From positions 248,001 through 312,000 of IMG/VR virus record IMGVR_UViG_3300029893_000001: DNA of 64,000 bases. One strand, given 5' to 3'. Both the position numbers and the translations under genes were made by a program. The notes below the pieces were generated by a model. The model was given only the letters and a program-made list of their open reading frames with translations. It had not been told where the DNA came from and searched no databases. Below are positions 1 through 64,000 of this stretch, piece by piece. Each line of letters opens with the position of its first letter. Within the stretch, counting starts at the first letter, position 1.

Positions 1-225
1 GATAAAGGCGATCGATCTTCGATAGATTGCTTTATTGCGGTCTAGGTTGGAAGCTACTTCCGCCCCCAGAGCTATTACACCTAGTTGGATGTAATCATTT
101 TCTCTCAACAGCAAACGAACGCAATCATAGACAAGCAAAGACGCTCGACTGAACAGGGGAAACAATTCTTCTTGGGTAAGCGTATCCCCTGAGTTGACAG
201 TCTCGATCAACGTCCGCGCAGTCAT
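1..225 (-). CDS. Hypothetical protein, 3'-truncated by window edge (MTARTLIETVNSGDTLTQEELF...)
   Basis: ATG at 225 overlaps the TGA of the upstream gene (TGATG); the frame is open to position 1. Not in the ORF track; translated by hand. Confidence 0.6.
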   Translation of the reverse strand, partial: MTARTLIETVNSGDTLTQEELFPLFSRASLLVYDCVRLLLRENDYIQLGVIALGAEVASNLDRNKAIYRRSIAFI

Positions 226-686
226 CAAGTTAGCTGCCTTAGGCGGTCGTTTATAGACACTCTGGGAGATTGCTGACGCAGTCGCTGCATCTCCGTTGAG
301 TTCGTTGCAAGCAGAGTCTCGGCTAATTTGAGCAAGTGCGGGCATAGTCCTGGTTTCTGGAACCCCCTGAGTTTTTCAGGGATGTCTTCCGGTCCGACTC
401 TCATGTCTGTGGCCCCCATAGTGTAGAGAGCAGGGGCACATCGTACCTTGAAGTACGCACAGGAACACGAAACTTTAGCGGACGCAGCCGGATCAATCTC
501 CTCAGAATAAATCCTGATCACGGACTTACGCGGATCCTTTCCCCCGGAAATTACCGCAAGGAATTGGATAAAGTCCCCCAAGTTATCAGACTCTTTACGG
601 GTTTTGAGGGCCTCAACCTTGTACTCCGTCTTAAAACGACGGCGGTCCGGCTGAGTAACGACCAAAAGCTGACTCAATGTAAGCAT
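225..686 (-). CDS. SWIM-type zinc-finger protein
   Basis: CSC...CPH motif (VSCSCAYF...GLCPHLL). Confidence 0.55.
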   Translation of the reverse strand: MLTLSQLLVVTQPDRRRFKTEYKVEALKTRKESDNLGDFIQFLAVISGGKDPRKSVIRIYSEEIDPAASAKVSCSCAYFKVRCAPALYTMGATDMRVGPEDIPEKLRGFQKPGLCPHLLKLAETLLATNSTEMQRLRQQSPRVSINDRLRQLT

Positions 687-925
687 TAGATCGAAAACAC
701 CTTGTTCAAAAGAGAAAGCACAGCCTGTAGCTTTCTAATCGCGAAGCGATTTCTCTGCGATTTCAACGCAAAGGAAATCTTCTCTACAGAAGTGTCATGA
801 ACCAAAAACGCCAAGATCTGAGCCAGGTAGAAAATGTCTTCGCCCTCATCAAGGCCGTAGTTTTCTTTCAGGTACTTCCGAATCTCCTGAGCTGAAGCTC
901 CGGTAATTCGATGAGACGTATTCAT
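686..925 (-). CDS. Hypothetical protein
   Basis: Stop overlaps the next start; GAGG RBS upstream of the ATG. Confidence 0.6.
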   Translation of the reverse strand: MNTSHRITGASAQEIRKYLKENYGLDEGEDIFYLAQILAFLVHDTSVEKISFALKSQRNRFAIRKLQAVLSLLNKVFSI

Positions 926-1052
926 TACTAAGCCTCTTTGCGACCATGCGCTCGTAACAAACCAAGAGATTTGAATAGTTAGAGTACGGATCCAAGCGGA
1001 ACGCCTGAGCCGCCTTCTGATACCTAAGGTGGATGTCCTCTTCCTTTGTCAT
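849..1052 (-). CDS. Small hypothetical protein
   Basis: ATG lies 1 nt after the upstream stop; 77-nt overlap with the downstream gene lowers confidence. Confidence 0.4.
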   Translation of the reverse strand: MTKEEDIHLRYQKAAQAFRLDPYSNYSNLLVCYERMVAKRLSNEYVSSNYRSFSSGDSEVPERKLRP

Positions 1053-1053
1053 G

Positions 1054-1869
1054 TTACAGTTCGTCCCAGGCCCCCATGGAAAAGAGCAAGAAGTCGTACT
1101 TCAAAGGGTCACGTGAATCAAGCTGAAGTAGACTATGGGTGATATCTTCGGCGCATCTCCAGGTGCTACCAGATCTTGCCGTCAATCCCAGCTTAAAACT
1201 CACCCTGCGGACGTGTGTGTCGAGTGGAACAATTAGCTTGTCCAAAGATATACCAGACCACAACCCTAAGTCTACCTCGTCTTTCCTGAACATCCATCTC
1301 ATCAACATGTTCAAGCGCTTACACGCCCCTCCCGCGGCAGGGTTTGGCAACAAGTAGGCAAACCCTGCCGACCCTCCTGAAGGAGCGCCACACCCAGAGA
1401 AGTCGAGGGTACGCAGAGTCCTCACAAAAGAGGTAAGTTGTGTTTTGGTCAAAGAAGGGGCAGTAGGGCAGGCATCCGCAACCAACACGCTCTCCAAAGA
1501 ACCAAAAACTTGAAGTACATGCTGCACAGAAAAGAGCAAGCACCTCAAATCCTCTGGCTTGTTGAATCTATAGCAAAACCAGTCAAAGCTTCTCTTATAC
1601 CCGCCACTCATCACAAAGTCATAGGGAGAAGAACCCATCTCCTGAAGTATCTTAGACACCACAGGAATGAACACCTTCCTCTGCCCGTAAGCAAGCGATG
1701 AAGCAATCAGTGCGACGACCTCTGCATCGTGAGGAGAATGGGCATAAGGATAAACAAGTCCAACAGGGTCCTCCTTCTCAGCGTGAAGGCGGAGTGACGT
1801 CCCCAAAGAGGCGAGGCGCCCGTCGAGAAGATCTCGAAGGCGCCCCAATTGCGTCTGATTCAGCTTCAT
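1054..1869 (-). CDS. TIGR02757/DUF2400 family HhH-GPD-like protein
   Basis: DPV..., 'ACKRLNMLMRWMFRKDEVDLGLW', 'IVPLDTHV', 'DPLKYDFLLF' signatures. Confidence 0.85.
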   Translation of the reverse strand: MKLNQTQLGRLRDLLDGRLASLGTSLRLHAEKEDPVGLVYPYAHSPHDAEVVALIASSLAYGQRKVFIPVVSKILQEMGSSPYDFVMSGGYKRSFDWFCYRFNKPEDLRCLLFSVQHVLQVFGSLESVLVADACPTAPSLTKTQLTSFVRTLRTLDFSGCGAPSGGSAGFAYLLPNPAAGGACKRLNMLMRWMFRKDEVDLGLWSGISLDKLIVPLDTHVRRVSFKLGLTARSGSTWRCAEDITHSLLQLDSRDPLKYDFLLFSMGAWDEL

Positions 1870-3836
1870 GAAGCCATACGAGCAGGCGAAACTAGGTCAA
1901 CTACCTCGCAGGTTCCGCCGGCACAAGCCAGGGTCTGAGACCCTGATGTATTGTCGTTGGTCTCGTAGTCTTGGAGCGCCGCCCAATCCACTGTTTTTGG
2001 CAGCTCAGAAACCAACTTACTGTATGTGTCCTCTGAGATCTCCTCATAAGGAGCCTGCTGGTACACGTGGTCCGTATGTGGCAAGAAAGAGATGCCAGAA
2101 ACGGAATCTAAGTTGTTCCATATCCATGCCCCAACCTCTAAGAATTCCGAATCTCTGTAGTAGACCGTGATAGACGGCTTATGCTCGCACCAATGGTCTT
2201 GATAGACCTTCCACAGTGCCAATTGCTGCATTGCGCCAACTTCGGTAGTTGTCTTCGCAGTCACAGGCGCCTTTATCGGGAAAGAGAATACCAAAACCTT
2301 CGGATTCATTACGTCATCTTCGCAAGGAAAGCCCCACATGTGCATCATCTCAGCCAAGGGATCCTTCTTGTCACAACGAACACGACGAATGTAGTACTTA
2401 CTAAAGCGAGGGTGAATACCACTAGCCGAATCAACGAGTTGACTTACCGTTCCTGACGGTTTCACGCAAGTAATGGCAGCACTTTGGGGAATCCCAAGTC
2501 GCTCAGACCACTCCTTATTTACTGTGATTGCAGTCTCCCGCATTTGAGTAAGCCACTCCACGATCTCACTGGAATTCGGATTTCCCAGAACAGGGTGGTC
2601 AAGAATCCCGGTTAAAGAAACGCCCAAAAGACGTTCGTCTTCTGTGTTCCTCTTCCAGATAGGACGGAGATATCTGAAGTCCGTAAGAGTAGACTGCAGA
2701 GTCCCCATGATGGTCGCGGCTTCCACTTTACGACAGACGTCCGCCAGTGTGTCAGAAGCACGAATTACAACCTCAGAGAGGTTACAAAACTGGTAAGGAC
2801 GCAGGATAATCTCAGAACAAGGATTCGTCCCAAACTCATGATTCGGGTCCCTACGCCCGTTCTTCTGGGCTTGCTTCTTACTCGCTGCACGGCTGAAAAT
2901 CCCCCGCTCTCCTGACTTAGATTCGTACAACGAGTTCCACTCTTTCAGGAAAACTTCAAATTCTGGTCTCTCAGTATAGGCAGCAGAGTTGTTTGCCAGT
3001 TGACGATGAGGATGTTCAGTCCACCATTGACCGCTCTTGGCTAACCGCATACGATCGTCGCTAACGTTTGAGAGGCTGATAAGAGCACTTCTACGAACAC
3101 CACCCACTACGACGATATCTGCGATCTTGCAGACAAGGTCGTGGCACTCCAGCGAAGTGAGCTTTCGACCGGCTGCTTTTTTGAACAAGGCTACCGTGAA
3201 CTTGAAAAGGCTGTCGAGGGGTTCTGGCCCCGAAGCACGACCCCCAAACGTCTTCAATCTCGCACCCGCAGGACGGACTCTACTCAGGTCCCACTTTGGA
3301 ACCATGCCATTGTAGAGAAGGCTGATGAGCTGACGGAGAGACGATGCCCAGCCGATCTTCGAGTCAGAAACTACGATAGGAGTATCTACATCGTGAAACT
3401 GATCGGCGACTTCAGGGAGCTTGCTTACATACTGACGCTCTACGCTAAATCCGACTCCCGTGCCACACATCAAGATGTACATCAGCTCATCAAAGGCCCT
3501 CATGTGATCAATAGGCAGATAAGAACAATTGTATCCAGCTACGTTGTCTCTCTCCAGCGCCTTCCCTGCCGTCATCAAAGCCCGCATCGAAGGCATCGAT
3601 CTCAACGAGAGGATGCAGGACGCTAAGAATTCCCATTCCTCATCTGATACCTTGGCTGAGATGTGGGACTTGAAAAACTCGATGTATCTTGAAACCGTCT
3701 CTTCCCATGTCTCTCGGCGGCCCTCCTCATCTAACCATCGTGAATATCGCGATAAGTGAATGAATTGTGAATAAAGCGGCGTCGATGTGTTCTCGACAAA
3801 AGCAGGATGTGTCTGGAAGTTCGAGTTGCCGGACAT
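1866..3836 (-). CDS. nrdJ: Class II (adenosylcobalamin-dependent) ribonucleotide reductase
   Basis: RRETWEETV, YNC, GGVRRSALI, GTNPCSEI, TCVKPSGT motifs and C-terminal CxxxxC. Start moved to ATG 3836 (AGAGGA RBS). Confidence 0.92.
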   Translation of the reverse strand: MSGNSNFQTHPAFVENTSTPLYSQFIHLSRYSRWLDEEGRRETWEETVSRYIEFFKSHISAKVSDEEWEFLASCILSLRSMPSMRALMTAGKALERDNVAGYNCSYLPIDHMRAFDELMYILMCGTGVGFSVERQYVSKLPEVADQFHDVDTPIVVSDSKIGWASSLRQLISLLYNGMVPKWDLSRVRPAGARLKTFGGRASGPEPLDSLFKFTVALFKKAAGRKLTSLECHDLVCKIADIVVVGGVRRSALISLSNVSDDRMRLAKSGQWWTEHPHRQLANNSAAYTERPEFEVFLKEWNSLYESKSGERGIFSRAASKKQAQKNGRRDPNHEFGTNPCSEIILRPYQFCNLSEVVIRASDTLADVCRKVEAATIMGTLQSTLTDFRYLRPIWKRNTEDERLLGVSLTGILDHPVLGNPNSSEIVEWLTQMRETAITVNKEWSERLGIPQSAAITCVKPSGTVSQLVDSASGIHPRFSKYYIRRVRCDKKDPLAEMMHMWGFPCEDDVMNPKVLVFSFPIKAPVTAKTTTEVGAMQQLALWKVYQDHWCEHKPSITVYYRDSEFLEVGAWIWNNLDSVSGISFLPHTDHVYQQAPYEEISEDTYSKLVSELPKTVDWAALQDYETNDNTSGSQTLACAGGTCEVVDLVSPARMAS

Positions 3837-3941
3837 GTTCTCCTCTTCAATGGCAATAGAAAGCAAAAGCAACAATCCCACAGGTGGATGTTGCTCTCAG
3901 AGTGCTCGTTTAGGTTGGTGGTACGAGCTGGTGCTGAAGTT

Positions 3942-3969
3942 TAGATAAGGCTCCAGAGCAATGGTCTAA
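3942..3969 (-). promoter_or_regulatory. Phage promoter-like motif TTAG-N17-TTATCTA upstream of nrdJ
   Basis: Exact match to the motif repeated in other intergenic regions. Confidence 0.7.
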
Positions 3970-3984
3970 AGCTCCGCACCGTGT

Positions 3985-4443
3985 CTACTTTCTAAGCCAA
4001 AAGTCCAAAGAAACTAGGTAGGCATCGAGGTGTGAGTTTACCTTATCAAGAGCACGATCGATACCTTGTTCGTCACATACGCTCGTTAGAATTGGAACGA
4101 GGTCAGACTGAGCGGTGGACCACATTTTCGGGTCAGTCTTGAACGCGTGAGCTAGCTTCAAGTAGCCATCAGAAACAACGAGAAGAGCCGTTGCCTTGTC
4201 AGCATACGTCATGTTGGCACCTAACGATGATGTCAACAAGGCCTTCATCTTCATAGCCAAGGAACGAAGTGCTATGGCTCTCGATCGGGTGTAATCGAAA
4301 TGCTCAGTGGTGGAGAGTTTCTCGGCTAACGCATGCTGTATCTTGGATAAGATCGTCAACGATTTCGAACCACGAGGCCCCTCCTCCAAAAGAAGGATCT
4401 CTAATTCGTTCGCTACGTCTGCTGCGTGCTCCTCACGAGACAT
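3985..4443 (-). CDS. Hypothetical protein
   Basis: Operon-like overlap with the upstream gene. Confidence 0.7.
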   Translation of the reverse strand: MSREEHAADVANELEILLLEEGPRGSKSLTILSKIQHALAEKLSTTEHFDYTRSRAIALRSLAMKMKALLTSSLGANMTYADKATALLVVSDGYLKLAHAFKTDPKMWSTAQSDLVPILTSVCDEQGIDRALDKVNSHLDAYLVSLDFWLRK

Positions 4444-5254
4444 GACGGACCAAGCTTTCAGCGGGGATCAACATCCCCTCTAGAGAAGGGGAGAAGCATA
4501 TCCCCGCGTACGGGCATCCTCGCCACTTCCCATCCGAGGGCTTCTCACATACGGGGGGAGGAAGCACCCCATTTACCAAGTCTCGTTTCGCTTTTCGATA
4601 GAGCCGAAGAGTATCCTCGTAAGCGGTCTCCAGGGGACGACGCACAAAAACTCGAAAGTCATTAGGATTGTCGCGACTGAAGTAGACAAAGATCAATTTG
4701 TCGAGGTGCCAGTCGTTTTCTGCGTTTAACGCGTGAAGGTAACACGATGCTTGAAGCATGTGGTGCTCATACGGATCCTTCAAGGATCCCAAGTTCTTGC
4801 TACCAGTGGTTTTGAACTCGGCCACGCCGTTGTAGGAGACAGAGACGCCATCCACATGCATACCAAGTTCAGATTTTGGAGCCAGTTCTTCATACTTCTG
4901 TGGCAGCCCACAGACCGTACAATTTGCAGAGCCCTCTCGGTCATGTTCCGTCACCCCACAGCAGGTCCATGCGCCGTACAAGAAGTTTGAAATACCCAAG
5001 AAACGCTGAACCACCTCGTGAACAGCAGACCCTATACGAACATAAAAGTGGAAGTTGTAGTCTTCTCCACGGTACGCCCTATCGTCCTTAGGGATTCTAT
5101 GATGAATCACGTACTCCCGAGGACAAAACGGTAAACGAGACGAACGAAACTGAAAGCTATAGGGGAGAAGGATCTCTGACTCAAACGACTTCTTCAAGTC
5201 AGCAGCAATCCTGTCCTCTAATTCTTTCCTCGAAACACGCGATCCTTTAACCAT
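4433..5254 (-). CDS. Cas4-like PD-(D/E)XK exonuclease
   Basis: SSRLPFCPR, GSAVHE, HVDG...EFKT, Q.S.Y motif, C-terminal C..CPY..IC cluster. Confidence 0.8.
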   Translation of the reverse strand: MVKGSRVSRKELEDRIAADLKKSFESEILLPYSFQFRSSRLPFCPREYVIHHRIPKDDRAYRGEDYNFHFYVRIGSAVHEVVQRFLGISNFLYGAWTCCGVTEHDREGSANCTVCGLPQKYEELAPKSELGMHVDGVSVSYNGVAEFKTTGSKNLGSLKDPYEHHMLQASCYLHALNAENDWHLDKLIFVYFSRDNPNDFRVFVRRPLETAYEDTLRLYRKAKRDLVNGVLPPPVCEKPSDGKWRGCPYAGICFSPSLEGMLIPAESLVRHVS

Positions 5255-6201
5255 GCAAGTTGGCCCTCGTCGAGGGAGCCAGGATCATCGTCACCCTCGA
5301 TCCTGAGCACCTTGGTGAAGTCGAATTTTGCTTCGAGCGTGGGCTTGATTTCTCTTTCAGCCGAACGCCCGGCCGCGTCTGGGTCCATCAGAAGATAGGC
5401 TCGTTTGAAGTTCAACGATAGGAGCAAGTCTAGCTTTTCCTCACTCCAGTTGTTTGAGCCTAAGATACAAAGAGCCGGAATGCCTGCCTGGAGCAGATTG
5501 AGAGCGTCAACTTCGCCTTCCACCAGCACAATAGGCTCGTCCCCTTTGTGATACTTGCGTACGTAGTCGAACGGAAACAAGATTTTCTTTGCGTCACAAC
5601 CAGGCTTTCGGAAGTACTTCTGAAAGTCTTTCTTGTCTAGTCGGCGACCAACCCAGCCAACCAACCGGTCATACTGATAGTATGGCCAGAACGCCCGATC
5701 AACAACGAAGGAGTGACCGGTTCTACGACTTTTTAGCTCCTGTTTCCAGAGGTAAGTCGGGATTCTCCGCAAGAATTTCCTCGTCAATCCTCGCCACACA
5801 GGCTGGTCCCAAGGCGACAAAGCCAAGTCCGGAGGCAGCTTATCGTCCTCCTCGTCATCAAATACAAAAAACGAAGTGAGATCTTCAGCGAGCCTCTCGA
5901 AGACGTTAGTATCCGCAACACGATCGGTGTAGGTATCGGCATAAATCGTCGAGTTGAATTCAGCCAAGCCCATTGCCTTGGCGAGTTTGTTCCAACTGCC
6001 GGACCAGTCACAAACCCAGCAATGGGCCTTACGACCGTCTTTAGTCACCTCAAGGTGGAAGCCCTCGTCATACCCCTTTTCGTGAGGAAATGGGCAGTTC
6101 AATTTGAAGTTGTTCTGACCAGACGGTTTGAATTCCACGCCGGATCGAATGAACTCCGACGTTATATGACTCTCTGCTTCGATCGGGTGCGGCCAGGGCA
6201 T
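5218..6201 (-). CDS. DNA primase (Zn finger + TOPRIM)
   Basis: CPFPH...HCWVC zinc finger; LVEGEVDAL and MDPDAAG TOPRIM motifs. Start taken at ATG 6201. Confidence 0.88.
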   Translation of the reverse strand: MPWPHPIEAESHITSEFIRSGVEFKPSGQNNFKLNCPFPHEKGYDEGFHLEVTKDGRKAHCWVCDWSGSWNKLAKAMGLAEFNSTIYADTYTDRVADTNVFERLAEDLTSFFVFDDEEDDKLPPDLALSPWDQPVWRGLTRKFLRRIPTYLWKQELKSRRTGHSFVVDRAFWPYYQYDRLVGWVGRRLDKKDFQKYFRKPGCDAKKILFPFDYVRKYHKGDEPIVLVEGEVDALNLLQAGIPALCILGSNNWSEEKLDLLLSLNFKRAYLLMDPDAAGRSAEREIKPTLEAKFDFTKVLRIEGDDDPGSLDEGQLAWLKDRVFRGKN

Positions 6202-6205
6202 ACTC

Positions 6206-6514
6206 TCATCGTGCAGGAGGAGACAAAAGGTTCTCAACGCGAGAGAGAACGGAGTCCCATTCAGGCCCGGCCGTCTTACCTGCTCTCGCGAGAGCTACAA
6301 TGTCGGCCAAAACAGCCATGTGCTCATGAGGAGTAACAAGAAGTTGTACCAACGTCAGCTCATCCAACGGACCGGATGATGGCACGTACTCTTTCAGAAT
6401 CTCCATATCAAGGAGAAGGATGCCCCCCGACGTAGTGTAGTACTCAATTTTCGTGTGCTTCTCATCACCTTCCGTGCGGACAACGGAGACGAGAGGTACT
6501 CTAAGTTCTTGCAT
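6206..6514 (-). CDS. Hypothetical protein
   Basis: Fits the minus-strand gene run. Confidence 0.65.
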   Translation of the reverse strand: MQELRVPLVSVVRTEGDEKHTKIEYYTTSGGILLLDMEILKEYVPSSGPLDELTLVQLLVTPHEHMAVLADIVALARAGKTAGPEWDSVLSRVENLLSPPAR

Positions 6515-6530
6515 GGCCCCATTTTACAGG

Positions 6531-7430
6531 TTAGCCCCCGTCTCCCTGTCCAGGAATGGGCACACCTGTTGTTCCTAACGATCTAGGTCCACGATTCGGA
6601 GTAGCCCCACCCGTTTCCGCGAGTTCCGAAATAAGTGAGTTGAATGCTTCGTCTTCAGAGGGCTCCGGAGCAAGAGCGCTACGCCAAGATGCAATTAGTT
6701 GCTGAGCGTTCCAAAACGGAGGCTCCGTGGAACGAACTTTAAAAGTAGCGGACCACGTTAGGTTGGCTGGATTTTGTGCGTCTTCTTGGAACTGAAGGCC
6801 TTCTGGGTTAAAGAATCCTCGCATGAAAATTTCTGGATACACGAGGCTATGGTATGCGATGAAGACAAAATTAGGCCTCCCATCGCTCAGGATTTTAGGC
6901 TGATTTAGCACCTCAAAGAAGTCATAGAAATCCAGCAATCCCGGCGGAAGACTAACTGCTTCGCCCCCACCGCCTTGCGAAATACGTACAGGCATGATGT
7001 TTCCTGCCTGGAAGTTAAAAGTAACAGTAGGCTCGTCGAAAAACGTCTGACGAGAACCATTTCTCCAGGTGTGGAGAATAGTACCGGACCTCGTCTGCTG
7101 CTGCGCAGCACGCATAGGGAAGGACCACTGGGTATTCGAGGGGCCGGACCAAAAAACGATGTACCTGTCTTGGGATGCGAGGTTCTCGGTTGTAATCACC
7201 ATGGGTGTTCCAAACCGATATGGCCCTCTTGTATCGCCAAACCCAGACTCAAAGGATCCATACGTTTCTGGAGCCCTGCGCAAAAGCTCGCTAACAATCC
7301 GTTCCTCGTTTCTAACAAAGGCACGAACAGCATCAAACGCCCCACCCAGGACCTGGGTGGCTTCGGATCCAGCAGAGGAAGAGCCATAAAGCTCCTCCTC
7401 TGTGAACGTCATGTCTGCAGCACCGGGCAC
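6531..7430 (-). CDS. Hypothetical protein, possibly tail/baseplate structural
   Basis: Beta-rich ORF with GAGGT RBS; function is inferred only loosely. Confidence 0.55.
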   Translation of the reverse strand: MPGAADMTFTEEELYGSSSAGSEATQVLGGAFDAVRAFVRNEERIVSELLRRAPETYGSFESGFGDTRGPYRFGTPMVITTENLASQDRYIVFWSGPSNTQWSFPMRAAQQQTRSGTILHTWRNGSRQTFFDEPTVTFNFQAGNIMPVRISQGGGGEAVSLPPGLLDFYDFFEVLNQPKILSDGRPNFVFIAYHSLVYPEIFMRGFFNPEGLQFQEDAQNPANLTWSATFKVRSTEPPFWNAQQLIASWRSALAPEPSEDEAFNSLISELAETGGATPNRGPRSLGTTGVPIPGQGDGG

Positions 7431-7447
7431 AGATCACCTCAAAGGTC

Positions 7448-7494
7448 AAAAGAAAAGGCCCACTGGTACATAGTACCACTGGGCCTTTTCTTTT
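7448..7494. terminator. Intrinsic terminator hairpin (bidirectional shape)
   Basis: AAAAGAAAAGGCCCA-CTGGTAC ATA GTACCAC-TGGGCCTTTTCTTTT inverted repeat with A/T tails. Confidence 0.8.
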
Positions 7495-7506
7495 CAGGGC
7501 CAAACG

Positions 7507-8220
7507 TCAGTCCTCTAAGTCAGAGTCCTCGATGGGATTCCCGTCCAACTCAGCGTAACGCTCTTTCGCGTACTTCTGTACGATCCCCTGTGTGTGATCG
7601 ATGATGTAGGAGAGGTCATCGAGCGTCAAATCCATGCTCATCAACTCGCTCTTGACCTGACGAGACTTCATATCACGATTGATGAGAGACTCAACTAAGG
7701 TCTGCACCCTCAACTGTACGTCAGGATAGTCCGTTACAGCCTCTTCGTCTTCGATGTTCTCATAGTCGATGGCCTTCTCCTGGCCGTTCGGTAGAAGAAG
7801 CGCATCGCTCGGAGCAGAACCGATCTCGTCCTCATCGTCATCCTTCTGCCCACGAAGCTTACGCACGGCAGCCGAACCAGCTCCGATGCGATCGTAAGCA
7901 TCCTGCAGAGCCTGTCGGACGCCATCGCGTGACAACTCCTTTTCCGCCTGGTCTTTCGAAACCAAAGAGAGGATTCCTCGATCCAGGAGAGTCCGAAGGT
8001 CTCTAGAATTCCGGATCATCGCTGGTGTTGCCTTATTCGAAAGGCAAATAGGATACTTGGTATTGGGAATGGCTTCTCTATGAGTTCGGGTGCCGTCATT
8101 CAACGTAACGACCACAATACCACGCTTCTTGGAAGAATTCCGGACGTAAATGGGTTCCTTATTGTCCAGAAGCTCATCCAGATAAACGAATGCGCTGCGT
8201 TCAAGACCTGTAGTACTCAT
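7507..8220 (-). CDS. Hypothetical phage protein
   Basis: Long ORF, GAGG RBS. Confidence 0.75.
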   Translation of the reverse strand: MSTTGLERSAFVYLDELLDNKEPIYVRNSSKKRGIVVVTLNDGTRTHREAIPNTKYPICLSNKATPAMIRNSRDLRTLLDRGILSLVSKDQAEKELSRDGVRQALQDAYDRIGAGSAAVRKLRGQKDDDEDEIGSAPSDALLLPNGQEKAIDYENIEDEEAVTDYPDVQLRVQTLVESLINRDMKSRQVKSELMSMDLTLDDLSYIIDHTQGIVQKYAKERYAELDGNPIEDSDLED

Positions 8221-8399
8221 GCGGACCTCTTGTTAGGCTCATTGTTGTTTTGGGGTTCAGTCTGCTCAACTGACTCTAACGAGTCATGGGGGTGGAGGTC
8301 CCCCGTCGAGGCCCGACGCCTCTTAAGTCTTTCTTCCAAGTCAACAGTGTCGTTAGCTTGGACAACATCACCATATCGAACGGTAGCCATCTTGCACAC
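8217..8399 (-). CDS. Small hypothetical protein
   Basis: Fills the gap between neighbours with an ATGA overlap. Confidence 0.5.
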   Translation of the reverse strand: MCKMATVRYGDVVQANDTVDLEERLKRRRASTGDLHPHDSLESVEQTEPQNNNEPNKRSA

Positions 8400-8401
8400 C
8401 T

Positions 8402-9385
8402 TTACAAAGTTGCGGGCATTACACCATTTGGTGCGAACAAATCTTCAGGCCAGACTCTTTTTGCGTTAAGCCTTGTTCGGTGCCACCGACCACTTTTTTC
8501 CGAGAAATGCCAACGCCCGTATTTTTTCGTACCCAGAAGACGGAGAAGCGTAGACGCAAATTGGTCAGGCTTTTCCCTGGGGTGTGCAGATCTCAGAGCC
8601 TGGGCTAATATCTTGTACGCGACGGAAGGTCCATTCACTGAATGGCTCCAAAATACAGCAAGAGCCAGGTCATACGCAGGTGTGGGGGCCTGAAACCCAC
8701 CTAAATGGCCATTGTATAGCCATTCCTCAATAGGCAGCGAACGCCCTCGCGCTGAAATGTTCTTGTGACGAGCAACATGCTCAAAATGCTGAGCACCAAA
8801 TTCTACCTGAGCACGAAATGATTTTGGGTTAGCGAATATCCGATGGAATGCGAGCGCCCAATCCTTAGAGGATTCCCAAGCAGGACCGGACGACGGGACG
8901 TTGCCTTGCCTCGGAGTAAATTCCTCGCGGATTTCATACCCGAAAACCAAATCTCCGGCGCTTACTTTCTTAGTTTTGCCTTTTACTTGAACGCAGCCAT
9001 CAGCCAAGTAACGAAGAGCGCCGTCCCGGCCCAAGTACCAACCACGGTCCTTGAGCTTCGAAAATAGATCTTGAAGTTCAGGAAAGTCGGGAACCAACTC
9101 AATCAGTCTCAGGAGCTTCCAAAAGCTCCCCTGGTCATCGGCAGCGTTGAAATCCTCATCAGCCAACTCTTTAGGATAGACGGCAATAGCCTGGTGTAAA
9201 CCGGCAGTGACAGCGGTGCCATCATACATCGTAATGGCACCGAACTTACCTCCAGACTCTACTGTAGAAGTAAGCCAAAGAACACGCTCCCAGTGTCCTG
9301 CATTGTCAGGTAGCGTGAAGTTCTCTGTGCCTGTGATTCGTGGTCCTGCGTAGGAGTTGAACTTAACTCTGCGAACAATAGGCAT
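8402..9385 (-). CDS. Putative lysozyme-like peptidoglycan hydrolase
   Basis: 'TVESGGKFGAITMYDGTAVTAGLHQ' resembles the lysozyme-fold E...YD..G..Q active-site pattern. Confidence 0.45.
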   Translation of the reverse strand: MPIVRRVKFNSYAGPRITGTENFTLPDNAGHWERVLWLTSTVESGGKFGAITMYDGTAVTAGLHQAIAVYPKELADEDFNAADDQGSFWKLLRLIELVPDFPELQDLFSKLKDRGWYLGRDGALRYLADGCVQVKGKTKKVSAGDLVFGYEIREEFTPRQGNVPSSGPAWESSKDWALAFHRIFANPKSFRAQVEFGAQHFEHVARHKNISARGRSLPIEEWLYNGHLGGFQAPTPAYDLALAVFWSHSVNGPSVAYKILAQALRSAHPREKPDQFASTLLRLLGTKKYGRWHFSEKSGRWHRTRLNAKRVWPEDLFAPNGVMPATL

Positions 9386-9397
9386 AAGTCTCCAAAA

Positions 9398-9934
9398 TTA
9401 GCGACGATTCCGCTTGCGACGCCTAACGCCGTGCCGTTCCGTGGATGAAGTCTCAGCAGGAAACTCCTCATGAGGCTCTTCAGCAGCATCAGAAGTCAAC
9501 TCTAGGTCATCCGGAGTCACAGCCTCCATGGAATCGGCTTCCATTGCTGCTGATTCTTCGTCAATAGGAGCATCCACAACGGGATGCTGTTCAGCCTCTT
9601 GTTGCTGAGACAAATCTAGAGACTCCTCGTCCACAACAGAAACAGCGCTGCCAGTCTGGCTAGAAGAATTCTCTTCGTTGAGATGTTGCAGCGCGTTCCG
9701 ACTAACATCAGGTACTTCAGGTTCCTGAAATTCGGTCTCCTTGAGGGGCTCTGGAAGAGCCAGCTCGGGGACTGTTTCAATTCTGCCAGTCTGCTTTAGA
9801 TGAACGCCATACCGAGTTAGTTCACGAGCAGTAGAGGGATCCAGGTTCGCACTGAACTTCGCATAGGGCTTGACGCGAACTCCACGAACGAACACCAAGC
9901 TCCCATTAGGGTTCTTGATGTCATACCTAAACAT
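9398..9934 (-). CDS. Hypothetical protein with acidic low-complexity middle and basic tail
   Basis: Start at ATG 9934 (AAGGAG RBS). Confidence 0.65.
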   Translation of the reverse strand: MFRYDIKNPNGSLVFVRGVRVKPYAKFSANLDPSTARELTRYGVHLKQTGRIETVPELALPEPLKETEFQEPEVPDVSRNALQHLNEENSSSQTGSAVSVVDEESLDLSQQQEAEQHPVVDAPIDEESAAMEADSMEAVTPDDLELTSDAAEEPHEEFPAETSSTERHGVRRRKRNRR

Positions 9935-9959
9935 TAGATTCTCCTTCCGGCCTTGAGCC

Positions 9960-10334
9960 TTACTTGGCAACCCAACCGGTATTGGTGTTATTGCCGGATT
10001 CCTTAACGTACAAGGTCGTTCCGGCTCCGCCGTCTCTCCTGACATATAGGTCGCCCACGCTGCCTACAACGGCACTTTCCGGGCTGCCAGTACCAGCAAG
10101 CACCTTCGCACCGCCTGTGACAACTTCGGCCTGATTGTCATCATTTGTGGCTGAAGGATTTACGGCAAACGCAAGGTGGCCAGCACTTGCTAAAGCCAAA
10201 AGGGCCGGACGTGTCAGCTCCAATTCATTGGCGGTGAGATCAAGCTGACGCACCTCATTTGGCTCAAGGATGCCGACATATGAACCTACAGGCAGACGAC
10301 TTGCGGTTCGATTCGTCACGGACACGGTGGGCAT
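9960..10334 (-). CDS. Short virion fibre/decoration protein
   Basis: C-terminal 'GTGSPESAVVGSVGDLYVRRDGGAGTTLYVKESG..NTGWVAK' motif typical of phage fibre/spike ends; N-domain shared with the two fibres; AAGGAG RBS. Confidence 0.7.
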   Translation of the reverse strand: MPTVSVTNRTASRLPVGSYVGILEPNEVRQLDLTANELELTRPALLALASAGHLAFAVNPSATNDDNQAEVVTGGAKVLAGTGSPESAVVGSVGDLYVRRDGGAGTTLYVKESGNNTNTGWVAK

Positions 10335-10374
10335 TGATTTTCTCCTTTATAGCGGGCTTCTCCGCCCACCACAG

Positions 10375-10402
10375 TAGATAACCAGTGCTCGCCGAAGACT
10401 AA
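10375..10402 (-). promoter_or_regulatory. Phage promoter-like motif TTAG-N17-TTATCTA
   Basis: Exact motif about 40 nt upstream of ATG 10334. Confidence 0.7.
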
Positions 10403-10424
10403 TTTTAGCTCATCAAGCCAGAAA

Positions 10425-11561
10425 TTAGAGCAAACCGAGTCGACTGAATAGGGGGAGAACTTGATTCTGACCACCATTTACTGTTTGTACACGAGCCACG
10501 AGACTCTGCAGTCCAAAGTCATAAGGTCGCGTTGCAACGGCACCCACGCTCACCCTACGTAGCATATTGCGTTTAGTCTGTTGGAGCTGATTGTCTAAGT
10601 ACTCCTTGAGACGACTCATCGCGCTCTCATAAGCGCCGGTCCGGTCCACGTCCAACGTTACAGTTTGCCCACTAAAGTTGAATGCTAGTTCACCTTCACT
10701 CAGATACTGAGCGTTGAGCCCCCACCAAGCCGCCGCCATAAGGAGGAAATTGGTCATGCCAAAGGCATTTGGCCAGTTGACCAGCGTCCAATTCGTGATT
10801 GGGTTCACTGCATTTACGTAGTCAGCGCCACGAAGCAGGTATTCGTATAGGTCCGAATCGGAATACGCCTGAACATGTCCGATTTTCTTCTGCACCTTAT
10901 CGATTAGCATCCGAAGAGAAGGCTGAATCCACCAAAAAATCATGTCAGGAACACGAATCTGTTGAATCATTGTCACCGATGGTGATATTGCCGTCTGTCT
11001 CGTATTCCATACGACGAGATAGCAGCCAGTCGCTGTAAGCGGAGGTGTGTCCACGTAATACGTGTAGAACCCATCAGACTGAACGGTCTGTACGGCAGGC
11101 GTCAGATTCGTCTGAACGTTGGCAGAATCAATTAGCTGAACCTGGACTATCTCTTGTGCGTTCTTGAACTTGATCAGAGCGCGTTCGGAGTTCCCCACGT
11201 AGGTTAGGTTCGTATATGTACGCTCATCCGGAGACGCCTCGATGTTATCAATGATGATGAAGTTCGATTGCCTCTCGATTTGCCGCCCGCCGTTCGTTAC
11301 GACAAGCCAATCAATTCGCCAAGGATTGTCTGGACCCATCATGTCGGCGTCCGCAGGAACAAACCAGGTGAATCGCCAGCGCCCCGAACCAGCGTTGAGT
11401 GCGACGCCGGACTGAATTATCTCCTCCGCAGGAGAGACAATGGACACCGAAGGATAAGCAACAGGGTCAAGCGGAACGATAGGTGTTCCATCCTCTTCAA
11501 CGAAGAGCTGTTCAAAAACAACAGGCGTTCCACGAACAACCTTTTGAGGTGAAATTGCCAT
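10425..11561 (-). CDS. Virion structural protein (Ig-like N-terminus, probable neck/head-tail adaptor C-terminus)
   Basis: Beta-sandwich-like N-half; C-half 'LRMLIDK...YSDSDLYEYL...FSGQTVTLD' resembles head-tail adaptor proteins. Confidence 0.55.
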   Translation of the reverse strand: MAISPQKVVRGTPVVFEQLFVEEDGTPIVPLDPVAYPSVSIVSPAEEIIQSGVALNAGSGRWRFTWFVPADADMMGPDNPWRIDWLVVTNGGRQIERQSNFIIIDNIEASPDERTYTNLTYVGNSERALIKFKNAQEIVQVQLIDSANVQTNLTPAVQTVQSDGFYTYYVDTPPLTATGCYLVVWNTRQTAISPSVTMIQQIRVPDMIFWWIQPSLRMLIDKVQKKIGHVQAYSDSDLYEYLLRGADYVNAVNPITNWTLVNWPNAFGMTNFLLMAAAWWGLNAQYLSEGELAFNFSGQTVTLDVDRTGAYESAMSRLKEYLDNQLQQTKRNMLRRVSVGAVATRPYDFGLQSLVARVQTVNGGQNQVLPLFSRLGLL

Positions 11562-11588
11562 AGTGATGACAACCCGAAGACTTATCTT
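11560..11588 (+). promoter_or_regulatory. Phage promoter-like motif ATAG-N18-TTATCTT
   Basis: Motif variant oriented into the 11653 gene. Confidence 0.55.
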
Positions 11589-11604
11589 TTAGAAGGCCTG
11601 GAAG

Positions 11605-11633
11605 CAAATAACTAGGTGCAAATATCAGGCTAT
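11605..11633 (-). promoter_or_regulatory. Phage promoter-like motif ATAG-N18-TTATTTG
   Basis: Motif variant oriented into the 11561 gene; same boxes and spacing as 19736-19764. Confidence 0.55.
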
Positions 11634-11652
11634 CTCTACTCAGGATTTTCTT

Positions 11653-12783
11653 GTGAGTGCGAAGGGATACAGACCTACAGATGACGATAGAGTGACGGCT
11701 AACACCGACATTCTGGGTGATCTGCCGCAGCGTCACGCAAGAGAAGACCTGATTCCGATCATTGCTCGGAAGAGCCAAAATGCCTCTAACGTAGATCCGA
11801 TCTATTTCGAGTATTTTCAGAGGATCAAGACCGGACGAAGGTGTTCGTGCTTCGAGATCGAAACAGATCCTGCCGGAATTTGCCCTGTGTGTTTTGGGAC
11901 AGGCATTGTCGGAGGCTACAACAAAAGAGGCACCAAAACTGAGGTCTTTGACGTCACATATCCCAACGTAGCAGCCGCAAACGTCACACCTGACTACAAC
12001 CACCCTACCAGACCCATTTTCTGGTCTCTTGTCAAGTCTGCCGTTTTCGGTACCGTAGATTTCGAAGTCCATCTGAAGTCCAACATTGGAGTCTTAGATC
12101 TGTTGGATATCAAGGACTACCAACCTGCAGGAACATCTATCTCGTACTATCTTAGATCACCATCAGAAACGGACTTCATCACCCTCACGGACGAGTCACT
12201 TCGAGTGCGGCTTGGACAGCAGAAGTTGCTGTTTAGGATCGAGATGAAGAGAGTCTCTCCATCAGCACCCCTTCCAAAGCTTGTTTCTATTCGGATGGCA
12301 TATCGACTGATCGCTAACACAGAAGTTAGAGTGAATCTACCTCGTGTCCGTGAAAGTTTGACGCTGGAAGAATTGGGGATCTACCAGAGCTTCAGTGGAC
12401 AGACGTTCTGGCTCGACAACACATTGAAGAATGTCTCGGCAGAAGATTGGATGTACAACACACTTGACGGTACGAGGTGGAAGATCACAGAAGTGTCCGA
12501 CAACAAGCCCCACGGAATCCTAACCTCCTGGGACCTGACTGCTCGTCTGATTCACTCTCAGGAGGGATACTACATCGTCCCGTTAGGGAAAACTGTCGAG
12601 AAAAAGCTACCAGAATTCGTCAAATCTATTCAGACCGACCAAGAGGACCAAGAGTTCTTGCTCAAAAGCAATGCAAACCACCTTAGGAAGCCAGGAAATC
12701 GTGCCGAAACGCCCACGTCTGACGGCCCGTCCGTTACAGTTCCTGGCCAACCAGATGTAAGCACCCCTAAGCGAGAGGTTTGA
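11653..12783 (+). CDS. Putative virion (neck/head-closure-like) protein with CxC...CxxC motif
   Basis: 'RRCSCF...ICPVCFGTGIVGGY'; long ORF. Confidence 0.55.
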   Translation: MSAKGYRPTDDDRVTANTDILGDLPQRHAREDLIPIIARKSQNASNVDPIYFEYFQRIKTGRRCSCFEIETDPAGICPVCFGTGIVGGYNKRGTKTEVFDVTYPNVAAANVTPDYNHPTRPIFWSLVKSAVFGTVDFEVHLKSNIGVLDLLDIKDYQPAGTSISYYLRSPSETDFITLTDESLRVRLGQQKLLFRIEMKRVSPSAPLPKLVSIRMAYRLIANTEVRVNLPRVRESLTLEELGIYQSFSGQTFWLDNTLKNVSAEDWMYNTLDGTRWKITEVSDNKPHGILTSWDLTARLIHSQEGYYIVPLGKTVEKKLPEFVKSIQTDQEDQEFLLKSNANHLRKPGNRAETPTSDGPSVTVPGQPDVSTPKREV

Positions 12784-12992
12784 CGATGAGGACAAATGTA
12801 CAGCGATACCTCCGAATGATGGAGGAGCTGCGAGAGGTCCGCCATCAAGAGCAAGGTCTATTAGAGAAAATGGATCTCCTGTGGCAAGCTATGGATTTAG
12901 AGGAAAAGGAAGAAATCCGAGCACTAAACCTAAACTGGCCCTCTCCAGTTCTGACACCGCAGGAATACGAGGACAAACATGGCGAACGTTGA
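12780..12992 (+). CDS. Small hypothetical protein
   Basis: Coupled overlaps, GAGG RBS. Confidence 0.55.
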   Translation: MTMRTNVQRYLRMMEELREVRHQEQGLLEKMDLLWQAMDLEEKEEIRALNLNWPSPVLTPQEYEDKHGER

Positions 12993-13374
12993 ATTCACAA
13001 GAGCTGACCCCACCGGAATCCCCCCGGACGATAACCCCGCTACCGCAGTCCCCCTTGCTGCCCCAGACCGGGCTATCCTGGTTCTAGGGACAAAAATGTT
13101 TGGGGCGTCGAATGTTGGGTTCATTAGCTTCTCAGACCAACTGCGACGTGTTGGACATCGATCCAACGGTCATTTTGGAAGCACGTATCGTACGATGCCG
13201 TCGCATGGCAACACTCTCATAATCGGCTTTGATAAGGTAGAAATCCCGGCCGAAACAGTCAAGAAGCTTGACCAGTTTGTCAAGGATGCTCTCGGTGACC
13301 TAATCTTCCGAAAATTACTCATCGTAGAAGACACTGGAGTAAGACTTACCCCGGATCAAATGCGCAACTACTGA
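12979..13374 (+). CDS. Hypothetical protein
   Basis: GAGGA RBS, operon context. Confidence 0.7.
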   Translation: MANVEFTRADPTGIPPDDNPATAVPLAAPDRAILVLGTKMFGASNVGFISFSDQLRRVGHRSNGHFGSTYRTMPSHGNTLIIGFDKVEIPAETVKKLDQFVKDALGDLIFRKLLIVEDTGVRLTPDQMRNY

Positions 13375-13393
13375 GATTGAGTAGGGGTATGGA

Positions 13394-13816
13394 GTGGAAA
13401 TTGAACTGCGACAACATCAAGACGGCTCTTTCGTTCTTGACGTACGACAAGGGACGTCGAGGAGCGAAATTGACGTAACAAAGATCATTCATGAAATTTT
13501 CCTGAATAAGCTCAAGGAACTTCAGGCCCGTGTGCGGATGGAAGAGAAGTATCGCAATTGGGTGGTAGAATCAGCGCAGCAAAGCAAATCCGCATTATCG
13601 ACAGCATTTGACCGGTACAAGCTGATCCTAGAGCGGCTCAGGCAAGCTAATAACGCAATGAAAATGGCAATAGACTCATGGAAGCAAAAGAAAGAGCTGA
13701 AGCAGTCGATGATCCGCTTAGCGGAACTCACAGCACAAAACGAGCACTTCCTCACAGAAGACAAGACGCTACAGCAACTAGAAGAGCTGGTCCACCCAGA
13801 GCCAAAGAAAGACTAA
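13394..13816 (+). CDS. Coiled-coil hypothetical protein
   Basis: Heptad-rich ORF. Confidence 0.65.
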   Translation: MEIELRQHQDGSFVLDVRQGTSRSEIDVTKIIHEIFLNKLKELQARVRMEEKYRNWVVESAQQSKSALSTAFDRYKLILERLRQANNAMKMAIDSWKQKKELKQSMIRLAELTAQNEHFLTEDKTLQQLEELVHPEPKKD

Positions 13817-14256
13817 CAATCCTCGCCATGGATCCGGGGAAGACCAATTTCGCTTGGGCTTTCTGGGAAAATGGTGTGCAGGATTATGGTTGGCTAAAGA
13901 CAATGCCTGACGTAAACACGGATGCAGAGTTCATCAATGAATACATTGAGCTATTAGCTAGGCTTAATCCTGACTATATCGTGCTTGAGCGATTTATGGT
14001 CAGAAATAGAGGGCAGTCTGTTCACGCCGAAAGCATCAATCAAATGATTGGTCGCATCTGCATTCTCAGTAGAACCCACCTAGGACGAGACGTCATCCAG
14101 CTCACTGCTGCACAATGGAAGAACTGGTGGAATAAGCAAAAGAAGCAAAACTGGGAAGACCTCTATTCAGAGCTAGAGAGTGTCCACCAACGCGATGCTG
14201 CTGGAATTGCCCACTACACTGAAGAAGCATGGATTCCTAAGCACTGCGTAAGGTAA
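13678..14256 (+). CDS. RuvC-like Holliday junction resolvase (start uncertain)
   Basis: 'ILAMDPGKTNFAWA', 'PDYIVLERF', 'QWK', 'HQRDAAGIA' RNase H-fold motifs. Confidence 0.75.
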   Translation: MEAKERAEAVDDPLSGTHSTKRALPHRRQDATATRRAGPPRAKERLTILAMDPGKTNFAWAFWENGVQDYGWLKTMPDVNTDAEFINEYIELLARLNPDYIVLERFMVRNRGQSVHAESINQMIGRICILSRTHLGRDVIQLTAAQWKNWWNKQKKQNWEDLYSELESVHQRDAAGIAHYTEEAWIPKHCVR

Positions 14257-14260
14257 CCCA

Positions 14261-14956
14261 ATGAAGTTTCGCCTCCTTGCAGAAATGGGCTTCAAATCTA
14301 AGGTCGTGAAGCCGAACAAGTCGACGGAACGAGAGCTGAAGAACGCTCTGCGGAAATACATCCTCGACAACGACAAGGAAGCACTAACCGATCGTGTTGA
14401 GGGAATACTGTATCTCCTCGAACACGGAAAGTACAAGCACCTCATCGATCCCAGCCCACACGAATGGGCGTGGCGATTCATTGATGCAACAACTCCCAAA
14501 AAGCTTGAAAGCATCATCGGAAGAAAGCTGAAGTCGTCCAAAACGAGCCTCAAACTACCTCCGGGTACTCTGAATCCAGATGACCGCGGTCTTAGCAGTT
14601 GGACCGTTAATCCCAGGTCTCTCGTCTACAGCGGGTTCTTCAGTGTAGTCCCAAAGAACAGCAACTTGGCCTTGGTAAAAGCCAAGATTTCTGAAAACAG
14701 GTTCTTTGGGAACCCAGACGATTTGGTGAAACACCTAAAGTTCCCTAAGAAGTACTACGCCCCTGGGTACGCATTAGAGAGGGAAATTGTGGCAGTAGGT
14801 CCAGTTAAGTACGAAACTGGTGCATATCAGATGAGAGACAAGTCAAGAAGTCTCGAAGCTCAGGCGGTAGATCTTATCAACTTCCTAGACCCGCTGAACA
14901 ATAAAGCCGAAGAGTGGAATGAAGAGTATTATTTCCCGAACCTATGGGATGAATGA
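14261..14956 (+). CDS. Hypothetical protein
   Basis: Long ORF; 'LSSWT...EREIVAV' is only faintly reminiscent of ADP-ribosyltransferase motifs, so not called. Confidence 0.7.
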   Translation: MKFRLLAEMGFKSKVVKPNKSTERELKNALRKYILDNDKEALTDRVEGILYLLEHGKYKHLIDPSPHEWAWRFIDATTPKKLESIIGRKLKSSKTSLKLPPGTLNPDDRGLSSWTVNPRSLVYSGFFSVVPKNSNLALVKAKISENRFFGNPDDLVKHLKFPKKYYAPGYALEREIVAVGPVKYETGAYQMRDKSRSLEAQAVDLINFLDPLNNKAEEWNEEYYFPNLWDE

Positions 14957-16581
14957 TGCCTACAATAGCTATATCAAACACAACAAAAAATACCATATCA
15001 ATTGGATCGGTTATAGGGGCACTTAAACCAGGACAATCAAAAGTTTTAGAGTTAACAAGTGATGAATTAGAAAAAACACGAGAGCGCCTGGTACGACTAG
15101 AGAGTCTAGGCAGTATATCGGTAGAAGTTCTGTCAAACTCTGACTCACAAACTGCACCTGCGGCCAGAACCTATGGTGATGTTCACCTATATGTCGATGC
15201 ATCCACTGGTTCAGACGAAAATTCAGGATCAAAAGATGCTCCACTTGCTTCTTTGGTGGAAGTTGAAAAGAGGGTCCCCTTCTATGTAGACCATCCAGTA
15301 TTCATCCATGTTAGGCCACATCCAGGATCAGGCTATGATCCACCTACGTTCCGTGGAAGAATCTGTCATGCTAACATATATGTTATTGGTGAAGGATACA
15401 ACGTACTAGCGTCTGGCACTATTACCTCAAATCACAATTTGTTCCTGACTGTTGATATTGCGCCTGGTGCAGATGATGCGCTTCGTGGGAAGACGTTGGA
15501 AATCCTTGATGGTCCGCTAGCGACGGAGCGTCGAATACTAAGAACAAATGTCGGTACTGCAATTACCCCGCAGGTTGCATTTTCCACGTTGGTACCGCCA
15601 GGGAGTAAGTATCGCATCACAGAATCGACGGTTATAATCAATGCGCCAACTGGTCCAGCAGCTGATCCGACTCCTTCGCACTGGACTATATCCGAGGGTT
15701 GTGGATACGCGGGATCTGGTTATATCAACTCAGGCTTTAGGCAATCTACGCATGGTCTGGTATTGGTAAACTTAAAACTTCGAGCTACTGACAATATGCG
15801 TGCATCGTTTGCAGGCAATCTGATCATGTTTGGAATAGAGATTATTGGAACAGCCACAATCGCAGCGTTTGCAGGCTCGCAAGGAACATCACATTTGCAG
15901 ATAGGATGTGATACCACATTGCACATCGACGGTATAGCTGCGCGAGCGGCACTGGATCTAGGTGCTAAGACAGGCATAGCATGGGCTGCTTGGGGGATGT
16001 ATTGTACACTGTACCAGCTACACTTCAACAGTCTACAAGGTTTGAATATGCACGGACTCGATGCAGAGCTAGTGGTATTCTGGGGTTGCCATAGGGCATA
16101 TTTAACCGCATTTCGAATAACTAGCGGAATGAAGATATATGGCGAGATACAGAATGGTTCTTGTAACGTCTATGTGGACAGACACACGCAGTTTTTAGGA
16201 GATGCTAACACTAGCAATATTGAAGGATCTCTCGATCCTGTAGTCTACGTATATGGAACTCTAGCGACTTTGCACATCAACTGTAGCATTGTTTCACTAG
16301 CTAATACTACCGCGCTGTATGTAAGACGTGGCGCAAAAGTTGTTATTACTAGCGGAGGTGGTTTGCTCACCTTAGATTCTGGAACCGGTACTGCCGTGAA
16401 GGTAACACAGGGAGCCAGGGTTTGGATTGCAGAAGTACCTGGATATCAAGTTACCACTGTCGGCGCAGTTCAATGGCAAATCGGTACCAAGACACCGCTT
16501 ATTGCTACTGATGATGATTTTGTAGAGGATGGTGACCACGTAACCCATTCTGATGGGTCTCAAGTCATGTGGGTGATCTAA
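14953..16581 (+). CDS. Fibre/spike protein with right-handed beta-helix (paralog A)
   Basis: 'LYVDASTGSDENSGSKDAPLASL' beta-helix cap motif; beta-rich repeats; paralog of 17741-19360. Confidence 0.7.
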   Translation: MMPTIAISNTTKNTISIGSVIGALKPGQSKVLELTSDELEKTRERLVRLESLGSISVEVLSNSDSQTAPAARTYGDVHLYVDASTGSDENSGSKDAPLASLVEVEKRVPFYVDHPVFIHVRPHPGSGYDPPTFRGRICHANIYVIGEGYNVLASGTITSNHNLFLTVDIAPGADDALRGKTLEILDGPLATERRILRTNVGTAITPQVAFSTLVPPGSKYRITESTVIINAPTGPAADPTPSHWTISEGCGYAGSGYINSGFRQSTHGLVLVNLKLRATDNMRASFAGNLIMFGIEIIGTATIAAFAGSQGTSHLQIGCDTTLHIDGIAARAALDLGAKTGIAWAAWGMYCTLYQLHFNSLQGLNMHGLDAELVVFWGCHRAYLTAFRITSGMKIYGEIQNGSCNVYVDRHTQFLGDANTSNIEGSLDPVVYVYGTLATLHINCSIVSLANTTALYVRRGAKVVITSGGGLLTLDSGTGTAVKVTQGARVWIAEVPGYQVTTVGAVQWQIGTKTPLIATDDDFVEDGDHVTHSDGSQVMWVI

Positions 16582-16582
16582 T

Positions 16583-17270
16583 TTAGGTGGGCAAGAGACC
16601 ATCCCAATTACCTCTGATATAGTCCTTGTACCTTATTTTGCGGTCCGTACGATGATCAGTTACTTGTCCGTCTTGCTGACGAATAGTTCTGATCTTATCG
16701 CCTCTCATTCCAGAGCCGATCTGCTCACGACGCTTTGCGCCGCGCTCCTGTGCCTTCTTCGCGACTTGCATCTCGTGGATGCGAGCCCGAAGCAAACGAT
16801 ACGCTAAATCCCGGTTCTGGTGCTGACTGCGCTCGTTCTCAACTCGAACACGTACGCCAGTAGGGATGTGCGTCATCTGAACTGCCGATTCCGTTCGATT
16901 TCTGTGCTGTCCGCCAGCGCCAGAACCTCGGCAGGTTGTCCACTCAATGTCCCGCTCCTCGATGTGGAGTGTAGTCTCTGAGGGCTCCTCTAGCACAGCT
17001 ACGGTTACCGTTGAAGTTTGGACTCGTCCGCGCTTCTCGTTCGGCGGGATTCGTTGCCAACGATGGCCTCCCGCCTCCAACTCAAATGTCTTCTTTGCTC
17101 CCTTTCCACTCGCCTGAAAACTCAGAAATCCAGGGCGTTCCTCAATGAGGGTACACTCAAAGTCCCCTCCGGTCCATCAGCTTGGCGTAAATTCCAAACT
17201 GCTCATGAACCAAGGCCTTCGCATCGTCTCCGCCCTCTCCAGCACGGATCTCCACAATTACGTTTTCCAT
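16583..17270 (-). CDS. Class I peptide chain release factor-like protein (228 aa), lacking domain 1, expressed via +1 programmed frameshift
   Basis: Frame 0: MENVIVEIRAGEGGDDA...RRGL-TGA (17270-17157). The +1 frame continues ECTLIEERPG...EAGGHRWQRIPPNEKRGRVQTS...GSGAGGQHRN...VTDHR, including the GGQ motif. Confidence 0.88.
17156..17171 (-). promoter_or_regulatory. prfB-type +1 frameshift cassette CGGAGG-GGA-CTT-TGA-G
   Basis: Internal SD (GGAGG) 3 nt before CTT-TGA, the same geometry as bacterial RF2 AGGGGG-TAT-CTT-TGA-C. Confidence 0.85.
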
Positions 17271-17271
17271 T

Positions 17272-17724
17272 TTACCCTTCCCAACGAGTACAACACCCGT
17301 AGAACTGAACCTTAGCTCGGTATACTGGTGTGTTATCGTTCTGTTTCGCGACAACAGCACAAAAGCCGGTATCGGAGTTCGCTTTCGACGGGGTGAAGTG
17401 GGCACAGTTCCCACACATTGTCCCCTCAGAGGGGATGTCCGTCTCAAAACCAGATGTTTCGGGCGATACTTCTTGAATAGTACCGTGATTTGGAAGTTCC
17501 TGAAGTGAGCGTAGTGGGCGTCCAGTGACGTGATATCCGCACACAGCGTTCCCAGGAACGCTAAGATCTTTCGGCAGGATAGCACACCTTTCCTCGGCTC
17601 GTGCCCACATAAAGCAATTGGCGCACTTACGTCCTTGCTTCTTCAAGGCTCCTTCCATGGGCTGCACATAAAGCACGGACCAAGGCTCAGGGACCACTCT
17701 GAGAGGTAGCTTCATCTTGGGCAT
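17272..17724 (-). CDS. Tandem HiPIP-like cysteine-rich (putative Fe-S) protein
   Basis: Two C-x-N-C...C...C repeats: CANC..RCAIL..VCGYH and CGNC..GFCAVV..GCCTRW. Confidence 0.55.
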   Translation of the reverse strand: MPKMKLPLRVVPEPWSVLYVQPMEGALKKQGRKCANCFMWARAEERCAILPKDLSVPGNAVCGYHVTGRPLRSLQELPNHGTIQEVSPETSGFETDIPSEGTMCGNCAHFTPSKANSDTGFCAVVAKQNDNTPVYRAKVQFYGCCTRWEG

Positions 17725-17740
17725 GTACTTCTGTTCCGGC

Positions 17741-19360
17741 TTAGGTGGTGCGTTGAATTATCGAGTTATCTGACGCTACGATTGCATCCCCGTTGTTAGG
17801 GATGTCAACGAGAGCCGCTACTGTTGGGACTGGTCCAATCTCTAACTGGTTTCCAGACGCACTGATTCCTACCGCAGACCGAACCTGAACGCTAGATCCC
17901 TCTGTTGCCTTTACACCGGTCACAGCAGTAATACTCACACCCTGAAATAGTTGCGCGTGAGCGCCTTTTTCCAGGCGTACGCCAGTACCTGTAGTAGACG
18001 TAACATACGCCTCCACTAGATAAACGCGAGCACCTACCCCCAGTGCTCGAATCGCGTCGCCTGTCTCGTTGTGAACGTACAACTGTAAGTCTGGGAGGTA
18101 CTGCTTGCCATCAATGCGAGCAACGGACGACTTCAACGTGCCGAAAACAGTGATACCTCCAGTGTGGATATTTCCACCCCGGAATTCTACGTCAGAGTCA
18201 AATATCGACATGCTAGAAGCGACCAACGCGTAGAACCAAACACTATTTGTCAGGCTTATCGTGAGGCCCTGCGCGCTAAGACCCCAGCCGACCCAAGCTT
18301 TAGGGTGCACTCCAGCAAGGCGGGTACCAACATTTGCCAGCTCTTCATAGATCTGATTTTGTGGAGGTCCGGAAATCTGATCGATCGCCACCGCTACGCT
18401 TCCGCCGGTAAGAATTACGGGTGCAGCAAATTCGCACCCGAATATCCGAGTATTGCGTCCGCAATGGATATGCTTTGTGGCTCCGCTATGAACGAACTTG
18501 AAATTGACAAACTGAATTCCTGGGCGGGTTCTACTATCCCCGTTGAACCCATAGGTCACGTCGTCTCCTCGACTGCCCTCTATTTCCCAGTAGTTTAGGT
18601 GGGGTGTCTGATCGAGATTGATTTGTGTAACGGGCTCAACAATCCGAAAGCTGTCGCCTGGAGCGATCGTAGATCCCTCCCACAAACAAGCAGGGATGAT
18701 GTCGGTGTCTGTGTTTGTTTTGATAGTACGACGGTACGTGGCCGCTAAGCCCGACAAGACCTCAATCGTCTTGCCTCGATACGTATCGACGCCCAACCCT
18801 GCAGGTGCTACGCACTTCGTGTGGAGCGTACCTGTCTGCGCAGTCGAGGGCCCGAACAGAACATTCAAACCGTCGTTGTTTGTCCCGCCAGAATCAGCAA
18901 CGATGTCAATTGTACTACGCAGCACTCTGGGCCGGAAATGCGGAGGAGCGTAGCCAGCCCCAGCGTGAGGGGCTACGTGGACGACCACAGGGTGTGCAAC
19001 GAAATCTGGAATTCTACTTTCGGCTTCGATTAGTGTCGCGAGCGGCTCATTTGGCGAGTGGCCGTCATTGGTGTCCGAACCCCTCACGGCATCTACCCAG
19101 ATGTCCATCCGGGCAAACGTTTTTGTGGCGCTGTACGCAGCAATGGCAAAGTCGGCAGTGTCACCAACATCCTCTGGATTCTGACGAACAGTCCAATGAA
19201 TTAACTGTTTCTCCTGAAGCTTGTTCAATGAGTCAGAAAGTGCCTCTAACTCCCGAACGTTGATAGACCTCACGAGTGTTTTTCCGGGCCTTAGGATGCC
19301 GAGAGGGACACCAGGGCTAATGCTCTGTTGTGAAATATTCTTGACAACGATTACAGGCAT
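17741..19360 (-). CDS. Fibre/spike protein with right-handed beta-helix (paralog B)
   Basis: 'IWVDAVRGSDTNDGHSPNEPLATL' cap motif; colinear similarity to 14953-16581. Confidence 0.7.
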   Translation of the reverse strand: MPVIVVKNISQQSISPGVPLGILRPGKTLVRSINVRELEALSDSLNKLQEKQLIHWTVRQNPEDVGDTADFAIAAYSATKTFARMDIWVDAVRGSDTNDGHSPNEPLATLIEAESRIPDFVAHPVVVHVAPHAGAGYAPPHFRPRVLRSTIDIVADSGGTNNDGLNVLFGPSTAQTGTLHTKCVAPAGLGVDTYRGKTIEVLSGLAATYRRTIKTNTDTDIIPACLWEGSTIAPGDSFRIVEPVTQINLDQTPHLNYWEIEGSRGDDVTYGFNGDSRTRPGIQFVNFKFVHSGATKHIHCGRNTRIFGCEFAAPVILTGGSVAVAIDQISGPPQNQIYEELANVGTRLAGVHPKAWVGWGLSAQGLTISLTNSVWFYALVASSMSIFDSDVEFRGGNIHTGGITVFGTLKSSVARIDGKQYLPDLQLYVHNETGDAIRALGVGARVYLVEAYVTSTTGTGVRLEKGAHAQLFQGVSITAVTGVKATEGSSVQVRSAVGISASGNQLEIGPVPTVAALVDIPNNGDAIVASDNSIIQRTT

Positions 19361-19387
19361 GAATGGATGACCTATTATTTTCGGGTT

Positions 19388-19726
19388 TCAGTTCAAGAAC
19401 TGCGACAGATTGACTGTGTGGGCAGGGAGTTCGATCCCAGGCAGCCCAAACAGCAGGATTCCGGTTCGCGAGCGCCTAAACGACTCGGTCATCTCGATAA
19501 TTCGTTTCCTGTAATCCTCCGATAAGGGGTGATCGGCTGGAACAAGCAGAGAGCCCTTGTAGTCGTCGCTAGAGAGCCACTCAGCAAGCTTTAGACGAAA
19601 CTCGTCAGAGTCCGTATCGCCCTCTTCCTCAACATACCTAAGGAACGAGCACGAAGGCTTCCGCTCTCCATTGCGTCCTCCGCAACAGAGACAAATGAAA
19701 TCATATACAGGCGCGTCGTCCGCCAT
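19388..19726 (-). CDS. Hypothetical protein
   Basis: ATG 19726 preferred, because the TTG at 19738 lies in the promoter motif. Confidence 0.55.
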   Translation of the reverse strand: MADDAPVYDFICLCCGGRNGERKPSCSFLRYVEEEGDTDSDEFRLKLAEWLSSDDYKGSLLVPADHPLSEDYRKRIIEMTESFRRSRTGILLFGLPGIELPAHTVNLSQFLN

Positions 19727-19735
19727 CACTGCAGC

Positions 19736-19764
19736 CAAATAAAAGAAAAACTCTGGAAGACTAT
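19736..19764 (-). promoter_or_regulatory. Phage promoter-like motif ATAG-N18-TTATTTG
   Basis: Motif variant directly upstream of ATG 19726. Confidence 0.55.
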
Positions 19765-19833
19765 GTCAGTCTAGCACTGACGCGATCCGCTCTCCAATTC
19801 GTATCGCATCAGCTAAGTGGCGTCGGGTTCAAC

Positions 19834-20286
19834 TCATCGAGCATGATCCGACGTCTCCTCTTTAGGAGCCTGTTCCGAAGAAGCGACGTCGGACAGAAAT
19901 GAATAGACTCGCTCAGCAAAAGCGTCGATTTTTGCATCCAAAGACTTCTTGAGTGCCGACCTAACCTTTTGCCAACCAACCGTAGTTGGTTCTTTCATGG
20001 GAGTCGCGCCTCTAGTCTGCCACTCCAGGCGACGCTGCTCCGCCTGTCGTTTCTCAAGTTCTTTCACGAGTACACGAGTTGCGTAATCGTTGTAACTTGT
20101 ACCGTTAGGACGTAGCAATCCTCGGTACTGCTCACGCTGCACTTCACGAGCAAGAGATTCTTCAGCAACAGAGTTCTGCTGAATTGCGTCGAAGGTGATG
20201 CTAAACCTGTGGCCAGCGAACAAGTGGTGGCTCGCCAATGATATTGTGACGCCACTACGGGGCGAAGAAACGATTTCGATAGACAT
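19834..20286 (-). CDS. Hypothetical protein
   Basis: GGAG RBS, promoter motif upstream. Confidence 0.65.
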   Translation of the reverse strand: MSIEIVSSPRSGVTISLASHHLFAGHRFSITFDAIQQNSVAEESLAREVQREQYRGLLRPNGTSYNDYATRVLVKELEKRQAEQRRLEWQTRGATPMKEPTTVGWQKVRSALKKSLDAKIDAFAERVYSFLSDVASSEQAPKEETSDHAR

Positions 20287-20322
20287 TGATAGTAACTCCG
20301 TGGGGCTAGGGATTACGTCATT

Positions 20323-20350
20323 TAGATAACGTTTTTCTTCAGCTCACTAA
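20323..20350 (-). promoter_or_regulatory. Phage promoter-like motif TTAG-N17-TTATCTA
   Basis: Exact motif about 37 nt upstream of ATG 20286. Confidence 0.7.
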
Positions 20351-20360
20351 CTTTCAGCCC

Positions 20361-20389
20361 TTGACGTCGTTTTACACGATGTTTAGTGT
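20361..20389 (+). promoter_or_regulatory. Host sigma-70-like promoter TTGACG-N17-TAGTGT for hsp20
   Basis: Near-consensus -35/-10 with a 17-nt spacer upstream of an isolated plus-strand gene. Confidence 0.6.
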
Positions 20390-20437
20390 GGAGCCACTAA
20401 CGCTCGGCTTTTGCAACACCCGAGCTGCGGAGGAAAC

Positions 20438-20794
20438 ATGTCACTTGCGCTATGGGACCCGTGGATTTCTCGGAACTTGTTTAACCGCCCAGTCTTCGAT
20501 ACACCGGTGAACGACGACTACGTTACAGACAACGAGTCGTCGTTCACTATTGAAGTAGAGATGCCTGGGATGAGGGCCGAAGACGTCACCATTGACGTAC
20601 AAAAAGGCATGCTTTTGATCAATGCAGAGAGGAAAAACGGCCCTCGTACTCGAAAGGTTAAGCGAGCCTACCGGTTGCCGGATACGATCAACACAGACGC
20701 CATCGAGGCGTCTCTCACTGACGGCATCCTGACTCTCACACTGCCGAAACAGGAACCGCCAGGGACACGAAAAATACTAGTCAAGCCGAACTGA
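20438..20794 (+). CDS. Hsp20/alpha-crystallin small heat-shock protein
   Basis: 'EMPGMRAEDVTIDV', 'RAYRLPDTINTDAIEASLTDGILTLTLPK'; GGAGG RBS. Confidence 0.92.
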   Translation: MSLALWDPWISRNLFNRPVFDTPVNDDYVTDNESSFTIEVEMPGMRAEDVTIDVQKGMLLINAERKNGPRTRKVKRAYRLPDTINTDAIEASLTDGILTLTLPKQEPPGTRKILVKPN

Positions 20795-20833
20795 AAAGGC
20801 CTGGTTGGCGATCCCAACCAGGCCTTTTCAGTT
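20789..20833. terminator. Bidirectional intrinsic terminator between hsp20 and nadE
   Basis: 20-bp perfect stem AACTGAAAAGGCCTGGTTGG-cgatc-CCAACCAGGCCTTTTCAGTT between convergent genes. Confidence 0.9.
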
Positions 20834-21791
20834 AGAGGACGAAGAAGTTGATCTCGTCGCGCGTGGGTCCTGGCGGTGGTAGCACCTTGTGCCTAGAAGC
20901 CTTTTCCATGTGGAAGGCTTTCTCGATGATTTCGAATTGACGTTCAGTGAATTTGCCGTCGTAACGCTTCCTGAAGCCATCCATCCCACTAAGACGTGTT
21001 TCGCCGTCTTCAGCCCACTCCCATGCACGAAGGTAACCGTCAGGATCCGACTCGAAATTACCGCGTTCATAAAGGATGTTTAGCTTATAGTTCATACGAG
21101 TAACCCATTCGATCTCTTCGTAAGTGATCCCAAGCTCACCCTCGTCCGTCTGCTCGGCCCCGGAACCCCACAAATCTGCTGTGGGCGTCGCGTCGATGAC
21201 GGACTGGGGAAGGCCCAGGTACGCGGCAAGCTGTCGAACTTCCGACTTGTGAAGCCCTACGATGGGGTTGTTGTCCACAGCTCCATCCCCACGCTTGTTG
21301 TAGTACCGGAAGATCTCATCCTCATCCCGGTTTCCAGTTCCGTAGATGAGAGCGTCGTGGCACTTGCTGACGTAGTCCAACACCGGAGTACGCAAACAAG
21401 ATCTGAGCGAGCCTTCGCAGAATTTCTTGTGGTCGGGATCTTCCATGTCATGAAGGCCCAGGAGCTTGCGGAAGGCACCCTCCTGATGCGCAAGCTGATC
21501 GACAATCGCGCTGAACGCGTACGCGAGGTCGACGGTGAAGCAATGAATGGTTCCGCGAACAGACTGCGAACGAACCACCTCTCTTGCTCTCTCCAAAGAC
21601 TCAGGACGGCTATGGCAGGGCATCATAACAGCCACCGTCTTCGGAAAAGCCCGACAGCACAAAGCGAACACTACAGCGCTGTCGATTCCTCCGGAAAGCC
21701 CAACGCAGCCATTCTTCGTGCCAGACTGCTTTGCCTGGTCTTGCATCCAGGCGACCAAGTACGTAGTAAGCCCCTCAAGGTTCGTAATCAT
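20832..21791 (-). CDS. nadE: NH3-dependent NAD+ synthetase
   Basis: GLSGGIDSAVV, GTGNRDE, KRGDGAVD, KSEV, PTADLW, TDEGELG motifs; ATG 21791 with AAGGAG RBS. Confidence 0.92.
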   Translation of the reverse strand: MITNLEGLTTYLVAWMQDQAKQSGTKNGCVGLSGGIDSAVVFALCCRAFPKTVAVMMPCHSRPESLERAREVVRSQSVRGTIHCFTVDLAYAFSAIVDQLAHQEGAFRKLLGLHDMEDPDHKKFCEGSLRSCLRTPVLDYVSKCHDALIYGTGNRDEDEIFRYYNKRGDGAVDNNPIVGLHKSEVRQLAAYLGLPQSVIDATPTADLWGSGAEQTDEGELGITYEEIEWVTRMNYKLNILYERGNFESDPDGYLRAWEWAEDGETRLSGMDGFRKRYDGKFTERQFEIIEKAFHMEKASRHKVLPPPGPTRDEINFFVL

Positions 21792-21804
21792 CTCAGACTC
21801 CTTC

Positions 21805-21837
21805 AAAAGAGAACGGCCACCTTTTAGATGGCCGTTC
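21805..21837 (-). terminator. Terminator-like hairpin just upstream of the nadE RBS
   Basis: GAACGGCCATC-TAAAA-GGTGGCCGTTC-TCTTTT on the minus strand. Confidence 0.55.
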
Positions 21838-21863
21838 GTTTCCTATCATCAGCAGGGTTCGAG

Positions 21864-22505
21864 TTAAGCGACTTTCTTGGCTCGCTTCTCGCTCTTGTTT
21901 TGTTTCCAGCCCTTATTACGACGCTTTGCTCGGCTCACAATGAGGTCTTCCTCTTCCTTCGCCGACAGGCCGGTGCCTTGTAGCTCCTTGGCATCACGTA
22001 GGCGCAAAGCAATTTCCTCAGCCTCGTCAGTAGGGAGGCCAATTCCATAGAGCAAATCCTCAGAAAATGTCTGGAACTTCAAGAGCGATAGTTCCACGTC
22101 CTCGGGGCTTTGCCCTCCAATGTCTCCACAGGTGTAACTCCACGGCACTCGCACGCCCTCTGGGGCGATCGTTACCTTATCGGTAGTCGTTCCTCCTGTG
22201 GTAGATCCCTCACCTACTGTGACCGAAGACGGACCATTAGGCCATTCAGAGTTAGGAATCGTATAGAATTGGTACGGAGCGACGTACGGAGTACTCCAAA
22301 AAGGAGTTGGGATATACACATAGGGCTGCGGCTGTTGCTCCCGGGGCTCCTGAACTTCCTCAACCTTCTTTAGCTTGAAATCCACTCCTGCTTCCGTAAG
22401 GGCCTTTAGCAAATTGACTAGGTTTTCCTGGTCAACCTCTAATTCCAAGCGGAGTGCACGAGACTCCTCAACACCCTCAGTCTCATCAAAATTCGAGTTC
22501 TCCAT
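21864..22505 (-). CDS. Hypothetical protein
   Basis: Start taken at MENSNF (22505). Confidence 0.65.
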   Translation of the reverse strand: MENSNFDETEGVEESRALRLELEVDQENLVNLLKALTEAGVDFKLKKVEEVQEPREQQPQPYVYIPTPFWSTPYVAPYQFYTIPNSEWPNGPSSVTVGEGSTTGGTTTDKVTIAPEGVRVPWSYTCGDIGGQSPEDVELSLLKFQTFSEDLLYGIGLPTDEAEEIALRLRDAKELQGTGLSAKEEEDLIVSRAKRRNKGWKQNKSEKRAKKVA

Positions 22506-22770
22506 CTTCATCATCCTCCGGGTAGTCGTCGTCCACGACTTCGTCGTCATAGACCTCTACGTCACTCTCGTCTTCTTCTAGATGCTCTTCCTTGAGGAAA
22601 GAAACCAAGCCCCTAAGCAAGGGAAGCAAGTTCTCTCCACTTTCTTCCATGAATTCCTCATCGATCTCCATCTCAGAGACACGGTCTTCAAGATACGCCA
22701 CGACTTCCCTGAGCTGCGAGGTACTTTGCTCGGTGAGGTACACCGAGGGCTTCACTTTCTTTCTACCCAT
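22486..22770 (-). CDS. Small acidic hypothetical protein
   Basis: Start at MGRKK (22770), GGAG RBS. Confidence 0.6.
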   Translation of the reverse strand: MGRKKVKPSVYLTEQSTSQLREVVAYLEDRVSEMEIDEEFMEESGENLLPLLRGLVSFLKEEHLEEDESDVEVYDDEVVDDDYPEDDEDGELEF

Positions 22771-23151
22771 ATACGAGTGCTCTCCTTGTTCAAGCCACCT
22801 AGCTACATTACATTGCAGCTCGAACAAACTCTGATTCGACGGTCATTTTTCTAGGCGGGGAAGCAGCTGTGGAGAGTCTCTAGTAGAAAGAGCTAGTGAG
22901 TCAGGAGAATAACCAGTTCTCTAGTGCTGAGATCCCCCGCACCCCGCTTCGAGGCCAGCGTCTAATGATTAGTAAATACTCCTTTAAGAGTACCCCGGGG
23001 CCGAAGGCCCAACCAGGAAGAACGAAGTGATTAATGGTTTACAGTTTGAGATCAGGAACTGGAGACTTCCTTCTGTAAAATCGTACAAGTCCGCGGAACG
23101 ACAACGATCTTCGTCGTTCTCAGGCTGTTATGTTACTAACCTAAGGCTATA

Positions 23152-24006
23152 ATGACCATCACCATGCCCAAAACCGACTCTAAGAAGCCTCACCTGCGTG
23201 TGATCCCCGGAGGTCGTTCTGCTGAGAACGCTATCAGGTGCCACGTTCACGGTGAACCTATCATCGTCGACTGCAGCCTGAATGAGTGCGTCTTCCATAC
23301 GACGTACCCCAACGTCAATAATTGCATCCTTGTCTACATGGCAAAGCAAGACGTGGAACTGCTGAAGGCGATCGACATCAGCATGTTGAAAAACGTGCCG
23401 GCGTCACGGGTCTCCAGGGACCTAGCTCGCGCCACGACCGCCATGAGGAATGGAACGCTTCGGGTTTCAAATCATACCGACATCGAACCCAAATTCACTA
23501 CGTTGCCCGACATGGACGTATGTTATGCCTGTGAAATGCCCCTGACTGGCAAGCACAAGAAAACCTCTGTCGAATTTCGAATGGCCAAAAAGAAGCAGAA
23601 AATCTGCTACTGCTCACAAAAATGCGCGGACAACCACCCTCACCAGTTTGTAGCGGCCGAGATGGAATGCCGCACAGATATCAAAACAATCACCGAATGG
23701 GCAGTTAAGCGTTATTCTACCTTGGGAGGCCTGGAACAGGCCCTTGGGATGAACAGGCAAGTGCTAGGAGATGCCCTTAAACGCCTTCTAAATCTGGATG
23801 CGGAGGAAATCTATTCCACAACACAGCGCGTCAAGACCAGAAGCAAGGCTTTAGTTAGGCGCACCGGCTCCCGCCCCGAATGGCTCAGCAAATTCTCAGA
23901 CGTTCTCGCACCAGTATTAGCGGAAATGGAGAGTCGATATGGCACTGCCACCATAGACCTCCAGAACATCTTGGAAGAGGTTCAAGAAGCCATCGACACT
24001 ATTTGA
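23152..24006 (+). CDS. Putative transcription regulator (sigma-region-4-like HTH + TRASH-like Zn motif + second HTH)
   Basis: 'LKAIDISMLKNVPASRVSRDLARATTAMR'; CYAC...YCSQKC; 'LGGLEQALGMNRQVLGDAL'. Confidence 0.5.
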   Translation: MTITMPKTDSKKPHLRVIPGGRSAENAIRCHVHGEPIIVDCSLNECVFHTTYPNVNNCILVYMAKQDVELLKAIDISMLKNVPASRVSRDLARATTAMRNGTLRVSNHTDIEPKFTTLPDMDVCYACEMPLTGKHKKTSVEFRMAKKKQKICYCSQKCADNHPHQFVAAEMECRTDIKTITEWAVKRYSTLGGLEQALGMNRQVLGDALKRLLNLDAEEIYSTTQRVKTRSKALVRRTGSRPEWLSKFSDVLAPVLAEMESRYGTATIDLQNILEEVQEAIDTI

Positions 24007-24009
24007 GTT

Positions 24010-24037
24010 TTAGAGAAGGGGCAAACCCACTTATCTA
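24010..24037 (+). promoter_or_regulatory. Phage promoter-like motif TTAG-N17-TTATCTA heading the head operon
   Basis: Exact motif about 54 nt upstream of ATG 24091. Confidence 0.7.
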
Positions 24038-24090
24038 CACGTGCATTGGTTCCAACGGGCAGTCAACGCCCTCCTAGGAGAGAAAAAGAA

Positions 24091-24915
24091 ATGCGTACTC
24101 TTGGCATTCATGGAAAGCTTCTCGACCGCCTCGGAGAAAAGGTCGCAGAGCAAAACCTTCCCCCGCGGTCGGATATGCAGATCGTGGACATGCGTCCAAT
24201 CGATCCTCTAAAGTGCAACGTCCTCATCGCATTTGAGCGTCATGTAGGAACACCTCCGACGCTTTCTCAGCTTGAGCGCTTTGTATCTGCAACTTTCCAC
24301 AACAAGGTTGTGGCACAGACCCAGACCGCCCAACTTCATGAGGCAGATAGCGCAATTAGCGTGTGTCTGACCATGAATGTTGATACCCGCCCTGTTACCG
24401 ATGCAACGGTCATGCGTCGTGTAGCTGGAAATGGTTATTTCGACGAGGCAACCGGCCATATTTGGCAGGTGGTCGACAACGGTGTGCAGAAGCACCTAAT
24501 CCGCCGTACGGATGAGAACATCGCTGACATCGTCCAGGCTCGTATGGAGCGCGCAAGCCGTAAGCACGCGACGTTCTCCCGGGTCCGACAGGCAGCACCC
24601 ATGCTCACTGACGGTGACACCGTTCGTTTCTACGATGGTACGATGCCCATGGTAGGAAAGATCACCTCTCTTCGAGAGACTGAGGTCACCGTTTCTGCAA
24701 ACGGAAAGAGCTACACCGTTCCGAAGGAGTCAGTCTTCAACGTTGTAGAGCGTTCCACCTCTGCTGTTGGTGACGACAAGAGCCTCCTTGAAGATTACTG
24801 GGCCCGCGCTGTTGGAAATCCGGATTTCGCGCGCAAGCTTACGAAGCGTATGAATCGGGATGAAGAGTCGATGTCGAAGGACACCGGATGGAGCGGGACG
24901 GTCGGCGACGAGTGA
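24091..24915 (+). CDS. Hypothetical head-module protein (C-terminal SH3/KOW-like segment)
   Basis: AGGAG RBS; 'GDTVRFYDGTMPMVGKITSL'. Confidence 0.7.
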   Translation: MRTLGIHGKLLDRLGEKVAEQNLPPRSDMQIVDMRPIDPLKCNVLIAFERHVGTPPTLSQLERFVSATFHNKVVAQTQTAQLHEADSAISVCLTMNVDTRPVTDATVMRRVAGNGYFDEATGHIWQVVDNGVQKHLIRRTDENIADIVQARMERASRKHATFSRVRQAAPMLTDGDTVRFYDGTMPMVGKITSLRETEVTVSANGKSYTVPKESVFNVVERSTSAVGDDKSLLEDYWARAVGNPDFARKLTKRMNRDEESMSKDTGWSGTVGDE

Positions 24916-25130
24916 CCAACCAGGTCAGCCGTCTTCTTCGTTTAGCTATTCGACTGAAGGACGTTCAGAACCTTCTGAACGAAGAAATCTCGGTTTCTCC
25001 CCACCATTACCCCGGTATTCTGACCGAGACAATGGGCGGTCCAGCTCTTAAGCAGAAAAAGCACCAAAAGCATGAGTTGGACCGAACACAGGGGCTGGCT
25101 GAGGCTGATGAAGAGCTAGAGGATAAATGA
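24912..25130 (+). CDS. Small hypothetical protein
   Basis: GTGA overlap with the upstream stop. Confidence 0.55.
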   Translation: MTNQVSRLLRLAIRLKDVQNLLNEEISVSPHHYPGILTETMGGPALKQKKHQKHELDRTQGLAEADEELEDK

Positions 25131-25753
25131 CTCTGCCTCAGGCGAACAACCCATTCAAGCATCTTTCGCCCGAACAAAGGGAGATGATTGAGGATGCCTA
25201 CAAGGCAGGTCAAACACCTGAGCAAATAGGCATTCAATTTGGATTGGACTACGACGACGTCCGATACTACGTTGAGAATTTTATTCAGTCACCACGATCG
25301 CATTTCGAGCGCCTCCAGGAAATTGTTGACGACCTTGAGGACCAATGCGCCAAAACTAAGCTCGCGATCGATCAAGGTGACGGTTCCGCTATGATGCTTC
25401 AGTCATACCAGAGGCTTATGGCGGAATACAGAATTGCTCTAGCAGAACTGATGGCCCTCCAGAAGCCACAGGATGTCGTCGATGAGATCATCGAAAAGTC
25501 GTTTAACCCCTTCTTGCTAAGTCTCGTCCGAGCCTGTACCGAGGAAATGAACAATCTCCAGCAAGAAATGCTGAAGCTGGATATTCAGCCTAGGGATGCC
25601 AAAGGGATTTCTACTGAGATTTTCAAGCGCCTCTCCGATCGAATTCAAGCGTTGCTTCCTGAAGCAAAAGAATCTCTCGACACTCACTTCGGAGTCAAGA
25701 AACAAGAACGAGAGGCTCGTCTGGCAGAAGCCCGCGAGAAGACAGTTCAATGA
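25127..25753 (+). CDS. Putative terminase small subunit
   Basis: N-terminal HTH followed by helical oligomerisation segments; close upstream of TerL. Confidence 0.5.
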   Translation: MTLPQANNPFKHLSPEQREMIEDAYKAGQTPEQIGIQFGLDYDDVRYYVENFIQSPRSHFERLQEIVDDLEDQCAKTKLAIDQGDGSAMMLQSYQRLMAEYRIALAELMALQKPQDVVDEIIEKSFNPFLLSLVRACTEEMNNLQQEMLKLDIQPRDAKGISTEIFKRLSDRIQALLPEAKESLDTHFGVKKQEREARLAEAREKTVQ

Positions 25754-26088
25754 CCACCCAGATTTCAAATCCTGAACTCCAGAGACGGCTCATTCGAGTC
25801 GCACGAATTATTGATCGTGTGAAGCGCTGGGAACGTCTTGCTTTCATGGATGATGCAGAGGCGGACCGACTTCTTCTGGAGTACGAAGAAACAGAAGCCT
25901 GTGCAGACATGAGTGCAGGTTCTTGCGATGACGGGTCTTACCCCGCTGGACCCAGACAGGACAAAAACAAGTCGCGGTACCAACTCTCTCCCGGACACGG
26001 TCAGCATCTGAGTGATCTGCTGCGCAATACGGCCGAGACAAAGGCAGTGAGAAAGATTTCGAAGTTGTTGAATGGCCAGGCAAAGTAG
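25750..26088 (+). CDS. Hypothetical protein
   Basis: Coupled overlaps. Confidence 0.65.
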   Translation: MTTQISNPELQRRLIRVARIIDRVKRWERLAFMDDAEADRLLLEYEETEACADMSAGSCDDGSYPAGPRQDKNKSRYQLSPGHGQHLSDLLRNTAETKAVRKISKLLNGQAK

Positions 26089-28114
26089 ATTCAGTGATGA
26101 CAATGGTCACCTTTTAGACCTGCAGAGCCTTGTTGATCAAGTCATCAGCACGGGATTGGATCCTTCTGTCTTCGACGTTGACCTCGACGTCAGGTTTGCG
26201 AAGAACGTAATTGACTTTGCAGTTGGCCCGGAATTCATGAACATGAATTCGTTGTGGGCAAAGCAGGCTGAGCAGGCCGTTCGACTTTTTTGTGAGTATT
26301 GCCCCGACTGTAGCGACCAGGAATTTCTAGACAATGTACCAGTAGATGCGTCTGTAGGCACGTTTAGGTCTAAAGTTGTACTTCTGGAGCACGGCGTCTG
26401 TCCTCAATGTGAAAAGAACAAGTGTCAACTATTCGACAAGCTTCCATGGGAGCTTGTATCATGTCTTGGACAGCGCTCAGGAAAGACCGCGCTGACCGGG
26501 GGTGTTCTTGTTCCTTATTACATTCATCGATTTTTAGAACTGAAGAATCCCGCACGGTTCTACGGGTTGATGGCAAATGCGTTCTTTGAAGTTACGTTCG
26601 TGGCCGTCACGGCTGGACAGATTAAACGAACTCTATGGCAAGCCTTCAAAGAGGCTCTAGCACAGAGCCCGTGGTACAAAGACTACATCTCAAAACTTCG
26701 GCAGGTCGAACGTGATAAAGGCTTTGACAAGGGAACCCTAGTCAAAGTCATGGATAGCTACATTTGGTTTGGAAACAAGCAATTGGGATGCAGCTACGCC
26801 GCAGCAGACATGAAGTCATTGCGTGGCTCAACGCGAGTCATCGCGGCCATCGACGAATTAGGATGGTTCAACGCGAACAAAGAGGCGGTGCGTGCAAACG
26901 CCGAAGAGACGTACGCTGCACTCTCCAACTCACTACGAACGGTCCGGTCAGCTAGCGACAGGCTTTGGAAACAGGGCGAGTATCGAACAATGCCGGGCAT
27001 CATGGCGAACATCAGCTCGCCTAGTTCGCAGTACGACCGGATGATGGCTCTCCTGAAAGAGGGAGAGCGGGACAAGCGTAAGGTCTGCTTTCACTTGGCT
27101 TCCTGGGAGGCAAGTCCTCTCATTACTCGCGAGAGTCTTGAGACCGAGGAGCAGAACAACCCCGTCAAGTTTTGGCGTGATTTTGGAGCCATCCCTCCGC
27201 TTGCTGACAGCCCTTTTATTGAATCTGCGCGGGCAATTGCTGACATGCAGACGAACAGCAAGCCGCTGATTTCGTGGAGGGTCAAGTTCATCAAGGACAA
27301 AGTCGATCCGGAACGAAATCGGTACGTTGCTGCGGACATCATCGGCACCATCAGCGACAGCCGAACACGAATGATCCCGCGCTGTGTCGCTGTTGACTGC
27401 GGTGAGACGCAGAACTCATTTGCCATTGGCATCTATCATCTAGAGCCTGCAGCAGGAGAAGACGGCAGTCGATTCAACCTAGTAGTAGACGCAATCATTG
27501 AAGCAAAGCCAGAAAAGATTCTTGAGACTGGGGAAATCATCCCAGTGCATTTTCCCACAATGCTTCAGCTCGTGAAGACTCTATGCGACCGTAACAAGGG
27601 CCTTCATGTGAAGGCTGTTTTGTACGATCGCTGGCAGTCCACAGGTCAGATCCAAGAACTCCGAGAGATGAAGGTTCGTGCAGAGAAGTACTCTCCAAAA
27701 GAACAGGACTTCAAGAATTTGAGGAATCTGGTATACGGCGGAAACGTCAAGATGCCTAAATGGGAGCACAAAGAACTTACAGACCTGGACGTCACAGACA
27801 TTGACCAGGTACGGCAGGCTCCGTACACCCATATGGCCGTACAGTTCGCTACTGTCCGCGAAGTAGGAAAGAAGATCATCAAGCCAGAAGCAGGAGATGA
27901 CGACCTATTCAGGGCCACCGTCCTTGCATCATGGTACATGGTCGAAAACCAAAAAGATTTCCTTGTGAAGGTACAGAGCACCGCATCAGGTCAAACATCT
28001 CGGGTAGGCTCGTTAGCACTTAAATCAATGGGTCTCGGCTCTTACCGAGGCAATAGAGCCCGAACCAGCATTGGCGCAGTTCGGGGAAAGACCTCTTTCT
28101 ACGGGCGGCGATAA
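26072..28114 (+). CDS. terL: Terminase large subunit
   Basis: Walker A GQRSGKT, Walker B IAAIDE, ISSP coupling motif, nuclease VAVDCG / YDRWQS / GDDDL. Confidence 0.88.
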   Translation: MARQSRFSDDNGHLLDLQSLVDQVISTGLDPSVFDVDLDVRFAKNVIDFAVGPEFMNMNSLWAKQAEQAVRLFCEYCPDCSDQEFLDNVPVDASVGTFRSKVVLLEHGVCPQCEKNKCQLFDKLPWELVSCLGQRSGKTALTGGVLVPYYIHRFLELKNPARFYGLMANAFFEVTFVAVTAGQIKRTLWQAFKEALAQSPWYKDYISKLRQVERDKGFDKGTLVKVMDSYIWFGNKQLGCSYAAADMKSLRGSTRVIAAIDELGWFNANKEAVRANAEETYAALSNSLRTVRSASDRLWKQGEYRTMPGIMANISSPSSQYDRMMALLKEGERDKRKVCFHLASWEASPLITRESLETEEQNNPVKFWRDFGAIPPLADSPFIESARAIADMQTNSKPLISWRVKFIKDKVDPERNRYVAADIIGTISDSRTRMIPRCVAVDCGETQNSFAIGIYHLEPAAGEDGSRFNLVVDAIIEAKPEKILETGEIIPVHFPTMLQLVKTLCDRNKGLHVKAVLYDRWQSTGQIQELREMKVRAEKYSPKEQDFKNLRNLVYGGNVKMPKWEHKELTDLDVTDIDQVRQAPYTHMAVQFATVREVGKKIIKPEAGDDDLFRATVLASWYMVENQKDFLVKVQSTASGQTSRVGSLALKSMGLGSYRGNRARTSIGAVRGKTSFYGRR

Positions 28115-28124
28115 GGAGAGAAAC

Positions 28125-28484
28125 ATGGGCACCCCTGTTGAGAAATTCATTCGTGACGCTCATAAGCGCTACCAAATCAAGACTGCGCTTACAAACGAAG
28201 AGTTACGACGCATTCGTACAAAGCTGAAGCTGGCCGACATTCAGAATGAAGTGGAAGATGCTGACACGCCTCTGGCGTTGGATATCATCCTTGCAGATTA
28301 CGGCATGTCAAGTTCGAACATTCGAACGGCGAACTCGACGAGCCCGATGGGTCGCTCTGCGAATCCTGCTATTCGCAGTGCAGGCGGCTGTCCGCGATGC
28401 AGCCATGGAATGCAGTTTGTTCGTCTAGCTGAATCCGACGAGGCCCGCTATTGCCCGAATTGCCACGTTTGCATTCCGGTTTGA
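28125..28484 (+). CDS. Zinc-ribbon protein
   Basis: CPRC...YCPNC; AAGGAG RBS. Confidence 0.7.
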   Translation: MGTPVEKFIRDAHKRYQIKTALTNEELRRIRTKLKLADIQNEVEDADTPLALDIILADYGMSSSNIRTANSTSPMGRSANPAIRSAGGCPRCSHGMQFVRLAESDEARYCPNCHVCIPV

Positions 28485-28487
28485 GTT

Positions 28488-28835
28488 ATGGACCGCAAAG
28501 AAGCCAAAGCACTCATCGCAGATTTGTGGAAGGCAGGCCATAAGTCTGAAGCTCGGGCTATTATGCGTCTTGCTCGTGGTATGAATCACGATGAGAGAAA
28601 CCTTCAATTCAAGATCTTCAACGATGTCTTGAATGACATGGGTGTTAGGGAGCCGCGGCTCGATGTGGACGCCAAAAAGAGCATGGCGTCCTTCTTTGTT
28701 CATGGAATGAGCATCGTCGAATTCCCCCGATTTTTAGAAAGGCTTATGCGCAACTTGTACGAGAACGGAACTCGTAAGTACAAGCTTGACCACATTGATC
28801 GTAGAGATCCCATGCGCGTTTACATCAAGATGTAA
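28488..28835 (+). CDS. Hypothetical (probable head-associated) protein
   Basis: Operon context. Confidence 0.65.
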   Translation: MDRKEAKALIADLWKAGHKSEARAIMRLARGMNHDERNLQFKIFNDVLNDMGVREPRLDVDAKKSMASFFVHGMSIVEFPRFLERLMRNLYENGTRKYKLDHIDRRDPMRVYIKM

Positions 28836-28958
28836 GCAAAAATCATGAGCCTTCCCTAGAAATCAGGACGACACAAAGGGTTCATCCGTAAAATGAACAC
28901 ACTGGATCTCGGACCAACTTTTGCGGCTCTAGGTCCTCAGAAAGCTTCTCGGTAAGTA

Positions 28959-31319
28959 ATGTCATCCATTAAGTTCAACTTCGGCCGAATGCGTACCGCC
29001 AGTCTTCGCAAAAAGGCCCTAGGCCCAGGTGGCTTTGGTGGCTTCGGGGGCTCAAGCGGCTTCGGATTTGGCGGTAGTTCGGGCGGATTTGGCTTTGGTA
29101 GTCCAGGAGGACGCAACACTCACAACAGATTTAATCCTGTCTACGACGACCTATCAGAAGGCTCGATTATCGAGCAATTCATGCCGGTCGACCCACGTCG
29201 ACTGAATAGAATCTGGCGTCGAATCAAGCTACAAGACCCGGTTGCCGGCCCTGCTATCGACCTTTACTCAGAACTCCCGTGGTCCGATTTCCAGCTCATC
29301 GGTATCGAAGACCGGCAGATTGCACAGGTGTATCAAGACGCCCTAAATGCAATCAATCTGACCGCCCACATGCCAGAGATTTCGGCGGAATTCCTTTCGA
29401 TGGGAAAGGTTATAGGTCACCTGCTAATGGACGAGAGCCGTGGGATTTGGGAGCGGATGATCATTCACGATCCTGACTGGATTCGTGTTACCCCAATTCC
29501 TATGCCAGGCTTCCAGCCTAAGCTTGACATCATTCCCACACCGGATATGCGGAACTGGGCTCACTCTCAAGATGAACGGGACGTTGAAGCACAAAGGGAA
29601 GTTCGTGAGCTTGTTTCGATGATCCGAGCGGGTCAGGAGATTCCTCTGCCTCCGGAAAACACGTTCTACATTCCTCGTAGAACTGCCCCTTATGACGTTA
29701 TCGGTGCCAGTGCGTATACGCGCATCATCATGTTTGTGGCGTATGAAAAAGCTCTCGTAAACGCCACAATTGCTGCCAGTCGTAGGCGTGCATCTAGGAT
29801 CCGACATATAACGGCGGGTCTTGATGACGTCTGGGAACCTTCTAAAGAGGAGCTAGACGATCTTTCTGCTCTGTTCATGCAAGCAGATGAAGACCCGGTA
29901 GGAGCTATCGTGGTTACTCGTACTGGTGTGACAGCCAATGAAGTAGGCGGCTCATCACCCCAGGATATCGTCAAAATCTCTGATGAATGGCAGTTCTTGC
30001 TTCAAGGTAAGTTGAATGCACTCGGAGTTAGCGAAGCGTTCCTCACCGGAGAAGCAACGTACAACACGTTAGAGCAGCTAATGAGCGTCTTCTTGGAGAA
30101 GGTGAAGGCGCACCGTAAGTTCTTTGAGCATGCTCTAATCTACGAAAAGCTGTTGAAGCCCTTGGCTCGCCGTCACGGGTTCGTTCATAGGAAGAAGGCT
30201 GAGCTAGACCACCGAATTCGCATTGCTCAGGATGAGAGTGAAAAGCGCTACATTTTGCCTACTCTTGCTTGGGAGAAGTCTCTACGGCCTGTTGCAGACC
30301 GCGACTACCTTGAAATTCTCCAGATGATGGAAGAAAAGGGCATTCCGATCACAAAGCGCACGTGGACTAGCGCTGCGGGCTTCGATCTCGAATCCGAGAT
30401 GGAACAATTCGATGACGATCTAGAGACCACTCGTCAACTAGCTGCCCAGAAAAAGAAGATCACTCAAATCGCCCCCGATGCGGCAGGCGGAGGAATGGGT
30501 GGAGGTCTTGGCGATATGGGTGGCGGCCTCGGAGGAGATCTCGGCGGTCTCGGAGGAGATCTAGGAGGCCTAGGTGGCGGCGGTCTTGGTGATATGGGTG
30601 GCGGTCTTGGTGGAATGGGAGGGGACATGGGGGCCGGTGGTGGAGGCCTCGGGGATATGGGTGGCGCTGGGGGTGCTGGTGCCGGTGCTGGCGGACCTGG
30701 AGGCGGAGGTGCTCTTCAGCTTCCCCAAATCGGAGCATCATTCCGCGGAGCAGCAGCCAGGCATTATACCGAGGACCGAAAGGCTATTGATCTTCTTCGT
30801 TCTCTGCCCATCTGGAATAAGAAGGCAGAGTTTATGGGTGTTCATGTAGATATGGCTGAATTGGCCACTCGTCGTCTACTAGACAATCTTGGCCAACGAC
30901 TAACCAGGAATCTCACAAAAGCTGAGACTAGACGCATCCTAAACACCGGGAACAACAGAAGAGATCAGGTTTTGAGATATATCCTGACGCGAATCGGTGT
31001 TATCCGTAACGCTGATATCAGTAGAACTGTAGCAATGGATATCCAGCGGGAACTTCAAGCCTCACTGAGAGGGAACCCAAGACTGCTTGGGGCTGAACTA
31101 AAAGCAGTGTTGGCTTGCGTGAACTCAAGGGAGATTCAGGCATCACTCGAAGATGCCAAGCGAGACCAAGAATACCGGAACTCCTTCTTCAAGGAAAGTT
31201 CTGCTCCAGAAATGTCAAACGACCTAAAGCAGAGTATCTCTGGTGAGAAACGATTTGTGTCAGACCGAAACCTACTCACTGGTTTTGTTCACGACAAGAA
31301 GATGGTCGAGGGTGAATAA
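28959..31319 (+). CDS. Portal protein with Gly-rich N-terminal and internal segments
   Basis: Lies between TerL and the protease; 'DPVAGPAIDLYSELP', 'ALGVSEAFLTGEATYN' portal-like motifs. Confidence 0.8.
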   Translation: MSSIKFNFGRMRTASLRKKALGPGGFGGFGGSSGFGFGGSSGGFGFGSPGGRNTHNRFNPVYDDLSEGSIIEQFMPVDPRRLNRIWRRIKLQDPVAGPAIDLYSELPWSDFQLIGIEDRQIAQVYQDALNAINLTAHMPEISAEFLSMGKVIGHLLMDESRGIWERMIIHDPDWIRVTPIPMPGFQPKLDIIPTPDMRNWAHSQDERDVEAQREVRELVSMIRAGQEIPLPPENTFYIPRRTAPYDVIGASAYTRIIMFVAYEKALVNATIAASRRRASRIRHITAGLDDVWEPSKEELDDLSALFMQADEDPVGAIVVTRTGVTANEVGGSSPQDIVKISDEWQFLLQGKLNALGVSEAFLTGEATYNTLEQLMSVFLEKVKAHRKFFEHALIYEKLLKPLARRHGFVHRKKAELDHRIRIAQDESEKRYILPTLAWEKSLRPVADRDYLEILQMMEEKGIPITKRTWTSAAGFDLESEMEQFDDDLETTRQLAAQKKKITQIAPDAAGGGMGGGLGDMGGGLGGDLGGLGGDLGGLGGGGLGDMGGGLGGMGGDMGAGGGGLGDMGGAGGAGAGAGGPGGGGALQLPQIGASFRGAAARHYTEDRKAIDLLRSLPIWNKKAEFMGVHVDMAELATRRLLDNLGQRLTRNLTKAETRRILNTGNNRRDQVLRYILTRIGVIRNADISRTVAMDIQRELQASLRGNPRLLGAELKAVLACVNSREIQASLEDAKRDQEYRNSFFKESSAPEMSNDLKQSISGEKRFVSDRNLLTGFVHDKKMVEGE
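30483..30710 (+). repeat. Coding Gly-rich repeat (GGLGDMGG)n in the portal
   Basis: Degenerate ggcggt/ggaggt/gatatg units. Confidence 0.85.
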
Positions 31320-32050
31320 TGCTGAAGCTTGGAGATGCTACCTTTGACACTCGTGTCTTTGAGGGGGTTTCTTGTGAGACCCATCGAGACGTAACCGGTA
31401 AGCTTCGTGTTGCGTCTGAGAACATCCTCAACAAGACCCGCAGCCTTGACATCTCTTGGTTGCCGATGGCTGCAGAGCAATACCAAATTTCGGCAGACAT
31501 CCGCGACTACATTATCAATGAAATCCCGATCGTTACTGTCGGGTGTCCCAATCGTAATCTCGATGAGTTTCCGTATGACGAGGTGACCTCCTTCAATCCA
31601 GAGCTGGGTCGCCTCGTGTACCAAACTTTCATCGGAAAGCCGACGCATATGGATCACGACAATCGTGATCCGCGAAAAGCGAAGGGCGTTCACTTTGATG
31701 CTTCATTGCAGAAGACCGCAGACGGTCGCTACAAAATCGTAGTGCTTGCGGGCTGGGACAGGACCAAGGACCGTGACCTAGCTAATTCGATTCTACGTCG
31801 AGATCGCACCGGATTCTCAATGGGAGCGCTCGTAAGTTACACGCAGTGCAGCTATCCGGGGTGCGGAGCAGTCTCCCCGAACGGCAAGATTGCTTGCCGT
31901 CACCAAGAGTACGGAAGGGGGAAGGGACGAATTCTTGAGGGGCACCTCGTCTATGAACGCTGTTACCGAGTGAACTTCATCGAAACCTCTTCTGTTGCTG
32001 ATCCTGCCGATCATACTGCTCATGATCGATGGGTTAAGCAGTGGACATGA
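31319..32050 (+). CDS. Prohead (capsid maturation) protease
   Basis: 'NRNLDEF', 'FIGKPTHMDHDN' (His), 'GFSMGA' (Ser), 'FIETSSVADPAD' in the HK97/herpes-type protease pattern, with a Zn insert. Confidence 0.82.
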   Translation: MLKLGDATFDTRVFEGVSCETHRDVTGKLRVASENILNKTRSLDISWLPMAAEQYQISADIRDYIINEIPIVTVGCPNRNLDEFPYDEVTSFNPELGRLVYQTFIGKPTHMDHDNRDPRKAKGVHFDASLQKTADGRYKIVVLAGWDRTKDRDLANSILRRDRTGFSMGALVSYTQCSYPGCGAVSPNGKIACRHQEYGRGKGRILEGHLVYERCYRVNFIETSSVADPADHTAHDRWVKQWT

Positions 32051-32078
32051 TCACCGACCTCTCTGACCGATAACTCAG

Positions 32079-33197
32079 ATGTCCCTTTCTCAAAAGACAG
32101 CGTCTCTGGTGTTCAAGGAAGCTGATGAGGCCGCTTCTAGGTTAGCAGATGCTCTGGCTAAAAGGATCGGAGTAACGCCTATCCACGGCCATCGCGTGCC
32201 AAGAGCTGCGAGAGAAGGACATACCGAAGCTCCTATCATTGCTTCGTCAACGATGGGAAGCCACGAAGAACCCGAGCCTTTCTTGGAGATTCTGCACCCA
32301 AATCCAAAGGTTGCCTCCTGGCTTATCGCACAGGCAGAAAAACTTGCTCCCAAATACGGCTTACATCCCGAGTGGGATGATGATTTCTTCGATGGTAGGT
32401 ACCAAAGAGTATCCTTCAGTTGGCAGGGAGCTTTTGGACAGGAAGCGGTATCAGCATCCACTCGACTGGCTTCACCTCAGGCGCTTCGCCATGTCCAAAC
32501 TCAAACAAGTCTTCTCTTGAAGAAGATCAAGTTTGCCAGAACTCGGAGTGAAGTTGCTCTTGATGAATTGAAGTCTTCTGACGATCCTGCAAAACAGGAG
32601 GCGGCGAAGGAACTAGAACAGGTCCTCCCCAATGTGCTGGCGTCTCTTGATCAAGCTGAAGAAATTCTGCGTAGGGTTGGCCCTCTCTCCTCCAGAATTA
32701 ATGCAAACAATTACCAGCAAGTGATGAGCCATATAGACCAAGCCTTGTCGGAAGGCTTGATGGGGTTCAACACGTGGGGCAAGCAGACAGATATCCAGTT
32801 GGGAAATCTGAGGGAAAAACACGAGAAGCTTGCAAAGCAACTTTCCGAACTCGTTCGAGAGAGATTTAAGCAGGCGCTTCGCCAACTGCGAGAAGAAGGG
32901 TTGTCCCCGGATCAGGCAGGGCTAAAGGCCAGCCAATCTCCTGCAATTCAGAAAATGATGCTTCTCTCGCAGAGAACCAAGTCCAAGCTGGAAGCGATCG
33001 ATTTGGTGTTCCACGAGCTGAAATCGCTTTTTGAGACTTCTCAGCCAATTATAGAGAAGCTCAAGTACTTCTATTCTGTACTTGAATCGTCTTTGCAGCC
33101 GAGAAAAACGGCTGCCAAGTTCCAGGCTCAAAAAAGACTACGTCGCGTAGCTAAACGAATCGTCTTACTCGCATATTTACGAAGCAAGTCCTTGTGA
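32079..33197 (+). CDS. Hypothetical (probable internal head) protein
   Basis: Long helical ORF with [KR]xA motifs. Confidence 0.7.
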   Translation: MSLSQKTASLVFKEADEAASRLADALAKRIGVTPIHGHRVPRAAREGHTEAPIIASSTMGSHEEPEPFLEILHPNPKVASWLIAQAEKLAPKYGLHPEWDDDFFDGRYQRVSFSWQGAFGQEAVSASTRLASPQALRHVQTQTSLLLKKIKFARTRSEVALDELKSSDDPAKQEAAKELEQVLPNVLASLDQAEEILRRVGPLSSRINANNYQQVMSHIDQALSEGLMGFNTWGKQTDIQLGNLREKHEKLAKQLSELVRERFKQALRQLREEGLSPDQAGLKASQSPAIQKMMLLSQRTKSKLEAIDLVFHELKSLFETSQPIIEKLKYFYSVLESSLQPRKTAAKFQAQKRLRRVAKRIVLLAYLRSKSL

Positions 33198-33268
33198 CCC
33201 GGATTTGAACGCTGGTGTTCATCTCCCTCACCCCTTGCTCTTGGGCCCAACCGAAAGGTAAAACCAAA

Positions 33269-34234
33269 ATGGCAAAGCACGATGCAGCAGCCTTAAGAGC
33301 AGCTCGCCAGAAGCGCCTCGCGGCACGCCAGGCCGTGACAGCTTCTGAGAGCAAGCAGTCTGAACAAAAGTCTTCCGATGAGCAGCGCACCGCCGCCCCC
33401 GTCACCGCACCTCCTGCTAGTGCGGTTCCGGACAAGATGGCGTGCCCGGTGGTCGATCCCACGATGGTTCCCAAGACCGCAGCAGTTGATCTGCTTCTCT
33501 ACGGAGAGCAGACCGAGAACCCCCACTGGGTGGTTCTTGCTGGTGGTCGCCCGGTTGCCGAGATTCGTCTCGAAGACCAGGAGGAGCCGCAGAAGATCGC
33601 GAAGCTTTTCATCACTGAGAAGTATGCCGAGGGTGTTCGTGAGGCAGCTAAGTCCTTCGACTTTGCTGAGGTATTGGCTGGCGTTCGCGCCCGTCCATAC
33701 GTCGCAGCAGTTGCAGGAAGTGATGCGTTCCAGCGCATCGAGGCTGCTGCGGCAGACAAGGCCAAGGCCGAGCTTCGCAAGGCCAAGGCAGCTCTCCGCG
33801 ACGACGCACTCAATATGCTTAACCTGGTCGTAGTTGCTCAGACCAAGAACTTCATTTCGGAGAACGTGCTCAAGTCAGAGCTGTTCAACCGAATGATTGA
33901 GGCTGGTGTAACTGACCGTCAGGCTGTCGCAATCATTGAGGCTGCTTATCAGGCAAAGGCTCCCGAACACTTCGAGAACTGCTTCAAGCAGGCCTTCAAG
34001 TGGATGGACCTCCAGCCGGAGGCTCTCGCGGAGCTGGAAGAGCAGATCAAGGGCCTTTCTCATCGCACTCCCGTTGTTGCGGAGTCCGAGGAAATTCCCT
34101 CCGCCAGGTCTGCTTCTAGCCACATGCACAACATTCCTCTGGAGACTCGCTCTGCGTCGTACTCGGAAGAGTCCGACGACAAGAGTCATCTCCGCGAGGC
34201 GTTGGGCTTCCGTCGGCGGATGCATAGTCGATAA
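33269..34234 (+). CDS. Putative scaffold protein
   Basis: Helical and Ala-rich; lies between the protease and the decoration/capsid genes. Confidence 0.55.
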   Translation: MAKHDAAALRAARQKRLAARQAVTASESKQSEQKSSDEQRTAAPVTAPPASAVPDKMACPVVDPTMVPKTAAVDLLLYGEQTENPHWVVLAGGRPVAEIRLEDQEEPQKIAKLFITEKYAEGVREAAKSFDFAEVLAGVRARPYVAAVAGSDAFQRIEAAAADKAKAELRKAKAALRDDALNMLNLVVVAQTKNFISENVLKSELFNRMIEAGVTDRQAVAIIEAAYQAKAPEHFENCFKQAFKWMDLQPEALAELEEQIKGLSHRTPVVAESEEIPSARSASSHMHNIPLETRSASYSEESDDKSHLREALGFRRRMHSR

Positions 34235-34256
34235 CCTCTAAGAGGGAGAGTAAAAC

Positions 34257-34964
34257 ATGGCATTCGATCTTACACGTTCCTATTTCAATGACATCCGTGA
34301 GCGAGCGGTTGCCCCCGGTGCCACAATCACCGAGGAAGGCCAGCTACTTATGTATGTCGACGCAGGTGACGGCACCCTTGCGGTGCAGCCTTCTGCGGGT
34401 GCTGCTACTGACCGTGTCGCTGGTTTCGCAATCACTGATGCGCTCAAGTACGTTACCCAGACTGTCGTTGAGAGTCTGACCGTTCCCGCAGGCGGCGGCA
34501 CAGTCTCTCTTCGTCAGAACAACCTGACGGCTAACGATACGCGAGCAGTCGCGTCTACTACCGGTGTTCTTACCGAGGTAGGCGGCGCCCCCGCGGCTGG
34601 TCAGTTCCAGATGAACAACGCGGACGGTACCATCACGTTCAACGCTGCTGAAGCAGGACAGACCGTGACAGTTACCTATCGCTACACCCCAACTCTTGAT
34701 GAGGCTCTTGCCACTTGGCACGAGCGTTCCATCAACAACCGCGCTCAGGACTACTTCAGCACCGTTGGCGTTGGTTGCATGGAGGGTGAGATCTTTACCA
34801 CGATGTACGACACAACGCAGGCCTACGCAGTAGGCAATGTCGTGAACTCTGGTGCAGGCGGCCAAGTGACGACGGCTGCTGGTGGCGTGGCCATCGGCAT
34901 CGTTTCCCAGGTCCCGTCTGTGGCAGATGGTCGTCTTGGAGTGAAGTTCTCCGGTCTCTCCTGA
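34257..34964 (+). CDS. Putative head decoration/cement protein
   Basis: Small-residue beta-rich protein upstream of MCP with an inserted beta-domain. Confidence 0.65.
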   Translation: MAFDLTRSYFNDIRERAVAPGATITEEGQLLMYVDAGDGTLAVQPSAGAATDRVAGFAITDALKYVTQTVVESLTVPAGGGTVSLRQNNLTANDTRAVASTTGVLTEVGGAPAAGQFQMNNADGTITFNAAEAGQTVTVTYRYTPTLDEALATWHERSINNRAQDYFSTVGVGCMEGEIFTTMYDTTQAYAVGNVVNSGAGGQVTTAAGGVAIGIVSQVPSVADGRLGVKFSGLS

Positions 34965-34991
34965 ACCTAAGCGGTAACCAACCCGCAAAAC

Positions 34992-35026
34992 CAAAAGGCC
35001 GAGTTGGAAATCAACTCGGCCTTTTG
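34992..35026 (+). terminator. Intrinsic terminator
   Basis: CAAAAGGCCGAGTTG-gaaat-CAACTCGGCCTTTTG. Confidence 0.85.
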
Positions 35027-35038
35027 TATTTTCTATGC

Positions 35039-35335
35039 ATGACAATCACAGTCCCTGCCAATGTTCAGCATCCACCAGCAGTCAATGGCTTTGACCAGCT
35101 CAATTACCCATCAGTTGGGATTCAGCAACAAAGCTTGTCAGCAACAACGACCGTTGATGCAGAAGAACTGTCTGTCACGGCTACCGTCTCCTATTCCGAT
35201 GGGACCTCGGAAGCAGATATAGCCGTCGTTCCAGAGCTTCGTCCCTCTCACAATGCTGCACTACATGTAGTCGGACAGGCTTTCCTGGAGGCAATTCCCG
35301 GGTTAACGGAGAATAGAATTCGACGGTTCAGATGA
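35039..35335 (+). CDS. Small hypothetical protein
   Basis: ATG 35039. Confidence 0.55.
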   Translation: MTITVPANVQHPPAVNGFDQLNYPSVGIQQQSLSATTTVDAEELSVTATVSYSDGTSEADIAVVPELRPSHNAALHVVGQAFLEAIPGLTENRIRRFR

Positions 35336-35547
35336 TTTTTCTTCGACCACGGAGAAAGACTTCTTAAAGTCATTCTCTTATGTGATTCATGTTCGAGAAA
35401 GTCTTACCCGGAATACATGCCGGGACTCAAGAAGCTAGTATGAGATTGCCTTTAGGAGACAGGGCTCTCCTTCCAAACCAAGCTCGAAAAAGACTGAAGT
35501 AGAGAGTTTCCAACAACCAACCCCTTTTCTCTGAAGTGAGAATAACA

Positions 35548-36678
35548 ATGGCAAACCCGTACGCTTCTGGTCCCGGTGTGAAGGTAATGCGGCAGGCTCC
35601 GGACGTTCCCGCAACCTCTGAGGATGGTCTTCGAGGTGGTGTTCGTCTGGCTGGCGGCCGTACTCAGCTTTCTGCTGGACCCGCATTTGGTCGCAATGGT
35701 GAGCTAAACGCTTCTTCGAAGCGCGAGCTTATGCAGGTTATCGGCAACGTTCTGCATCAGGCTCGGGAGAATGTTGTAACCCAGCGCCATGCTTCGGCTG
35801 AAGAGTCGATGCAGCGTCTTGCCCACCTTCGTGAGGCCTACTACGACAAGTCTGGATCCAAGTTCCAGGTTCTCGGAGAGGTCATCTCGGAGGAGATCTG
35901 GGAGACGTTGGGCCGTGAAGGCTTCTCTCGTCGACTCCTTTCGGTTATGCCCCTTGCAAAGGGTCAGACCGGCCGAGTCAAGGTTCGTCGTAAGGACGTT
36001 GTTGCGTTCCAGATCACGACTGACGTCAAGGTCCAGGAGCAGCGCATTCGTCAGCCTTGGGTATACCCGCCCGAGTTCTACCTTGCGGCACACATCCTTA
36101 TCGAGGACAAGGAAATCGAGCAGGCCTCAACGGACATTCTCGACGAGAAGTTCCAGGATGGTCTAGAGGCAATCCTTCGTCGTGAAGACCTCATCACCCG
36201 CGCTCTTTTGAACCGCGCAGCAACCACGTTCAACGACTTGGTGCTCTTCACGACATTCAACCCATCTGTTCTTACCACGCTTCGTACTCAGGTTAACCGC
36301 TGGGGTACGCCGGCTGCAACGATGGTAATCGCCTGGGATATCTGGGATGACATCATCGCCGACGCCGACTTCGTGGCTTGGTGGGATCAGGTCCACAAGC
36401 ATGAGTTGATCCTTGAGGGTCGCCTTGGCTCCATGCTTGGAATGGAGATCATCACGGATGGTTACCGCTACGAAACCTTGCAGGTTCTTCAGCCTGGTGA
36501 GGTTTACGTGACGGCCTCCCCCGTGACGCTCGGAACCATCACGCAGCGCAAGGAGCTGGACTCTCGTGCCATTGACCAGTACAACATGGGCCGCCCGGCT
36601 CGTGGCTGGTTCATGGAGCAGATCCAGGGCCAGGTAATCGTGAATGGTCGTGCCGTCAACCGTGGCGTCCGCGTCTAA
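35548..36678 (+). CDS. Major capsid protein (HK97 fold, probable)
   Basis: Size and position after protease/scaffold/decoration; 'REGFSRRLL', 'PPEF', 'AILRRED' E-loop/spine-helix pattern; followed by a terminator. Confidence 0.82.
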   Translation: MANPYASGPGVKVMRQAPDVPATSEDGLRGGVRLAGGRTQLSAGPAFGRNGELNASSKRELMQVIGNVLHQARENVVTQRHASAEESMQRLAHLREAYYDKSGSKFQVLGEVISEEIWETLGREGFSRRLLSVMPLAKGQTGRVKVRRKDVVAFQITTDVKVQEQRIRQPWVYPPEFYLAAHILIEDKEIEQASTDILDEKFQDGLEAILRREDLITRALLNRAATTFNDLVLFTTFNPSVLTTLRTQVNRWGTPAATMVIAWDIWDDIIADADFVAWWDQVHKHELILEGRLGSMLGMEIITDGYRYETLQVLQPGEVYVTASPVTLGTITQRKELDSRAIDQYNMGRPARGWFMEQIQGQVIVNGRAVNRGVRV

Positions 36679-36684
36679 TCTCAC

Positions 36685-36754
36685 TTGAGGAAGTAAATTC
36701 CTCAACCCGCAGCGGGAGTGTGGAGTTCGTCTCTACACTCCCGCTTCGTATTTA
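36685..36754 (+). terminator. Double hairpin/terminator after MCP
   Basis: TTGAGGAA-gtaaa-TTCCTCAA, then AGCGGGAGTGTGGAG-ttcgt-CTCTACACTCCCGCT-TCGTATTT. Confidence 0.7.
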
Positions 36755-36777
36755 TGCCCTGAAGGAGCCTGTGCACG

Positions 36778-37047
36778 ATGCGTCCGGAGCTAAAGACAAG
36801 GATTCTTCGGGTGGCAGAGGCAATGAAAGTCTTCCGCTACTATGAAGATCTCGTAAAGAATATGGCTCAGTTCTCAAACGCGTGGAATGCCACCGCAGAA
36901 GAGATGAAAAAGGGTCTTGAGACACGTGACGTCGATCTACTAGCGCGTGCTATTCGAGAGAATCGTAAGCAGGCTCAGCGCCTTAGTTACGTTCTTGAAC
37001 GTCACGAGAGGCTTGTCTCGAACCTTGGAGCTAAAAATGAGACCTGA
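36778..37047 (+). CDS. Hypothetical head-associated protein
   Basis: AAGGAG RBS; N-terminus similar to that of the next gene. Confidence 0.7.
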   Translation: MRPELKTRILRVAEAMKVFRYYEDLVKNMAQFSNAWNATAEEMKKGLETRDVDLLARAIRENRKQAQRLSYVLERHERLVSNLGAKNET

Positions 37048-37396
37048 CCTTGAGAAGCGGTTCTTGAAGGTGGCCCATAATCTGGATCGCCTCGAACAGC
37101 TTCGGAATTTGGTTGAAGACATTGAACAGACCTCACCGAGGTCGCTAATTGCTTCTGCCGCAGTAGCGGGCGCAGAGTTCTTAGCGGCTGCAACAGGCCA
37201 TACTGATGATGTAGCAGTGATTCATCGAGTTTACGAAGAGATTTTCGCTGCGATAGAATCTAGTGATGCAGTTAACGAGATGTTCTCGGCAAACAAGATT
37301 GCTTCTGCCGAAAAGGCCGATCGTTGTGCTCAGGCCGTCTCTTACCTGCAAAGGCTCCGTAGAAATCTGTCTCGAATGGGAGGCGAGCATGCATGA
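37037..37396 (+). CDS. Hypothetical head-associated protein
   Basis: Start MRPDLEK (37037), GGAG RBS. Confidence 0.7.
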   Translation: MRPDLEKRFLKVAHNLDRLEQLRNLVEDIEQTSPRSLIASAAVAGAEFLAAATGHTDDVAVIHRVYEEIFAAIESSDAVNEMFSANKIASAEKADRCAQAVSYLQRLRRNLSRMGGEHA

Positions 37397-38051
37397 AATT
37401 GTTGAACGCCTCATGGTCCTTGCCGCGCCAAAAAAGAAGGTTAAGCGCAAGTACTCCAAGGACGTTGAGAATGCATATGATGAATTGCTAGTTCACTTTG
37501 TTGAAAGTAGCGACTACACAAAGCGAGACAGAGCTTTTCGATTGATGATGCGTATTCGGAAGGCTTTAGAATCAGAGGGGTACGCCTTCAGAGAAAAGGT
37601 GATGTCAACCCCTCCAGCTACGCAACCGAAGCCAACGAGCCCCGTTTCCAAGTCCAAGCATCTCGTGTGTATGGGAGGGCTATGCACGTTGCTCAAAACC
37701 AAACCCCCGACAGGCCTGGACGCACACGCCACAGTACGCCTGATGGAATATCTGAGAAGCAAGCAGTGCTACCAGTTTTCTATCAAGCCCTCCGACCCTG
37801 AAGCAGTACGCAAAAGTGGTGTTAACGTCTCGCTTCCGAAGCCTCTGACGTGGGCAAAACTTGAGAATCACGGGCTGACTAGAGAGCCCATAGTTACCAA
37901 TGATGGTCGGACACTCATGGAGGAGTTCTCCATTGATGGCATCTGTGCGTACACCCTTGACAGACAGACCTTCTACGTGTCTAACGCAGGAATGTGCCGT
38001 CGATGGATGGATGGCCTAGACCGGATTGCAGACCAGGCCCTTAACAGGTGA
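37389..38051 (+). CDS. Hypothetical protein
   Basis: Start MHEIVE (37389), GGAGG RBS. Confidence 0.7.
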   Translation: MHEIVERLMVLAAPKKKVKRKYSKDVENAYDELLVHFVESSDYTKRDRAFRLMMRIRKALESEGYAFREKVMSTPPATQPKPTSPVSKSKHLVCMGGLCTLLKTKPPTGLDAHATVRLMEYLRSKQCYQFSIKPSDPEAVRKSGVNVSLPKPLTWAKLENHGLTREPIVTNDGRTLMEEFSIDGICAYTLDRQTFYVSNAGMCRRWMDGLDRIADQALNR

Positions 38052-38054
38052 TTT

Positions 38055-39488
38055 ATGGGCTTCCGGTTTTTATCTGCAGACAAGGTTACAGACCCCAAGT
38101 CTGCTGAACGAGTTCTGACGAAGTATCGAAATCGAGAGACAACTATGGCTCTCGATTCTCAGTCTTTTGACGGAACAGTTTTGAACGTAAAGGCCTCAGG
38201 AGGAACCCTCCGAATCGAATTCACTTGGTCGCATGATCGAGACCAAGGACCTTCGGAAATCGGTCACATTCAGCGTACTGCTGCAGCCAAAATCGGCTCT
38301 ATGGTTCGGTTCAAGGTCGGTACGGATGAATTCATTGGTCTACTTTCTGGTATGACAGAACTTCCAAAAGGCGCAACGACAGAGCGATACTTGGACTCCC
38401 CGTTCGTAATGACGTTTGCCTTCTCAGCACAAGACCAGAAGCCTATTATTGCGGACTTCGAAGAGAGTGGCATCATAGGCGTTCCCGTGCCGGCAAATAT
38501 CGTAGAACAGTTGCCAATTTCTGAGGACCTTCCGTACGATCCTCATATCACAGTCTGCTTTTTCCCTAAGCTCTCTCCCGAAGACGTCGAAAAGATATTG
38601 CCTATCGCAGCAGAAGCTGCTGACATTGTGGGAAGTTTCGACGTAATGATTGACGGTGGTACCGTATTCCCCAACCAGCAAGAGGACGGAACGTATCCAC
38701 ACGTTGCCAAGATTCTGAGCGAGGGCCTCAAAGATTACCACGATCTGGTGGTAGAGATGTGTGAGCACTACTTTCCAGGGAAAGTCGACACCACATTTGC
38801 TCTCAAGAACTATAAGCCACATTTGACGTTGTCGTATAACCACGACCCGTCTCCTCGTTCCGTACCCAAATCTCTCGCATGGAACGTAGACCATCTTACA
38901 CTCAATTTAGGCAAAACACGTAAGTTCCCAATCCCTCTCACAGAAGGTTCGCTTCGAGAAGGGGGCAGCGTACCAAAGCCATATCTCCAGTTTGGGGAGA
39001 TCCAAATCCCAATTCACGTCGTTGGAATTGGAAACAGGGAAGGGAGCATGCGGCTCCGTCTTAAAGAGCCAAAACAGGCACGCCGTTTCGATGAGTTGGA
39101 AGGCAAGACGGTGATGTTGGTAACTAAGAATGCAGACCAAGAACTGGAAATCAACCAAGTTATTGGCGCTGGTCCTGACGAATTTCAACTCTTCTATCGT
39201 CCAGTTGTCGTCTACATGCCAAAGTCGGCTGCCACGACACTGCGTTTTGTGAGCGCTGTTGCCCGAGATCGAGGCCTCACAAACATTTCTAATCGACTTT
39301 CAAAGTTCTTGGATTTCGACTCCTCTAAGTCTGAAGAAGAGGAAGAGCCAGAGGATAAAGAGGCCCTGGGCCCGGGGTTCGAGGGCACTGATGAACACAT
39401 TGTTACGTATGTGAAATCTCCCCAAACCCAGGTTATTGTTGAGGAGCCTAAGTTTACTCGCAAGTTGCCGCTTCACGAAAGAATTTGA
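38055..39488 (+). CDS. Multidomain protein with central 2H phosphoesterase (LigT/Acb1-like) domain
   Basis: Two HxT motifs, 'DPHITVCF' and 'KPHLTLSY', at 2H-family spacing. Confidence 0.8.
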   Translation: MGFRFLSADKVTDPKSAERVLTKYRNRETTMALDSQSFDGTVLNVKASGGTLRIEFTWSHDRDQGPSEIGHIQRTAAAKIGSMVRFKVGTDEFIGLLSGMTELPKGATTERYLDSPFVMTFAFSAQDQKPIIADFEESGIIGVPVPANIVEQLPISEDLPYDPHITVCFFPKLSPEDVEKILPIAAEAADIVGSFDVMIDGGTVFPNQQEDGTYPHVAKILSEGLKDYHDLVVEMCEHYFPGKVDTTFALKNYKPHLTLSYNHDPSPRSVPKSLAWNVDHLTLNLGKTRKFPIPLTEGSLREGGSVPKPYLQFGEIQIPIHVVGIGNREGSMRLRLKEPKQARRFDELEGKTVMLVTKNADQELEINQVIGAGPDEFQLFYRPVVVYMPKSAATTLRFVSAVARDRGLTNISNRLSKFLDFDSSKSEEEEEPEDKEALGPGFEGTDEHIVTYVKSPQTQVIVEEPKFTRKLPLHERI

Positions 39489-39544
39489 GATCGCGTTGAA
39501 GCATCATTTTGGGAGAAACACAACGGAAAGTGGGTACGGAAGCA

Positions 39545-40036
39545 ATGGCAAACCTAAACTCAGAAGAAAAGCGGCTACTCACGGCTGCTAAGCGTCTACG
39601 TCAACTCGTAAAGGCTGACGTAGAGAAAACGGCACATCCTGCCCTAATGGCTCTAGTCCGAGGTCTTGGTCCAGCCCTTTCTCGGTTGGGGCCAAAGCTT
39701 ATGCAGGTCATCAAGGCCATCCCACCGGATGCCTGGGGTCAGATTGCGCAGAACGTAGCTAGCATGCTCACGCAGATGGCGCAGGCTCAAGATGGGGCCA
39801 AGTCTGCCTCGACAGAGTACACAAAGGCCAGGACACTTAAAACAATCGTTGCCGTAGAAAAGAGCCTGCGTCGCGCCCGCATTAAGAACGCAAAGAGCAT
39901 CGCCACGCAGCTAGTAATGGCTTCTGTGCAAGCAGTTGCGGATCACAAGAAGACTCCTAATCCAGAGTTGGTCAAGGCGGTCCAAATGGTAAATGATGCT
40001 CGGGCTGAAATCGCATTGCTTCGTGAGTTTGTCTGA
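39545..40036 (+). CDS. Hypothetical (probable internal head) protein
   Basis: Helical, with [KR]xA motifs. Confidence 0.7.
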   Translation: MANLNSEEKRLLTAAKRLRQLVKADVEKTAHPALMALVRGLGPALSRLGPKLMQVIKAIPPDAWGQIAQNVASMLTQMAQAQDGAKSASTEYTKARTLKTIVAVEKSLRRARIKNAKSIATQLVMASVQAVADHKKTPNPELVKAVQMVNDARAEIALLREFV

Positions 40037-40863
40037 TGGAAGTCCTTCCTCTAGATCAGCAGAAAAAGGCGGTCCTGTACGCCCCTAAGGACCTTCTGTG
40101 GAAGATCGCAGAGGAAGAGGACGCCTGGCTAAAGCTATTGGGTATTCTTCCGGAGGACTACTATGCGCAGTTCCTCGGGAGGCTTCGACTCATGGGAGTC
40201 GAGGACCCGAATCAGATGAAGAACATGGCAAAGGTGTACGTCCAGAACAAGGTTCGACTGGACCACCTGCAAGAGGCGTTGGCAGCGGCTTGGAATCCCA
40301 ATGACTTAGAAGAAGGGACTTCATGGCTGAAGGAGAAAGGCTTTCTTAATAGACCCCTTGCGCCATTGTCATTACAAGCAGAGACCGCGCAGATCAAAGA
40401 AGTAATGGCAGAAGCTGCGGCTATGCCACTAGTAACCAGGCTGAGGCTCGCGAGGGCAGCGAAGGGGACCCGGCCTAAGGTCGGAAATCCTCCGGACGGG
40501 GCCAGTCCAGAGGCCGCCAAGTGCTGGAATCGTGTTTTGCGAGACCCCAAACGCAGGAAAGTGATCTTCAAGCCAAAGGGCCTTGCAGACCAATGGGCAC
40601 TGGCGCATAAGTTTTGGCTGAAGGAATGCGCCCGAGATGGCGTTCCCGCGTACAAGAGTCCTGCCGCATCATCGTCAATGCATGCGCAGAATTCTCTGAA
40701 GCGCTCTCTTCACGAGATGCACAATAGCCTCTGCTATGATGGCTACACAATGTCTCGACCGGCTTCTAGGCTTCTCAAGAAGCTTTACGACCAACTGGTA
40801 CGGGATGGATATGATGTTGGTCCATGGAATTCAATTCGTCCCAAGACTCCCAAGGGAATCTAA
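40036..40863 (+). CDS. Hypothetical protein
   Basis: Coupled; C-domain paralogous to 43348-43614. Confidence 0.7.
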   Translation: MEVLPLDQQKKAVLYAPKDLLWKIAEEEDAWLKLLGILPEDYYAQFLGRLRLMGVEDPNQMKNMAKVYVQNKVRLDHLQEALAAAWNPNDLEEGTSWLKEKGFLNRPLAPLSLQAETAQIKEVMAEAAAMPLVTRLRLARAAKGTRPKVGNPPDGASPEAAKCWNRVLRDPKRRKVIFKPKGLADQWALAHKFWLKECARDGVPAYKSPAASSSMHAQNSLKRSLHEMHNSLCYDGYTMSRPASRLLKKLYDQLVRDGYDVGPWNSIRPKTPKGI

Positions 40864-42500
40864 TGTCTGCTAAGACTCTATTAGAGCAGCGTGCGATTTT
40901 CCTCCAGAAACTCGCCTATGAGATTCTGACGAATCCAAACATTCGTCTAGCAACTGTTGCCAACCTTGTTGGGGATCCTACGCTTTTCGACAAGGACCTT
41001 AGTTCTGTACTTTCGATTTTGTTCGCCCATGACAACTTAAAGTCAGAGAACGTCTCCGCTGCAGAGCAGCCCGTCAAGATTCTTGAACAGATCTACCAGG
41101 ACTTAGAAGTTCGAGGGTTCAAGCTACCCAACTTCAAAAGACGCTATGAATGGGTTAAGAGTGTTACTGGAGGGTCATTTAGAAATGACTCAAAGAATTT
41201 TGACGGAGGCGAAGCACGTGCGCTAGATCGGCCTTTGCGCCGACTACGAGAGAGATTCTACGAGCTTCGAATGCACGACGACGGGCATGTGCAGGACAAT
41301 CTAGGCCGTGCTGTCTCGAAGCACACAGGAGCGGAGCTAACAGCTCTGGTTGAGCAACTCATTGCTTCCATCAAGAAGCTTGAAACCGAGGGCCAGGCCT
41401 ACTCTGTTGGCGGCGATGATTCCCGTGCAGGAAAGGGTCGTAACGAGTTCTTGGACAAGCGCTACGATGAAGTAGCAGCTCTTATCAACAAGTCTGTCGG
41501 TACCTCCGCCGAAGGTCCGGTCATTACGATCTATCACCTTCAAGGCGAAGCGGTTGATAGCGAGCGCTGGTATGCCGTTGCGGAGAAAGACGTAATGCCG
41601 TTGTCCAACGCAGTTGTGTCTGCACGGCCTAAATGGCGACTGGAGGACAACTCCAAGTATGAGTATATTTCCACCCTCATTTCTTCGCCGTCATCAATCC
41701 AAGTCAAGGTTGTCTTCCCTGACGACAGCCTTAGCGAGGCACAAGAATTGGTTGCGAGAGTGGAAGAAAAGGCGAAGGGACAGATTTCGTCCGTATGGTC
41801 GGGTAACAAAGTCACCCTAAGCAGTCAGCGCAAGGACCTACTAGAGAAGGTTGCTGATTTGTTAGCGGACCGCACTAACGGGACTCGTGGATTGCTGAGA
41901 GGAGCGCGTAGCCTCGAACAGTTTGAGGCAGAGAGCAAACTTCTCAATGAAATCTCGCAGCCTAGCAAGGAAGGCGGTCCTATTGTCAGGCTCGTAAAAC
42001 TGCCCTTCACCCCTGATCAAATCGATGATGCGTTTCCTTCCGTTGAGATTCGGGAAGACGAACACATCGGTAAACATATCTCGAAGATTTCATTGGAACT
42101 CATCCGAAAGTCTAGGTTCTCTGGGTTTGTTGATTTCGACGACAAGTACAGGATGATGATTCTGTGGGCCAACGCCCCGTCAGACGACCAGAAGGACGCA
42201 GAAGGGAACACGTTCCGCGACCATCTTGTGGAAATCCTGAAGGACCACAAGAAGGACTTTGCTGGAATTATGGGCCAAGTTCCGGAGATCGTTCGCACTA
42301 AAACTGGAGCAGCGCTGTACTTCCCCCGTCCTGCCAGCATCCCCCGCGTCGTGAAGAATAGAGCAGGAATTGAAGATGCCATTGAATCTGTGAATGCAGA
42401 CATCGAAGCTATGGAGCAGCATACACGGATTGAGCGGGGCTTTAATAGGAGCATCGACCAGGATGAGCTGCCCCTTACGCTGGAGGAGGTTGGCTCGTGA
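40863..42500 (+). CDS. Hypothetical protein
   Basis: TAATG coupling. Confidence 0.75.
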   Translation: MSAKTLLEQRAIFLQKLAYEILTNPNIRLATVANLVGDPTLFDKDLSSVLSILFAHDNLKSENVSAAEQPVKILEQIYQDLEVRGFKLPNFKRRYEWVKSVTGGSFRNDSKNFDGGEARALDRPLRRLRERFYELRMHDDGHVQDNLGRAVSKHTGAELTALVEQLIASIKKLETEGQAYSVGGDDSRAGKGRNEFLDKRYDEVAALINKSVGTSAEGPVITIYHLQGEAVDSERWYAVAEKDVMPLSNAVVSARPKWRLEDNSKYEYISTLISSPSSIQVKVVFPDDSLSEAQELVARVEEKAKGQISSVWSGNKVTLSSQRKDLLEKVADLLADRTNGTRGLLRGARSLEQFEAESKLLNEISQPSKEGGPIVRLVKLPFTPDQIDDAFPSVEIREDEHIGKHISKISLELIRKSRFSGFVDFDDKYRMMILWANAPSDDQKDAEGNTFRDHLVEILKDHKKDFAGIMGQVPEIVRTKTGAALYFPRPASIPRVVKNRAGIEDAIESVNADIEAMEQHTRIERGFNRSIDQDELPLTLEEVGS

Positions 42501-42907
42501 CTATTATCGCGTACAAAGACCAAGGCTTCTCCGCAGTGAGTGTGGTAACGAAAAGAACCAACGGTTCTCTTGTCACTCCGGACGCAGGTCCCCTTTGCGA
42601 ATTCTTCCGTGTGGACCCCAACACAGGAGCCATGGTTAAAGATTTGACCATGGGTACCCTTGGAGAAGTCAATTTGGCCTTGGTCCCCGGAAGCTCATTT
42701 CTTTACTCTGCTCCGATAGATTTGAGCCCTGCAGAGTTTGAGCTGTACGAGCTAACGATCACGTACTCTTACGATGCTGCCGCTGGCACGAATGTTGAGC
42801 GAGTCACGTTGATCGTCAGTCGCCCCGACACAATCATTTACCGCAGTCGCAACATCACAGTAGGGTCTCAGGGTACTACATTCAAGGCGCCAACTCTGGC
42901 GACATAA
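42497..42907 (+). CDS. Small beta-rich structural protein (putative)
   Basis: GGAGG RBS, GTGA overlap. Confidence 0.65.
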   Translation: MTIIAYKDQGFSAVSVVTKRTNGSLVTPDAGPLCEFFRVDPNTGAMVKDLTMGTLGEVNLALVPGSSFLYSAPIDLSPAEFELYELTITYSYDAAAGTNVERVTLIVSRPDTIIYRSRNITVGSQGTTFKAPTLAT

Positions 42908-42910
42908 ACT

Positions 42911-43351
42911 TTGGCCGTCGAACCTAAACAACTGATTCTTGACGGAAAAGCCGAGTACATCGAAGACGGTGACACGGTTCTTGTGGTGGTCTACGTCATG
43001 GACCCCCAACTTGAGTTGGGTTTCCCCGGCCACGTAAAGTCAGGGACATGTAAGCTTCTCTACCGAAACCAAGTAGTTAGAACAATCGAGTTCGATCGAA
43101 GGTTCGGTAACGGAGAAGGCGCAGATGGGGATTTCATCTTCCAATTTCTTCACCCTCCGTTCAATCGAGATATGAAGATTTCAGTTGAAGTAGAGGCTCC
43201 TATATCTCAGCAGGGAGCCGGGGTCCTGAAGAAAACAATTCCTGTCACACAAGCTGAGATTCCGTTCATCCCACTGCAGCAGCAATTAGACACAGTGTCG
43301 AATGCAAATGGAGAACTCAGAAGCAGACGACGTATGGAGGAGGAGATATGA
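42911..43351 (+). CDS. Hypothetical protein
   Basis: Operon context. Confidence 0.65.
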   Translation: MAVEPKQLILDGKAEYIEDGDTVLVVVYVMDPQLELGFPGHVKSGTCKLLYRNQVVRTIEFDRRFGNGEGADGDFIFQFLHPPFNRDMKISVEVEAPISQQGAGVLKKTIPVTQAEIPFIPLQQQLDTVSNANGELRSRRRMEEEI

Positions 43352-43614
43352 AGAGAGCCCCATCATATAAGAACCCTCCTTCCGCCATCAACCCAGGAGC
43401 ACTGGAGGTATGGCGATACGTAGTGAAGCACTTCGCAGACGATATCTACGAGTCGAAGTCAATGAGAGACCAATGGAAAAAGGCGAAGTCTCACTTTGAA
43501 CGCCTGTGCAGAAAGAAGGACATCCTTCCGTATGCATTTCTTTCTGAAGGCAGAAAAGCCGCTCACTTTATTGCGCTGGCCTCTCGTGTCGAGCGCCTCT
43601 CAAGGAGCTTCTGA
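43348..43614 (+). CDS. Small hypothetical protein
   Basis: GGAGG RBS, ATGA overlap. Confidence 0.7.
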   Translation: MKRAPSYKNPPSAINPGALEVWRYVVKHFADDIYESKSMRDQWKKAKSHFERLCRKKDILPYAFLSEGRKAAHFIALASRVERLSRSF

Positions 43615-44036
43615 TGCTTGCACCGGTACGTCAGCTATACCCAATTCGATTGACAGCTCCAGCCGATTCAAGGTCTTTCGTTCTTGAGACCAATCTCCCT
43701 GTGGCGCCCATTCTGCAGCCAAAGATGTTCTTCCGGAACACCTCCTTAACTGACTCAGTTCGCGTTCAGTTGAATCACGTTCTGAGTTTGGGGGTAAGCG
43801 ACGATCCTCTGCTGACAGGAACATTCACGACTTCATTGTTTGACGAGACGGTGGGGCCTGGAGAGTTGCTCTGGCACGTGTTTCCTGCGGTGTCTTTGGG
43901 CGACGGTCTCGTGTATCATGAGGTCACTGTCTCTGTTACAGGAGCAGGGTCGGATGTGATTCTGCAAAGTTGGGTTGAGGGAGTGTTCGAGGAAAGCCTG
44001 AAGGTTCTACCCTCGTATGAGCCAATCTTAATTTGA
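43614..44036 (+). CDS. Hypothetical beta-rich protein
   Basis: TGATG coupling. Confidence 0.65.
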   Translation: MLAPVRQLYPIRLTAPADSRSFVLETNLPVAPILQPKMFFRNTSLTDSVRVQLNHVLSLGVSDDPLLTGTFTTSLFDETVGPGELLWHVFPAVSLGDGLVYHEVTVSVTGAGSDVILQSWVEGVFEESLKVLPSYEPILI

Positions 44037-44044
44037 GGCCCCAA

Positions 44045-44422
44045 ATGGAACAGCTTTACCTAATAGTGATTGCCTCTCTAGTAGTTGTAGGACTTCTGCT
44101 GCTCTTTGTCTTTAAGCCGGATCTCGCGAAGAAATGCTGGGCTTACATTTTGGGTGGCGCTGCTCTCATCGGCGGTATTGTTTTCTTTTTAGGGCAACGA
44201 AAGAGGCCTGCAACTCCTGACCCTGTAATGGCAGAAAAGGAAAAGAAGCTCCAGGAGGACCTTCGAAAGGTCCACGAGGAAGCCGAAGCTGCGATTCAAG
44301 CTGCGCGCGAGAAGGAGCAAGAGGTCCACATTGAAATCGAGGAGATTAAGCAGATTGAGGATGATGAAGAACGCCTTCAACGCCTAGCTGCTTTGTTTAA
44401 TCGCACCCGTCGTCGCAGGTGA
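44045..44422 (+). CDS. Membrane protein, 2 TM helices + coiled coil (holin/spanin candidate)
   Basis: Two hydrophobic segments followed by a charged coiled coil and an Arg-rich end. Confidence 0.6.
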   Translation: MEQLYLIVIASLVVVGLLLLFVFKPDLAKKCWAYILGGAALIGGIVFFLGQRKRPATPDPVMAEKEKKLQEDLRKVHEEAEAAIQAAREKEQEVHIEIEEIKQIEDDEERLQRLAALFNRTRRRR

Positions 44423-44425
44423 ATC

Positions 44426-45424
44426 GTGCCGGCTTCCGTAGATGTCAGAGGAATCGCAGTCAAGTTGCTGAAGGCTCACCACCTTCGGTACATTGACATG
44501 CGCTCTATCCCAGATCCGCTGACTGGAACGCACGTTATTGTACTCAAGTTTCGTCGGGATAAGGAGCAATCCCCTAAGGCCTTCTTCGACGACCTAAACG
44601 AAAATGGAATCCAGTACAAGAAGCTAGTCAAGGATCCAAACGCTACGCAAATCATATGCGAGCTTTGGCCTAAGGGCCAAAAGAAACGCGTTTCGGAACT
44701 ACGAGAGAAAGTCAGGGACCAGCAAAGGTCTAAGGAAAACGGGGGTACTTCAGGAATTAGCAACGGGAACATGCCTTATGTAGGAATACCCGCTGGAGGG
44801 ACCCAAGCTATTATGATTCAAAGCATCGCAAAAGAGCTTGCTGAAGCCGGGCACGGGGAAGAAGCTAAGGAGCTACTTAGAATTGCTGGAGAGCAAGACT
44901 GGGAAGAGTTTCGCCGTCGGATGCGGAAAGTGTTCTCCAGAATGAAGCTCTATATGAGACCTGAAGTACGACAGCTTCGAGAGCAGATCTCATCTGAAAT
45001 CATCAAAGAAATGGGTCCAGATGTTGAGCTGCTTCGCGGGACGCGAGGTTCGGAACTAGAGAAACACATCAACGACTGTCTTCACGAGCATATTGATCTT
45101 GTGTTAGACACCAGGGGCATTGCTGACTCAATTCTTCGTCGGACGGCCGAACATCTGTCACCTGAGCAAAAAGTGGCCCACCTGCAAAGGATTCGGCGAG
45201 GGTTCACTGTTCTTGCGAACAGAGCGAGCAATACCGGGGATCTAGACGTCGCTGATGTCGCTACGAAGTATGCTGATCTATTGGCTCGCGATATTCAGAC
45301 CTTGGTTGATGGCGGGTCGAGTGTAGCCGTAAAATTAGATGACCCTGTTGTCGCTCTTGTCTCGTCGCGTTCTCTGGACGCGGCCTACTTACATCTCGTA
45401 GAATCTACTTACAATGCCCGGTAA
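44426..45424 (+). CDS. Hypothetical (probable internal head) protein
   Basis: Long ORF. Confidence 0.7.
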   Translation: MPASVDVRGIAVKLLKAHHLRYIDMRSIPDPLTGTHVIVLKFRRDKEQSPKAFFDDLNENGIQYKKLVKDPNATQIICELWPKGQKKRVSELREKVRDQQRSKENGGTSGISNGNMPYVGIPAGGTQAIMIQSIAKELAEAGHGEEAKELLRIAGEQDWEEFRRRMRKVFSRMKLYMRPEVRQLREQISSEIIKEMGPDVELLRGTRGSELEKHINDCLHEHIDLVLDTRGIADSILRRTAEHLSPEQKVAHLQRIRRGFTVLANRASNTGDLDVADVATKYADLLARDIQTLVDGGSSVAVKLDDPVVALVSSRSLDAAYLHLVESTYNAR

Positions 45425-48209
45425 CGACAATCGTAAGGACATCGCCCAAGCTTTCTTGGAGGTGTCGGAGGCGGAGTGGGAAAACTTGATGAAGCGCGGA
45501 ATCGCGCAACATTTAGTGAACCTAGTTCCCTTGGCTGTAGCTTTCCAAGATGACCTTGAGGATGCTAAGAAATTCTTCATAGAGGTCAAGGAGCTGTCGC
45601 TTCCTCCCAAAATTGACGGACAGTTGGACCTGCTGGATAAGGTTCGCAGCGGAATCGTTACAACAGTTCAAGACCCAAATCTTGAACCGTTTGAGATTAA
45701 TGAGATTCTTGATGAAACACTGGACGACCTGAAGAAGGCCTACACAAAGTACTCGAAAGTAGAAGCGGACACGGTTCAGACCATACGAACGAATTCCAAG
45801 CGTCTGCCGAAAGAGGCCTTTATTGAGAAGGTACGAAGCTACTGGAACTACATCGATGATTTTTGGCCATCCGAGCGAGAAGCAATTTTGGGCCGCTGGA
45901 ATCAATATTTCGATGAGACTCAGAGCACACTCCAATCAGCATCCGACCAGCTAAAGGTGGGCACTGCCGCAACGCCTCATGGCGTTTTGGTACGTGTTTC
46001 TGACCTACTCAAGAAGAGGTCTGCTCACTTCACAGCGCAAAAAGTGGCGGATGCTCTAGATCGAATCAAGCAGTACTATGTGGAAGAACTAGGCCTCATC
46101 CCTGCCTACATGGGTGCTCAGGGGAACTGGAAGGTAGAAAAGGACGATTGTCCGGAGAAACGACTTCCAGAAGTGCACACAAAATTGTCCGATAGATTTG
46201 CGTTCTGTCGATTCGAACAGAAAAAGTGCCCGTCATTCCAGTGGAGCCAGGGAAGTTACGTGAAGTGCAAAAGCTTCGTTCGACTTAAAGAAGCAAGCCT
46301 CATCGAGGGAATTCGCGTCCTATCAGACAAAGAGTACCTAAACCAACTTGAAAACATCGCGGAGACAGACCCATTCGTCAAGATGTTGTTTGTCGAGGCA
46401 AAACGTCGGTCAGGAGAGCTTTTCTTCGGGAAGGTTATTGATGATCGGCTAGAAAAAATGCTAGAACAGTACCCCACCTCGAATAGGAGGGGAGAGTTCA
46501 AATACCGCGTGTACATGGTAGCTAACGAACCTGTTCTAGTGAGCGGAAAGTATGCTGTCGCAGCAGACAAAATTCTTCTTGAAACGATCGGTGAAGGTGA
46601 GAGAATGCCAAAGCAAGCCTCAACCCTAAGAATCGCTGGACCGGTCATGCGGGTTACCTTCACTTCGAATGCCTTGCGTGACCCAGAATTCAGGGATTTC
46701 TTACGCAAGAAAAATGCGCGTAAGTCGAAGCACTGCACGTATGATGTCCCTTTTGAGCGGGAGGAGGACATTAGCTTTTTCCTATCCGAGGTGAGGGACG
46801 AATTCGACTACAAGATTGAAATCTTCCAGATCATGGAAGACGCTGATGAGGGGGTTGAAAAGGACTTTGGGGTCTATCGCTTCTCGGACCTTCCCTTATC
46901 CCGCTACTCGTCGTTTAGGCTTGCCCTTACTCATCTACCTGCAGTCAAGAATCCACCGACACATATTTCAGGCAATGCTCTGTCGATGGAGGGGGCAGAA
47001 AAGCTGGTGGATGTCGCCAACAACCTCCCGAAGAACCACCCCCTTAGAACTAGGGTGGCAGGGTTAGCGGATCGTCTCAGGGTAGGGGCCCATCTTCTGA
47101 TCGCTGTAGACGAGGATATCATTCGATATGCTGACGGGGCGATCGGATTGGTCCCTGAACTCGGCGCCAGGTGGATGGAGAGGGACCCAGACACCGGCAC
47201 TTCAGCGCTGGTCGAGATGGTCGAGGTGGTGCGCCCGAAGCAAGGCGCTCCGACATATAAGGTACGACGCCTCGACACCGGCAAGGAGATCGAACTAAGG
47301 CACCCACGCATCCAGCCTGTTACGAAGGATGCTTGCCCTCCCCCTCCTGGTGGCGCTAACCTACCTCCGGAGAGTCCGTTCGGGCATATTATCGGTGAGG
47401 ATGACGTCTACTACATCGTCCAGATCCCAAAGGCACCCGGCCAGGGTCCCGGCGGACCTCCTGCCGGCTTTGAGCCTCCGCCATTCGGACGCTTTCCGGG
47501 AGATGTGGCGCCACCAGCATTGCCTCCCCCCGGAGGCGCTCTCCCTTTTCCGTTCCCGGGCGGCAATAACCATCCAACCCTCCCGGCTCCTGTCAGCGGC
47601 CCGCCGCCCGCCGTTGACCAAGGTCCGGTTGTAGAACAAGAGAAAGTTTTTGTTGTGGAGGACCAGCCCCAACCAGAGCAGGTCGATTTCGCAGAGCAAG
47701 AAATCATTGAGGATATTCACAAGAAAACGAAGCAGCCAGGGTTCAAATTCCTAAACGCCCCACACAAAAATCCGATTGCACCATCGGGTGCGGCGGAGGA
47801 AGAAATCACAGAGGCAGTTGAAAAGCTGCGCTCTATGTTCCGCGGCGACCCCAGGGTTAAGACTGTACGTCGAGATCTCTCCCCACAGGGAAAGCCCATC
47901 CTTTACGTACACTCAACGATGCCGAAAGCGATGCGAGATGAGGTCCCTGACTCGTTGAATGGGTTTGAGGTTGTCCTTGCCCCTCTTCACGACTCTCTAT
48001 TGAAAGAAACCGACAATAATGGTATCTCTGCTGAACCCTCTGACACAACAGCAGACAGCCTCGTGAACCCTATGCCCAATCGGCCAGAAAACGGAAAGTC
48101 GAAGGGTCGAGATTTTCCTCCGGGCCCTTATTTGGACCAAGTCAGCGGGCCGCCGTCGATGAACGACTCGCTGGTTACCCAAATTCGCGACATTCCTAAA
48201 GGTCGTTAG
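45414..48209 (+). CDS. Large multidomain protein with Pro-rich segment
   Basis: 931-aa ORF. Confidence 0.8.
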   Translation: MPGNDNRKDIAQAFLEVSEAEWENLMKRGIAQHLVNLVPLAVAFQDDLEDAKKFFIEVKELSLPPKIDGQLDLLDKVRSGIVTTVQDPNLEPFEINEILDETLDDLKKAYTKYSKVEADTVQTIRTNSKRLPKEAFIEKVRSYWNYIDDFWPSEREAILGRWNQYFDETQSTLQSASDQLKVGTAATPHGVLVRVSDLLKKRSAHFTAQKVADALDRIKQYYVEELGLIPAYMGAQGNWKVEKDDCPEKRLPEVHTKLSDRFAFCRFEQKKCPSFQWSQGSYVKCKSFVRLKEASLIEGIRVLSDKEYLNQLENIAETDPFVKMLFVEAKRRSGELFFGKVIDDRLEKMLEQYPTSNRRGEFKYRVYMVANEPVLVSGKYAVAADKILLETIGEGERMPKQASTLRIAGPVMRVTFTSNALRDPEFRDFLRKKNARKSKHCTYDVPFEREEDISFFLSEVRDEFDYKIEIFQIMEDADEGVEKDFGVYRFSDLPLSRYSSFRLALTHLPAVKNPPTHISGNALSMEGAEKLVDVANNLPKNHPLRTRVAGLADRLRVGAHLLIAVDEDIIRYADGAIGLVPELGARWMERDPDTGTSALVEMVEVVRPKQGAPTYKVRRLDTGKEIELRHPRIQPVTKDACPPPPGGANLPPESPFGHIIGEDDVYYIVQIPKAPGQGPGGPPAGFEPPPFGRFPGDVAPPALPPPGGALPFPFPGGNNHPTLPAPVSGPPPAVDQGPVVEQEKVFVVEDQPQPEQVDFAEQEIIEDIHKKTKQPGFKFLNAPHKNPIAPSGAAEEEITEAVEKLRSMFRGDPRVKTVRRDLSPQGKPILYVHSTMPKAMRDEVPDSLNGFEVVLAPLHDSLLKETDNNGISAEPSDTTADSLVNPMPNRPENGKSKGRDFPPGPYLDQVSGPPSMNDSLVTQIRDIPKGR

Positions 48210-48210
48210 T

Positions 48211-48846
48211 ATGAGTGAGGTACTTCGTAAGCTTCGGTTTGTGCACGTAAACGCTCCGCTGCTGTTGCAACCTCGAATCGCTCGTGTTATCGAAGCTATT
48301 TCGAACTCTCCTCCTGAGGGCATCGAAGCTCCGATTCTCCAAAAGGTAAAACCGAAGGACACCCCTCTTTTGGTCCTGCAAGATAATGCAGACTCCTTTC
48401 TTGCGTTGATGCGAACCCTGCCTAAGAAGCACCCCTTCAAGGAAGTCGTCAGCGAAATGAACTCTCTGGCGGAGAAGTTAGCCGAGAAGTTAGAAGAGTC
48501 CGGCCAAGAACTATCAAAGATCCTCCAGACGGATGAAGACGACCTTCCTGGAATTAAGGGTTCAGCACTCGGAAGTCTAGCAGACTTGCTTCAGAGTGAA
48601 AAATCAAAGCTCGCTGAGCTTCAGGAGCTTACGACAACACTCACTACCCTTGCTGGCAAAGCCCACAAAGAAGAGAAGACCAAGCCAGTTGAACATGAGC
48701 TACCGTCTAAAGACGTCGGCTCGAAAAAGAAAAAGAAGGAAGCACCAGGCATTGGGGACGAAGTAGAAAACGCATCTTCTCCCGCGGACCCCCAGGGTCC
48801 GCAGACCCCAACGGGTGGCTCAACTCCAGACCTCTCGCTCATGTGA
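48211..48846 (+). CDS. Hypothetical protein
   Basis: Operon context. Confidence 0.7.
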   Translation: MSEVLRKLRFVHVNAPLLLQPRIARVIEAISNSPPEGIEAPILQKVKPKDTPLLVLQDNADSFLALMRTLPKKHPFKEVVSEMNSLAEKLAEKLEESGQELSKILQTDEDDLPGIKGSALGSLADLLQSEKSKLAELQELTTTLTTLAGKAHKEEKTKPVEHELPSKDVGSKKKKKEAPGIGDEVENASSPADPQGPQTPTGGSTPDLSLM

Positions 48847-48868
48847 TACTAACACCTGAGGCTTAGTA

Positions 48869-51800
48869 ATGGCCCTAAATACTGCCAAAAGAATCATGCG
48901 TAAGGCTTCTCCTGAGGATGAGTCTTCTCTGTCATTAGAGGGGCCGAACGCACTTGGGGTTGACGAACCCCAGCAGGAGCTTGAGAAGGTCGTAATTCCG
49001 GATGGTGGAGAAGTACATCTTCAGAACACCAATATTCTTCCGGACTCCGTCGCTGTGACGGACCTGAGGACCGACAAGGAGTTTGTCGCGTCCGAAAATC
49101 AAACCCTAGAACAAGGTCAGTACTTTCTCCTCCCAGAGGACGGAACGCTGTTCTTCCATCCATCTGATGCTGGAGCACGTGTTCAGATTAACTACTTGTG
49201 GAAGGAAGGCATTGAGAGCGACGATGACGAGGATGAAGATGACCTCGACGATGATGCGGACGAAGACGATGGGGATAACGAGACTTCTGGCAAGAAGCCC
49301 AGAGTAACAACCACTCCGGCAGATAGTTTGTGGCATTTGGACGAGGGGTGGTTTAAGTGGACACCTGAGTCCAAGAAGGTCACCGTAAACGATTCTCTGC
49401 AGGCAAAACTCGGAACAGATGTAGATTTCAGAAAAGGAATCACTGTCAGGAATGAACAGACCGGCAAAGAACTGCACGTTGTGTTGCAGGGAGCCCCTAC
49501 TCAAGTCACGCGAACTATCTCGGGCAAGAAACTAGAGATTAATCTTCGGAGGCCTGTCGACTCGACGTCTGTGTACGTGGAAAGCGCGGAAACAGGAGAT
49601 AGGTTTACCCCAGTAGAAAGCCCTGCCAATCTTCAACCCAATACATACTACGTCGAAAGCGACGTAGGGGTACTGCGATTTCACGAGGCAAATGGAGGAA
49701 CGAAGGTTCGGATTGAGTTCCGTCGACCTGTAGGTCCTGGAGAGGTCTCGTACAACTATGTGAACGGCGTTCTAACCTGGGGCGATCCCTCAGCTTCTGG
49801 GACCACTTACGTGGTGGAATACCATGTTAAGGGGCAGAAGGGCAAGCCACTCACCCTAGAAGGAGAAGAGGGTGAGGAGAAGGAGTACCAGCTTGTAGAG
49901 TCGTTCAAGTCTCGTGCAGAGAATTTGTGGATGCACCTTCTGGACAACCCAGACCCTGCATTTGTTCGGGATACCCTGCTTCCCATCATCGAGGATGAGA
50001 TTGAAAGTACCCGAGATAAAATTCTCGGCAGCAAAAAGAGCGAACCCCAAAAAGAGGAAGAACTTAGGAGCGTACCCGACCTTACGCGAGAGTTCATGGA
50101 GTTCGAGCAGCTCCTTGCCAAGCGGGAAGAGAACGACGACCAGGACACACGTGAACTTGCACGCGATTACGTTCAAACAGAAATAGCCCCTAAACTTGCG
50201 CGTTTCTACAGCCTTGCGAGCCTGCTCGCAGAGCGCATTTATGACATGCAGTCCGAGTCCGCAAAGGATGAGGACTTCCCAGAGTTTGGGGGCGCCGGTT
50301 CAAGATCTTTGGACTTGAACACCCTAAAGTATTTGAAGCGTGTCCGCCAAGAAGCAAACCGGCTCGATGAAGACCTAGTTGATTTCTCAAAGTACTACAC
50401 AGGTCTCCTCATTTCTTGGATCCTTGATGCTGATACATACTACCCTTCAAAGAAGGCGAGGGAGAAGAAAAAGGGAAGGGCTTCAAAGAAGGCGAGGGAG
50501 AAGAAAAAGGGAAGGGCTTCAAAGAAGGCGAGGGAGAAGAAAAAGGGAAGGGATCCGAGGTGGGAAGGGATCAAAACGGTTTTTGAGCGAGCAGGGATTG
50601 GATTAGCTGATCTGCAAGTTGTGGCACTGGAGGCTTTTCGGCGGGCGATTCTCGAATTCGATCGCGAGAGACGTAATAAGGAAACCACCCCAGATCCGAA
50701 GAAGTTCAGAATCTACGGAAACCCGGTCATCAAGCGCCGAGTAACGAACGCCTTGAAGAAGGTGTTCGACAAATACCAACAGGAACAGACAGTCGAAACG
50801 ACTAGGTCAGGGTCCACTACAGTCACAATTCCAGAGGACGGAGGCGAAGTAGACCTGAAGGTCCCCGGCATTCGCTTAGAAGACCTTGAAGTTACAGGGC
50901 CTGACGGCAAAGTCTTCACTTCAGCAAGCGGTAAGCTGTTTGCCACCGAGGCGGAGAAGAGGAAGAGCCCTCGTGTCAAGATCCTACTCGGCAAGGAGAT
51001 GGACAAAGACGCCCAAGTCTCTGTCACCGACCCAAAGACCGGCAAAAAGCTTGCAATCATTCGTAGTAAGGACCATCCCTGGAACAAGGAGCTGAAGAAG
51101 AAGGTTGCAGAGGATCCAGATGTCTTCTACTTCGCACACTCCAGTGGAACTCTTTGGCTGAGTGAGGCGTACAGGGGTAAGTCTCTCCTAGTCGAGGCCC
51201 CTGGTATTGGAGGAGATTCCACGGGAATTGGAAAGGACCAGTATCGCGCCCATCCAACCAAAGGCACCATCGAGTTCTCGCCACTCAATGGCGGCGAAGA
51301 AGTCAAGGTATCCTACTCTCAGACAATCAGGGCTAAGAGACAAGTGAGCCCAGTCGTCAGGACTGATGAAGAGGGGGAATCGCTGTCTTTGGTTGAAATG
51401 CAGGAAGATGAAGGTGCGGATCCCCTGACAAAGGCTGAAGAAGCAATCTCTCAGGAAAACGTAGAAAAGCTACTTGATCTCATCGGTGAGATTCTCCTCG
51501 TAGAAGAAGACCCCAGGTTAACCGACGAAGATCGTGCCATTCTCCAGGGTCTTCTTGGAGTCGGGGAGCCGGGGGGACAACGCCTTACGATTCAAGAGAT
51601 TGCAGCCAGAGAGCCATTCAACGTTGACCCATCTGATTCGAACAAGATGAATCAGATCAAGACGAAGAGGCAAAAAGCAGCAGATACTCTCCTGGAAATC
51701 CTTCGAGAAAAAGCAGAGGAAGACCGTTCTCTTCGTAAGATGATTCGTCCCTTTGAAGCCATCCTCGTAGGGAAGGATGGTGCAAAGGGAATTGAACACG

Positions 51801-54800
51801 ACAAGTTCTTGGGGTACCTGAAGCAAGCCCCTGAGGATAAGACTCGTTCGTTCCAACAGGTTTTGGTGGGCTTGCTTGGAAAGTCAGGACTCAAGCAAGA
51901 CGAGGAGAACATCCTCCGTTGGATGTGGGCGCTTCCGGGTCGACTTCGTCGCGATCAGGACGCCGAAGATAAGCAGTATGAAGTCCTTCCAGATGGTCTA
52001 CGCCCTGCGGACTCGCCAGGGGCGCGTCTGCAAGAGATTGCAATCGATGAGTTCAACATCGAGGCCGACGATCAGGGAAACATTTCTCAGGCCGCAACTG
52101 GTGTCGTCAACAAGGTCTACGAGAGAGCCCTAGACAAGTTCGCAGGAAAATTCAATACGGTCTATGAGGCGAGGAAAGACTTCTTCAAAGAGAAGTTCCC
52201 GGAATTCGTTCAGTACTACGACAAGCAACTTGGAAAACAAACGCTTCGCGATGAACTGTCTACGATCGAGCGGGATGAGTACCAAGCACCCCCTGCGGCA
52301 GTAAAGCGACCGGAAGAGAAGCGCACACCGCTTTTTGACCAGATTAAGACGAGCCTCTCCGGGGTGGATGAAGCGATGCTTCGTTCTCTGATGGAGGAGC
52401 TTGTTAAGACGCACAAGAAGGGCGGAGACATCCATGCACTGATTCAGCAGCGAGAAAAGGATATCGACACCTTGACGCAAAAAGGTGCGAAGCTCCTCGA
52501 CTCTCGCACCAAGGATCTGCGTGCGGAGGTTGAAGAGCTGAAAAAGGCCTGGAGCCAGAGCCGGGCTGAACACGAACGCCTTAGTGAAGAACTCAGTGAT
52601 GCGCTTCGGACACGAGAGAAACTGCGGGAGACTGTTGTTGCCGACAATGAGGAGTTAGCGAAAAAGAAGACTCACTTTCAGGTACTTCGAAAGATCATCG
52701 GGCTCCTCAAGTCGTGGGAGACAAGCACTCTATTCCAGCTTCTGTCGCCCAAGAACATCGAGGCAACAGAAGACCCAGTGGAGCAGGACGCCCTCAAAGA
52801 GTACTCCTATCTACGAAACGCCAGCAACGAGGATCTAGAAGAGGCCAGGGAAGACCTAGCAAATGAACTGACGGAGCGAAGTGAAGAGCTGAAGGAACTT
52901 CGAAGGCAGGCTGTCGAACTTGCTGACGAAGAAGTTCGTACCCAGCTCCGTCAGTTGAAAGAGAAGATCGAAGACCTTCGCTCCAGAAAAGAAAAGTTCT
53001 TGGAGTTGACTGCCAAACAGCAAGCAGCACTGGACTCGAAGAAGGATGAGTTAGAGAAGAAACTACGTCCGCTTCAGAACAAGCTTGAGGAGCACCTCAG
53101 GAGTCATAATTCTGCGCAAGAACTACAGGTACTCCAAAAGGTCTACAAATTCCTCTCAGATCGCGAAGAGCTGAGGCGTAGTGATGGTCGTTTCAATCTC
53201 GACAACATGTTCGAGGTTCCAAAGCTAGAGAAGGGTAAGGGCTATCAGCCGCCTAAGCTCCAGCCTGGCGAAGAGGATACGTACCAGCCCCTGCCAAGGA
53301 AGCTTCCCCAGCCTGCCATCTCAACACCAAAGAAGACGGCGCCTGTTGAAGAAGACGCAGGCACCCCTGCCTCAAAACCTGCTTCGAAAACGCTGAAAAC
53401 GATTGCAGAGCAATACACGAAGGACGAAATCTCTGCTGAGATCTTCATTCGCAGATGCAAAAAGTACTTCAAGGGACGCCTACCCGAAGAAGCAGAATCT
53501 GCCATCCAGAGGTATGACGAGGGGCTGATTTCGCTTGACGAGGCGGCTAATATCGTTGCTACTGAGGCCCTTGACGCCATAGAGGACGTGGAACCGGCGT
53601 CGACCGACGAGGCGAAGAAAAAGCCCACGGAAGAAGATAGCGACAGGTTCACATCACCTGCAAAGAAAGCACCGACGGAGGTTCAAAGAACCTTGTTCGA
53701 AGAACTGCGTTCGGTTGCACTTCCTATTGACCCTGAGGAGTCCAAAAAGGACTATCAGAAGAGGCTGGACAACTTTAAGGGTCTCATGCTGGCTCTTCGG
53801 AAGCACTTCGCTGAAGGTCAGTCGATCAAAACTTTCAAGCCCAAGTTCTCAGCCGCTAAGACGCTCCCTGACCAGAACAGAGTCCTTCGCGCAGTCGTAG
53901 AGTACCTTCGAGATTTTGCTTCAGATTTGAAGCAGGCTCCTGGAGTTTGGGATCTTTCTGGGCTATTCAAGCCCACAATCACAAAGCCTGTTGAATCGTT
54001 GCAGCCAAAGGTTGACCTGTCCGATGACGATTCAGCAGTTGAAAGTCTCCTGAACTCTCAGCCGTCGCTAAGCAACAAGACGCAAGCGAAGGCGCTCCAC
54101 TCGATGATTCAGATCATCAACAACGGAGATCCGGTCACAAAGATCATCAAGAGCCTGAGGAAGACGGGCAACCCCAAGGTTCAGGGTGCGCTAAATCTCG
54201 CCTTGCGCCTGTCTTACTTCATGACGTTACACGAAGACCTGCAGAAAGAAGACGGCACTTGGGATTTCAAACCGCTGTACACAGGTCAATACAAGTTCCC
54301 TTCATTCGAAGAGTATGATAGGTCTCGCCCACTAGAGGAACACTTGAGCCCGCTGATTGACGGAATTCAGCGACAGCTTCAAGAGGAGGCAGGACCTGAC
54401 GGCGGCATTGAGTCCCGCACCGGAACACAACAGCGTGTTCTTGATTTGCTCCACCAAATGTCCGAGTTGGCGCTCCACGGCATGGACCTGGACCAAATGC
54501 AGGAGCACTTCGAAAAGGAAGACAAGAGAGAAGCGAAGCCCTACAGCCTTGCTTACCTCTTCCAAGTGACGCGCCATTTCCTAGAAAAGTTGAACAGGAC
54601 CAAGGGCCTAGCCAACATGCAGAACGACATGGGCTTGGCAGACGTATTTGGTCCGGGCGCTCCTCCGAGCACCCCAACCGAACAAGATGAAGTCGACCCC
54701 GTCCCAGAACAAGAACAGAAGGAGCTTCTTCCGCAGGATGACCGGACCACTGCTTTCCGACAGATGGTTCATGTCATGGATATGGACGAAGCGGAAGCAC

Positions 54801-57310
54801 GCGTTGCCCAGCAACTCGTGTCCGCACTTCAGCTTCGCATGGAGAGCGGCACTAAGGTCGCATCTGAACTTCTGGAGGCCTTGTTACGGAAGAACCCAAA
54901 GTTCTTACCCATCGTCAAAAAGGTGCTGACTTTTATCGGGCGCAATCGAGAAAAATTCGAGTCAGGCGTGCCCGGCGTTCCAGACCTGAGCATCCTGACT
55001 GGAATGCCGTTCAAGCATCCTGCTGTGGAGAAGACTCCAGAAAAGGCAGTGAAGCCAGAGGTCCAACAGCTCCTTCAAGAGAAGTCGACACCCGCCCCGG
55101 AGTCCCAGCGCAAAAAGCTACGTAAGTCTATTTTCGACGAATTTGTGGCAGAATACGAGCTAGACGATCAACAGAAGAATCTGTTTGCGGATGCGATCCG
55201 TGCGTTGAAAGCTCACGAGGGCAAGGCCGGCATCGAAAAGCTGGTTGGGAAGACTGAGGGCACCCAGTTAGAGGGCGTGTTTGAGCTTCTTGTCGACTTC
55301 TTCAAGGAAAAGGGATTGGTTGGCTCCGACGGAGTTCCAGATTTCCGTGGAATCTCTGTTCCGCCCCTCAGTGGTAGAGAGTCTTTCTTTGCAGAGGATG
55401 GAACCCCGAATCTGGGTCGAGTTGAGGAACAGGCGCCGGAATTCGACGCCGACGAGATTTCTGACGAAATGCCAGAGCCAAAGGCCGACCTGGAAGAACA
55501 CACAGAAGACCTTGTTGATGAACTAGGCGGAGAGGGCGCTCGTTTCGCGCCAGACCTACAGGAGGCCGTCGACTTCCTGAAGTCCGACCAAGTTGTCACT
55601 GAAGAGGACAGCACTCCTCGCAGCAAATCCAAAGACCGGCTCAAGAGGAACATCTGGAACCTGATGGTCCAGGAGTTCGATTTCGATGAAGAGGAGCAGC
55701 AGAACGCTGCTGAAATTCTCGAAGCGGTTCAGAAGAATGGATTGGACAAGGTGAAGGCCCAACTTTCTGGGCAGGGCCACCTCGAAGTCCTTCTAGATGA
55801 CCTGATTGACTACATCAAGGAACAGGGGCTGCAAGAGAGCGACATCCCTGACATCGAGTTGCCTGCTGCGCCTGACGCTGAGGATACAGATGACGTTGGA
55901 ATGACGATAGAGGAGCTGATGGGTGAAAAGCCTGTCGAAAAAGCTCCCGCTCGACTCGCTCCGACAATCCGACGCGAAGTGGATGAAGAGACACTTCAGA
56001 AAGTGCTTGAAGAGGCACAAAAAGTACAGGGGAAGGACGAACGTCTATTCGACTCGTCTGAAGTTGTTCGCGGCCTAGAAGGAAAGATTGCACCAGAAGA
56101 CGCGAAGAACGCTCTACTGCAAGCAGCGGAACAAGGCCTCGTCGATCTACGGGCGGAAAGCGGAGCTGTTTCACTTTCTCCAGAAGACGCGAAATTTGTT
56201 CCTGTGTCGCCTGATGGCGTACCATTCTCGTCAGGGCGAGTTCTCCGCATGCCCGAGCCTGCGGCGGCCCCCCAGCCCGCAGAACCAGCCCCGGCTCCAG
56301 GAAAGGCACCTTCTACACGAGGGAGGCTTCCTGCTGCCCTCGTGGACCGGGAGACAAGTTCCGCCGTCTACACCTTCGTCGTGAAACATTCTGGTCTTAC
56401 CCCAGATGAAATAAACGCACTAAATGAGGCCATGCCGGGCCTCGAAAACATGACCTACCGACAGGTGGCAGAGGCGTTTCGAAAGAACCACGAGCAGCTT
56501 GGCGACGCCGCTAAGAATGCTGCGCTGAAGTACATCAAAAACCTCACTGCTTACCTTCGTCTTGTTCAACAGGGGAAGGATCCTGTGGGTGGACCTCCCG
56601 CCTCCTCTGCTAAGCGTCCAAAGGGGCAGTGGAGGGACGACCCCGCAACCGAGAAGCAAATTGCGAAACTACAGGAGTTGGCGCACGAGCTTCAATCAAT
56701 GGGACACAGCCTTCCGCCTGTCAGTCTAAGCCCCACAACAAAGGGAGAGGCCTCGGACGGTCTCAACGCTCTGCGGGCGGCCCTAGATGAGGCTAAGAAG
56801 TCGATAGAGACAAAGCAGGCGCCACCCGCTCAAACGAAAGAACAGGTTCGGGCTGACCGTCTACACGAACTTCTGTCCAAAGACCGTACGCATGCGAGAC
56901 GCGTACAGCGACTTCGTGCTCTTATCGATCTAGGTTCCTTCACAGCGGAGGAAATCAGCCAGGCCGTCTCTCGACTAGAAGTGGCTGATAAGGAGAAGGC
57001 AGACCTTTTGGGTCTCCTTCCTGGAGCAGCGCCTGCGCGCGCAGAGCAGCCTAAGGCACCGCAGAAATCTACCGCACCATCGGGTGCAACGCCTGATCGG
57101 AATGAGCGAAAGAGGCTTCAATTGCTCCTCGAAAAGGCGTTGGAATGGTCGACCGCACACGAGGTCACCTCCGCACACGCCTTCAGGCTCTTCCTAAAAA
57201 AGAAGCGACCTGAACTGCTTCCGATGTACGATAGAATCATGCCTGATGTCCAGAAAGCCCTGGACGCGATCTATGGTAACGAGCTAGACTTCGATCTAAG
57301 TGGCATTTGA
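48869..57310 (+). CDS. Giant 2813-aa protein containing sigma-70-like regions 2 and 4, nested beta-domains, coiled coil and helical repeats
   Basis: Uninterrupted ORF; 'ADLQVVALEAFRRAILEFDRER...KFRIYGNPVIKRRV' (sigma 2) and 'LTDEDRAILQGLLGV...LTIQEIA...QIKTKRQKA' (sigma 4). Confidence 0.8.
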   Translation: MALNTAKRIMRKASPEDESSLSLEGPNALGVDEPQQELEKVVIPDGGEVHLQNTNILPDSVAVTDLRTDKEFVASENQTLEQGQYFLLPEDGTLFFHPSDAGARVQINYLWKEGIESDDDEDEDDLDDDADEDDGDNETSGKKPRVTTTPADSLWHLDEGWFKWTPESKKVTVNDSLQAKLGTDVDFRKGITVRNEQTGKELHVVLQGAPTQVTRTISGKKLEINLRRPVDSTSVYVESAETGDRFTPVESPANLQPNTYYVESDVGVLRFHEANGGTKVRIEFRRPVGPGEVSYNYVNGVLTWGDPSASGTTYVVEYHVKGQKGKPLTLEGEEGEEKEYQLVESFKSRAENLWMHLLDNPDPAFVRDTLLPIIEDEIESTRDKILGSKKSEPQKEEELRSVPDLTREFMEFEQLLAKREENDDQDTRELARDYVQTEIAPKLARFYSLASLLAERIYDMQSESAKDEDFPEFGGAGSRSLDLNTLKYLKRVRQEANRLDEDLVDFSKYYTGLLISWILDADTYYPSKKAREKKKGRASKKAREKKKGRASKKAREKKKGRDPRWEGIKTVFERAGIGLADLQVVALEAFRRAILEFDRERRNKETTPDPKKFRIYGNPVIKRRVTNALKKVFDKYQQEQTVETTRSGSTTVTIPEDGGEVDLKVPGIRLEDLEVTGPDGKVFTSASGKLFATEAEKRKSPRVKILLGKEMDKDAQVSVTDPKTGKKLAIIRSKDHPWNKELKKKVAEDPDVFYFAHSSGTLWLSEAYRGKSLLVEAPGIGGDSTGIGKDQYRAHPTKGTIEFSPLNGGEEVKVSYSQTIRAKRQVSPVVRTDEEGESLSLVEMQEDEGADPLTKAEEAISQENVEKLLDLIGEILLVEEDPRLTDEDRAILQGLLGVGEPGGQRLTIQEIAAREPFNVDPSDSNKMNQIKTKRQKAADTLLEILREKAEEDRSLRKMIRPFEAILVGKDGAKGIEHDKFLGYLKQAPEDKTRSFQQVLVGLLGKSGLKQDEENILRWMWALPGRLRRDQDAEDKQYEVLPDGLRPADSPGARLQEIAIDEFNIEADDQGNISQAATGVVNKVYERALDKFAGKFNTVYEARKDFFKEKFPEFVQYYDKQLGKQTLRDELSTIERDEYQAPPAAVKRPEEKRTPLFDQIKTSLSGVDEAMLRSLMEELVKTHKKGGDIHALIQQREKDIDTLTQKGAKLLDSRTKDLRAEVEELKKAWSQSRAEHERLSEELSDALRTREKLRETVVADNEELAKKKTHFQVLRKIIGLLKSWETSTLFQLLSPKNIEATEDPVEQDALKEYSYLRNASNEDLEEAREDLANELTERSEELKELRRQAVELADEEVRTQLRQLKEKIEDLRSRKEKFLELTAKQQAALDSKKDELEKKLRPLQNKLEEHLRSHNSAQELQVLQKVYKFLSDREELRRSDGRFNLDNMFEVPKLEKGKGYQPPKLQPGEEDTYQPLPRKLPQPAISTPKKTAPVEEDAGTPASKPASKTLKTIAEQYTKDEISAEIFIRRCKKYFKGRLPEEAESAIQRYDEGLISLDEAANIVATEALDAIEDVEPASTDEAKKKPTEEDSDRFTSPAKKAPTEVQRTLFEELRSVALPIDPEESKKDYQKRLDNFKGLMLALRKHFAEGQSIKTFKPKFSAAKTLPDQNRVLRAVVEYLRDFASDLKQAPGVWDLSGLFKPTITKPVESLQPKVDLSDDDSAVESLLNSQPSLSNKTQAKALHSMIQIINNGDPVTKIIKSLRKTGNPKVQGALNLALRLSYFMTLHEDLQKEDGTWDFKPLYTGQYKFPSFEEYDRSRPLEEHLSPLIDGIQRQLQEEAGPDGGIESRTGTQQRVLDLLHQMSELALHGMDLDQMQEHFEKEDKREAKPYSLAYLFQVTRHFLEKLNRTKGLANMQNDMGLADVFGPGAPPSTPTEQDEVDPVPEQEQKELLPQDDRTTAFRQMVHVMDMDEAEARVAQQLVSALQLRMESGTKVASELLEALLRKNPKFLPIVKKVLTFIGRNREKFESGVPGVPDLSILTGMPFKHPAVEKTPEKAVKPEVQQLLQEKSTPAPESQRKKLRKSIFDEFVAEYELDDQQKNLFADAIRALKAHEGKAGIEKLVGKTEGTQLEGVFELLVDFFKEKGLVGSDGVPDFRGISVPPLSGRESFFAEDGTPNLGRVEEQAPEFDADEISDEMPEPKADLEEHTEDLVDELGGEGARFAPDLQEAVDFLKSDQVVTEEDSTPRSKSKDRLKRNIWNLMVQEFDFDEEEQQNAAEILEAVQKNGLDKVKAQLSGQGHLEVLLDDLIDYIKEQGLQESDIPDIELPAAPDAEDTDDVGMTIEELMGEKPVEKAPARLAPTIRREVDEETLQKVLEEAQKVQGKDERLFDSSEVVRGLEGKIAPEDAKNALLQAAEQGLVDLRAESGAVSLSPEDAKFVPVSPDGVPFSSGRVLRMPEPAAAPQPAEPAPAPGKAPSTRGRLPAALVDRETSSAVYTFVVKHSGLTPDEINALNEAMPGLENMTYRQVAEAFRKNHEQLGDAAKNAALKYIKNLTAYLRLVQQGKDPVGGPPASSAKRPKGQWRDDPATEKQIAKLQELAHELQSMGHSLPPVSLSPTTKGEASDGLNALRAALDEAKKSIETKQAPPAQTKEQVRADRLHELLSKDRTHARRVQRLRALIDLGSFTAEEISQAVSRLEVADKEKADLLGLLPGAAPARAEQPKAPQKSTAPSGATPDRNERKRLQLLLEKALEWSTAHEVTSAHAFRLFLKKKRPELLPMYDRIMPDVQKALDAIYGNELDFDLSGI
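50445..50552 (+). repeat. Perfect 36-bp x3 tandem repeat encoding (SKKAREKKKGRA)n
   Basis: CTTCAAAGAAGGCGAGGGAGAAGAAAAAGGGAAGGG at 50445, 50481 and 50517. Confidence 0.95.
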
Positions 57311-57860
57311 GAAAGAAGACCCACGGATTTTCTTTTATGAGGCCATTTGTGAGGCCTTGGGACGCCTTCGTCTCCAGTTAGAAAGCTGGACCGAATTCTA
57401 CCTCGTAGACCTACTCGTGCGACAAGTCTCTCGTCCCGTAACACAAGAGCCGTTTGTTTTTCAGCTCGAAGCAGCACACCGAGCTAGCTCCGCCAAAGAG
57501 CGCTTCCTACGGTTCAAGGAGATGGGAGATTCTGCGCTGATTCTCGTCGGCTTTTTCGAGGAAGCCATTGGACGTAGAGGCGTGACTCGCAGGTACGTAA
57601 TAAACATGGGAGGCGGCGCATATCGAAACGCCGCCTCCCTATCAGTGGATGGCCTTAGCCAGGTGTACGTCACTCTATCAGATGGCTTTGGTGACTTCGT
57701 CCGTGTACTGGACGAAGTTCGAGAAATGACATCACTCCGTACCAAACAAGATGTCGCCGCACTGTTCGAAAAGTGGCAGCGAACCGGGTCGATAACCGCT
57801 GCAGACCGGCTTCAACACCAAGGGGTGTTTCCTGTCGTAGGAAAGCCAGGCTCCAACTAA
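57300..57860 (+). CDS. Conserved bacterial-type hypothetical protein
   Basis: 'EFYLVDLL...KEMGDSAL..GFF...MGGGAY...EKWQRTGS...GV' matches, from memory, an uncharacterised family seen in myxobacteria and other proteobacteria. Confidence 0.65.
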   Translation: MAFEKEDPRIFFYEAICEALGRLRLQLESWTEFYLVDLLVRQVSRPVTQEPFVFQLEAAHRASSAKERFLRFKEMGDSALILVGFFEEAIGRRGVTRRYVINMGGGAYRNAASLSVDGLSQVYVTLSDGFGDFVRVLDEVREMTSLRTKQDVAALFEKWQRTGSITAADRLQHQGVFPVVGKPGSN

Positions 57861-58105
57861 ACGCGAACAGTGCTGGTCCATTCGTCTAGGAACCGGCTGA
57901 ACTTCAACACGCCGATGGCTTCGAGGTAATCCTCTGCCTCGGCTGAGACCTTCTCAGCCTGGTCTAACTGACCACTTTCGACAGCCAAGCAATATCTGTC
58001 AAGCAGGCTTTCGAATTGGTCTTCTAGGTGTGTCAACGCACTTTTCATTATCATCTCCTGGGGGTTAAATGCGAAAGGCCTCCAAGGAGGCCTTTCGTTA
58101 ATCAT
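57857..58105 (-). CDS. Small hypothetical protein
   Basis: Minus-strand run; the true start may be downstream (MIMKS). Confidence 0.55.
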   Translation of the reverse strand: MINERPPWRPFAFNPQEMIMKSALTHLEDQFESLLDRYCLAVESGQLDQAEKVSAEAEDYLEAIGVLKFSRFLDEWTSTVRV

Positions 58106-58295
58106 TGGTTGTTTCTGGGGAGGTGGCGGCTGGGTTATTAGCCTGACGCTTGGCTTCTGCTCTTAGCTCCCGAATGACGAGTGAGACCATAACGACAAAA
58201 CCTGGCCTCACTGAGATCGGAATGTCCCAGTCCTTCAGTTTCTTGTTAACTCGTTGGGCGATCGCTTCCGCTGTGTCGAGACTGATCTTCATCAC
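58098..58295 (-). CDS. Small hypothetical protein
   Basis: GTGA overlap. Confidence 0.55.
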   Translation of the reverse strand: MMKISLDTAEAIAQRVNKKLKDWDIPISVRPGFVVMVSLVIRELRAEAKRQANNPAATSPETTND

Positions 58296-58531
58296 GCCTT
58301 CTCGAAGGTCTTCAGCGCTCGAAGTACTGTAACTGCCCTAAGCTCCTCAGGAGGAGTCGGACGGGCGCGTCCCTGTACCCACTTCTTTACGGTGCCCACA
58401 GATGTTCCCAGAAGTCGAGCAACGGATAACACCTGATCGCTGTCTACGACTTCGCCAGTACTGTCAGAGTAGCCCAGCTTCTCCTTTAGAAGGCTGCGGA
58501 ACTCGTCCTTGGGTAATGCACTCCCAAACAT
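58292..58531 (-). CDS. XRE/Cro-like HTH protein
   Basis: 'VARLLGTSVGTVKKWVQGRARP'. Confidence 0.75.
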   Translation of the reverse strand: MFGSALPKDEFRSLLKEKLGYSDSTGEVVDSDQVLSVARLLGTSVGTVKKWVQGRARPTPPEELRAVTVLRALKTFEKA

Positions 58532-58545
58532 GTTCTTCCTTTCGA

Positions 58546-58632
58546 CGGAGGGTGAGGGATTCGAACCCCCGGAGCCCGTGAAGGCTCAGCGGTTTTCAAG
58601 ACCGCCACCATAAACCACTCGGTCAACCCTCC
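58546..58632 (-). tRNA. tRNA-Ser(UGA)
   Basis: GGAGGGT acceptor, GCGGT-CTTGAAA-ACCGC anticodon arm, long variable arm, GTTCGAATC T-loop; no encoded CCA. Confidence 0.93.
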
Positions 58633-58653
58633 ATAGAGGGTCTGGGTTACCAG

Positions 58654-58682
58654 AAGATAACCAGGCCCTCGTTCTTTGCTAG
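58654..58682 (-). promoter_or_regulatory. Phage promoter-like motif CTAG-N18-TTATCTT upstream of tRNA-Ser
   Basis: Motif variant about 22 nt before the tRNA 5' end. Confidence 0.55.
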
Positions 58683-59395
58683 TCTTCCACGATAGGAATG
58701 TCGATGACGATTGGAGATCTCTTTGGTCTATACCCAGAGGTCATCGTACATGCGTTTACAACGGTACCCCATGGAGCTGCGAATACGCCATAGTCTTCGT
58801 GAATGTGGCCGCATACAGTCAACTGCGGACGAACCACTTTTAGCCTATTGGCAAGGTCAACGCAACCAACATGTTTACCCCTCGTTCGGTCGCCATGACC
58901 GTACGGAGGACCATGAACAACAAGAATGTCCGTGTCTTCCGGAATTGAAGCCCAGCGAGCCGCAGCAGCGGCACCCCGCTGGTGATTGAACGCCCACGAC
59001 TCTGGGTAAAACTCAGTGCTCCACGGAGAACCGTAGATCTTGAGCCCTAGTACTTCCGTAGCCTCATCTTGAAGATACGTCCATTGCTGAATGTGCGCCC
59101 GAGCCAACTCAGGCTCTCGTTCAAAACTGATGTCATGGTTACCAGCAATGCAAATCTTTCTCTCTTTCGGAAGAGAAATCTTAGCTCCCCAGTCATCGAA
59201 CTTTAGGAGCTTGTCGGTCTCACCGCGGTAGGTAATGTCACCAGCATGGATAAGGATGTGACACGGAGGAATTCCTCCGGGGATGTTCTGTGCCTCGGTG
59301 TGCGTGTCAGAGATGCAGCACACCCTAACAACTCGGACGTTGGGCGGATTTATCGGGTCAAAACGGGCTAAGTCCGAAAAGAACGGGTCTACCAT
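58679..59395 (-). CDS. Calcineurin-like metallophosphoesterase (MPPED/239FB-like)
   Basis: ISDTH, HAGD, AGNHD, HGPP, GHIHE motifs. Confidence 0.9.
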   Translation of the reverse strand: MVDPFFSDLARFDPINPPNVRVVRVCCISDTHTEAQNIPGGIPPCHILIHAGDITYRGETDKLLKFDDWGAKISLPKERKICIAGNHDISFEREPELARAHIQQWTYLQDEATEVLGLKIYGSPWSTEFYPESWAFNHQRGAAAAARWASIPEDTDILVVHGPPYGHGDRTRGKHVGCVDLANRLKVVRPQLTVCGHIHEDYGVFAAPWGTVVNACTMTSGYRPKRSPIVIDIPIVED

Positions 59396-59406
59396 GTTAC
59401 CTCAGG

Positions 59407-59706
59407 TTAGCGCTTCTGCTTTCGAACCCAGGCAGCAAGCTCTTTTTCACCAACTTGCTCTAGGGCCTCAGCAGCAGCCTCGACGCCTTCATTATACCCA
59501 TCCAAAACAGGCGCCTGTTCAGCAGGCACCTGAAGCTTAATAGGCTTCATCGGAGGTATAGGAGGGATTGGTTTAGAGGGGCGGACGTCATCCTTACCGA
59601 GAGTATGAAGCCTTTCTTTGTATTCTCGGACCTGTCTTTCGTAATTGCTGACCTCTACCTGATAGCGCCGTAACGCTTCTTGGTAGTGAATATCGTCCAC
59701 CTTCAT
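59407..59706 (-). CDS. Hypothetical protein
   Basis: ATGA overlap. Confidence 0.6.
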   Translation of the reverse strand: MKVDDIHYQEALRRYQVEVSNYERQVREYKERLHTLGKDDVRPSKPIPPIPPMKPIKLQVPAEQAPVLDGYNEGVEAAAEALEQVGEKELAAWVRKQKR

Positions 59707-59888
59707 TCTCGATCCTCAGGCTCTGTTTCACCGTGTTCGTATGCCCAGTAGTAGTCCTCAGCATCCTCGGATCGCAGCTCTTGTAGAGTACGAAGGCGTC
59801 CATTACGACGACCGTCAGAATCTAACAGACAACACATACCACAGTGACCCTTGAAGGGCTTCGGCTTCCGATTCTTGTAGTTTGCCAT
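59703..59888 (-). CDS. Small hypothetical protein (CxxC)
   Basis: GAGGAG RBS before ATG 59888. Confidence 0.6.
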   Translation of the reverse strand: MANYKNRKPKPFKGHCGMCCLLDSDGRRNGRLRTLQELRSEDAEDYYWAYEHGETEPEDRE

Positions 59889-59954
59889 GTTCTCCTCCTC
59901 GTGCGGGCGCAACCCGCGCGCACGTGATAGGAGAAAGGCGATTGCAAAGAAACC

Positions 59955-60611
59955 TCATAGCTTTTCCCTGCGAACTAAAAAACGACTTCGACGAGACGAA
60001 TAAGCAGCAAGCGCAGTACTAAATCGCGGCTCTGCCAAACCGGTTCCATACGCCCACCTAAACTGCTGCCACGTTCTGGTTCCGTAAGAACCAACTTCTA
60101 ACCCAGCGCAGTAGAGGTCAACGCCCTCTGGCGTCTCCTGTGTCGTTACGTACGCTCCTTCTGACATCATGAACTGCTGGGCATCGTGCAGGAGAAGCGT
60201 CGACATCTCTGCGTATTCACTACGCGCCCATGAACCGCCACCGACTGCCTCAGCCGCGAACAACTCTACTTTCATGAAAGTAAGTTGCGTCTCACCTCGA
60301 CGCAAGTTGGACTCTCCGCGAAAGCAAGGAGAGACAGAGAAGTAGAGACTGCCGTTTTCAAACCGTCGATACGGTTCCTGGAGACGGGCTAAGAACCCCT
60401 GTTCAGCGGAACCGATGAGGACTGCCTCTCCAACATCAGTTGCGATAGGTCTAGCACCCAACGGCATAGTTGCTTCCACTACGGGGCGCGGGACTACCCA
60501 TGGGACTTCCATGTACTTATAGCCTTTTTTGGAGTAGAAGGCGTAGGCCCTTGAAATTCTCTCCCAATCAAGGGGAGACACTTCCGAGAAGTCTTTAGCG
60601 TCTAGATCCAT
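59955..60611 (-). CDS. Stand-alone class II aminoacyl-tRNA synthetase-like catalytic domain
   Basis: Motif 1 'GYKYMEVP', 'GSAEQGF', motif 2 'SPCFRGE...FMKVELF', 'LEVGSYG', motif 3 'GTGLAEPRF'; no anticodon-binding domain. Confidence 0.75.
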   Translation of the reverse strand: MDLDAKDFSEVSPLDWERISRAYAFYSKKGYKYMEVPWVVPRPVVEATMPLGARPIATDVGEAVLIGSAEQGFLARLQEPYRRFENGSLYFSVSPCFRGESNLRRGETQLTFMKVELFAAEAVGGGSWARSEYAEMSTLLLHDAQQFMMSEGAYVTTQETPEGVDLYCAGLEVGSYGTRTWQQFRWAYGTGLAEPRFSTALAAYSSRRSRFLVRREKL

Positions 60612-60840
60612 CGCGAAAAGCCTCTGCAGTGCGATCGGCCATCTTTTGGAGGTCTTCCATCGTTAGCTTGTACTTGCTTTTGGCGTAAGCCCGAATAGCT
60701 CCATACAGGTCTGCAAGCTCACACATAGCCATTATGGCCACACCTTGGTGTTCAGCGTCCTCCAGCTCCTCAAGCTCCTCTCGGATCTTTGAGATCTCGC
60801 CGAACACACCCTTTTTGATCCTGCGCTTGTGATAGCCCAT
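60595..60840 (-). CDS. MazG/HisE-like all-alpha NTP pyrophosphatase
   Basis: 'KIREELEELEDA...ELADL' EExxE...ExxD motif. Confidence 0.7.
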   Translation of the reverse strand: MGYHKRRIKKGVFGEISKIREELEELEDAEHQGVAIMAMCELADLYGAIRAYAKSKYKLTMEDLQKMADRTAEAFRDGSRR

Positions 60841-60864
60841 CTTAAATCCTAAGCCTTCAAAGCA

Positions 60865-60894
60865 AGAAAAGCGTGAGCTATCTCACGCTTTTCT
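60865..60894. terminator. Intrinsic terminator after the tRNA-Gln pair
   Basis: AGAAAAGCGTGAG-ctat-CTCACGCTTTTCT. Confidence 0.85.
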
Positions 60895-60895
60895 A

Positions 60896-60966
60896 TTCGG
60901 GGAGAAGGATTCGAACCTCCATCAGCGGAACCAGAATCCGCTGTCCTGCCATTAGACGATCCCCGA
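60896..60966 (-). tRNA. tRNA-Gln(CUG)
   Basis: TCGGGGA acceptor, GCGGA-TTCTGGT-TCCGC anticodon arm, GTTCGAATC; no CCA. Confidence 0.92.
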
Positions 60967-60969
60967 GTA

Positions 60970-61040
60970 TTGGGGGTGAAGGATTCGAACCCTCACAGGC
61001 GGAACCAAAATCCGCCGTCCTGCCATTAGACGAACCCCCA
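60970..61040 (-). tRNA. tRNA-Gln(UUG)
   Basis: TGGGGGT acceptor, GCGGA-TTTTGGT-TCCGC anticodon arm, GTTCGAATC; no CCA. Confidence 0.92.
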
Positions 61041-61041
61041 G

Positions 61042-61581
61042 CTAGTTGACACCGTACTTGTCACTATCGTCAGGGTTCACCAGGAACAAGGTGGTGCCCA
61101 TCTGATCAACAAGATCTTCGGCGTCTAGTTCCGTTGTCGCTGAGTCGCTGTCTGTCGCATCATGATTTTGGTGCCACGCTTCGAGGATGTCCACATGGTC
61201 TTCAAGAGCCCGAGAGAACTCCTCATTGAAGTCTAACATAACCTGACACACCTGACGGTGGCAGTCAAACAAAATTTCATGGGAAGGAGGGCCTGTCCAT
61301 CCAGATTTGTCATAGGCAAGAGCTACAATGTAGCCCAAGAACACATTCATTGTAATGTCTGTAAGCGGGCTATCAGGGTTTGTGAAGACGATGAATTCCT
61401 TGTCTTCGAGGTCTACGCTTCCAGCGAAGCAATTCTCGGGAATATCCATGGTCGCTACAGCAACTTCTCCTTCGACTAAGGGAAGCTTTTCCTCAATCCA
61501 CGCGGACAAAGCAGGGAGCTGATTCTGATCCCAAGAGATTGTCATTTTTGATTTCTCTTCCTTGGTGGCGATCGCATTCAC
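61042..61581 (-). CDS. Acidic hypothetical protein
   Basis: Abuts its neighbours. Confidence 0.65.
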   Translation of the reverse strand: MNAIATKEEKSKMTISWDQNQLPALSAWIEEKLPLVEGEVAVATMDIPENCFAGSVDLEDKEFIVFTNPDSPLTDITMNVFLGYIVALAYDKSGWTGPPSHEILFDCHRQVCQVMLDFNEEFSRALEDHVDILEAWHQNHDATDSDSATTELDAEDLVDQMGTTLFLVNPDDSDKYGVN

Positions 61582-62316
61582 CTAAACCTTCAGTGAATTC
61601 CAATCGCAGTTTCTCACCACCTTACGAATCCCTTCAGCGACAGACACATGTGAGGCAGGACTAGTGGAAAGATAACTCTCGGAAGAGAAACCAGAAATTG
61701 TATCCAGAGCCGCGTTTACTTCTTCTGCTGTGGCTAACCCCCTGAGATGCGCCCATCGGATGAAAAGCACTACCGTCTGGACAACATCCGTGACGCAGTA
61801 TGTCCCAACTGCTTGGAATCGATTTCGGGCCCAAAGTGCAGCGACGTCAGCTCCTACGGTATCGAGTTTGCCTGGAAGGCCTATTAGAGCAGCCGCATGG
61901 TCGAGCTTCAGTTTATCTGCGGCACCGAAGAACATCATGTGATCTTGAAGGTCGACGTGACCTGTGAGACCGAACCTCTTATCAAAATCCCGTCGGAAAT
62001 GCCAAGCACACGGGATTCCATACTTGAGAGAACGGTAAAGGATCACAGGAATGTCGAATCGACGGCCTGACCAAGTCACAAGCATAGTGTCGTCGTCGAT
62101 CTCAGCTCCAAACTTCTTCAGAGCCTCCGCTTCTGAGTGCTCGTTTAGCCCAAGAACACAAAGTTTTTGCAGGTCGAACGAGTTGCCGAGAACTGCGTAT
62201 GAGATACACGCTACTCGGTGAAACACGGGAAGCGGAAATTCGAACCCCTTTTCATCTAGGCAAACCTTTTGGTCGGGGACTGTTTCTACGTCTACGATCA
62301 CGCACTTCGTGGGCAT
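61582..62316 (-). CDS. PolB-like 3'-5' exonuclease (DnaQ superfamily)
   Basis: ExoI 'VDVETVP', ExoII 'TWSGRRFDIP', ExoIII 'YCVTDV'. Confidence 0.85.
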   Translation of the reverse strand: MPTKCVIVDVETVPDQKVCLDEKGFEFPLPVFHRVACISYAVLGNSFDLQKLCVLGLNEHSEAEALKKFGAEIDDDTMLVTWSGRRFDIPVILYRSLKYGIPCAWHFRRDFDKRFGLTGHVDLQDHMMFFGAADKLKLDHAAALIGLPGKLDTVGADVAALWARNRFQAVGTYCVTDVVQTVVLFIRWAHLRGLATAEEVNAALDTISGFSSESYLSTSPASHVSVAEGIRKVVRNCDWNSLKV

Positions 62317-62939
62317 TACCACCTCCAACGGAAATTCCGGATCCATTCAGCCCTTCCCTCGGCAGGTTGGGATAGGAATTCTTCTTCTGTCCTTCTCATG
62401 TCGCTATAGAAGTCTTGCACCTGCTCATAGGACGCATCCGTAGGATCGTAAGTATGGGGCTGCCACGGGTACTTGCCGTTGACTTTTAGATTGTCCTCCG
62501 CTTCGATGACATGGCTAATGACGGTGCAGAATGTCTCGTATGTGGGGCATGACCTGTCGTAGTTGCACTCTTTAAGGTGCTGTTTCACATACAATTTCAC
62601 AGGAAGCGGGCTGTGTCCGAGCTTCATGTTGAGCAGCGCTCCTGCGAAAACAATGTTGCTTCCCCCGCTTCCCCCGCCATCATTTACTACAGCCACAAGA
62701 TGCTCTCGGGTAACCTCCCAGGGAGAGTACTTGAAATGCATAGTGGAGAGGTATGTATGGACCCCGGAGTAGAAACAGACCATCTCTTCGTCTAGGTTGT
62801 TTCTATGCATCGATGCAATGACATGACGCCTTCTCGTTTTGACGCAGGCGGGTAGGTCTTCCCAAAGGTACTCCTTCAGGACAGGATTGTTCTGATCGCC
62901 GCCAAAATGGCGGACGCGGTAAATCATAGGCCACGCCAT
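62316..62939 (-). CDS. HNH-like endonuclease
   Basis: 'CFYSG...TREHLV...GG..SNIVFA...LNMKLG'. Confidence 0.55.
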   Translation of the reverse strand: MAWPMIYRVRHFGGDQNNPVLKEYLWEDLPACVKTRRRHVIASMHRNNLDEEMVCFYSGVHTYLSTMHFKYSPWEVTREHLVAVVNDGGGSGGSNIVFAGALLNMKLGHSPLPVKLYVKQHLKECNYDRSCPTYETFCTVISHVIEAEDNLKVNGKYPWQPHTYDPTDASYEQVQDFYSDMRRTEEEFLSQPAEGRAEWIRNFRWRW

Positions 62940-62941
62940 GA

Positions 62942-63313
62942 TCAGGCTCTGTTTCGAAACAAGAACCAGTAACTCGGGTTCTTGGTACTGTTGAACCGAT
63001 ACAGGTAGACCTTTTGGTCCTTGAACAGAATCTTCGGATCTTTGTGGGCTGGCACATCTGCAAGAAACGAGACGTATGAGTCCTGGGCAAAGACTTTCTG
63101 GATATCTCGCTTTAGTTGGAGGATGTACCCTAAGACGGAATTTCCCTCTCCCTCAACTGATGCTAGGGACACATAACTGTCCTCAAATCGTTTGAGGCGC
63201 TTAGGTCTGTTCACAACGACACCGGTTCGGACAACCCAAACAGTATCGGAGTGCGCAACGATCTTCCCCTCGGGGAAGGTATTCCACGGAATTACAGGTT
63301 CCTTGGAGGACAT
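62942..63313 (-). CDS. Hypothetical protein
   Basis: TGATG coupling. Confidence 0.6.
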   Translation of the reverse strand: MSSKEPVIPWNTFPEGKIVAHSDTVWVVRTGVVVNRPKRLKRFEDSYVSLASVEGEGNSVLGYILQLKRDIQKVFAQDSYVSFLADVPAHKDPKILFKDQKVYLYRFNSTKNPSYWFLFRNRA

Positions 63314-63999
63314 CAGGCCGCCACAGTGGGAATGAGAGCCTTGAACTTACCAGAAACACCAGAAATCAGCAAGAATGAGTCCCAAAATCCAATTTCTACA
63401 TCGCCTGCCTTCGCTAGATTGAGCATTTCTAGGGCGTACCTGGACGATATTTTGGTCAAGAATTTGTCAGTATCCGCCGATACGAGCCCGAGGGAGGTTT
63501 GGGCCGATCCGTGATCGGCTGCACATCTAAAGTGTGCTCGGTTGCCCTTGATGAGAAGATCGATATACGTGTCGTATGCAACCGCCCCCATATGAATAGA
63601 GCTAACTTCTCGGATTGCCTTGGATAGGTCCTCGGCGGTTGTTTTGATGAGGCAGGCTCTCTTGTCGTAATCAATACCCTTTGAGATCCATTCATCGATA
63701 TCGTCTGGTGTAGATTGAATCGCTGGGTGATAGATGTCCAACACATCCGTCTTGAGCCTAAATGTACCCTTGAACACCCCCAATCGGGTTTCCAAGTCTT
63801 GGACGCGACTTAGCACAGTGTGTAAGAATGCGGGCTGAAGCAGGACGTCGAACTCGGTCTGCGGCACCGCAAGGTCCTCTTTGAAGAGGGTTGCACGGTA
63901 ACCATCCGTTGTGGAGATGACAAGTTGCTCCCCTGCTTGAATCCTGATGCCTGCTTGGGCTCCAGGTAGGGCAGACCCGAACGCAACACGCGAAACAGC
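63313..63999 (-). CDS. dnaN: DNA polymerase III beta sliding clamp-like protein, 5'-truncated by window edge
   Basis: Frame is open to the window end; 'LVISTTDGYRA' (clamp ATDGxR motif), 'DLSKAIREVS', 'SSRYALEML'. Confidence 0.7.
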   Translation of the reverse strand, partial: AVSRVAFGSALPGAQAGIRIQAGEQLVISTTDGYRATLFKEDLAVPQTEFDVLLQPAFLHTVLSRVQDLETRLGVFKGTFRLKTDVLDIYHPAIQSTPDDIDEWISKGIDYDKRACLIKTTAEDLSKAIREVSSIHMGAVAYDTYIDLLIKGNRAHFRCAADHGSAQTSLGLVSADTDKFLTKISSRYALEMLNLAKAGDVEIGFWDSFLLISGVSGKFKALIPTVAA

Positions 64000-64000
64000 C

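What the first reader, a model, noticed from the sequence alone, without database searches (positions are those of the whole stretch)
3942..58682. Novel bipartite phage promoter motif TAG-N17/18-TTATYT, found 8 times
Seen: exact TTAG-N17-TTATCTA at 3942-3969(-), 10375-10402(-), 20323-20350(-) and 24010-24037(+). N18 variants occur at 11560-11588(+, ATAG/TTATCTT), 11605-11633(-, ATAG/TTATTTG), 19736-19764(-, ATAG/TTATTTG) and 58654-58682(-, CTAG/TTATCTT). All lie in or at the edge of intergenic gaps and point into the adjacent gene 10-105 nt away, and the spacers are unconserved. This is the -35/-10 geometry of a sigma factor but matches neither sigma70 nor sigma28 (TAAA-N15-GCCGATAA) consensus. 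Inference: recognised by a phage-encoded sigma, for which the giant protein and the 23152 regulator are in-window candidates.
Basis: partly seen in the sequence, partly recalled or inferred. Interest (0 to 1): 0.72.

Follow-up and report, generated by a model that had tools for sequence, protein, structure and literature searches.

The report
Conserved jumbo-phage promoter with own sigma
The two-box motif TAG-N17/18-TTATYT is a real, conserved promoter-like signal at the heads of replication and virion operons of an uncultivated 392-kb phage, most likely read by the phage's own sigma factor, whose gene begins at the left edge of the window.

Summary
All eight sites are at the stated coordinates. 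The window is part of a 392,328-bp jumbo-phage record from subsurface metagenomes. The whole genome holds only nine matches: eight in the window and one 10 kb to its left. About 2.4 are expected. All nine are intergenic and point at the next gene or tRNA.

Relatives keep both boxes and the spacing at orthologous operon heads, while the spacers diverge. Among 130 intergenic TTATYT words in five genomes, TAG peaks only at spacers 17 and 18 (15 and 14 cases, against about 1.9 at other spacers). Coding copies show no peak. Several genes start 6-7 nt after the hexamer, which places the transcription start where a -10 box predicts.

The motif heads operons for ribonucleotide reductase, primase, the sigma gene itself, terminase-portal-capsid, a tail lysin and tRNA-Ser.

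A divergent RpoD-family sigma is encoded at window 1-345(-), running off the left edge. Assigning the motif to it is inference; no RNA data exist. A second, 47-copy contiguous motif (GAACCCTGnCGATAnTA) governs the genome arms. This is a new member of a known kind.

The parts
3943..3968 (-). Site 1: tTAG-N17-TTATCTa. It heads the operon for ribonucleotide reductase (1866-3881), three small ORFs and then the sigma gene.
   Evidence: RNR by PHROG/Pfam. Orthologous sites in G001 (1504-1529) and G004 (315243-315268) have different spacers. Start codon 61 nt downstream.
10376..10401 (-). Site 2: tTAG-N17-TTATCTa. It heads the operon from 9960-10334 down to 3985, which includes a primase and a Cas4-like exonuclease.
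   Evidence: Orthologues in G001 (8353-8378) and G003 (61423-61448). In G001 the same ATG-CCC start lies 7 nt after the hexamer.
11561..11587 (+). Site 3: aTAG-N18-TTATCTt. Rightward promoter of a face-to-face pair, for gene 11653-12783.
   Evidence: The pair is conserved in G001 (9540/9586) and G005 (63213/63258). G003 and G004 keep this arm with TTATAT as the -10 box.
11606..11632 (-). Site 4: aTAG-N18-TTATTTg. Leftward promoter of the pair, for gene 10425-11561 (matches a head-tail connector family).
   Evidence: Orthologues in G001, G003 (59562-59588), G004 (323480-323506) and G005.
19737..19763 (-). Site 5: aTAG-N18-TTATTTg. The gene begins 7-10 nt after the hexamer, so the mRNA is probably leaderless.
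   Evidence: The N-terminus is conserved from that codon: MADDAPVYDFICLCC (G000), MVEDAPTYDFICLCC (G001), and a GTG start in G005 after TAG-N18-TTATGT-N7.
20324..20349 (-). Site 6: tTAG-N17-TTATCTa, for gene 19834-20286. It lies divergent from hsp20.
   Evidence: Orthologues in G001, G003, G004 and G005. The boxes are the conserved blocks in the three-genome alignment.
24011..24036 (+). Site 7: tTAG-N17-TTATCTa. It heads the 34-kb virion operon (24091 to 57860) holding terminase, portal, major head protein and the giant ORF.
   Evidence: In the six-genome alignment the contiguous invariant columns are TTA(G)A and TTAT-T; mean column identity is 65%.
58655..58681 (-). Site 8: cTAG-N18-TTATCTt. 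The hexamer ends 21 nt before tRNA-Ser (58544-58633). Its TAG is also the stop codon of gene 58679-59395.
1..345 (-). 5' part of the phage RpoD-family sigma gene (genome 246993-248345, 450 aa). It lies in the same-strand gene string downstream of site 1. This is the proposed reader of the motif.
   Evidence: Sigma70_r2 35 bits, above the cut-off. ORF. NCBIfam RpoD/SigA/RpoS models cover residues about 230-447. PDB SigA/SigB/RpoS alignments cover residues 207-449. Orthologues at 48-68% identity in G003-G006.
43421..43447 (+). Weak extra candidate: TAG-N18-ATATCT, PWM score 12.5. It may lie inside ORF 43348-43614. Uncertain.

Best explanation
The motif is a phage-specific promoter class with sigma70-family geometry. 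It has a -35-like box (A/T)TAG(T)(C) and a -10-like box (G/C)TTATYT(a), 17 or 18 bp apart.

It sits at the heads of the transcription units of the conserved core of a jumbo phage:
- nucleotide and DNA metabolism genes;
- the sigma gene itself;
- the terminase-portal-capsid-tail operon;
- a tail lysin operon;
- a tRNA gene.

The phage has no detectable RNA polymerase of its own. The proposed mechanism is that host core RNA polymerase carries the phage's divergent RpoD-family sigma. Region 4 of that sigma would read the TAG box and region 2 the TTATYT box. Transcription would start about 7 nt after the hexamer, and at some genes that position is the start codon itself (leaderless mRNA).

Shown: the motif is real, strand- and position-specific, and conserved. 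A full-length sigma (regions 2-4) is encoded next to and downstream of these sites.

Inferred: that the sites are promoters, where transcription starts, and that this sigma, rather than a host sigma, reads them.
For: 1. Placement. 9 of 9 genomic matches are intergenic and co-directional with the next gene. A PWM scan at score 12 or more finds 16 intergenic against 3 coding sites (binomial 4e-10).

2. Geometry. Among 130 intergenic TTATYT words in G000, G001, G003, G004 and G005, TAG occurs 15 times at spacer 17 and 14 times at spacer 18. The mean at the 33 other spacers is about 1.85 (Poisson about 1e-9). The 344 coding copies show no peak. In reverse, TTATCT is the commonest hexamer 17/18 nt after an intergenic TAG.

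3. Footprinting. Orthologous operon heads in genomes with 57-85% protein identity keep both boxes and the spacing over diverged spacers.

4. Start-site geometry. Start codons opening conserved proteins lie 6-7 nt after the hexamer in G001 (two sites), G005, G003 and G004, and 7-10 nt after it in G000 site 5.

5. Reader. There is one sigma70-family gene, with region 2 above the Pfam cut-off and alignment to SigA/SigB/RpoS through region 4.2. No Rpb2_6 match was found. Of the large proteins, those with a PHROG match are a helicase, a topoisomerase, an SbcC-like protein and a lysin. The sigma gene and the motif co-occur in G000, G003, G004 and G005.

6. Altered recognition residues. In the alignment, W433/W434/Q437 are kept, but the positions equivalent to Y425, Y430, T440, R441 and R584 are A, H, L, Y and A. 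The residue numbering is from my own knowledge of E. coli sigma70. These changes fit non-canonical boxes.

7. Host-type promoters exist alongside. A conserved TTGAC(G/A)-N16-19-TAnnnT lies before hsp20, and a few TTGACA-type intergenic sites occur elsewhere. The host consensus therefore looks canonical and differs from this motif.
Against: - No transcript data exist. The three metatranscriptome runs from the same study hold nothing from this phage.
- The sigma gene sits in a gene string reachable only from these same promoters (sites 4, 2 and 1). No class-B site lies upstream. Sigma-dependence therefore needs an unexplained kick-start.
- Sigma region 2.4/3.0 is nearly invariant even in G006, where the strict motif is not enriched (4 hits against 3 control). 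G006 orthologous sites keep TTATCT/TTATAT but mostly lose TAG.
- The second motif also has a -10-like part (GATAnT), so it too could be the sigma's target.
- About 100 further intergenic TTATYT words lack the TAG box.
- The capsid gene's own upstream gap has no such site.
- My gene calls are crude, and the PWM was trained on regex-chosen sites.
Confidence: 0.55

Rival explanations
1. The sites are promoters, but a host sigma reads them: either the primary sigma of an unknown host with an unusual consensus, or a host alternative sigma. The phage sigma would then serve another class, for example the 47-copy GAACCCTGnCGATAnTA motif or unrecognised late promoters such as the capsid gene's.
For: - The sigma gene lies downstream of these sites with no other recognisable promoter, so host recognition would remove the kick-start problem.
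- Sigma region 2.4 is conserved in G006, where the TAG box is mostly lost.
- The host is unknown; the source is subsurface and rock metagenomes.
Against: - The boxes match no sigma70 or sigma28 consensus, and no sigma70-type hit coincides with a site.
- Canonical TTGAC-type promoters are present and conserved in the same genomes.
- The regulon includes virion genes, which phages rarely leave to unmodified host holoenzyme (established knowledge).
- The second motif has no -35 element. A sigma with regions 2-4 fits a 17-bp-spaced bipartite site better.
Confidence: 0.25
2. The sites are promoters for an unrecognised phage-encoded RNA polymerase or a non-sigma initiation factor, not for a sigma70-family holoenzyme.
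For: - Many large phage proteins have no annotation.
- The T7-type RNA_pol family search is uninformative, because its control rang in no genome.
Against: - No Rpb2_6 match.
- The giant ORF is a charged protein with a tandem KAREKKKGR repeat and has no Pfam, PHROG or PDB hit.
- Two short boxes with a free 17/18-bp spacer are the signature of sigma70-family recognition, not of single-subunit polymerases, which use contiguous promoters (established knowledge).
Confidence: 0.07
3. The motif is not a promoter. It would be a two-part binding site for a phage regulator (operator), or another DNA signal placed between genes.
For: Intergenic placement and conservation alone would also fit an operator. 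About 100 intergenic TTATYT words lack TAG.
Against: - The two boxes are unlike each other and are not palindromic.
- Every site is oriented with the downstream gene, including both arms of a divergent pair.
- Start codons lie 6-7 nt after the hexamer.
- One site lies 21 nt before a tRNA gene.
Confidence: 0.08
4. The sites are a chance collection picked out after the fact.
For: A mononucleotide shuffle of the genome gives 9.0 matches, the same as observed. The pattern was defined after seeing the sites.
Against: - All nine are intergenic (1.5e-7).
- The spacer-specific peak occurs only among intergenic copies.
- The pattern replicates in G001 (7 of 7 against 0.1 expected) and G004 (6 hits against 0 for the reversed-pattern control).
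- Conservation at orthologous positions.
Confidence: 0.01

Closest known systems
Bacillus phage SPO1 late promoters, read by phage sigma gp34 with gp33: CGTTAGA-N17-19-GATATT (consensus as quoted in PMC3601020)
   Same: A phage-encoded sigma redirects host core polymerase to a bipartite, non-host consensus with a spacer of 17-19 bp. The -35 box contains TTAGA, as in sites 1 and 7 here.
   Different: The -10 box differs (GATATT against TTATYT). The sigma here aligns with RpoD/SigA/RpoS-type proteins across regions 2-4; homology to gp34 was not tested. The host and phage lineage are unrelated. The TTAGA resemblance may be coincidence.
Canonical bacterial sigma70 promoters (TTGACA-N17-TATAAT)
   Same: Two boxes, a 16-18-bp non-conserved spacer, and a start about 7 nt after the -10 box. 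If the hexamer is read as TATCTn, the spacing and the leaderless start codons fit exactly.
   Different: The position equivalent to T-7 is not conserved. The -35 box is TAG-centred. None of the sites passes the sigma70-type scan.
RpoD-like sigma factors of jumbo phages without their own RNA polymerase ('group 2' in PMC7824862), and the rpoD-like gene 118 of Pseudomonas phage PaBG (PMC7412058)
   Same: The strategy is the same: no phage polymerase and a near-complete RpoD-like sigma. PaBG is among the closest cultured relatives by terminase (about 32% identity). It also carries a Cas4-like nuclease.
   Different: Neither cited paper's retrieved passages give a cognate promoter for those sigmas. 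PaBG has no copy of this motif at all.
T4-type late promoters (TATAAATA, read by gp55 with gp33) and T4 middle promoters (MotA box plus -10); from my own knowledge
   Same: Phage-specific promoter classes layered on host core polymerase.
   Different: T4 late promoters have a single -10-type box and no -35 box. Here both boxes are needed to define the class.

Membership tests
sigma70-family-dependent bipartite promoter (generic) | Two conserved boxes separated by a spacer of fixed length and free sequence | tested here: met
   TAG peaks only at spacers 17 and 18 upstream of intergenic TTATYT. Spacers diverge between orthologues.
sigma70-family-dependent bipartite promoter (generic) | Upstream of, and co-directional with, transcription units | tested here: met
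   9 of 9 in G000. Sites lie at operon heads, at a divergent pair and before a tRNA gene.
sigma70-family-dependent bipartite promoter (generic) | Transcription starts about 6-8 nt after the -10 box | not testable with these tools
   No RNA reads exist. The only support is indirect: conserved start codons 6-7 nt after the hexamer.
sigma70-family-dependent bipartite promoter (generic) | Initiation depends on a specific sigma | not testable with these tools
   Only co-occurrence of the sigma gene and the motif in G000, G003, G004 and G005.
Canonical sigma70 (TTGACA/TATAAT) promoter | At least 9 of 12 matches to the consensus, with A at position 2 and T at position 6 of the -10 hexamer | tested here: not met
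   No scan hit coincides with any site. Hits are not above shuffles: 10 against 14.9, and 11 against 10.6.
sigma28/FliA promoter (TAAA-N15-GCCGATAA) | TAAA and GCCGATAA boxes 15 bp apart | tested here: not met
   The boxes are TAG and TTATYT at 17/18 bp. GCCGATA occurs in this genome only as part of the separate contiguous 18-bp motif.
SPO1 late promoter (CGTTAGA-N17-19-GATATT) | Both consensus boxes | tested here: not met
   TTAGA is present in some -35 boxes, but the -10 box is TTATYT, not GATATT (consensus from PMC3601020).
RpoD/sigma70 protein family (the proposed reader) | Region 2 domain above the curated threshold | tested here: met
   PF04542: 35.3 bits in the genome search and 31.6 bits for the protein, against a cut-off of 24.
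RpoD/sigma70 protein family (the proposed reader) | Regions 3 and 4 present, as needed for -35 recognition | tested here: met
   Alignments run to the region 4.2 helix of B. subtilis SigA (query 207-449 against chain residues 104-351 of 371). NCBIfam RpoD_Cterm covers positions 6-216 of 238. Pfam r3 and r4 models are not hit on their own.
RpoD/sigma70 protein family (the proposed reader) | Membership of a named equivalog (RpoD, RpoS, SigB, FliA and others) | tested here: not met
   The best score is 61.5 bits against cut-offs of 190-1020. It is a divergent member of the superfamily, not of any named subfamily.

The most novel reading that the evidence does not exclude
An RpoD-family sigma with a remodelled melting pocket recognises a -10 element that lacks the near-universal T at -7. 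In the pocket, the positions equivalent to sigma70 Y425 and Y430 are Ala and His. The sigma also drives its own gene from the same promoters.

This positive-feedback switch would run the whole replication and virion core of a jumbo-phage clade. A separate 18-bp contiguous promoter class, whose upstream 8-mer changes from phage to phage, would run the accessory arms. Together they would form a two-code transcription programme on host core polymerase, partly through leaderless mRNAs and face-to-face overlapping promoters.
Probability: 0.25. Interest if true: 0.62.

Novelty: new member of a known kind. Interest (0 to 1): 0.45.

Why it matters
Many huge phages found only in metagenomes carry RpoD-like sigma genes (PMC7162821, PMC7824862). 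The two jumbo-phage papers I checked for this (PMC7824862, PMC7412058) give no promoter for them.

This window offers a concrete, conserved sigma-promoter pair to test: a consensus, about 16-20 sites, orthologues in at least five genomes, and a defined regulon. That would make the temporal programme of an uncultivated jumbo-phage clade readable from sequence. It would also provide an orthogonal sigma/promoter pair for synthetic biology.

It remains an ordinary kind of system. Phage sigma cascades have been known since SPO1.

Tried and rejected
- RNA evidence. No RNA run holds the capsid gene beyond 4-7% of its words. Three metatranscriptome runs from the source study laid nothing on window 19300-24900, while the DNA run covered it in one contig.
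- Near-identical phage records: none in the GenBank phage collection.
Pfam, PHROG, NCBIfam, PDB and Atlas give nothing for the giant ORF or ORF 23152. One Atlas call on the giant ORF failed on length.
- A second sigma. Sigma70_r4 and r4_2 give only sub-threshold HTH hits, at window 25157-25246, window 58373-58423 and genome about 386.5 kb. The 208-aa ORF at 25127-25753 may be a small terminase, but that is a guess.
- Phage RNA polymerase. Rpb2_6 is absent. The T7-type search is uninformative because its control rang nowhere.
- More distant relatives. G006, G007 and G008 (sigma 40-48% identical) show no enrichment of the strict motif. PaBG has none.
- A possible third motif from the capsid gene's upstream gap (AGTCTTACCC) does not recur at other promoters.
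- Linking the 18-bp motif to the sigma gene: no copy lies upstream of it.
- No complex prediction was run, because jobs with DNA receive no verdict.


Full report
**What the window is.** The window is bases 248001-312000 of a 392,328-bp virus record rated complete. Its GC content is 53%. Nearly all genes are on the minus strand, except a plus-strand block at about 259-305 kb. DNA runs that hold it come from subsurface and rock metagenomes.

By terminase, among the closest cultured relatives is Pseudomonas jumbo phage PaBG, at about 32% identity. I called genes with my own codon-usage ORF picker, which covers 83% of the genome. All 'intergenic' statements rest on those crude calls.

**The observation.** All eight sites are exactly as described, and they are the only matches in the window. 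In the whole genome there are nine: the eight plus 237961-237987(-), 10 kb left of the window.

- TTATYT is a rare word here, with 125 copies on both strands. The product of word frequencies predicts about 2.4 matches per genome, so about 0.4 per window.
- A plain mononucleotide shuffle gives 9.0, so the count alone proves nothing.
- Placement does. All nine -10-like hexamers are intergenic where 17% of the genome is (1.5e-7).
- Each site points at a co-directional start codon or tRNA 7-65 nt away.

- I took every TTATYT word in G000 and four relatives and counted TAG at each spacer from 5 to 39. The 130 intergenic words give 15 at spacer 17 and 14 at spacer 18, against a mean of 1.85 elsewhere (Poisson about 1e-9). 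The 344 coding words are flat.
- In reverse, the commonest hexamer 17-18 nt after an intergenic TAG is TTATCT (21 cases), followed by the overlapping TATCTA (14).
- A weight matrix with pseudocounts finds 16 intergenic against 3 coding sites at score 12 or more. The extra candidates have TAA in place of TAG, or a 19-bp spacer: 172648(-), 159104(-), 95209(-) and 332301(-). The matrix was trained on regex-chosen sites. The intergenic/coding contrast is not circular, but the list of extra sites is provisional.

**Relatives.** Terminase and sigma queries brought in the following viral contigs. I fetched all of them whole.

| Genome | Size | Similarity to G000 |
|---|---|---|
| G001 | 24.6 kb | 85% terminase identity |
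| G002 | 51 kb | 71% terminase identity |
| G003 | 164 kb | 71% terminase identity |
| G004 | 424 kb, terminal repeats | sigma 68% |
| G005 | 95 kb | sigma 66% |
| G006 | 388 kb | sigma 48% |

They are collinear with G000 over the core region.

- In G001, all 7 TTATYT words of the contig carry TAG at N17/18, against 0.1 expected.
- G004 has 6 hits against 0 for the reversed-pattern control, and G005 has 8 against 2.
- Sites 1, 2, 3/4, 5, 6 and 7 each have orthologues at the same gene junctions, with the same spacing and different spacers.
- In the six-genome alignment around site 7, the contiguous invariant columns are TTA(G)A and TTAT-T, in a background of 65% identity.
- The -10 box tolerates TTATAT (G003 and G004, arm 3) and TTATGT (G005, site 5).
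- In G006 the hexamer persists at orthologous junctions but TAG is mostly lost, except at the site-7 orthologue.
- G007, G008 and PaBG show no enrichment.

**What the sites control**.

- Site 7 heads a 34-kb plus-strand operon with terminase, portal, a virion protein, the major head protein and the 2813-aa ORF.
- Sites 4, 2 and 1 head successive minus-strand units. These hold a gene matching a head-tail connector family, primase, a Cas4-like exonuclease, ribonucleotide reductase, the sigma gene and an ORF immediately downstream that looks like a T4 gp32-type single-strand-binding protein by eye (no family hit).
- Site 8 lies 21 nt before tRNA-Ser.
- The out-of-window site heads an operon beginning with a 1480-aa protein that carries an endolysin/metallopeptidase-type domain.

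So the regulon is the conserved replication-plus-virion core, not only late genes.

**Where transcription would start.** At site 5 the protein N-terminus is conserved from a start codon lying 10 nt (G000), 7 nt (G001) and 7 nt (G005) after the hexamer. There is no room for a ribosome-binding site.

In G001, site 2 has the same ATG-CCC start 7 nt after the hexamer, whereas G000 has a 41-nt leader with AAGGAG. G003 and G004 add further cases at 6-7 nt.

If these are leaderless mRNAs, the start lies about 7-8 nt after TTATYT. That is the position expected if TATYTn is the -12 to -7 hexamer. This supports the -10 assignment from sequence alone. It is indirect.

**Who reads it.** The genome has one sigma70-family gene, at 246993-248345(-). 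Its first 345 nt are window 1-345(-).

- It aligns to SigA, SigB and RpoS from region 1.2/2 through the region 4.2 helix. It is far below every named subfamily's cut-off.
- No Rpb2_6 match exists. The T7-type polymerase search is uninformative. No second clear sigma was found.
- A sigma with regions 2-4 fits a 17-bp-spaced two-box site.
- In the alignment, W433, W434 and Q437 (E. coli numbering, from my own knowledge) are kept. The positions of Y425, Y430, T440, R441 and R584 are A, H, L, Y and A. These are changes at residues that contact -11, -12 and the -35 box, and they fit a non-canonical consensus.
- The same genomes carry canonical-looking host-type promoters. A conserved TTGAC(G/A)-N16-19-TAnnnT lies before hsp20 in G000, G001 and G005. 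A few TTGACA-type intergenic sites occur on the gene strand (7 of 16 hits intergenic, p = 0.013).

**Weak points.**

- The sigma gene can only be reached from these same promoters. That implies autoregulation with an unexplained first round.
- Sigma region 2.4/3.0 is almost unchanged in G006, while the region 4.2 helix varies. This fits the retained -10 box and the drifting -35 box there, but does not prove the link.
- No RNA data exist.

**A second system.** An unbiased k-mer comparison of intergenic DNA against the whole genome found a much more abundant motif, tGAACCCTGnCGATAnTAg. Its features:

- 47 copies, all on the gene strand, commonly about 15-45 nt before the start codon where one is visible, with no -35 element.
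- They fill the genome arms (0-185 kb and 340-392 kb) and are nearly absent from the core.
- The window has two copies: 21844-21860(-) before an NAD synthetase gene, and 61062-61078(-) 21 nt before tRNA-Gln.
- G004 uses cAAAGTCCGnCGATAcTAa and G006 uses CAACCCTGGCCATACTA. So a canonical-looking -10 part (A at -11, T at -7) stays constant, while the adjacent 8-mer changes between phages.
- What reads it is open. It is the main reason the sigma assignment stays at about 0.55.

**Verdict.** The promoter reading is well supported.

This is a new member of a known kind, phage-specific sigma-dependent promoters, with SPO1 late promoters CGTTAGA-N17-19-GATATT as the nearest described analogue (PMC3601020). 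RpoD-like sigmas in jumbo phages are known (PMC7824862, PMC7412058). The passages I retrieved from those papers give no cognate promoter.

Noticed in passing
window 21844-21860(-) and 61062-61078(-); genome-wide 47 copies: A second, contiguous 18-bp promoter-like motif, tGAACCCTGnCGATAnTAg. All copies are on the gene strand. They are confined to the genome arms (0-185 and 340-392 kb). The 8-mer differs in relatives: AAAGTCCG in G004 and CAACCCTGG in G006. Its reader is unknown.
   Followed up: partly
window 11561-11632: Sites 3 and 4 are face-to-face. Each -35 box lies in the other's leader, and the two -10 boxes are 18 bp apart, so two polymerases could not occupy both at once. The arrangement is conserved in G001 and G005, and with TTATAT as one arm's -10 box in G003 and G004.
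   Followed up: partly
window 19721-19763(-); G001 13269-13295 and 8353-8378; G005 about 68790-68815: Start codons of conserved proteins lie 7-10 nt after the hexamer with no Shine-Dalgarno sequence, so the mRNAs are probably leaderless. In G001 the 41-nt leader seen at G000 site 2 is absent.
   Followed up: partly
window 20361-20389(+): hsp20 (20411-20794) is preceded by TTGACG-N17-TAGTGT. The TTGAC box is conserved in G001 and G005. It looks like a host-type promoter, sharing the intergenic gap with site 6.
   Followed up: partly
window 34965-35546: The major head gene is bracketed by strong terminator hairpins: one upstream at 34992-35026, and one downstream of the gene at 36711-36745. It has a gap of about 500 nt upstream with no TAG-N17/18-TTATYT site. 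A block AGTCTTACCC...GGACyCAA..GAAGCnAGT is conserved with G003, and G003 and G004 read TAGTCTTAC there. A short ORF begins after the terminator.
   Followed up: partly
window 48869-57310(+): The giant 2813-aa ORF is rich in Lys, Glu and Asp and contains a tandem KAREKKKGR repeat. It has no family or PDB match and is only 24-29% identical in relatives. It lies near the end of the virion operon (the second-last gene). Function unknown; there is no sign of sigma or polymerase motifs.
   Followed up: partly
window 58544-58633, 60896-60966, 60970-61040 (all -): Three tRNA genes: Ser-tga, Gln-ctg and Gln-ttg. The Ser gene follows a TAG/TTATCT site and the Gln pair follows a GAACCCTG-type site, each about 21 nt upstream.
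   Followed up: yes
window 21811-21837(-): A 12-bp hairpin with a T-run lies between the GAACCCTG-type motif and the NAD synthetase start. Several other copies of that motif are also followed by hairpins. These could be 5' stabilisers or attenuators.
   Followed up: no
window 58679-58681 and genome 237985-237987: In two sites the TAG box is also the stop codon of the upstream gene. In site 3 the TAG abuts the divergent gene's ATG.
   Followed up: yes
G003 53.90-54.12 kb (locus L011 about 13900-14120): Tandem repeats of about 26 bp containing GGGGACACTGGCATACTATCATCAGT. They lie in an intergenic stretch of the relative and resemble its version of the contiguous motif.
   Followed up: no
window 4433-5254(-): A Cas4/RecB-like exonuclease gene (PHROG 'CRISPR/Cas system associated'), as also reported for phage PaBG. 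No CRISPR array was looked for.
   Followed up: no
genome-wide in G000 and G004: About 100 further intergenic TTATYT words lack the TAG box. Some lie directly after tRNA genes, for example G000 132174 and G004 192070 and 207436. They may be -10-only promoters or processing signals.
   Followed up: no

Follow-up and report, generated by a model that had tools for sequence, protein, structure and literature searches.

A predicted programmed +1 frameshift in a compact, RF1-derived release factor gene of huge phages

Among release factor genes, programmed frameshifting has hitherto been seen as the distinguishing mark of prfB alone. A survey published in 2025 and covering 12,753 genomes detected none in prfA, and the gate codon of prfB, viz. 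the in-frame stop codon at which the reading frame shifts, was TGA in 98.6% of cases and TAA in about 1%, with TAG in 0 of 8,164 (PMC12421855). A gate that is nearly always TGA and never TAG is a signature of self-regulation. Counterparts of the prfB frameshift in RF1 genes were described as unknown in a review from 2016 (PMC5009743). Homologues of RF1 and RF2 have been reported from huge and alternatively coded phages (Al-Shayeb 2020, PMC7162821; Borges 2021, 10.1101/2021.08.26.457843), and a giant-virus release factor gene which requires both readthrough and frameshifting is cited in the 2016 review (Atkins 2016, PMC5009743).

The gene described in the present work lies on the minus strand of a 64,000-nucleotide stretch of DNA (positions 248,001 to 312,000 of the IMG/VR virus record IMGVR_UViG_3300029893_000001), the whole of which is referred to below as the window. 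A sequence-only reading of this DNA had proposed that it belongs to a phage and that the gene encodes an RF1-like release factor gated by a frameshift of the prfB type. The phage origin agrees with the large terminase and portal genes found in the window and with its location on a 392-kb IMG/VR contig.

The predicted frameshift site resembles that of prfB in its SD-like element, 3-nt spacer, CUU_U and stop codon in a poor context, in the shortness of the upstream ORF (ORF0) and in the encoding of the protein in the +1 frame; as in prfB, members that are in frame are scattered through the family of compact factors to which the gene belongs. Unlike prfB, the compact factor is an RF1-derived paralogue which lacks domain 1 and is borne by phages, and its site is located at codon 37/38, after the decoding helix of domain 2, whereas that of prfB is at about codon 26 in domain 1. 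The gate codons of the compact family (TGA 72%, TAG 23%, TAA 5%) also differ from those of prfB and are mismatched to the specificity predicted for the product. Bacterial RF1 (prfA) provides the best match in both sequence and fold, and PCRF, RF-1 and GGQ are all present; unlike bacterial RF1, however, the compact factor is without the domain 1 of ~105 residues, its loops are shortened and it carries substitutions of its own. It shares with PrfH (RF-H) the character of a class-I release factor homologue of ~200 aa lacking domain 1, but it falls below the cutoff of the PrfH model TIGR03072, has no RtcB partner and possesses decoding elements of the RF1 type.

The RF1 and RF2 homologues of huge phages are similarly encoded in very large genomes together with tRNAs and tmRNA, although the passages on release factors that were located in those reports record their presence only, with no frameshift, truncation or gate codon. 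The giant-virus gene, as it is cited in the review, is also a viral release factor gene whose expression needs recoding at stop codons; unlike the compact factor, it is eukaryote-type, belongs to an amoeba virus, uses different signals and is confined to a single lineage. No description of the compact family or of its frameshift was found in the searchable literature, and within that literature this would be the first conserved programmed frameshift found for an RF1-type gene. The phage family would break both of the patterns seen in bacteria, in that the prfB cassette is found in an RF1-derived gene, at new positions and with TGA, TAG and TAA gates.

The gene in the window and its predicted product

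Re-reading of the minus strand has given the same coordinates, the same ORF0 of 37 codons and the same total of 228 amino acids (aa) as the sequence-only reading (Table 1). The end of ORF0 reads CGG (17171-17169), AGG (17168-17166), GGA (17165-17163), CTT (17162-17160) and TGA (17159-17157), followed by G (17156). Skipping of T17159 opens the frame from 17158 to 16586, and the junction of the predicted +1 product, 228 aa in total, is ...RRGL-ECTL... In Pfam, ORF0 corresponds to positions 100-134 of PCRF and the +1 piece to positions 154-194 of PCRF together with RF-1 (E 1.6e-31); as these positions are consecutive, the two pieces represent colinear halves of one release factor.

Table 1. Features of the release factor gene and of its putative frameshift cassette (positions are those of the window).
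Feature	Position	Strand	Basis or remark
Candidate RBS GAAGGG for ORF0 (likely)	17275..17280	-	Read from sequence
ORF0, start of release factor domain 2	17160..17270	-	ATG 17270..17268, 37 sense codons
EIRAGEGGDDAK helix within ORF0, counterpart of RF1 alpha5 tip		-	Pfam/NCBIfam placement
G-G-D-D codons at helix tip	17223..17234	-	Family compared with RF1
Internal SD-like GGAGG, 3 nt (GGA) 5' of shift codon	17166..17170	-	Direct reading
CTT shift codon	17160..17162	-	Kept in 71/71 distinct genes
In-frame TGA gate codon, followed by G (17156)	17157..17159	-	Direct reading
+1-frame ORF, 191 codons (remaining domain 2, GGQ domain 3, domain 4)	16586..17158	-	
P-P-N tripeptide where RF1 has the PxT 'anticodon', QRIPPNEKRGRVQTS loop	17039..17047	-	
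GGQ catalytic motif (GGC GGA CAG)	16907..16915	-	Invariant in family alignment
Terminal stop TAA of +1 frame	16585..16583	-	

The ORF upstream of the gene (17272-17724, minus strand) encodes 150 aa, is Cys-rich and has a weak HiPIP-like match in Pfam (E 6.8e-06); its TAA (17274..17272) is located one base ahead of the ATG of the release factor gene. Two paralogues of ~540 aa whose sequences are clearly similar (14953-16581 on the plus strand and 17741-19360 on the minus strand) flank the release factor gene and this upstream ORF in divergent orientation. They have in common the motif ...GSD.N.G....PLA.L.E.E.R.P..V.HPV..HV.PH.G.GY.PP.FR.R, and neither of them matched anything in Pfam or PHROG.

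The RF1-like character that had been ascribed to the gene is upheld by the NCBIfam scores of the +1 piece, which were 198 bits for prfA, 132 for prfB and 90 for prfH; the ORF0 piece matched the prfA model at positions 112-146 with 22 bits. All of these scores are below the cutoffs of their models, those for prfA far below the equivalog cutoff of 423 bits, which is due to the missing domain 1; the prfA matches begin at position 112 of the model. The PrfH model TIGR03072 gave 90.3 bits compared with a cutoff of 166.65, and the ArfB model gave 40.9 bits compared with a cutoff of 100, domains 2 and 4 being present here, unlike in ArfB, which has a GGQ domain and a C-terminal tail. Over domains 2-4 the window gene is ~45-50% identical to bacterial RF1. 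For the fold comparisons, the window protein was represented by a natural in-frame homologue (P0016) that is 69% identical to it. A sequence search of the PDB with P0016 likewise favored RF1 (4e-49, covering RF1 residues 86-307) over RF2 (1e-27) and PrfH (1e-13), and the AlphaFold (AF2) model of P0016 (pLDDT 90.6) matched domains 2-4 of ribosome-bound RF1 from T. thermophilus and E. coli with TM 0.90-0.91 and an rmsd of 2.2 Å, compared with a TM of 0.65 for PrfH.

The absence of domain 1, which had also been read from the DNA, is borne out by the range of RF1 that is matched and by the start sites of the whole family. Every member starts 3-7 codons ahead of the EIRA helix, hence the loss of domain 1 is a trait of the family. 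The frameshift site had correctly been placed after the EIRAGxGG helix, and it aligns to RF1 position ~146, a location that is not used by prfB. Our phylogenetic tree separates the family, as a clade with 99% SH-aLRT support, from the bacterial RF1 sequences that served as outgroup. By these sequence and model comparisons, the predicted product is an RF1-derived release factor that lacks domain 1 and has an intact GGQ motif.

We have also compared the decoding positions of the family with those of 118 bacterial RF1 sequences, using family positions which we take to correspond to the codon contacts of RF1 in published termination-complex structures. The family retains GGQ, the Gln preceding the tripeptide, the GR(V/I)(H/Q)TS motif and most of the RF1 decoding positions. 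The second D of the helix tip stands where RF1 has a Glu, this residue being D in 94% of the family and E in 100% of the 118 bacterial RF1 sequences. The tripeptide is most commonly PPT, followed by PPN and then by SPT and others, with PPN present in the window; tripeptides of the SPT type may relax specificity. Other family-specific substitutions are GGHRW in place of the GVHRV of RF1 and GMRGDK in place of its GDRSER. The residues of the RF1 type suggest that the product may read UAA and UAG, a prediction made less certain by the family-wide change of Glu to Asp and by the presence in the window of PPN instead of PxT.

Conservation of the predicted frameshift site and identity of its gate codon

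The sequence-only reading had named a sequencing error or a unique inactivating indel as the outcomes that would overturn it. Logan contigs from two sequencing runs on subsurface metagenomes, each belonging to a different study (word depths of 38x and 26x), are identical to the window and free of indels; with two assemblies identical across the site, the extra base is not a sequencing error. In X6, a third and independent sample, no contig extends across the frameshift site, and it was given no weight. The homologues also speak against a unique indel, as the cassette of SD-like element, CTT and stop codon is kept in them at this site.

Homologous DNA was drawn from viral, genome and metagenome collections and the frames of the two pieces were compared by tblastn. 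A +1 shift beside CTT and a stop codon, at one and the same position of the alignment, is needed by 77 of 84 loci from the viral and genome collections, and a further 26 loci from metagenome contigs require the same shift at the same site. Removal of duplicates left 92 distinct genes that require the frameshift, almost all of them on huge-phage contigs and some as little as 46-50% identical to the window protein. Each half of the gene shows conservation at the protein level in its own frame, which is indicative of purifying selection. Transcriptional slippage was rejected as a source of the shift, as no homopolymer at the site exceeds TTT.

Selection is also evident at the silent sites of the cassette, for which statistics were obtained from 71 distinct genes of the viral and genome sets. 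The Leu codon at the shift site is CTT in every one of these genes, whereas elsewhere in the same genes CTT accounts for 16% of Leu codons. Arg codons at the site are CGG or AGG, the spellings that give GGAGG, in 97 of 106 instances (92%), compared with 27% elsewhere in the same genes, and GGAGG at the 3-nt spacing is present exactly in 38 of the 71 genes and with at most one mismatch in 50. The base 3' of the gate stop is C in 51 genes, G in 15, A in 5 and T in none (n = 71), whereas the base 3' of the terminal stops of the same genes is T in 33, G in 20, A in 13 and C in 5 (n = 71). Judged from its sequence, the predicted site has the anatomy of the prfB recoding site, in which an SD-like element is separated by 3 nt from CUU_U and a stop codon follows in a weak context. 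The conservation of the shift at the same site and the selection on synonymous codons exclude a chance origin, and on this comparative evidence the frameshift is almost certainly programmed. Rare variants of the shift site were seen on metagenome contigs (TTT TAG C in L180 and CCT TGA C in L183), and a further member (L174) has CTT TAG T, the only gate stop at this site to be followed by T.

Our protein search retrieved thousands of relatives of ~190-230 aa, and many of their annotated N-termini are spurious, representing the upstream piece read in the +1 frame. ORF callers divide the gene in two, and the database cluster that holds the window's own protein is a 137-aa fragment. A blastn comparison of the region with 50,697 annotated phage records gave no match, and PHROGs contains a full-length RF1-like family and RF-1-domain fragments only, with no compact family. 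Hundreds of such genes are now called as fragments or with spurious N-termini.

The identity of the gate codon bears upon what the site senses. The 92 distinct genes that require the frameshift have TGA (66 genes), TAG (21) or TAA (5) at this position, and TGA and TAG gates switch between close relatives, with at least 4 changes forced by well-supported branches of the tree. Across the family, no association was found between the gate codon and the tripeptide, the H/Q position or the helix-tip residue. It was also not associated with the GC content of the locus (Mann-Whitney p = 0.81), and the flanking genes of TGA-gated and TAG-gated groups showed no clear difference in stop codon usage. The sequence-only reading had interpreted the cassette as a sensor of UGA termination by host RF2. 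The architecture that it recognized is indeed that of prfB; however, as the gate is TGA, TAG or TAA and varies without change of the decoding residues, sensing of RF2 cannot be the general rule. The window itself combines a decoding motif of the RF1 type with a TGA gate, whereas TAG would be expected in a self-regulating RF1-like factor. Because of this mismatch, the loop may be open (responding to whichever factor of the host reads the gate codon, RF2 in this phage) or the specificity of the factor may be altered.

The cassette is also found at other positions. Two members that form the clade sister to all others (L053 and L192) have it in a leader of 8 codons with which the gene begins (MTNTRRSL-stop with AGG AGG TCT CTT TGA C, L053:2820-2870; MNKFGRYL-stop with GGG AGG TAT CTT TAG T, L192:1335-1385), and the whole factor lies in the +1 frame after the leader. 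In a contig of a Hydrogenophilales metagenome-assembled genome (MAG) (L084:2985-3015), the usual site is in frame and CTT TGA C is located ~10 codons downstream, with GGAGCGGGGG upstream of it; this cassette may either have moved or have arisen a second time. In five other members (L011:2991, L040:2994, L051:2991, L074:2988 and L231), a TGA or TAG occupies the usual gate position in frame and the same frame goes on beyond it; none of these five has an SD-like element there. Two of them, L040 (TGA) and L051 (TAG), are sister taxa. These in-frame stops could be overcome by readthrough or local suppression. With regard to recoded genomes, the flanks of these members end their genes with all three stops and give no hint of recoding, and no suppressor tRNA was found within 3 kb, in a test that is weak as it covers only ~6 kb per locus. 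An in-frame stop arrangement of this kind was known for no bacterial release factor gene at the time of the review by Atkins et al. (PMC5009743). Lastly, three members (L080, L082 and L163) have no gate and are nested among gated members, and in-frame members are nested inside frameshifted clades in the tree. The variety of positions, codons and in-frame forms argues that it is the gate as such, and not its exact place or codon, that is maintained by selection.

A proposed termination-speed gate and alternative explanations

The main reading of these observations is as follows. A ribosome translating the 37 codons of ORF0 would arrive at the gate with CUU in the P site and UGA in the A site, and its anti-SD would pair with the GGAGG located 3 nt upstream. 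Prompt reading of UGA by a release factor would set free a peptide of 37 aa, and none of the compact factor would be made. If decoding of UGA is slow, the peptidyl-tRNA-Leu would slip from CUU to UUU and translation in the +1 frame would yield the 228-aa compact class-I release factor, which consists of domains 2, 3 and 4 of the RF1 type and would supplement termination in the infected cell. UGA is normally read by host RF2. Given this choice between slipping and release, the output of the factor would be inverse to the speed of termination at the gate codon. We assign a probability of about 0.62 to this reading, namely that the cassette is a termination-speed gate of the prfB type and that the product is most likely a stop-codon-dependent peptidyl-tRNA hydrolase within a phage translation module. 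We infer from the sequence comparisons that frameshifting takes place and responds to release factor activity, and that the 228-aa product would be active.

A closed loop, in which a compact factor of broadened or changed specificity reads its own gate, UGA included, in the manner of prfB, is possible but has a clearly smaller claim than the reading just given. The switching of the gate among all three stops in close relatives while the decoding motif stays constant would be accommodated by such a factor, as would the family's changes at decoding positions (Glu to Asp, PPT/PPN/SPT and the H/Q variation). TGA is also the commonest stop of the window phage, ending 36 of its 70 long ORFs, so that a factor blind to UGA would serve only half of them, which makes a UGA-blind supplement somewhat odd, although as evidence this is weak. 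Against a closed loop, most of the residues that define RF1 are retained, namely the Gln ahead of the tripeptide, GR(V/I)(H/Q)TS and, in the majority of members, Pro-x-Thr. As a tentative extension of the same idea, the cassette might be a portable 'termination-speed sensor' that phages have built into one gene family more than once, at three positions and with each of the three stops, an in-frame stop serving instead in some members, and the compact factor might have lost the restriction of RF1 and read UGA as well; if true, this would be a bacterial virus with a single self-regulating, near-omnipotent class-I release factor that takes over termination in the infected cell.

It is rather improbable that the site acts as a fixed-ratio attenuator, at which a shifty stop sets a low and nearly constant output of a factor whose excess would do harm. 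Ungated over-expression of a release factor is toxic in B. subtilis (PMC12421855), and any stop codon would serve in an attenuator, fitting the variation among TGA, TAG and TAA; however, the weakest stop context (a next base that is never T in 71 genes) and the SD stimulator maximize competition with termination, a weak RBS would be a simpler route to a low constant yield, and shifty-stop sites are inherently sensitive to release factor concentration, as in prfB (PMC5009743).

A role in the rescue of stalled, non-stop or damaged ribosomes, similar to PrfH or ArfB and perhaps directed against host defense nucleases, is unlikely; ribosome rescue as such had been offered as an option by the sequence-only reading. 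The absence of domain 1 is shared with PrfH, a phage tmRNA adjoins the gene in three loci, and one subclade has NADAR, SLOG and DSP-phosphatase neighbors, which are typical of conflict systems. However, the PrfH comparisons are poor (90 bits against a cutoff of 167, 1e-13 in the PDB search and a TM of 0.65), the RF1 elements for reading stop codons are conserved, and no RtcB, conserved protein neighbor or other rescue context was found among the flanking genes. That the gene is a pseudogene, a sequencing error, a unique indel or a split gene with its downstream part made from an internal start, as its division by ORF callers and the 137-aa fragment of its own database cluster might suggest, is hardly credible in view of the identity of two assemblies, the more than 90 distinct genes with the same shift, the purifying selection in both frames and at silent sites, and the presence in the upstream piece of the decoding helix that a functional factor needs.

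If the gate does sense termination speed, the family offers a natural experiment on whether such a gate responds to the termination capacity of the cell or to the product itself, and the compact factor of 228 aa, without domain 1, is a subject for studies of specificity and RF3-independence. The termination-speed gate also suggests that huge phages may adjust their supplementary translation factors to demand, beyond merely carrying them.

Genomic context and distribution of the family

The viral collection contains 268 relatives, most of which are located on contigs of 100-600 kb. From 185,579 species-representative genomes, 80 loci were kept, of which 77 are ordinary prfA and 3 are members of the family. 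These three are on bacterial MAG contigs assigned to Sandaracinaceae (L083), Hydrogenophilales (L084) and Nannocystis (L094), and they could be hints of hosts. The neighbors of L083 and L084 look cellular (LysR regulator, DsbA, EAL), hence phage contigs are not the sole location of the family.

Phage tRNA genes are located within 3 kb of the release factor gene in 31 of 60 loci in one scan and in 3 of 8 in another, and the gene is often found inside phage tRNA arrays on the same strand (e.g. L013, L030 and L060). A phage tmRNA adjoins it in three loci (L013:3557-3908, L024:2106-2464 and L077:1555-1914). The recurrence of tRNA arrays and tmRNA points to a translation-supplement module, and the suggestion of the sequence-only reading that the factor counters a host translation shut-off finds no support in this context. 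In the clade of the window (L001-L008), no tRNA genes were found within 3 kb. No anticodon for a stop codon was present among the ~280 tRNAs listed, a few of which were without a standard anticodon according to ARAGORN. Clustering of the flanking ORFs over 84 loci revealed no conserved protein neighbor, and Pfam and PHROG scans of the flanking genes detected no RtcB. In one subclade (L030:2066-5156 and ~10 related loci), genes for NADAR, YAcAr-SLOG and a dual-specificity phosphatase (DSP) adjoin the release factor gene, and in other loci HNH endonucleases are found beside it.

Unusual tRNA-like genes of 75-78 nt, with an enlarged anticodon loop and no long variable arm, were observed ~2-2.6 kb upstream of the frameshifted gene in three loci (L014:392-469, L033:1333-1407 and L020:865-942). 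ARAGORN assigns a 4-base anticodon, UAAG, to those of L014 and L033 and reads AAG in their close relative L020; with the anticodon as called, the UAAG genes would pair with the CUU shift codon. In an exact-pattern scan, UAAG tRNA-like genes were present in two viral contigs only. A further locus that is outside the compact family (L213) encodes a full-length RF1 of the bacterial type in which an in-frame TGA takes the place of the Trp codon of the RGW motif, and it is most likely derived from an organism in which TGA specifies Trp (code 4).

What the first reader, a model, noticed from the sequence alone, without database searches (positions are those of the whole stretch)
38055..39488. 2H phosphoesterase (Acb1/LigT fold) inside a probable head-packaged protein
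Seen: paired HxT motifs (PHITV ~38541, PHLTL ~38817) in the middle of a 477-aa protein in the post-capsid operon, flanked by [KR]xA motifs (QRTAAA, PKSAAT). Known: the phage 2H enzyme Acb1 (T4 gp57B) degrades cyclic-nucleotide signals of CBASS; other 2H enzymes process 2',3'-cyclic phosphate RNA ends. Inference: an anti-defence or RNA-repair enzyme delivered with the DNA, possibly freed by the prohead protease.
Basis: partly seen in the sequence, partly recalled or inferred. Interest (0 to 1): 0.62.

Follow-up and report, generated by a model that had tools for sequence, protein, structure and literature searches.

The report
Megaphage virion-operon LigT-type 2H phosphoesterase
A 477-residue protein encoded three genes after the capsid gene of an uncultured 392-kb phage does contain a LigT-type (not Acb1-type) 2H phosphoesterase, set in a conserved scaffold of its own, so it is probably an enzyme carried in the virus particle, but neither that nor its substrate has been shown.

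Summary
Pfam LigT_PEase and 2_5_RNA_ligase2 score above their cut-offs. The fold matches D. radiodurans CPDase and E. coli LigT (Z 16-17). Acb1 is below its cut-off and a weaker fold match (Z 9.4).

All four catalytic residues are invariant in 26 homologues, so an active enzyme is likely.

New here:
- The 2H domain (aa 138-296) lies between two small beta-domains. Their best structural matches, all modest, are phage tail-tube, hub and Hcp proteins.
- The protein ends in a disordered acidic linker and a 44-residue tail. The tail is the best conserved part (83% mean identity against about 55% for the N-domain and 2H domain).
- Remote relatives (20-27% identity) keep the N-domain, the 2H domain and the tail motif together.
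- The gene keeps a fixed place after the capsid gene in about 390-425 kb uncultured phages. No cultured phage has it.

Not supported: the proposed [KR]xA cleavage sites are not conserved, and one lies inside a folded helix.

Packaging into the virion is inferred from gene order and from known fusions of 2H domains to head proteins. It is a new variant of a known kind.

The parts
38055..39488 (+). Whole gene, 477 aa (P0001): N-domain, 2H phosphoesterase, middle beta-domain, helical hairpin, acidic linker, conserved tail
   Evidence: ORF listing and translation. 25 full-length homologues. AlphaFold model with mean pLDDT 76.9.
38082..38429 (+). N-terminal beta-domain (aa 10-125). Its best structural matches are phage tail-tube, hub, Dit and Hcp proteins. 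It always occurs together with the 2H domain.
   Evidence: Folded alone: pLDDT 84.5, pTM 0.77. VIA top match is a Mu baseplate chain at Z 7.5; most of the top 50 rows are tail-tube, hub or Hcp chains and a few are PilZ or split-barrel proteins; nothing reaches Z 8. Foldseek finds nothing significant. The ESM Atlas model matches GPD, CIS_tube, tail-tube and GpU clusters at TM 0.43-0.52. Nine of the ten remote relatives scanned carry a 2H domain directly after this domain.
38466..38942 (+). 2H phosphoesterase domain (aa 138-296), LigT/ThpR-like
   Evidence: Pfam PF02834 and PF13563 above their cut-offs. VIA: drCPDase Z 17.1, E. coli LigT Z 16.1, P. horikoshii 2'-5' ligase Z 15.8, rotavirus VP3 Z 13.6, Acb1 Z 9.4. 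Foldseek E 8.5e-7 to drCPDase. The alignment profile hits the Pyrococcus LigT-like chains at E about 1e-3.
38544..38552 (+). First catalytic HxT motif (H164-I-T166)
   Evidence: H164 and T166 are invariant in 26 close and 13 mixed close and distant homologues.
38820..38828 (+). Second catalytic HxT motif (H256-L-T258)
   Evidence: H256 and T258 are invariant in 26 homologues. In the mixed alignment of 13 (10 of them distant relatives), H is kept in all 12 that cover the site and T is replaced once each by A, S and C.
38979..39218 (+). Middle beta-domain (aa 309-388), Hcp/Dit-like by fold. Missing in two close homologues and replaced by a helical region in most distant ones.
   Evidence: VIA: Hcp2-Hcp3 Z 7.0, phage p2 Dit Z 7.0, Pa193 baseplate Z 6.8, also YcgR-N/PilZ Z 6.4-6.5. 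Absent from P0025 and P0026. One distant relative, P0033, keeps a region that aligns with it; the others have a different, helical middle.
39219..39353 (+). Helical hairpin (aa 389-420) and disordered acidic linker (aa 421-433)
   Evidence: Secondary structure and pLDDT below 50 from aa 423. Alignment.
39354..39485 (+). Conserved C-terminal tail (aa 434-477), the best conserved part of the protein; predicted disordered; proposed docking peptide
   Evidence: Mean identity 83% against 54-55% for the N-domain and 2H domain. The motif is kept in relatives of 20-27% identity. It was found in no other protein of this genome, in none of 262-835 aa in the word-indexed library, and in IMG/VR only in five full-length relatives.
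36711..36745 (+). Terminator-like hairpin after the capsid gene; the 2H gene lies in the transcription unit downstream of it
   Evidence: 15-bp stem with 9 G-C pairs and a T-rich tail. No further + strand terminator-like site up to 41000.
36778..38051 (+). Three small upstream genes of the same unit (about 89, 119 and 220 aa; likely starts at 36778, 37037 and 37389), syntenic in all related loci
   Evidence: ORFs. The same order and sizes in L001, L008, L009 and L010. No family hit.
39509..42500 (+). Downstream genes of the conserved block (175, 275 and 545-558 aa), function unknown. No sequence evidence that any of them is a sheath or tube protein.
   Evidence: No PHROG, Pfam or PDB-profile hit. 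No profile similarity between the 545-aa, 136-aa, 146-aa and 275-aa proteins and the PaBG sheath, tube or neighbouring proteins they were compared with. The block is conserved even in the distant locus L017.
28959..36678 (+). Head module upstream: portal, prohead protease, two coiled-coil scaffold-like proteins, a virion structural protein and the major capsid protein
   Evidence: PHROG hits: portal 1.3e-102, protease 3.5e-55, virion structural protein 1.7e-22, major head protein 5e-60.

Best explanation
The gene encodes a catalytically competent 2H phosphoesterase of the LigT/ThpR (2',3'-cyclic phosphodiesterase) type. It belongs to a protein family found only in large uncultured phages.

The family's fixed parts are:
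- an N-terminal beta-domain that resembles tail-tube and Hcp proteins;
- the 2H domain;
- after a disordered acidic linker, a highly conserved peptide of about 44 residues.

The gene is transcribed with the late head genes, downstream of the capsid gene's terminator.

Most likely reading (inferred, not shown): it is a low-copy virion protein. The conserved tail docks it onto a conserved head or neck partner during assembly, and the protein enters the cell with the DNA. There the enzyme would open 2',3'-cyclic phosphate ends or 2'-5'/cyclic oligonucleotide linkages made by host defence RNases or signalling cyclases, before any phage gene is expressed.

- **Shown:** domain identity, conserved catalytic residues, architecture, synteny.
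- **Inferred:** virion incorporation, the docking role of the tail, delivery, substrate.
For: **Enzyme.**
- Pfam LigT_PEase and 2_5_RNA_ligase2 score above their cut-offs.
- Fold Z is 15-17 to drCPDase, E. coli LigT, P. horikoshii 2'-5' ligase and B. subtilis YjcG.
- Foldseek E is 8.5e-7.
- H164, T166, H256 and T258 are invariant in 26 homologues, and the two histidines are kept wherever distant relatives cover the sites.

**Late head operon.**
- Terminase, portal, protease and capsid genes lie upstream on the same strand.
- A terminator-like hairpin follows the capsid gene, with none before 41000.
- The gaps to the neighbouring genes are 3 nt and 20 nt.

**Fixed position.**
- The gene order is the same in every close relative's locus examined.
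- Those contigs include ones of 388 kb and 424 kb, both rated 100% complete.
- The downstream block is kept in the distant locus L017.
- A 787-aa relative lies 5 kb downstream of a portal of the same PHROG family.

**Family-specific scaffold.**
- The N-domain profile finds remote relatives. Nine of the ten scanned carry a 2H domain right behind it.
- Most of them keep the tail motif.
- The tail is 83% identical on average and predicted disordered, which suits a peptide that folds on a conserved partner.

**Precedent for 2H domains in head proteins.**
- Fusions to MuF or portal domains (PMC5512222).
- A cluster of fusions to the Peptidase_S78 prohead protease.
- 2H-fold matches in proteins named 'capsid morphogenesis' or 'structural' in actinophages.
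- Giant phage heads are known to carry many ejected proteins (abstracts of PMC7411985 and PMC10052503).

**Not linked to RNA repair genes.** It is the only 2H gene in the genome. The three RNA ligase genes and the kinase lie about 100-185 kb away.
Against: - There is no direct evidence that the protein is in virions. The phage is uncultured and no cultured phage has a full-length relative.
- P0001 contains no recognised head-targeting domain such as MuF, portal or protease.
- No conserved protease site was found.
- The flanking domains match tail-tube and hub proteins best, which fits a neck or tail location at least as well as the inside of the head.
- The neighbouring genes have no assignable function, so 'structural operon' downstream of the capsid gene rests on position only.
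- The substrate is unknown. The nearest characterised enzymes heal RNA ends, which is also compatible with a role inside the infected cell late in infection.
Confidence: 0.5

Rival explanations
1. It is a ring-forming component of the neck or tail (a tube-fold protein such as a terminator, tube initiator or hub). The 2H domain would be an outward-facing insertion, in the way Ig-like domains decorate tail-tube proteins. It would stay on the particle and not be ejected.
For: The N-domain and the middle domain match tail-tube, hub, Dit and Hcp chains best: Mu baseplate Z 7.5, diffocin, Pa193, phi812, SPP1 Dit, lambda gpV, Hcp. ESM Atlas matches are GPD, CIS_tube, tail-tube and GpU clusters. Two tube-like domains around an insert recall gp27/VgrG and the duplicated T5 tube protein (my own knowledge). 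The tail contains strand-like stretches that could add to a neighbour's sheet.
Against: All Z values are below 8 and Foldseek is not significant. PilZ and split-barrel proteins score nearly as well. The middle domain is missing in P0025 and P0026 and in most distant relatives. There is no sequence relation to the neighbouring small proteins or to PaBG tube and sheath proteins. A Baseplate_J gene lies about 58 kb away in a separate minus-strand cluster. An active site kept invariant is hard to explain for a mere decoration.
Confidence: 0.2
2. It is not a virion protein. It is a late-expressed enzyme acting inside the infected cell, healing 2',3'-cyclic phosphate RNA ends (for example tRNAs cut by host anticodon nucleases) for the phage's own RNA ligases.
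For: The closest enzymes are RNA 2',3'-cyclic phosphodiesterases. The genome has three PF09414 RNA ligase genes and an AAA_33 kinase, and this is its only 2H gene. 2H enzymes are named as end-healing partners of RNA ligases in jumbo phages (PMC7824862).
Against: The gene is about 100-185 kb from the ligase and kinase genes and sits in the head operon in every genome examined. Neither RtcB nor the Tpt1 2'-phosphotransferase is encoded. Late expression is poorly timed for countering an early host attack. The conserved disordered tail and the N-domain have no obvious role in a soluble repair enzyme.
Confidence: 0.17
3. It is an Acb1-type anti-CBASS nuclease, as the reader first suggested, which specifically degrades cyclic di- and trinucleotide signals.
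For: It has the same superfamily and catalytic chemistry. Acb1 from phage FBB1 aligns at Z 9.4 and a phage BCSR5 phosphodiesterase at Z 10.1. There is a weak Pfam Acb1 hit around the second motif.
Against: Acb1 Pfam scores 15 bits against a cut-off of 27 and covers only 19 residues. LigT-type enzymes fit far better (Z 15-17). Acb1 proteins are small, about 140-160 aa in the solved and predicted examples matched here, and, as far as I know, stand-alone.
Confidence: 0.1
4. The 2H domain is an inactive structural or binding module.
For: In a few distant relatives the second motif reads HxA, HxS or HxC.
Against: All four catalytic residues and the neighbouring prolines are invariant in the 26 close homologues, although the domain as a whole is only 54% identical.
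Confidence: 0.03

Closest known systems
Bacterial and archaeal LigT/ThpR RNA 2',3'-cyclic phosphodiesterases (E. coli LigT, D. radiodurans CPDase, Pyrococcus PH0099)
   Same: Two HxT motifs, the same fold (Z 15.8-17.1, 148-159 residues aligned), and Pfam LigT_PEase above its cut-off.
   Different: Those are stand-alone proteins of about 170-185 aa. This domain scores far below the ThpR equivalog model (18 bits against 65.7). It is embedded between two extra domains with a conserved tail, in a phage head operon.
Phage anti-CBASS nuclease Acb1 (T4 gp57B family, PF23474)
   Same: 2H superfamily, phage-encoded, metal-independent chemistry on cyclic phosphodiesters.
   Different: Below the family cut-off (15 bits against 27) and a weaker fold match (Z 9.4). 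Acb1 proteins are small (about 140-160 aa in the examples matched here) and, as far as I know, are not encoded in the structural operon.
2H domains of polyvalent proteins fused to MuF or portal domains, and fusions to the Peptidase_S78 prohead protease (mostly actinophages and prophages)
   Same: A 2H enzyme physically tied to the head assembly machinery. Iyer et al. proposed that such domains act as RNases or degrade defence-related nucleotides (PMC5512222). S78 fusions and matches in proteins named structural or capsid morphogenesis were seen here.
   Different: P0001 has no MuF, portal or protease domain. Its carrier parts are a tube-like beta-domain and a C-terminal peptide specific to this family. 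Its hosts are about 390-425 kb uncultured phages.
Rotavirus VP3 C-terminal 2',5'-phosphodiesterase and coronavirus ns2
   Same: A 2H domain of a virus that destroys an immune second messenger. VP3 aligns at Z 13.6 and MHV ns2 at Z 12.8. That VP3 is part of the virus core is my own knowledge.
   Different: These are eukaryotic RNA viruses with no sequence relation beyond the fold. The substrate here is unknown.
T6SS 'evolved' Hcp/VgrG effectors and tail-tube proteins with extra domains (T5 pb6, lambda gpV)
   Same: A tube-fold domain joined to a further functional domain. Fold matches to Hcp, VgrG, Dit and gpV are Z 4.7-7.5.
   Different: The fold match is modest and ring formation was not tested. 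There is no sequence similarity. The comparison rests partly on my own knowledge of those systems.

Membership tests
2H phosphoesterase superfamily (LigT-like clade) | Two H-x-T/S motifs about 90 residues apart, each in a hydrophobic strand | tested here: met
   PHITV at aa 163-167 and PHLTL at aa 255-259. Invariant in 26 homologues.
2H phosphoesterase superfamily (LigT-like clade) | Profile match above the curated cut-off | tested here: met
   PF02834 scores 33.6 against 23.3 and PF13563 scores 32.8 against 27.
2H phosphoesterase superfamily (LigT-like clade) | Bilobed alpha+beta 2H fold | tested here: met
   VIA Z 17.1 (rmsd 3.0, 159 aligned) to 5h7f and Z 16.1 to 4qak. Foldseek E 8.5e-7.
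2H phosphoesterase superfamily (LigT-like clade) | Cyclic phosphodiesterase or 2'-5' phosphodiesterase activity | not testable with these tools
   Needs an enzyme assay.
ThpR/LigT equivalog (TIGR02258) | Score above the equivalog cut-off | tested here: not met
   18 bits against 65.7.
Acb1 anti-CBASS nuclease (PF23474) | Profile match above the gathering score | tested here: not met
   15 bits against 27, with only aa 247-265 matched.
Acb1 anti-CBASS nuclease (PF23474) | Closest structural neighbour is Acb1 | tested here: not met
   Acb1 7t27 gives Z 9.4, ranked 19th behind LigT, CPDase, VP3, Usb1 and AKAP18.
Acb1 anti-CBASS nuclease (PF23474) | Cleaves cyclic di- and trinucleotide signals and protects phage from CBASS | not testable with these tools
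   Needs biochemical and phage-challenge assays.
Head-packaged polyvalent or MuF-type effector proteins | Fusion to a MuF, portal or prohead-protease domain | tested here: not met
   Pfam, PHROGs and NCBIfam find no such domain in P0001.
Head-packaged polyvalent or MuF-type effector proteins | Encoded within the head morphogenesis gene cluster | tested here: met
Head-packaged polyvalent or MuF-type effector proteins | Present in virions and delivered to the host | not testable with these tools
   No cultured relative.
Tail-tube / Hcp / hub fold superfamily (flanking domains) | Clear structural match to tube-fold proteins | tested here: inconclusive
   The N-domain folded alone has a top Z of 7.5. 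Most of the top 50 rows are tube, hub or Hcp chains, but nothing reaches Z 8 and Foldseek E is at least 0.016. The middle domain reaches Z 7.0, with PilZ and flavin-reductase barrels close behind.
Tail-tube / Hcp / hub fold superfamily (flanking domains) | Forms hexameric or pseudo-hexameric rings | not tested
PilZ cyclic-di-GMP receptor (alternative for the flanking barrels) | RxxxR and D/NxSxxG binding motifs | tested here: not met
   The sequence and alignment show no conserved motif of that form or spacing. The motif definition is from my own knowledge.
Prohead-protease substrate | A conserved cleavage motif shared with other head proteins | tested here: not met
   The [KR]xA sites at aa 74 and 390 are kept in 11 and 12 of 26 homologues. 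The exact [KR][TS]AA form is absent from the orthologues in L001, L008 and L009, whereas the site in the scaffold-like 339-aa protein is conserved.

The most novel reading that the evidence does not exclude
The tube-fold N-domain is a true Hcp/tube-like carrier that places a 2H enzyme in or at the DNA conduit. The enzyme would then be the first thing to reach the cytoplasm. That would make it a phage counterpart of the 'evolved Hcp/VgrG' effectors of type VI secretion, loaded through a conserved C-terminal docking peptide, and a delivery route distinct from the known head-internal MuF, portal or protease fusions.
Probability: 0.12. Interest if true: 0.8.

Novelty: new variant of a known kind. 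Interest (0 to 1): 0.5.

Why it matters
Enzymes pre-loaded in virions can disarm host immunity before any phage gene is expressed. 2H enzymes can destroy both cyclic-oligonucleotide alarm signals and the cyclic-phosphate ends left by defence RNases.

This family would add a second, unrelated way of coupling a 2H enzyme to the particle: a tube-like domain plus a conserved docking peptide, instead of a MuF, portal or protease fusion. It occurs in a clade of very large subsurface and aquatic phages about which almost nothing is known.

The 44-residue tail, if it is a packaging signal, is directly testable. It could also serve as a tag for loading cargo into capsids of this type.

If the protein turns out to be a soluble repair enzyme, the finding is ordinary.

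Tried and rejected
1. **Shared packaging or cleavage signal.**
   - The tail profile finds no other protein in the 392-kb genome.
   - A word search restricted to aa 396-477 finds only the same family.
   - An IMG/VR scan with tail patterns finds only five full-length relatives.
2. **Portal N-terminus.** 'KKALGPGGFGG' resembles the tail's 'KEALGPGFEG', and A.GPG occurs only six times in the genome. However, three related genomes keep the tail motif and lack the portal motif. I treat this as coincidence within a Gly-rich stretch.
3. **[KR][TS]AA as a protease site.** It is rare genome-wide (16 occurrences), and 5 of them are in three head-operon proteins. It is conserved only in the 339-aa scaffold-like protein, not in the 2H orthologues.
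4. **PaBG gp077.** It is the positional counterpart in the nearest cultured relative, but it is not homologous.
5. **Naming the neighbours.**
   - No PHROG, Pfam or PDB-profile hit for the 275-aa, 545-aa and 136-aa proteins, among others.
   - The Atlas has no model of the 545-aa protein.
   - There is no profile similarity to the PaBG sheath or tube.
   - No Pfam sheath, CIS tube, GPD or gp25 match was found anywhere in the genome.
6. **Internal duplication, or relation to neighbours.** The N-domain and middle domain show no sequence relation to each other or to the neighbouring small proteins.
7. **A swappable carrier.** A search restricted to the N-domain found only close family members. 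Of the ten remote N-domain relatives scanned, nine carry the 2H domain; the tenth (211 aa) may be a fragment. The scaffold is not a general carrier.
8. **Giant Ig-repeat proteins.** They hit the N-domain profile through many weak stretches. I judge these hits spurious.
9. **Cultured relatives.** tblastn of P0001 and three distant members against 50,697 phage records gave only weak 2H-domain hits.
12. **Expression.** No RNA run holds the gene.
Full report
**Observation.**
- The window has an ORF at 38055-39488 on the + strand, 477 aa.
- Pfam gives LigT_PEase 33.6 bits (cut-off 23.3) and 2_5_RNA_ligase2 32.8 bits (cut-off 27).
- Acb1 reaches only 15 bits (cut-off 27), over 19 residues.
- PHROGs gives a weak 'RNA ligase' family hit.
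- The ThpR equivalog model of NCBIfam scores far below its cut-off.
- So the 2H domain is real. It is of the LigT kind, and it is divergent.

**Genome and context.**
- The window is bases 248001-312000 of a single 392,328-bp IMG/VR virus record, 53% G+C, rated 100% complete.
- Its DNA is held by subsurface and rock metagenome runs.
- Upstream on the same strand lie the large terminase, portal, prohead protease, a virion structural protein and the major capsid protein.
- The capsid protein is about 34% identical to those of the jumbo myoviruses PaBG, BCSR5, BcepSauron and phiRSL1.
- The capsid gene is bracketed by two strong terminator-like hairpins. Nothing of that kind follows on the + strand up to 41000.
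- The 2H gene is therefore in the unit downstream of the capsid gene, 3 nt after the preceding gene.
- The proteins encoded downstream, up to a 2813-aa ORF, hit no PHROG family, and only chance-level Pfam matches far below the cut-offs.
- A Baseplate_J gene lies at 227.8 kb in a long minus-strand cluster.
- The interval 240-248 kb encodes a sigma factor, SSB, UvsX and SbcD.
- No sheath, tube or hub family was detectable anywhere in the genome.
- The 545-, 136-, 146- and 275-aa proteins show no profile similarity to the PaBG sheath, tube or neighbouring proteins.
- Whether the genes after the capsid gene are head-internal, neck or tail proteins stays open.

**The family.**
- A word-indexed search found 25 homologues of 411-570 aa, 42-70% identical. 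All have the same layout, and they lie on contigs of up to 424 kb.
- IMG/VR holds five, two of them on records of 388 and 424 kb rated complete.
- In every close relative's locus read, the order is the same: capsid gene, three small genes, the 2H gene, then a block of about twelve genes ending in a protein of 2000-2800 aa.
- Between the window and the 424-kb phage the capsid protein is 86% identical and the 2H protein 45%.
- No cultured phage encodes a full-length member.

**Architecture.** The AlphaFold model has a mean pLDDT of 76.9 but a pTM of 0.41. The domains are confident and their mutual arrangement is not. The parts are:
- an N-domain, aa 10-125;
- the 2H domain, aa 138-296;
- a middle beta-domain, aa 309-388;
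- a helical hairpin, aa 389-420;
- a disordered acidic linker;
- a tail, aa 434-477.

**The 2H domain by structure.**

| Solved chain | Z |
|---|---|
| D. radiodurans CPDase | 17.1 |
| E. coli LigT | 16.1 |
| P. horikoshii 2'-5' ligase | 15.8 |
| B. subtilis YjcG | 15.0 |
| Rotavirus VP3 | 13.6 |
| Phage BCSR5 phosphodiesterase | 10.1 |
| Acb1 (phage FBB1) | 9.4 |

- Foldseek agrees.
- A profile of the family hits the Pyrococcus LigT-like chains at E about 1e-3.
- H164, T166, H256 and T258 and the prolines before them are invariant in 26 sequences, although the domain is only 54% identical on average.

**The flanking domains.**
- The middle domain matches an Hcp heterohexamer chain and the phage p2 Dit at Z 7.0. 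Other baseplate, VgrG and Mu gp44 chains follow. YcgR-N/PilZ and flavin-reductase barrels are close behind.
- The N-domain was folded alone on a 40-sequence alignment (pLDDT 84.5, pTM 0.77). Its best match is a Mu baseplate chain at Z 7.5.
- The next matches are chains from diffocin, Pa193, phi812, phiCD508, Milano, SPP1 Dit, 80alpha, P1, Hcp, lambda gpV and other tube proteins. Most of the top 50 rows are of this kind, with a few PilZ-type rows.
- Nothing reaches Z 8, and Foldseek is not significant.
- The ESM Atlas's own model of the N-domain matches GPD, CIS_tube, tail-tube and GpU clusters at TM 0.43-0.52.
- I read this as a tube-like fold that is moderately supported, not proven.
- I see no PilZ binding motifs.
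- The middle domain is absent from two close homologues. In most distant ones it is replaced by a helical stretch. So a gp27-like pair of tube domains is not a fixed feature of the family.

**The N-domain, 2H domain and tail belong together.**
- An exhaustive profile search with the N-domain alone found remote relatives of 211-787 aa.
- Ten were scanned. Nine carry a 2H domain directly behind the N-domain, and the 211-aa one does not.
- Aligned, most of them keep a recognisable tail motif at 20-27% overall identity. In two of them about 300 further residues follow it.
- One such relative lies 5 kb downstream of a portal of the same PHROG family.
- Another keeps the downstream gene block.
- Within the close family the tail is 83% identical on average, and it is predicted disordered.
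- It occurs in no other protein of this genome. Among proteins of 262-835 aa in the large library it is found only in this family.
- A conserved, disordered terminal peptide behind an acidic linker is what one expects of a peptide that docks on a conserved partner. The partner is unknown.

**The proposed cleavage sites.**
- The loose motif [KR]xA occurs seven times against about three expected, and the two named sites are kept in 11 and 12 of 26 homologues.
- The stricter [KR][TS]AA is rare in the genome (16 in about 120,000 residues). Five of the 16 lie in the 372-aa and 339-aa scaffold-like proteins and in P0001.
- That is suggestive, but only the site in the 339-aa protein is conserved in orthologues. 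The 2H orthologues in three loci have none.
- R74 sits in a well-folded helix.
- Release by the protease at these sites is not supported. Processing elsewhere, for instance in the linkers, cannot be excluded.

**Function.**
- This is the only 2H gene of the genome.
- Three RNA ligase genes and a kinase exist, but about 100-185 kb away.
- RtcB and Tpt1 are absent.
- Iyer et al. noted that 2H domains of polyvalent proteins are fused to MuF or portal domains and never associate with RNA ligases. They proposed an RNase role or the degradation of defence nucleotides (PMC5512222).
- The same group names 2H enzymes as end-healing partners of ligases in jumbo phages (PMC7824862).
- Structure searches here also found 2H domains fused to the S78 prohead protease, and 2H-fold matches in actinophage proteins named capsid morphogenesis or structural.
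- Giant phage heads are known to carry many ejected proteins, and several head proteins are cut by the prohead protease (abstracts of PMC7411985 and PMC10052503).
- In PaBG several virion proteins are processed (PMC7412058).
- By position and by these precedents, I rate a virion-borne enzyme as the most likely reading (about 0.5). A neck or tail ring component comes next (0.2), then a soluble late repair enzyme (0.17).

**Verdict.**
- It is not an Acb1 family member, and the cleavage motifs do not hold.
- It is a new variant of a known kind: a 2H enzyme coupled to the particle-building genes, here through a scaffold of its own.
- The ring test by complex prediction could not be run.

Noticed in passing
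window 34992-35026 and 36711-36745: Two strong terminator-like hairpins (16 and 15 bp stems, with T-rich tails) bracket the major capsid gene. This suggests the capsid gene is expressed at a much higher level than the genes downstream.
   Followed up: partly
window 28959-31319 (portal); L026/L027 in the 240-kb IMG/VR record: The portal has two Gly-rich low-complexity stretches, at about aa 20-50 and aa 505-590. In one relative the portal frame is 1240 aa, with an insert of about 450 aa between query residues 364 and 367. This may be an intein.
   Followed up: no
window 32079-33197 and 33215-34234: Two coiled-coil, scaffold-like proteins lie between the protease and the capsid gene. The 339-aa one carries an 'RTAAP' site that is conserved in orthologues of two other loci, a candidate prohead-protease site.
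   Followed up: partly
window 48869-57310 and 45414-48209: A 2813-aa protein rich in acidic residues and lysine, and a 931-aa protein with a Pro-rich tract. Neither hits any family. Both are conserved in the related loci, and the 931-aa protein also in a distant locus.
   Followed up: partly
window 44033-44422: A 129-aa protein within the conserved block has an N-terminal hydrophobic (membrane-like) helix followed by a charged helical region.
   Followed up: no
homologues P0007, P0013, P0025/P0026 (alignment A1): Variants of the family: a 38-residue Cys-rich insert between the N-domain and the 2H domain (P0007), an extension of about 95 residues after the tail (P0013), and loss of the middle domain (P0025, P0026).
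   Followed up: no
loci of P0011 and P0026 (gene just after the 2H gene): The variable gene directly downstream of the 2H gene carries a ChaB domain in some relatives. In the window, aa 138-223 of the 275-aa protein resemble the L001 counterpart of the 88-aa protein encoded at 43348-43614.
   Followed up: no
G000 about 99.8, 139.6 and 147.1 kb; 387.7 kb: Three PF09414 RNA ligase genes and an AAA_33 kinase lie outside the window. There is no RtcB and no Tpt1.
   Followed up: partly
proteins P0030, P0031, P0035-P0037 and others: The N-domain profile gives summed weak hits, through many stretches, to giant proteins. Those scanned contain Ig-like repeats (IG_AIR9, Big_2). These are probably repeat or composition artefacts, but that is not proven.
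   Followed up: partly
G000 227764-228195 (-), cluster about 181-232 kb: The only recognisable tail gene (Baseplate_J) sits in a long minus-strand cluster of large ORFs, separate from the head operon. No sheath or tube was detectable by Pfam.
   Followed up: partly
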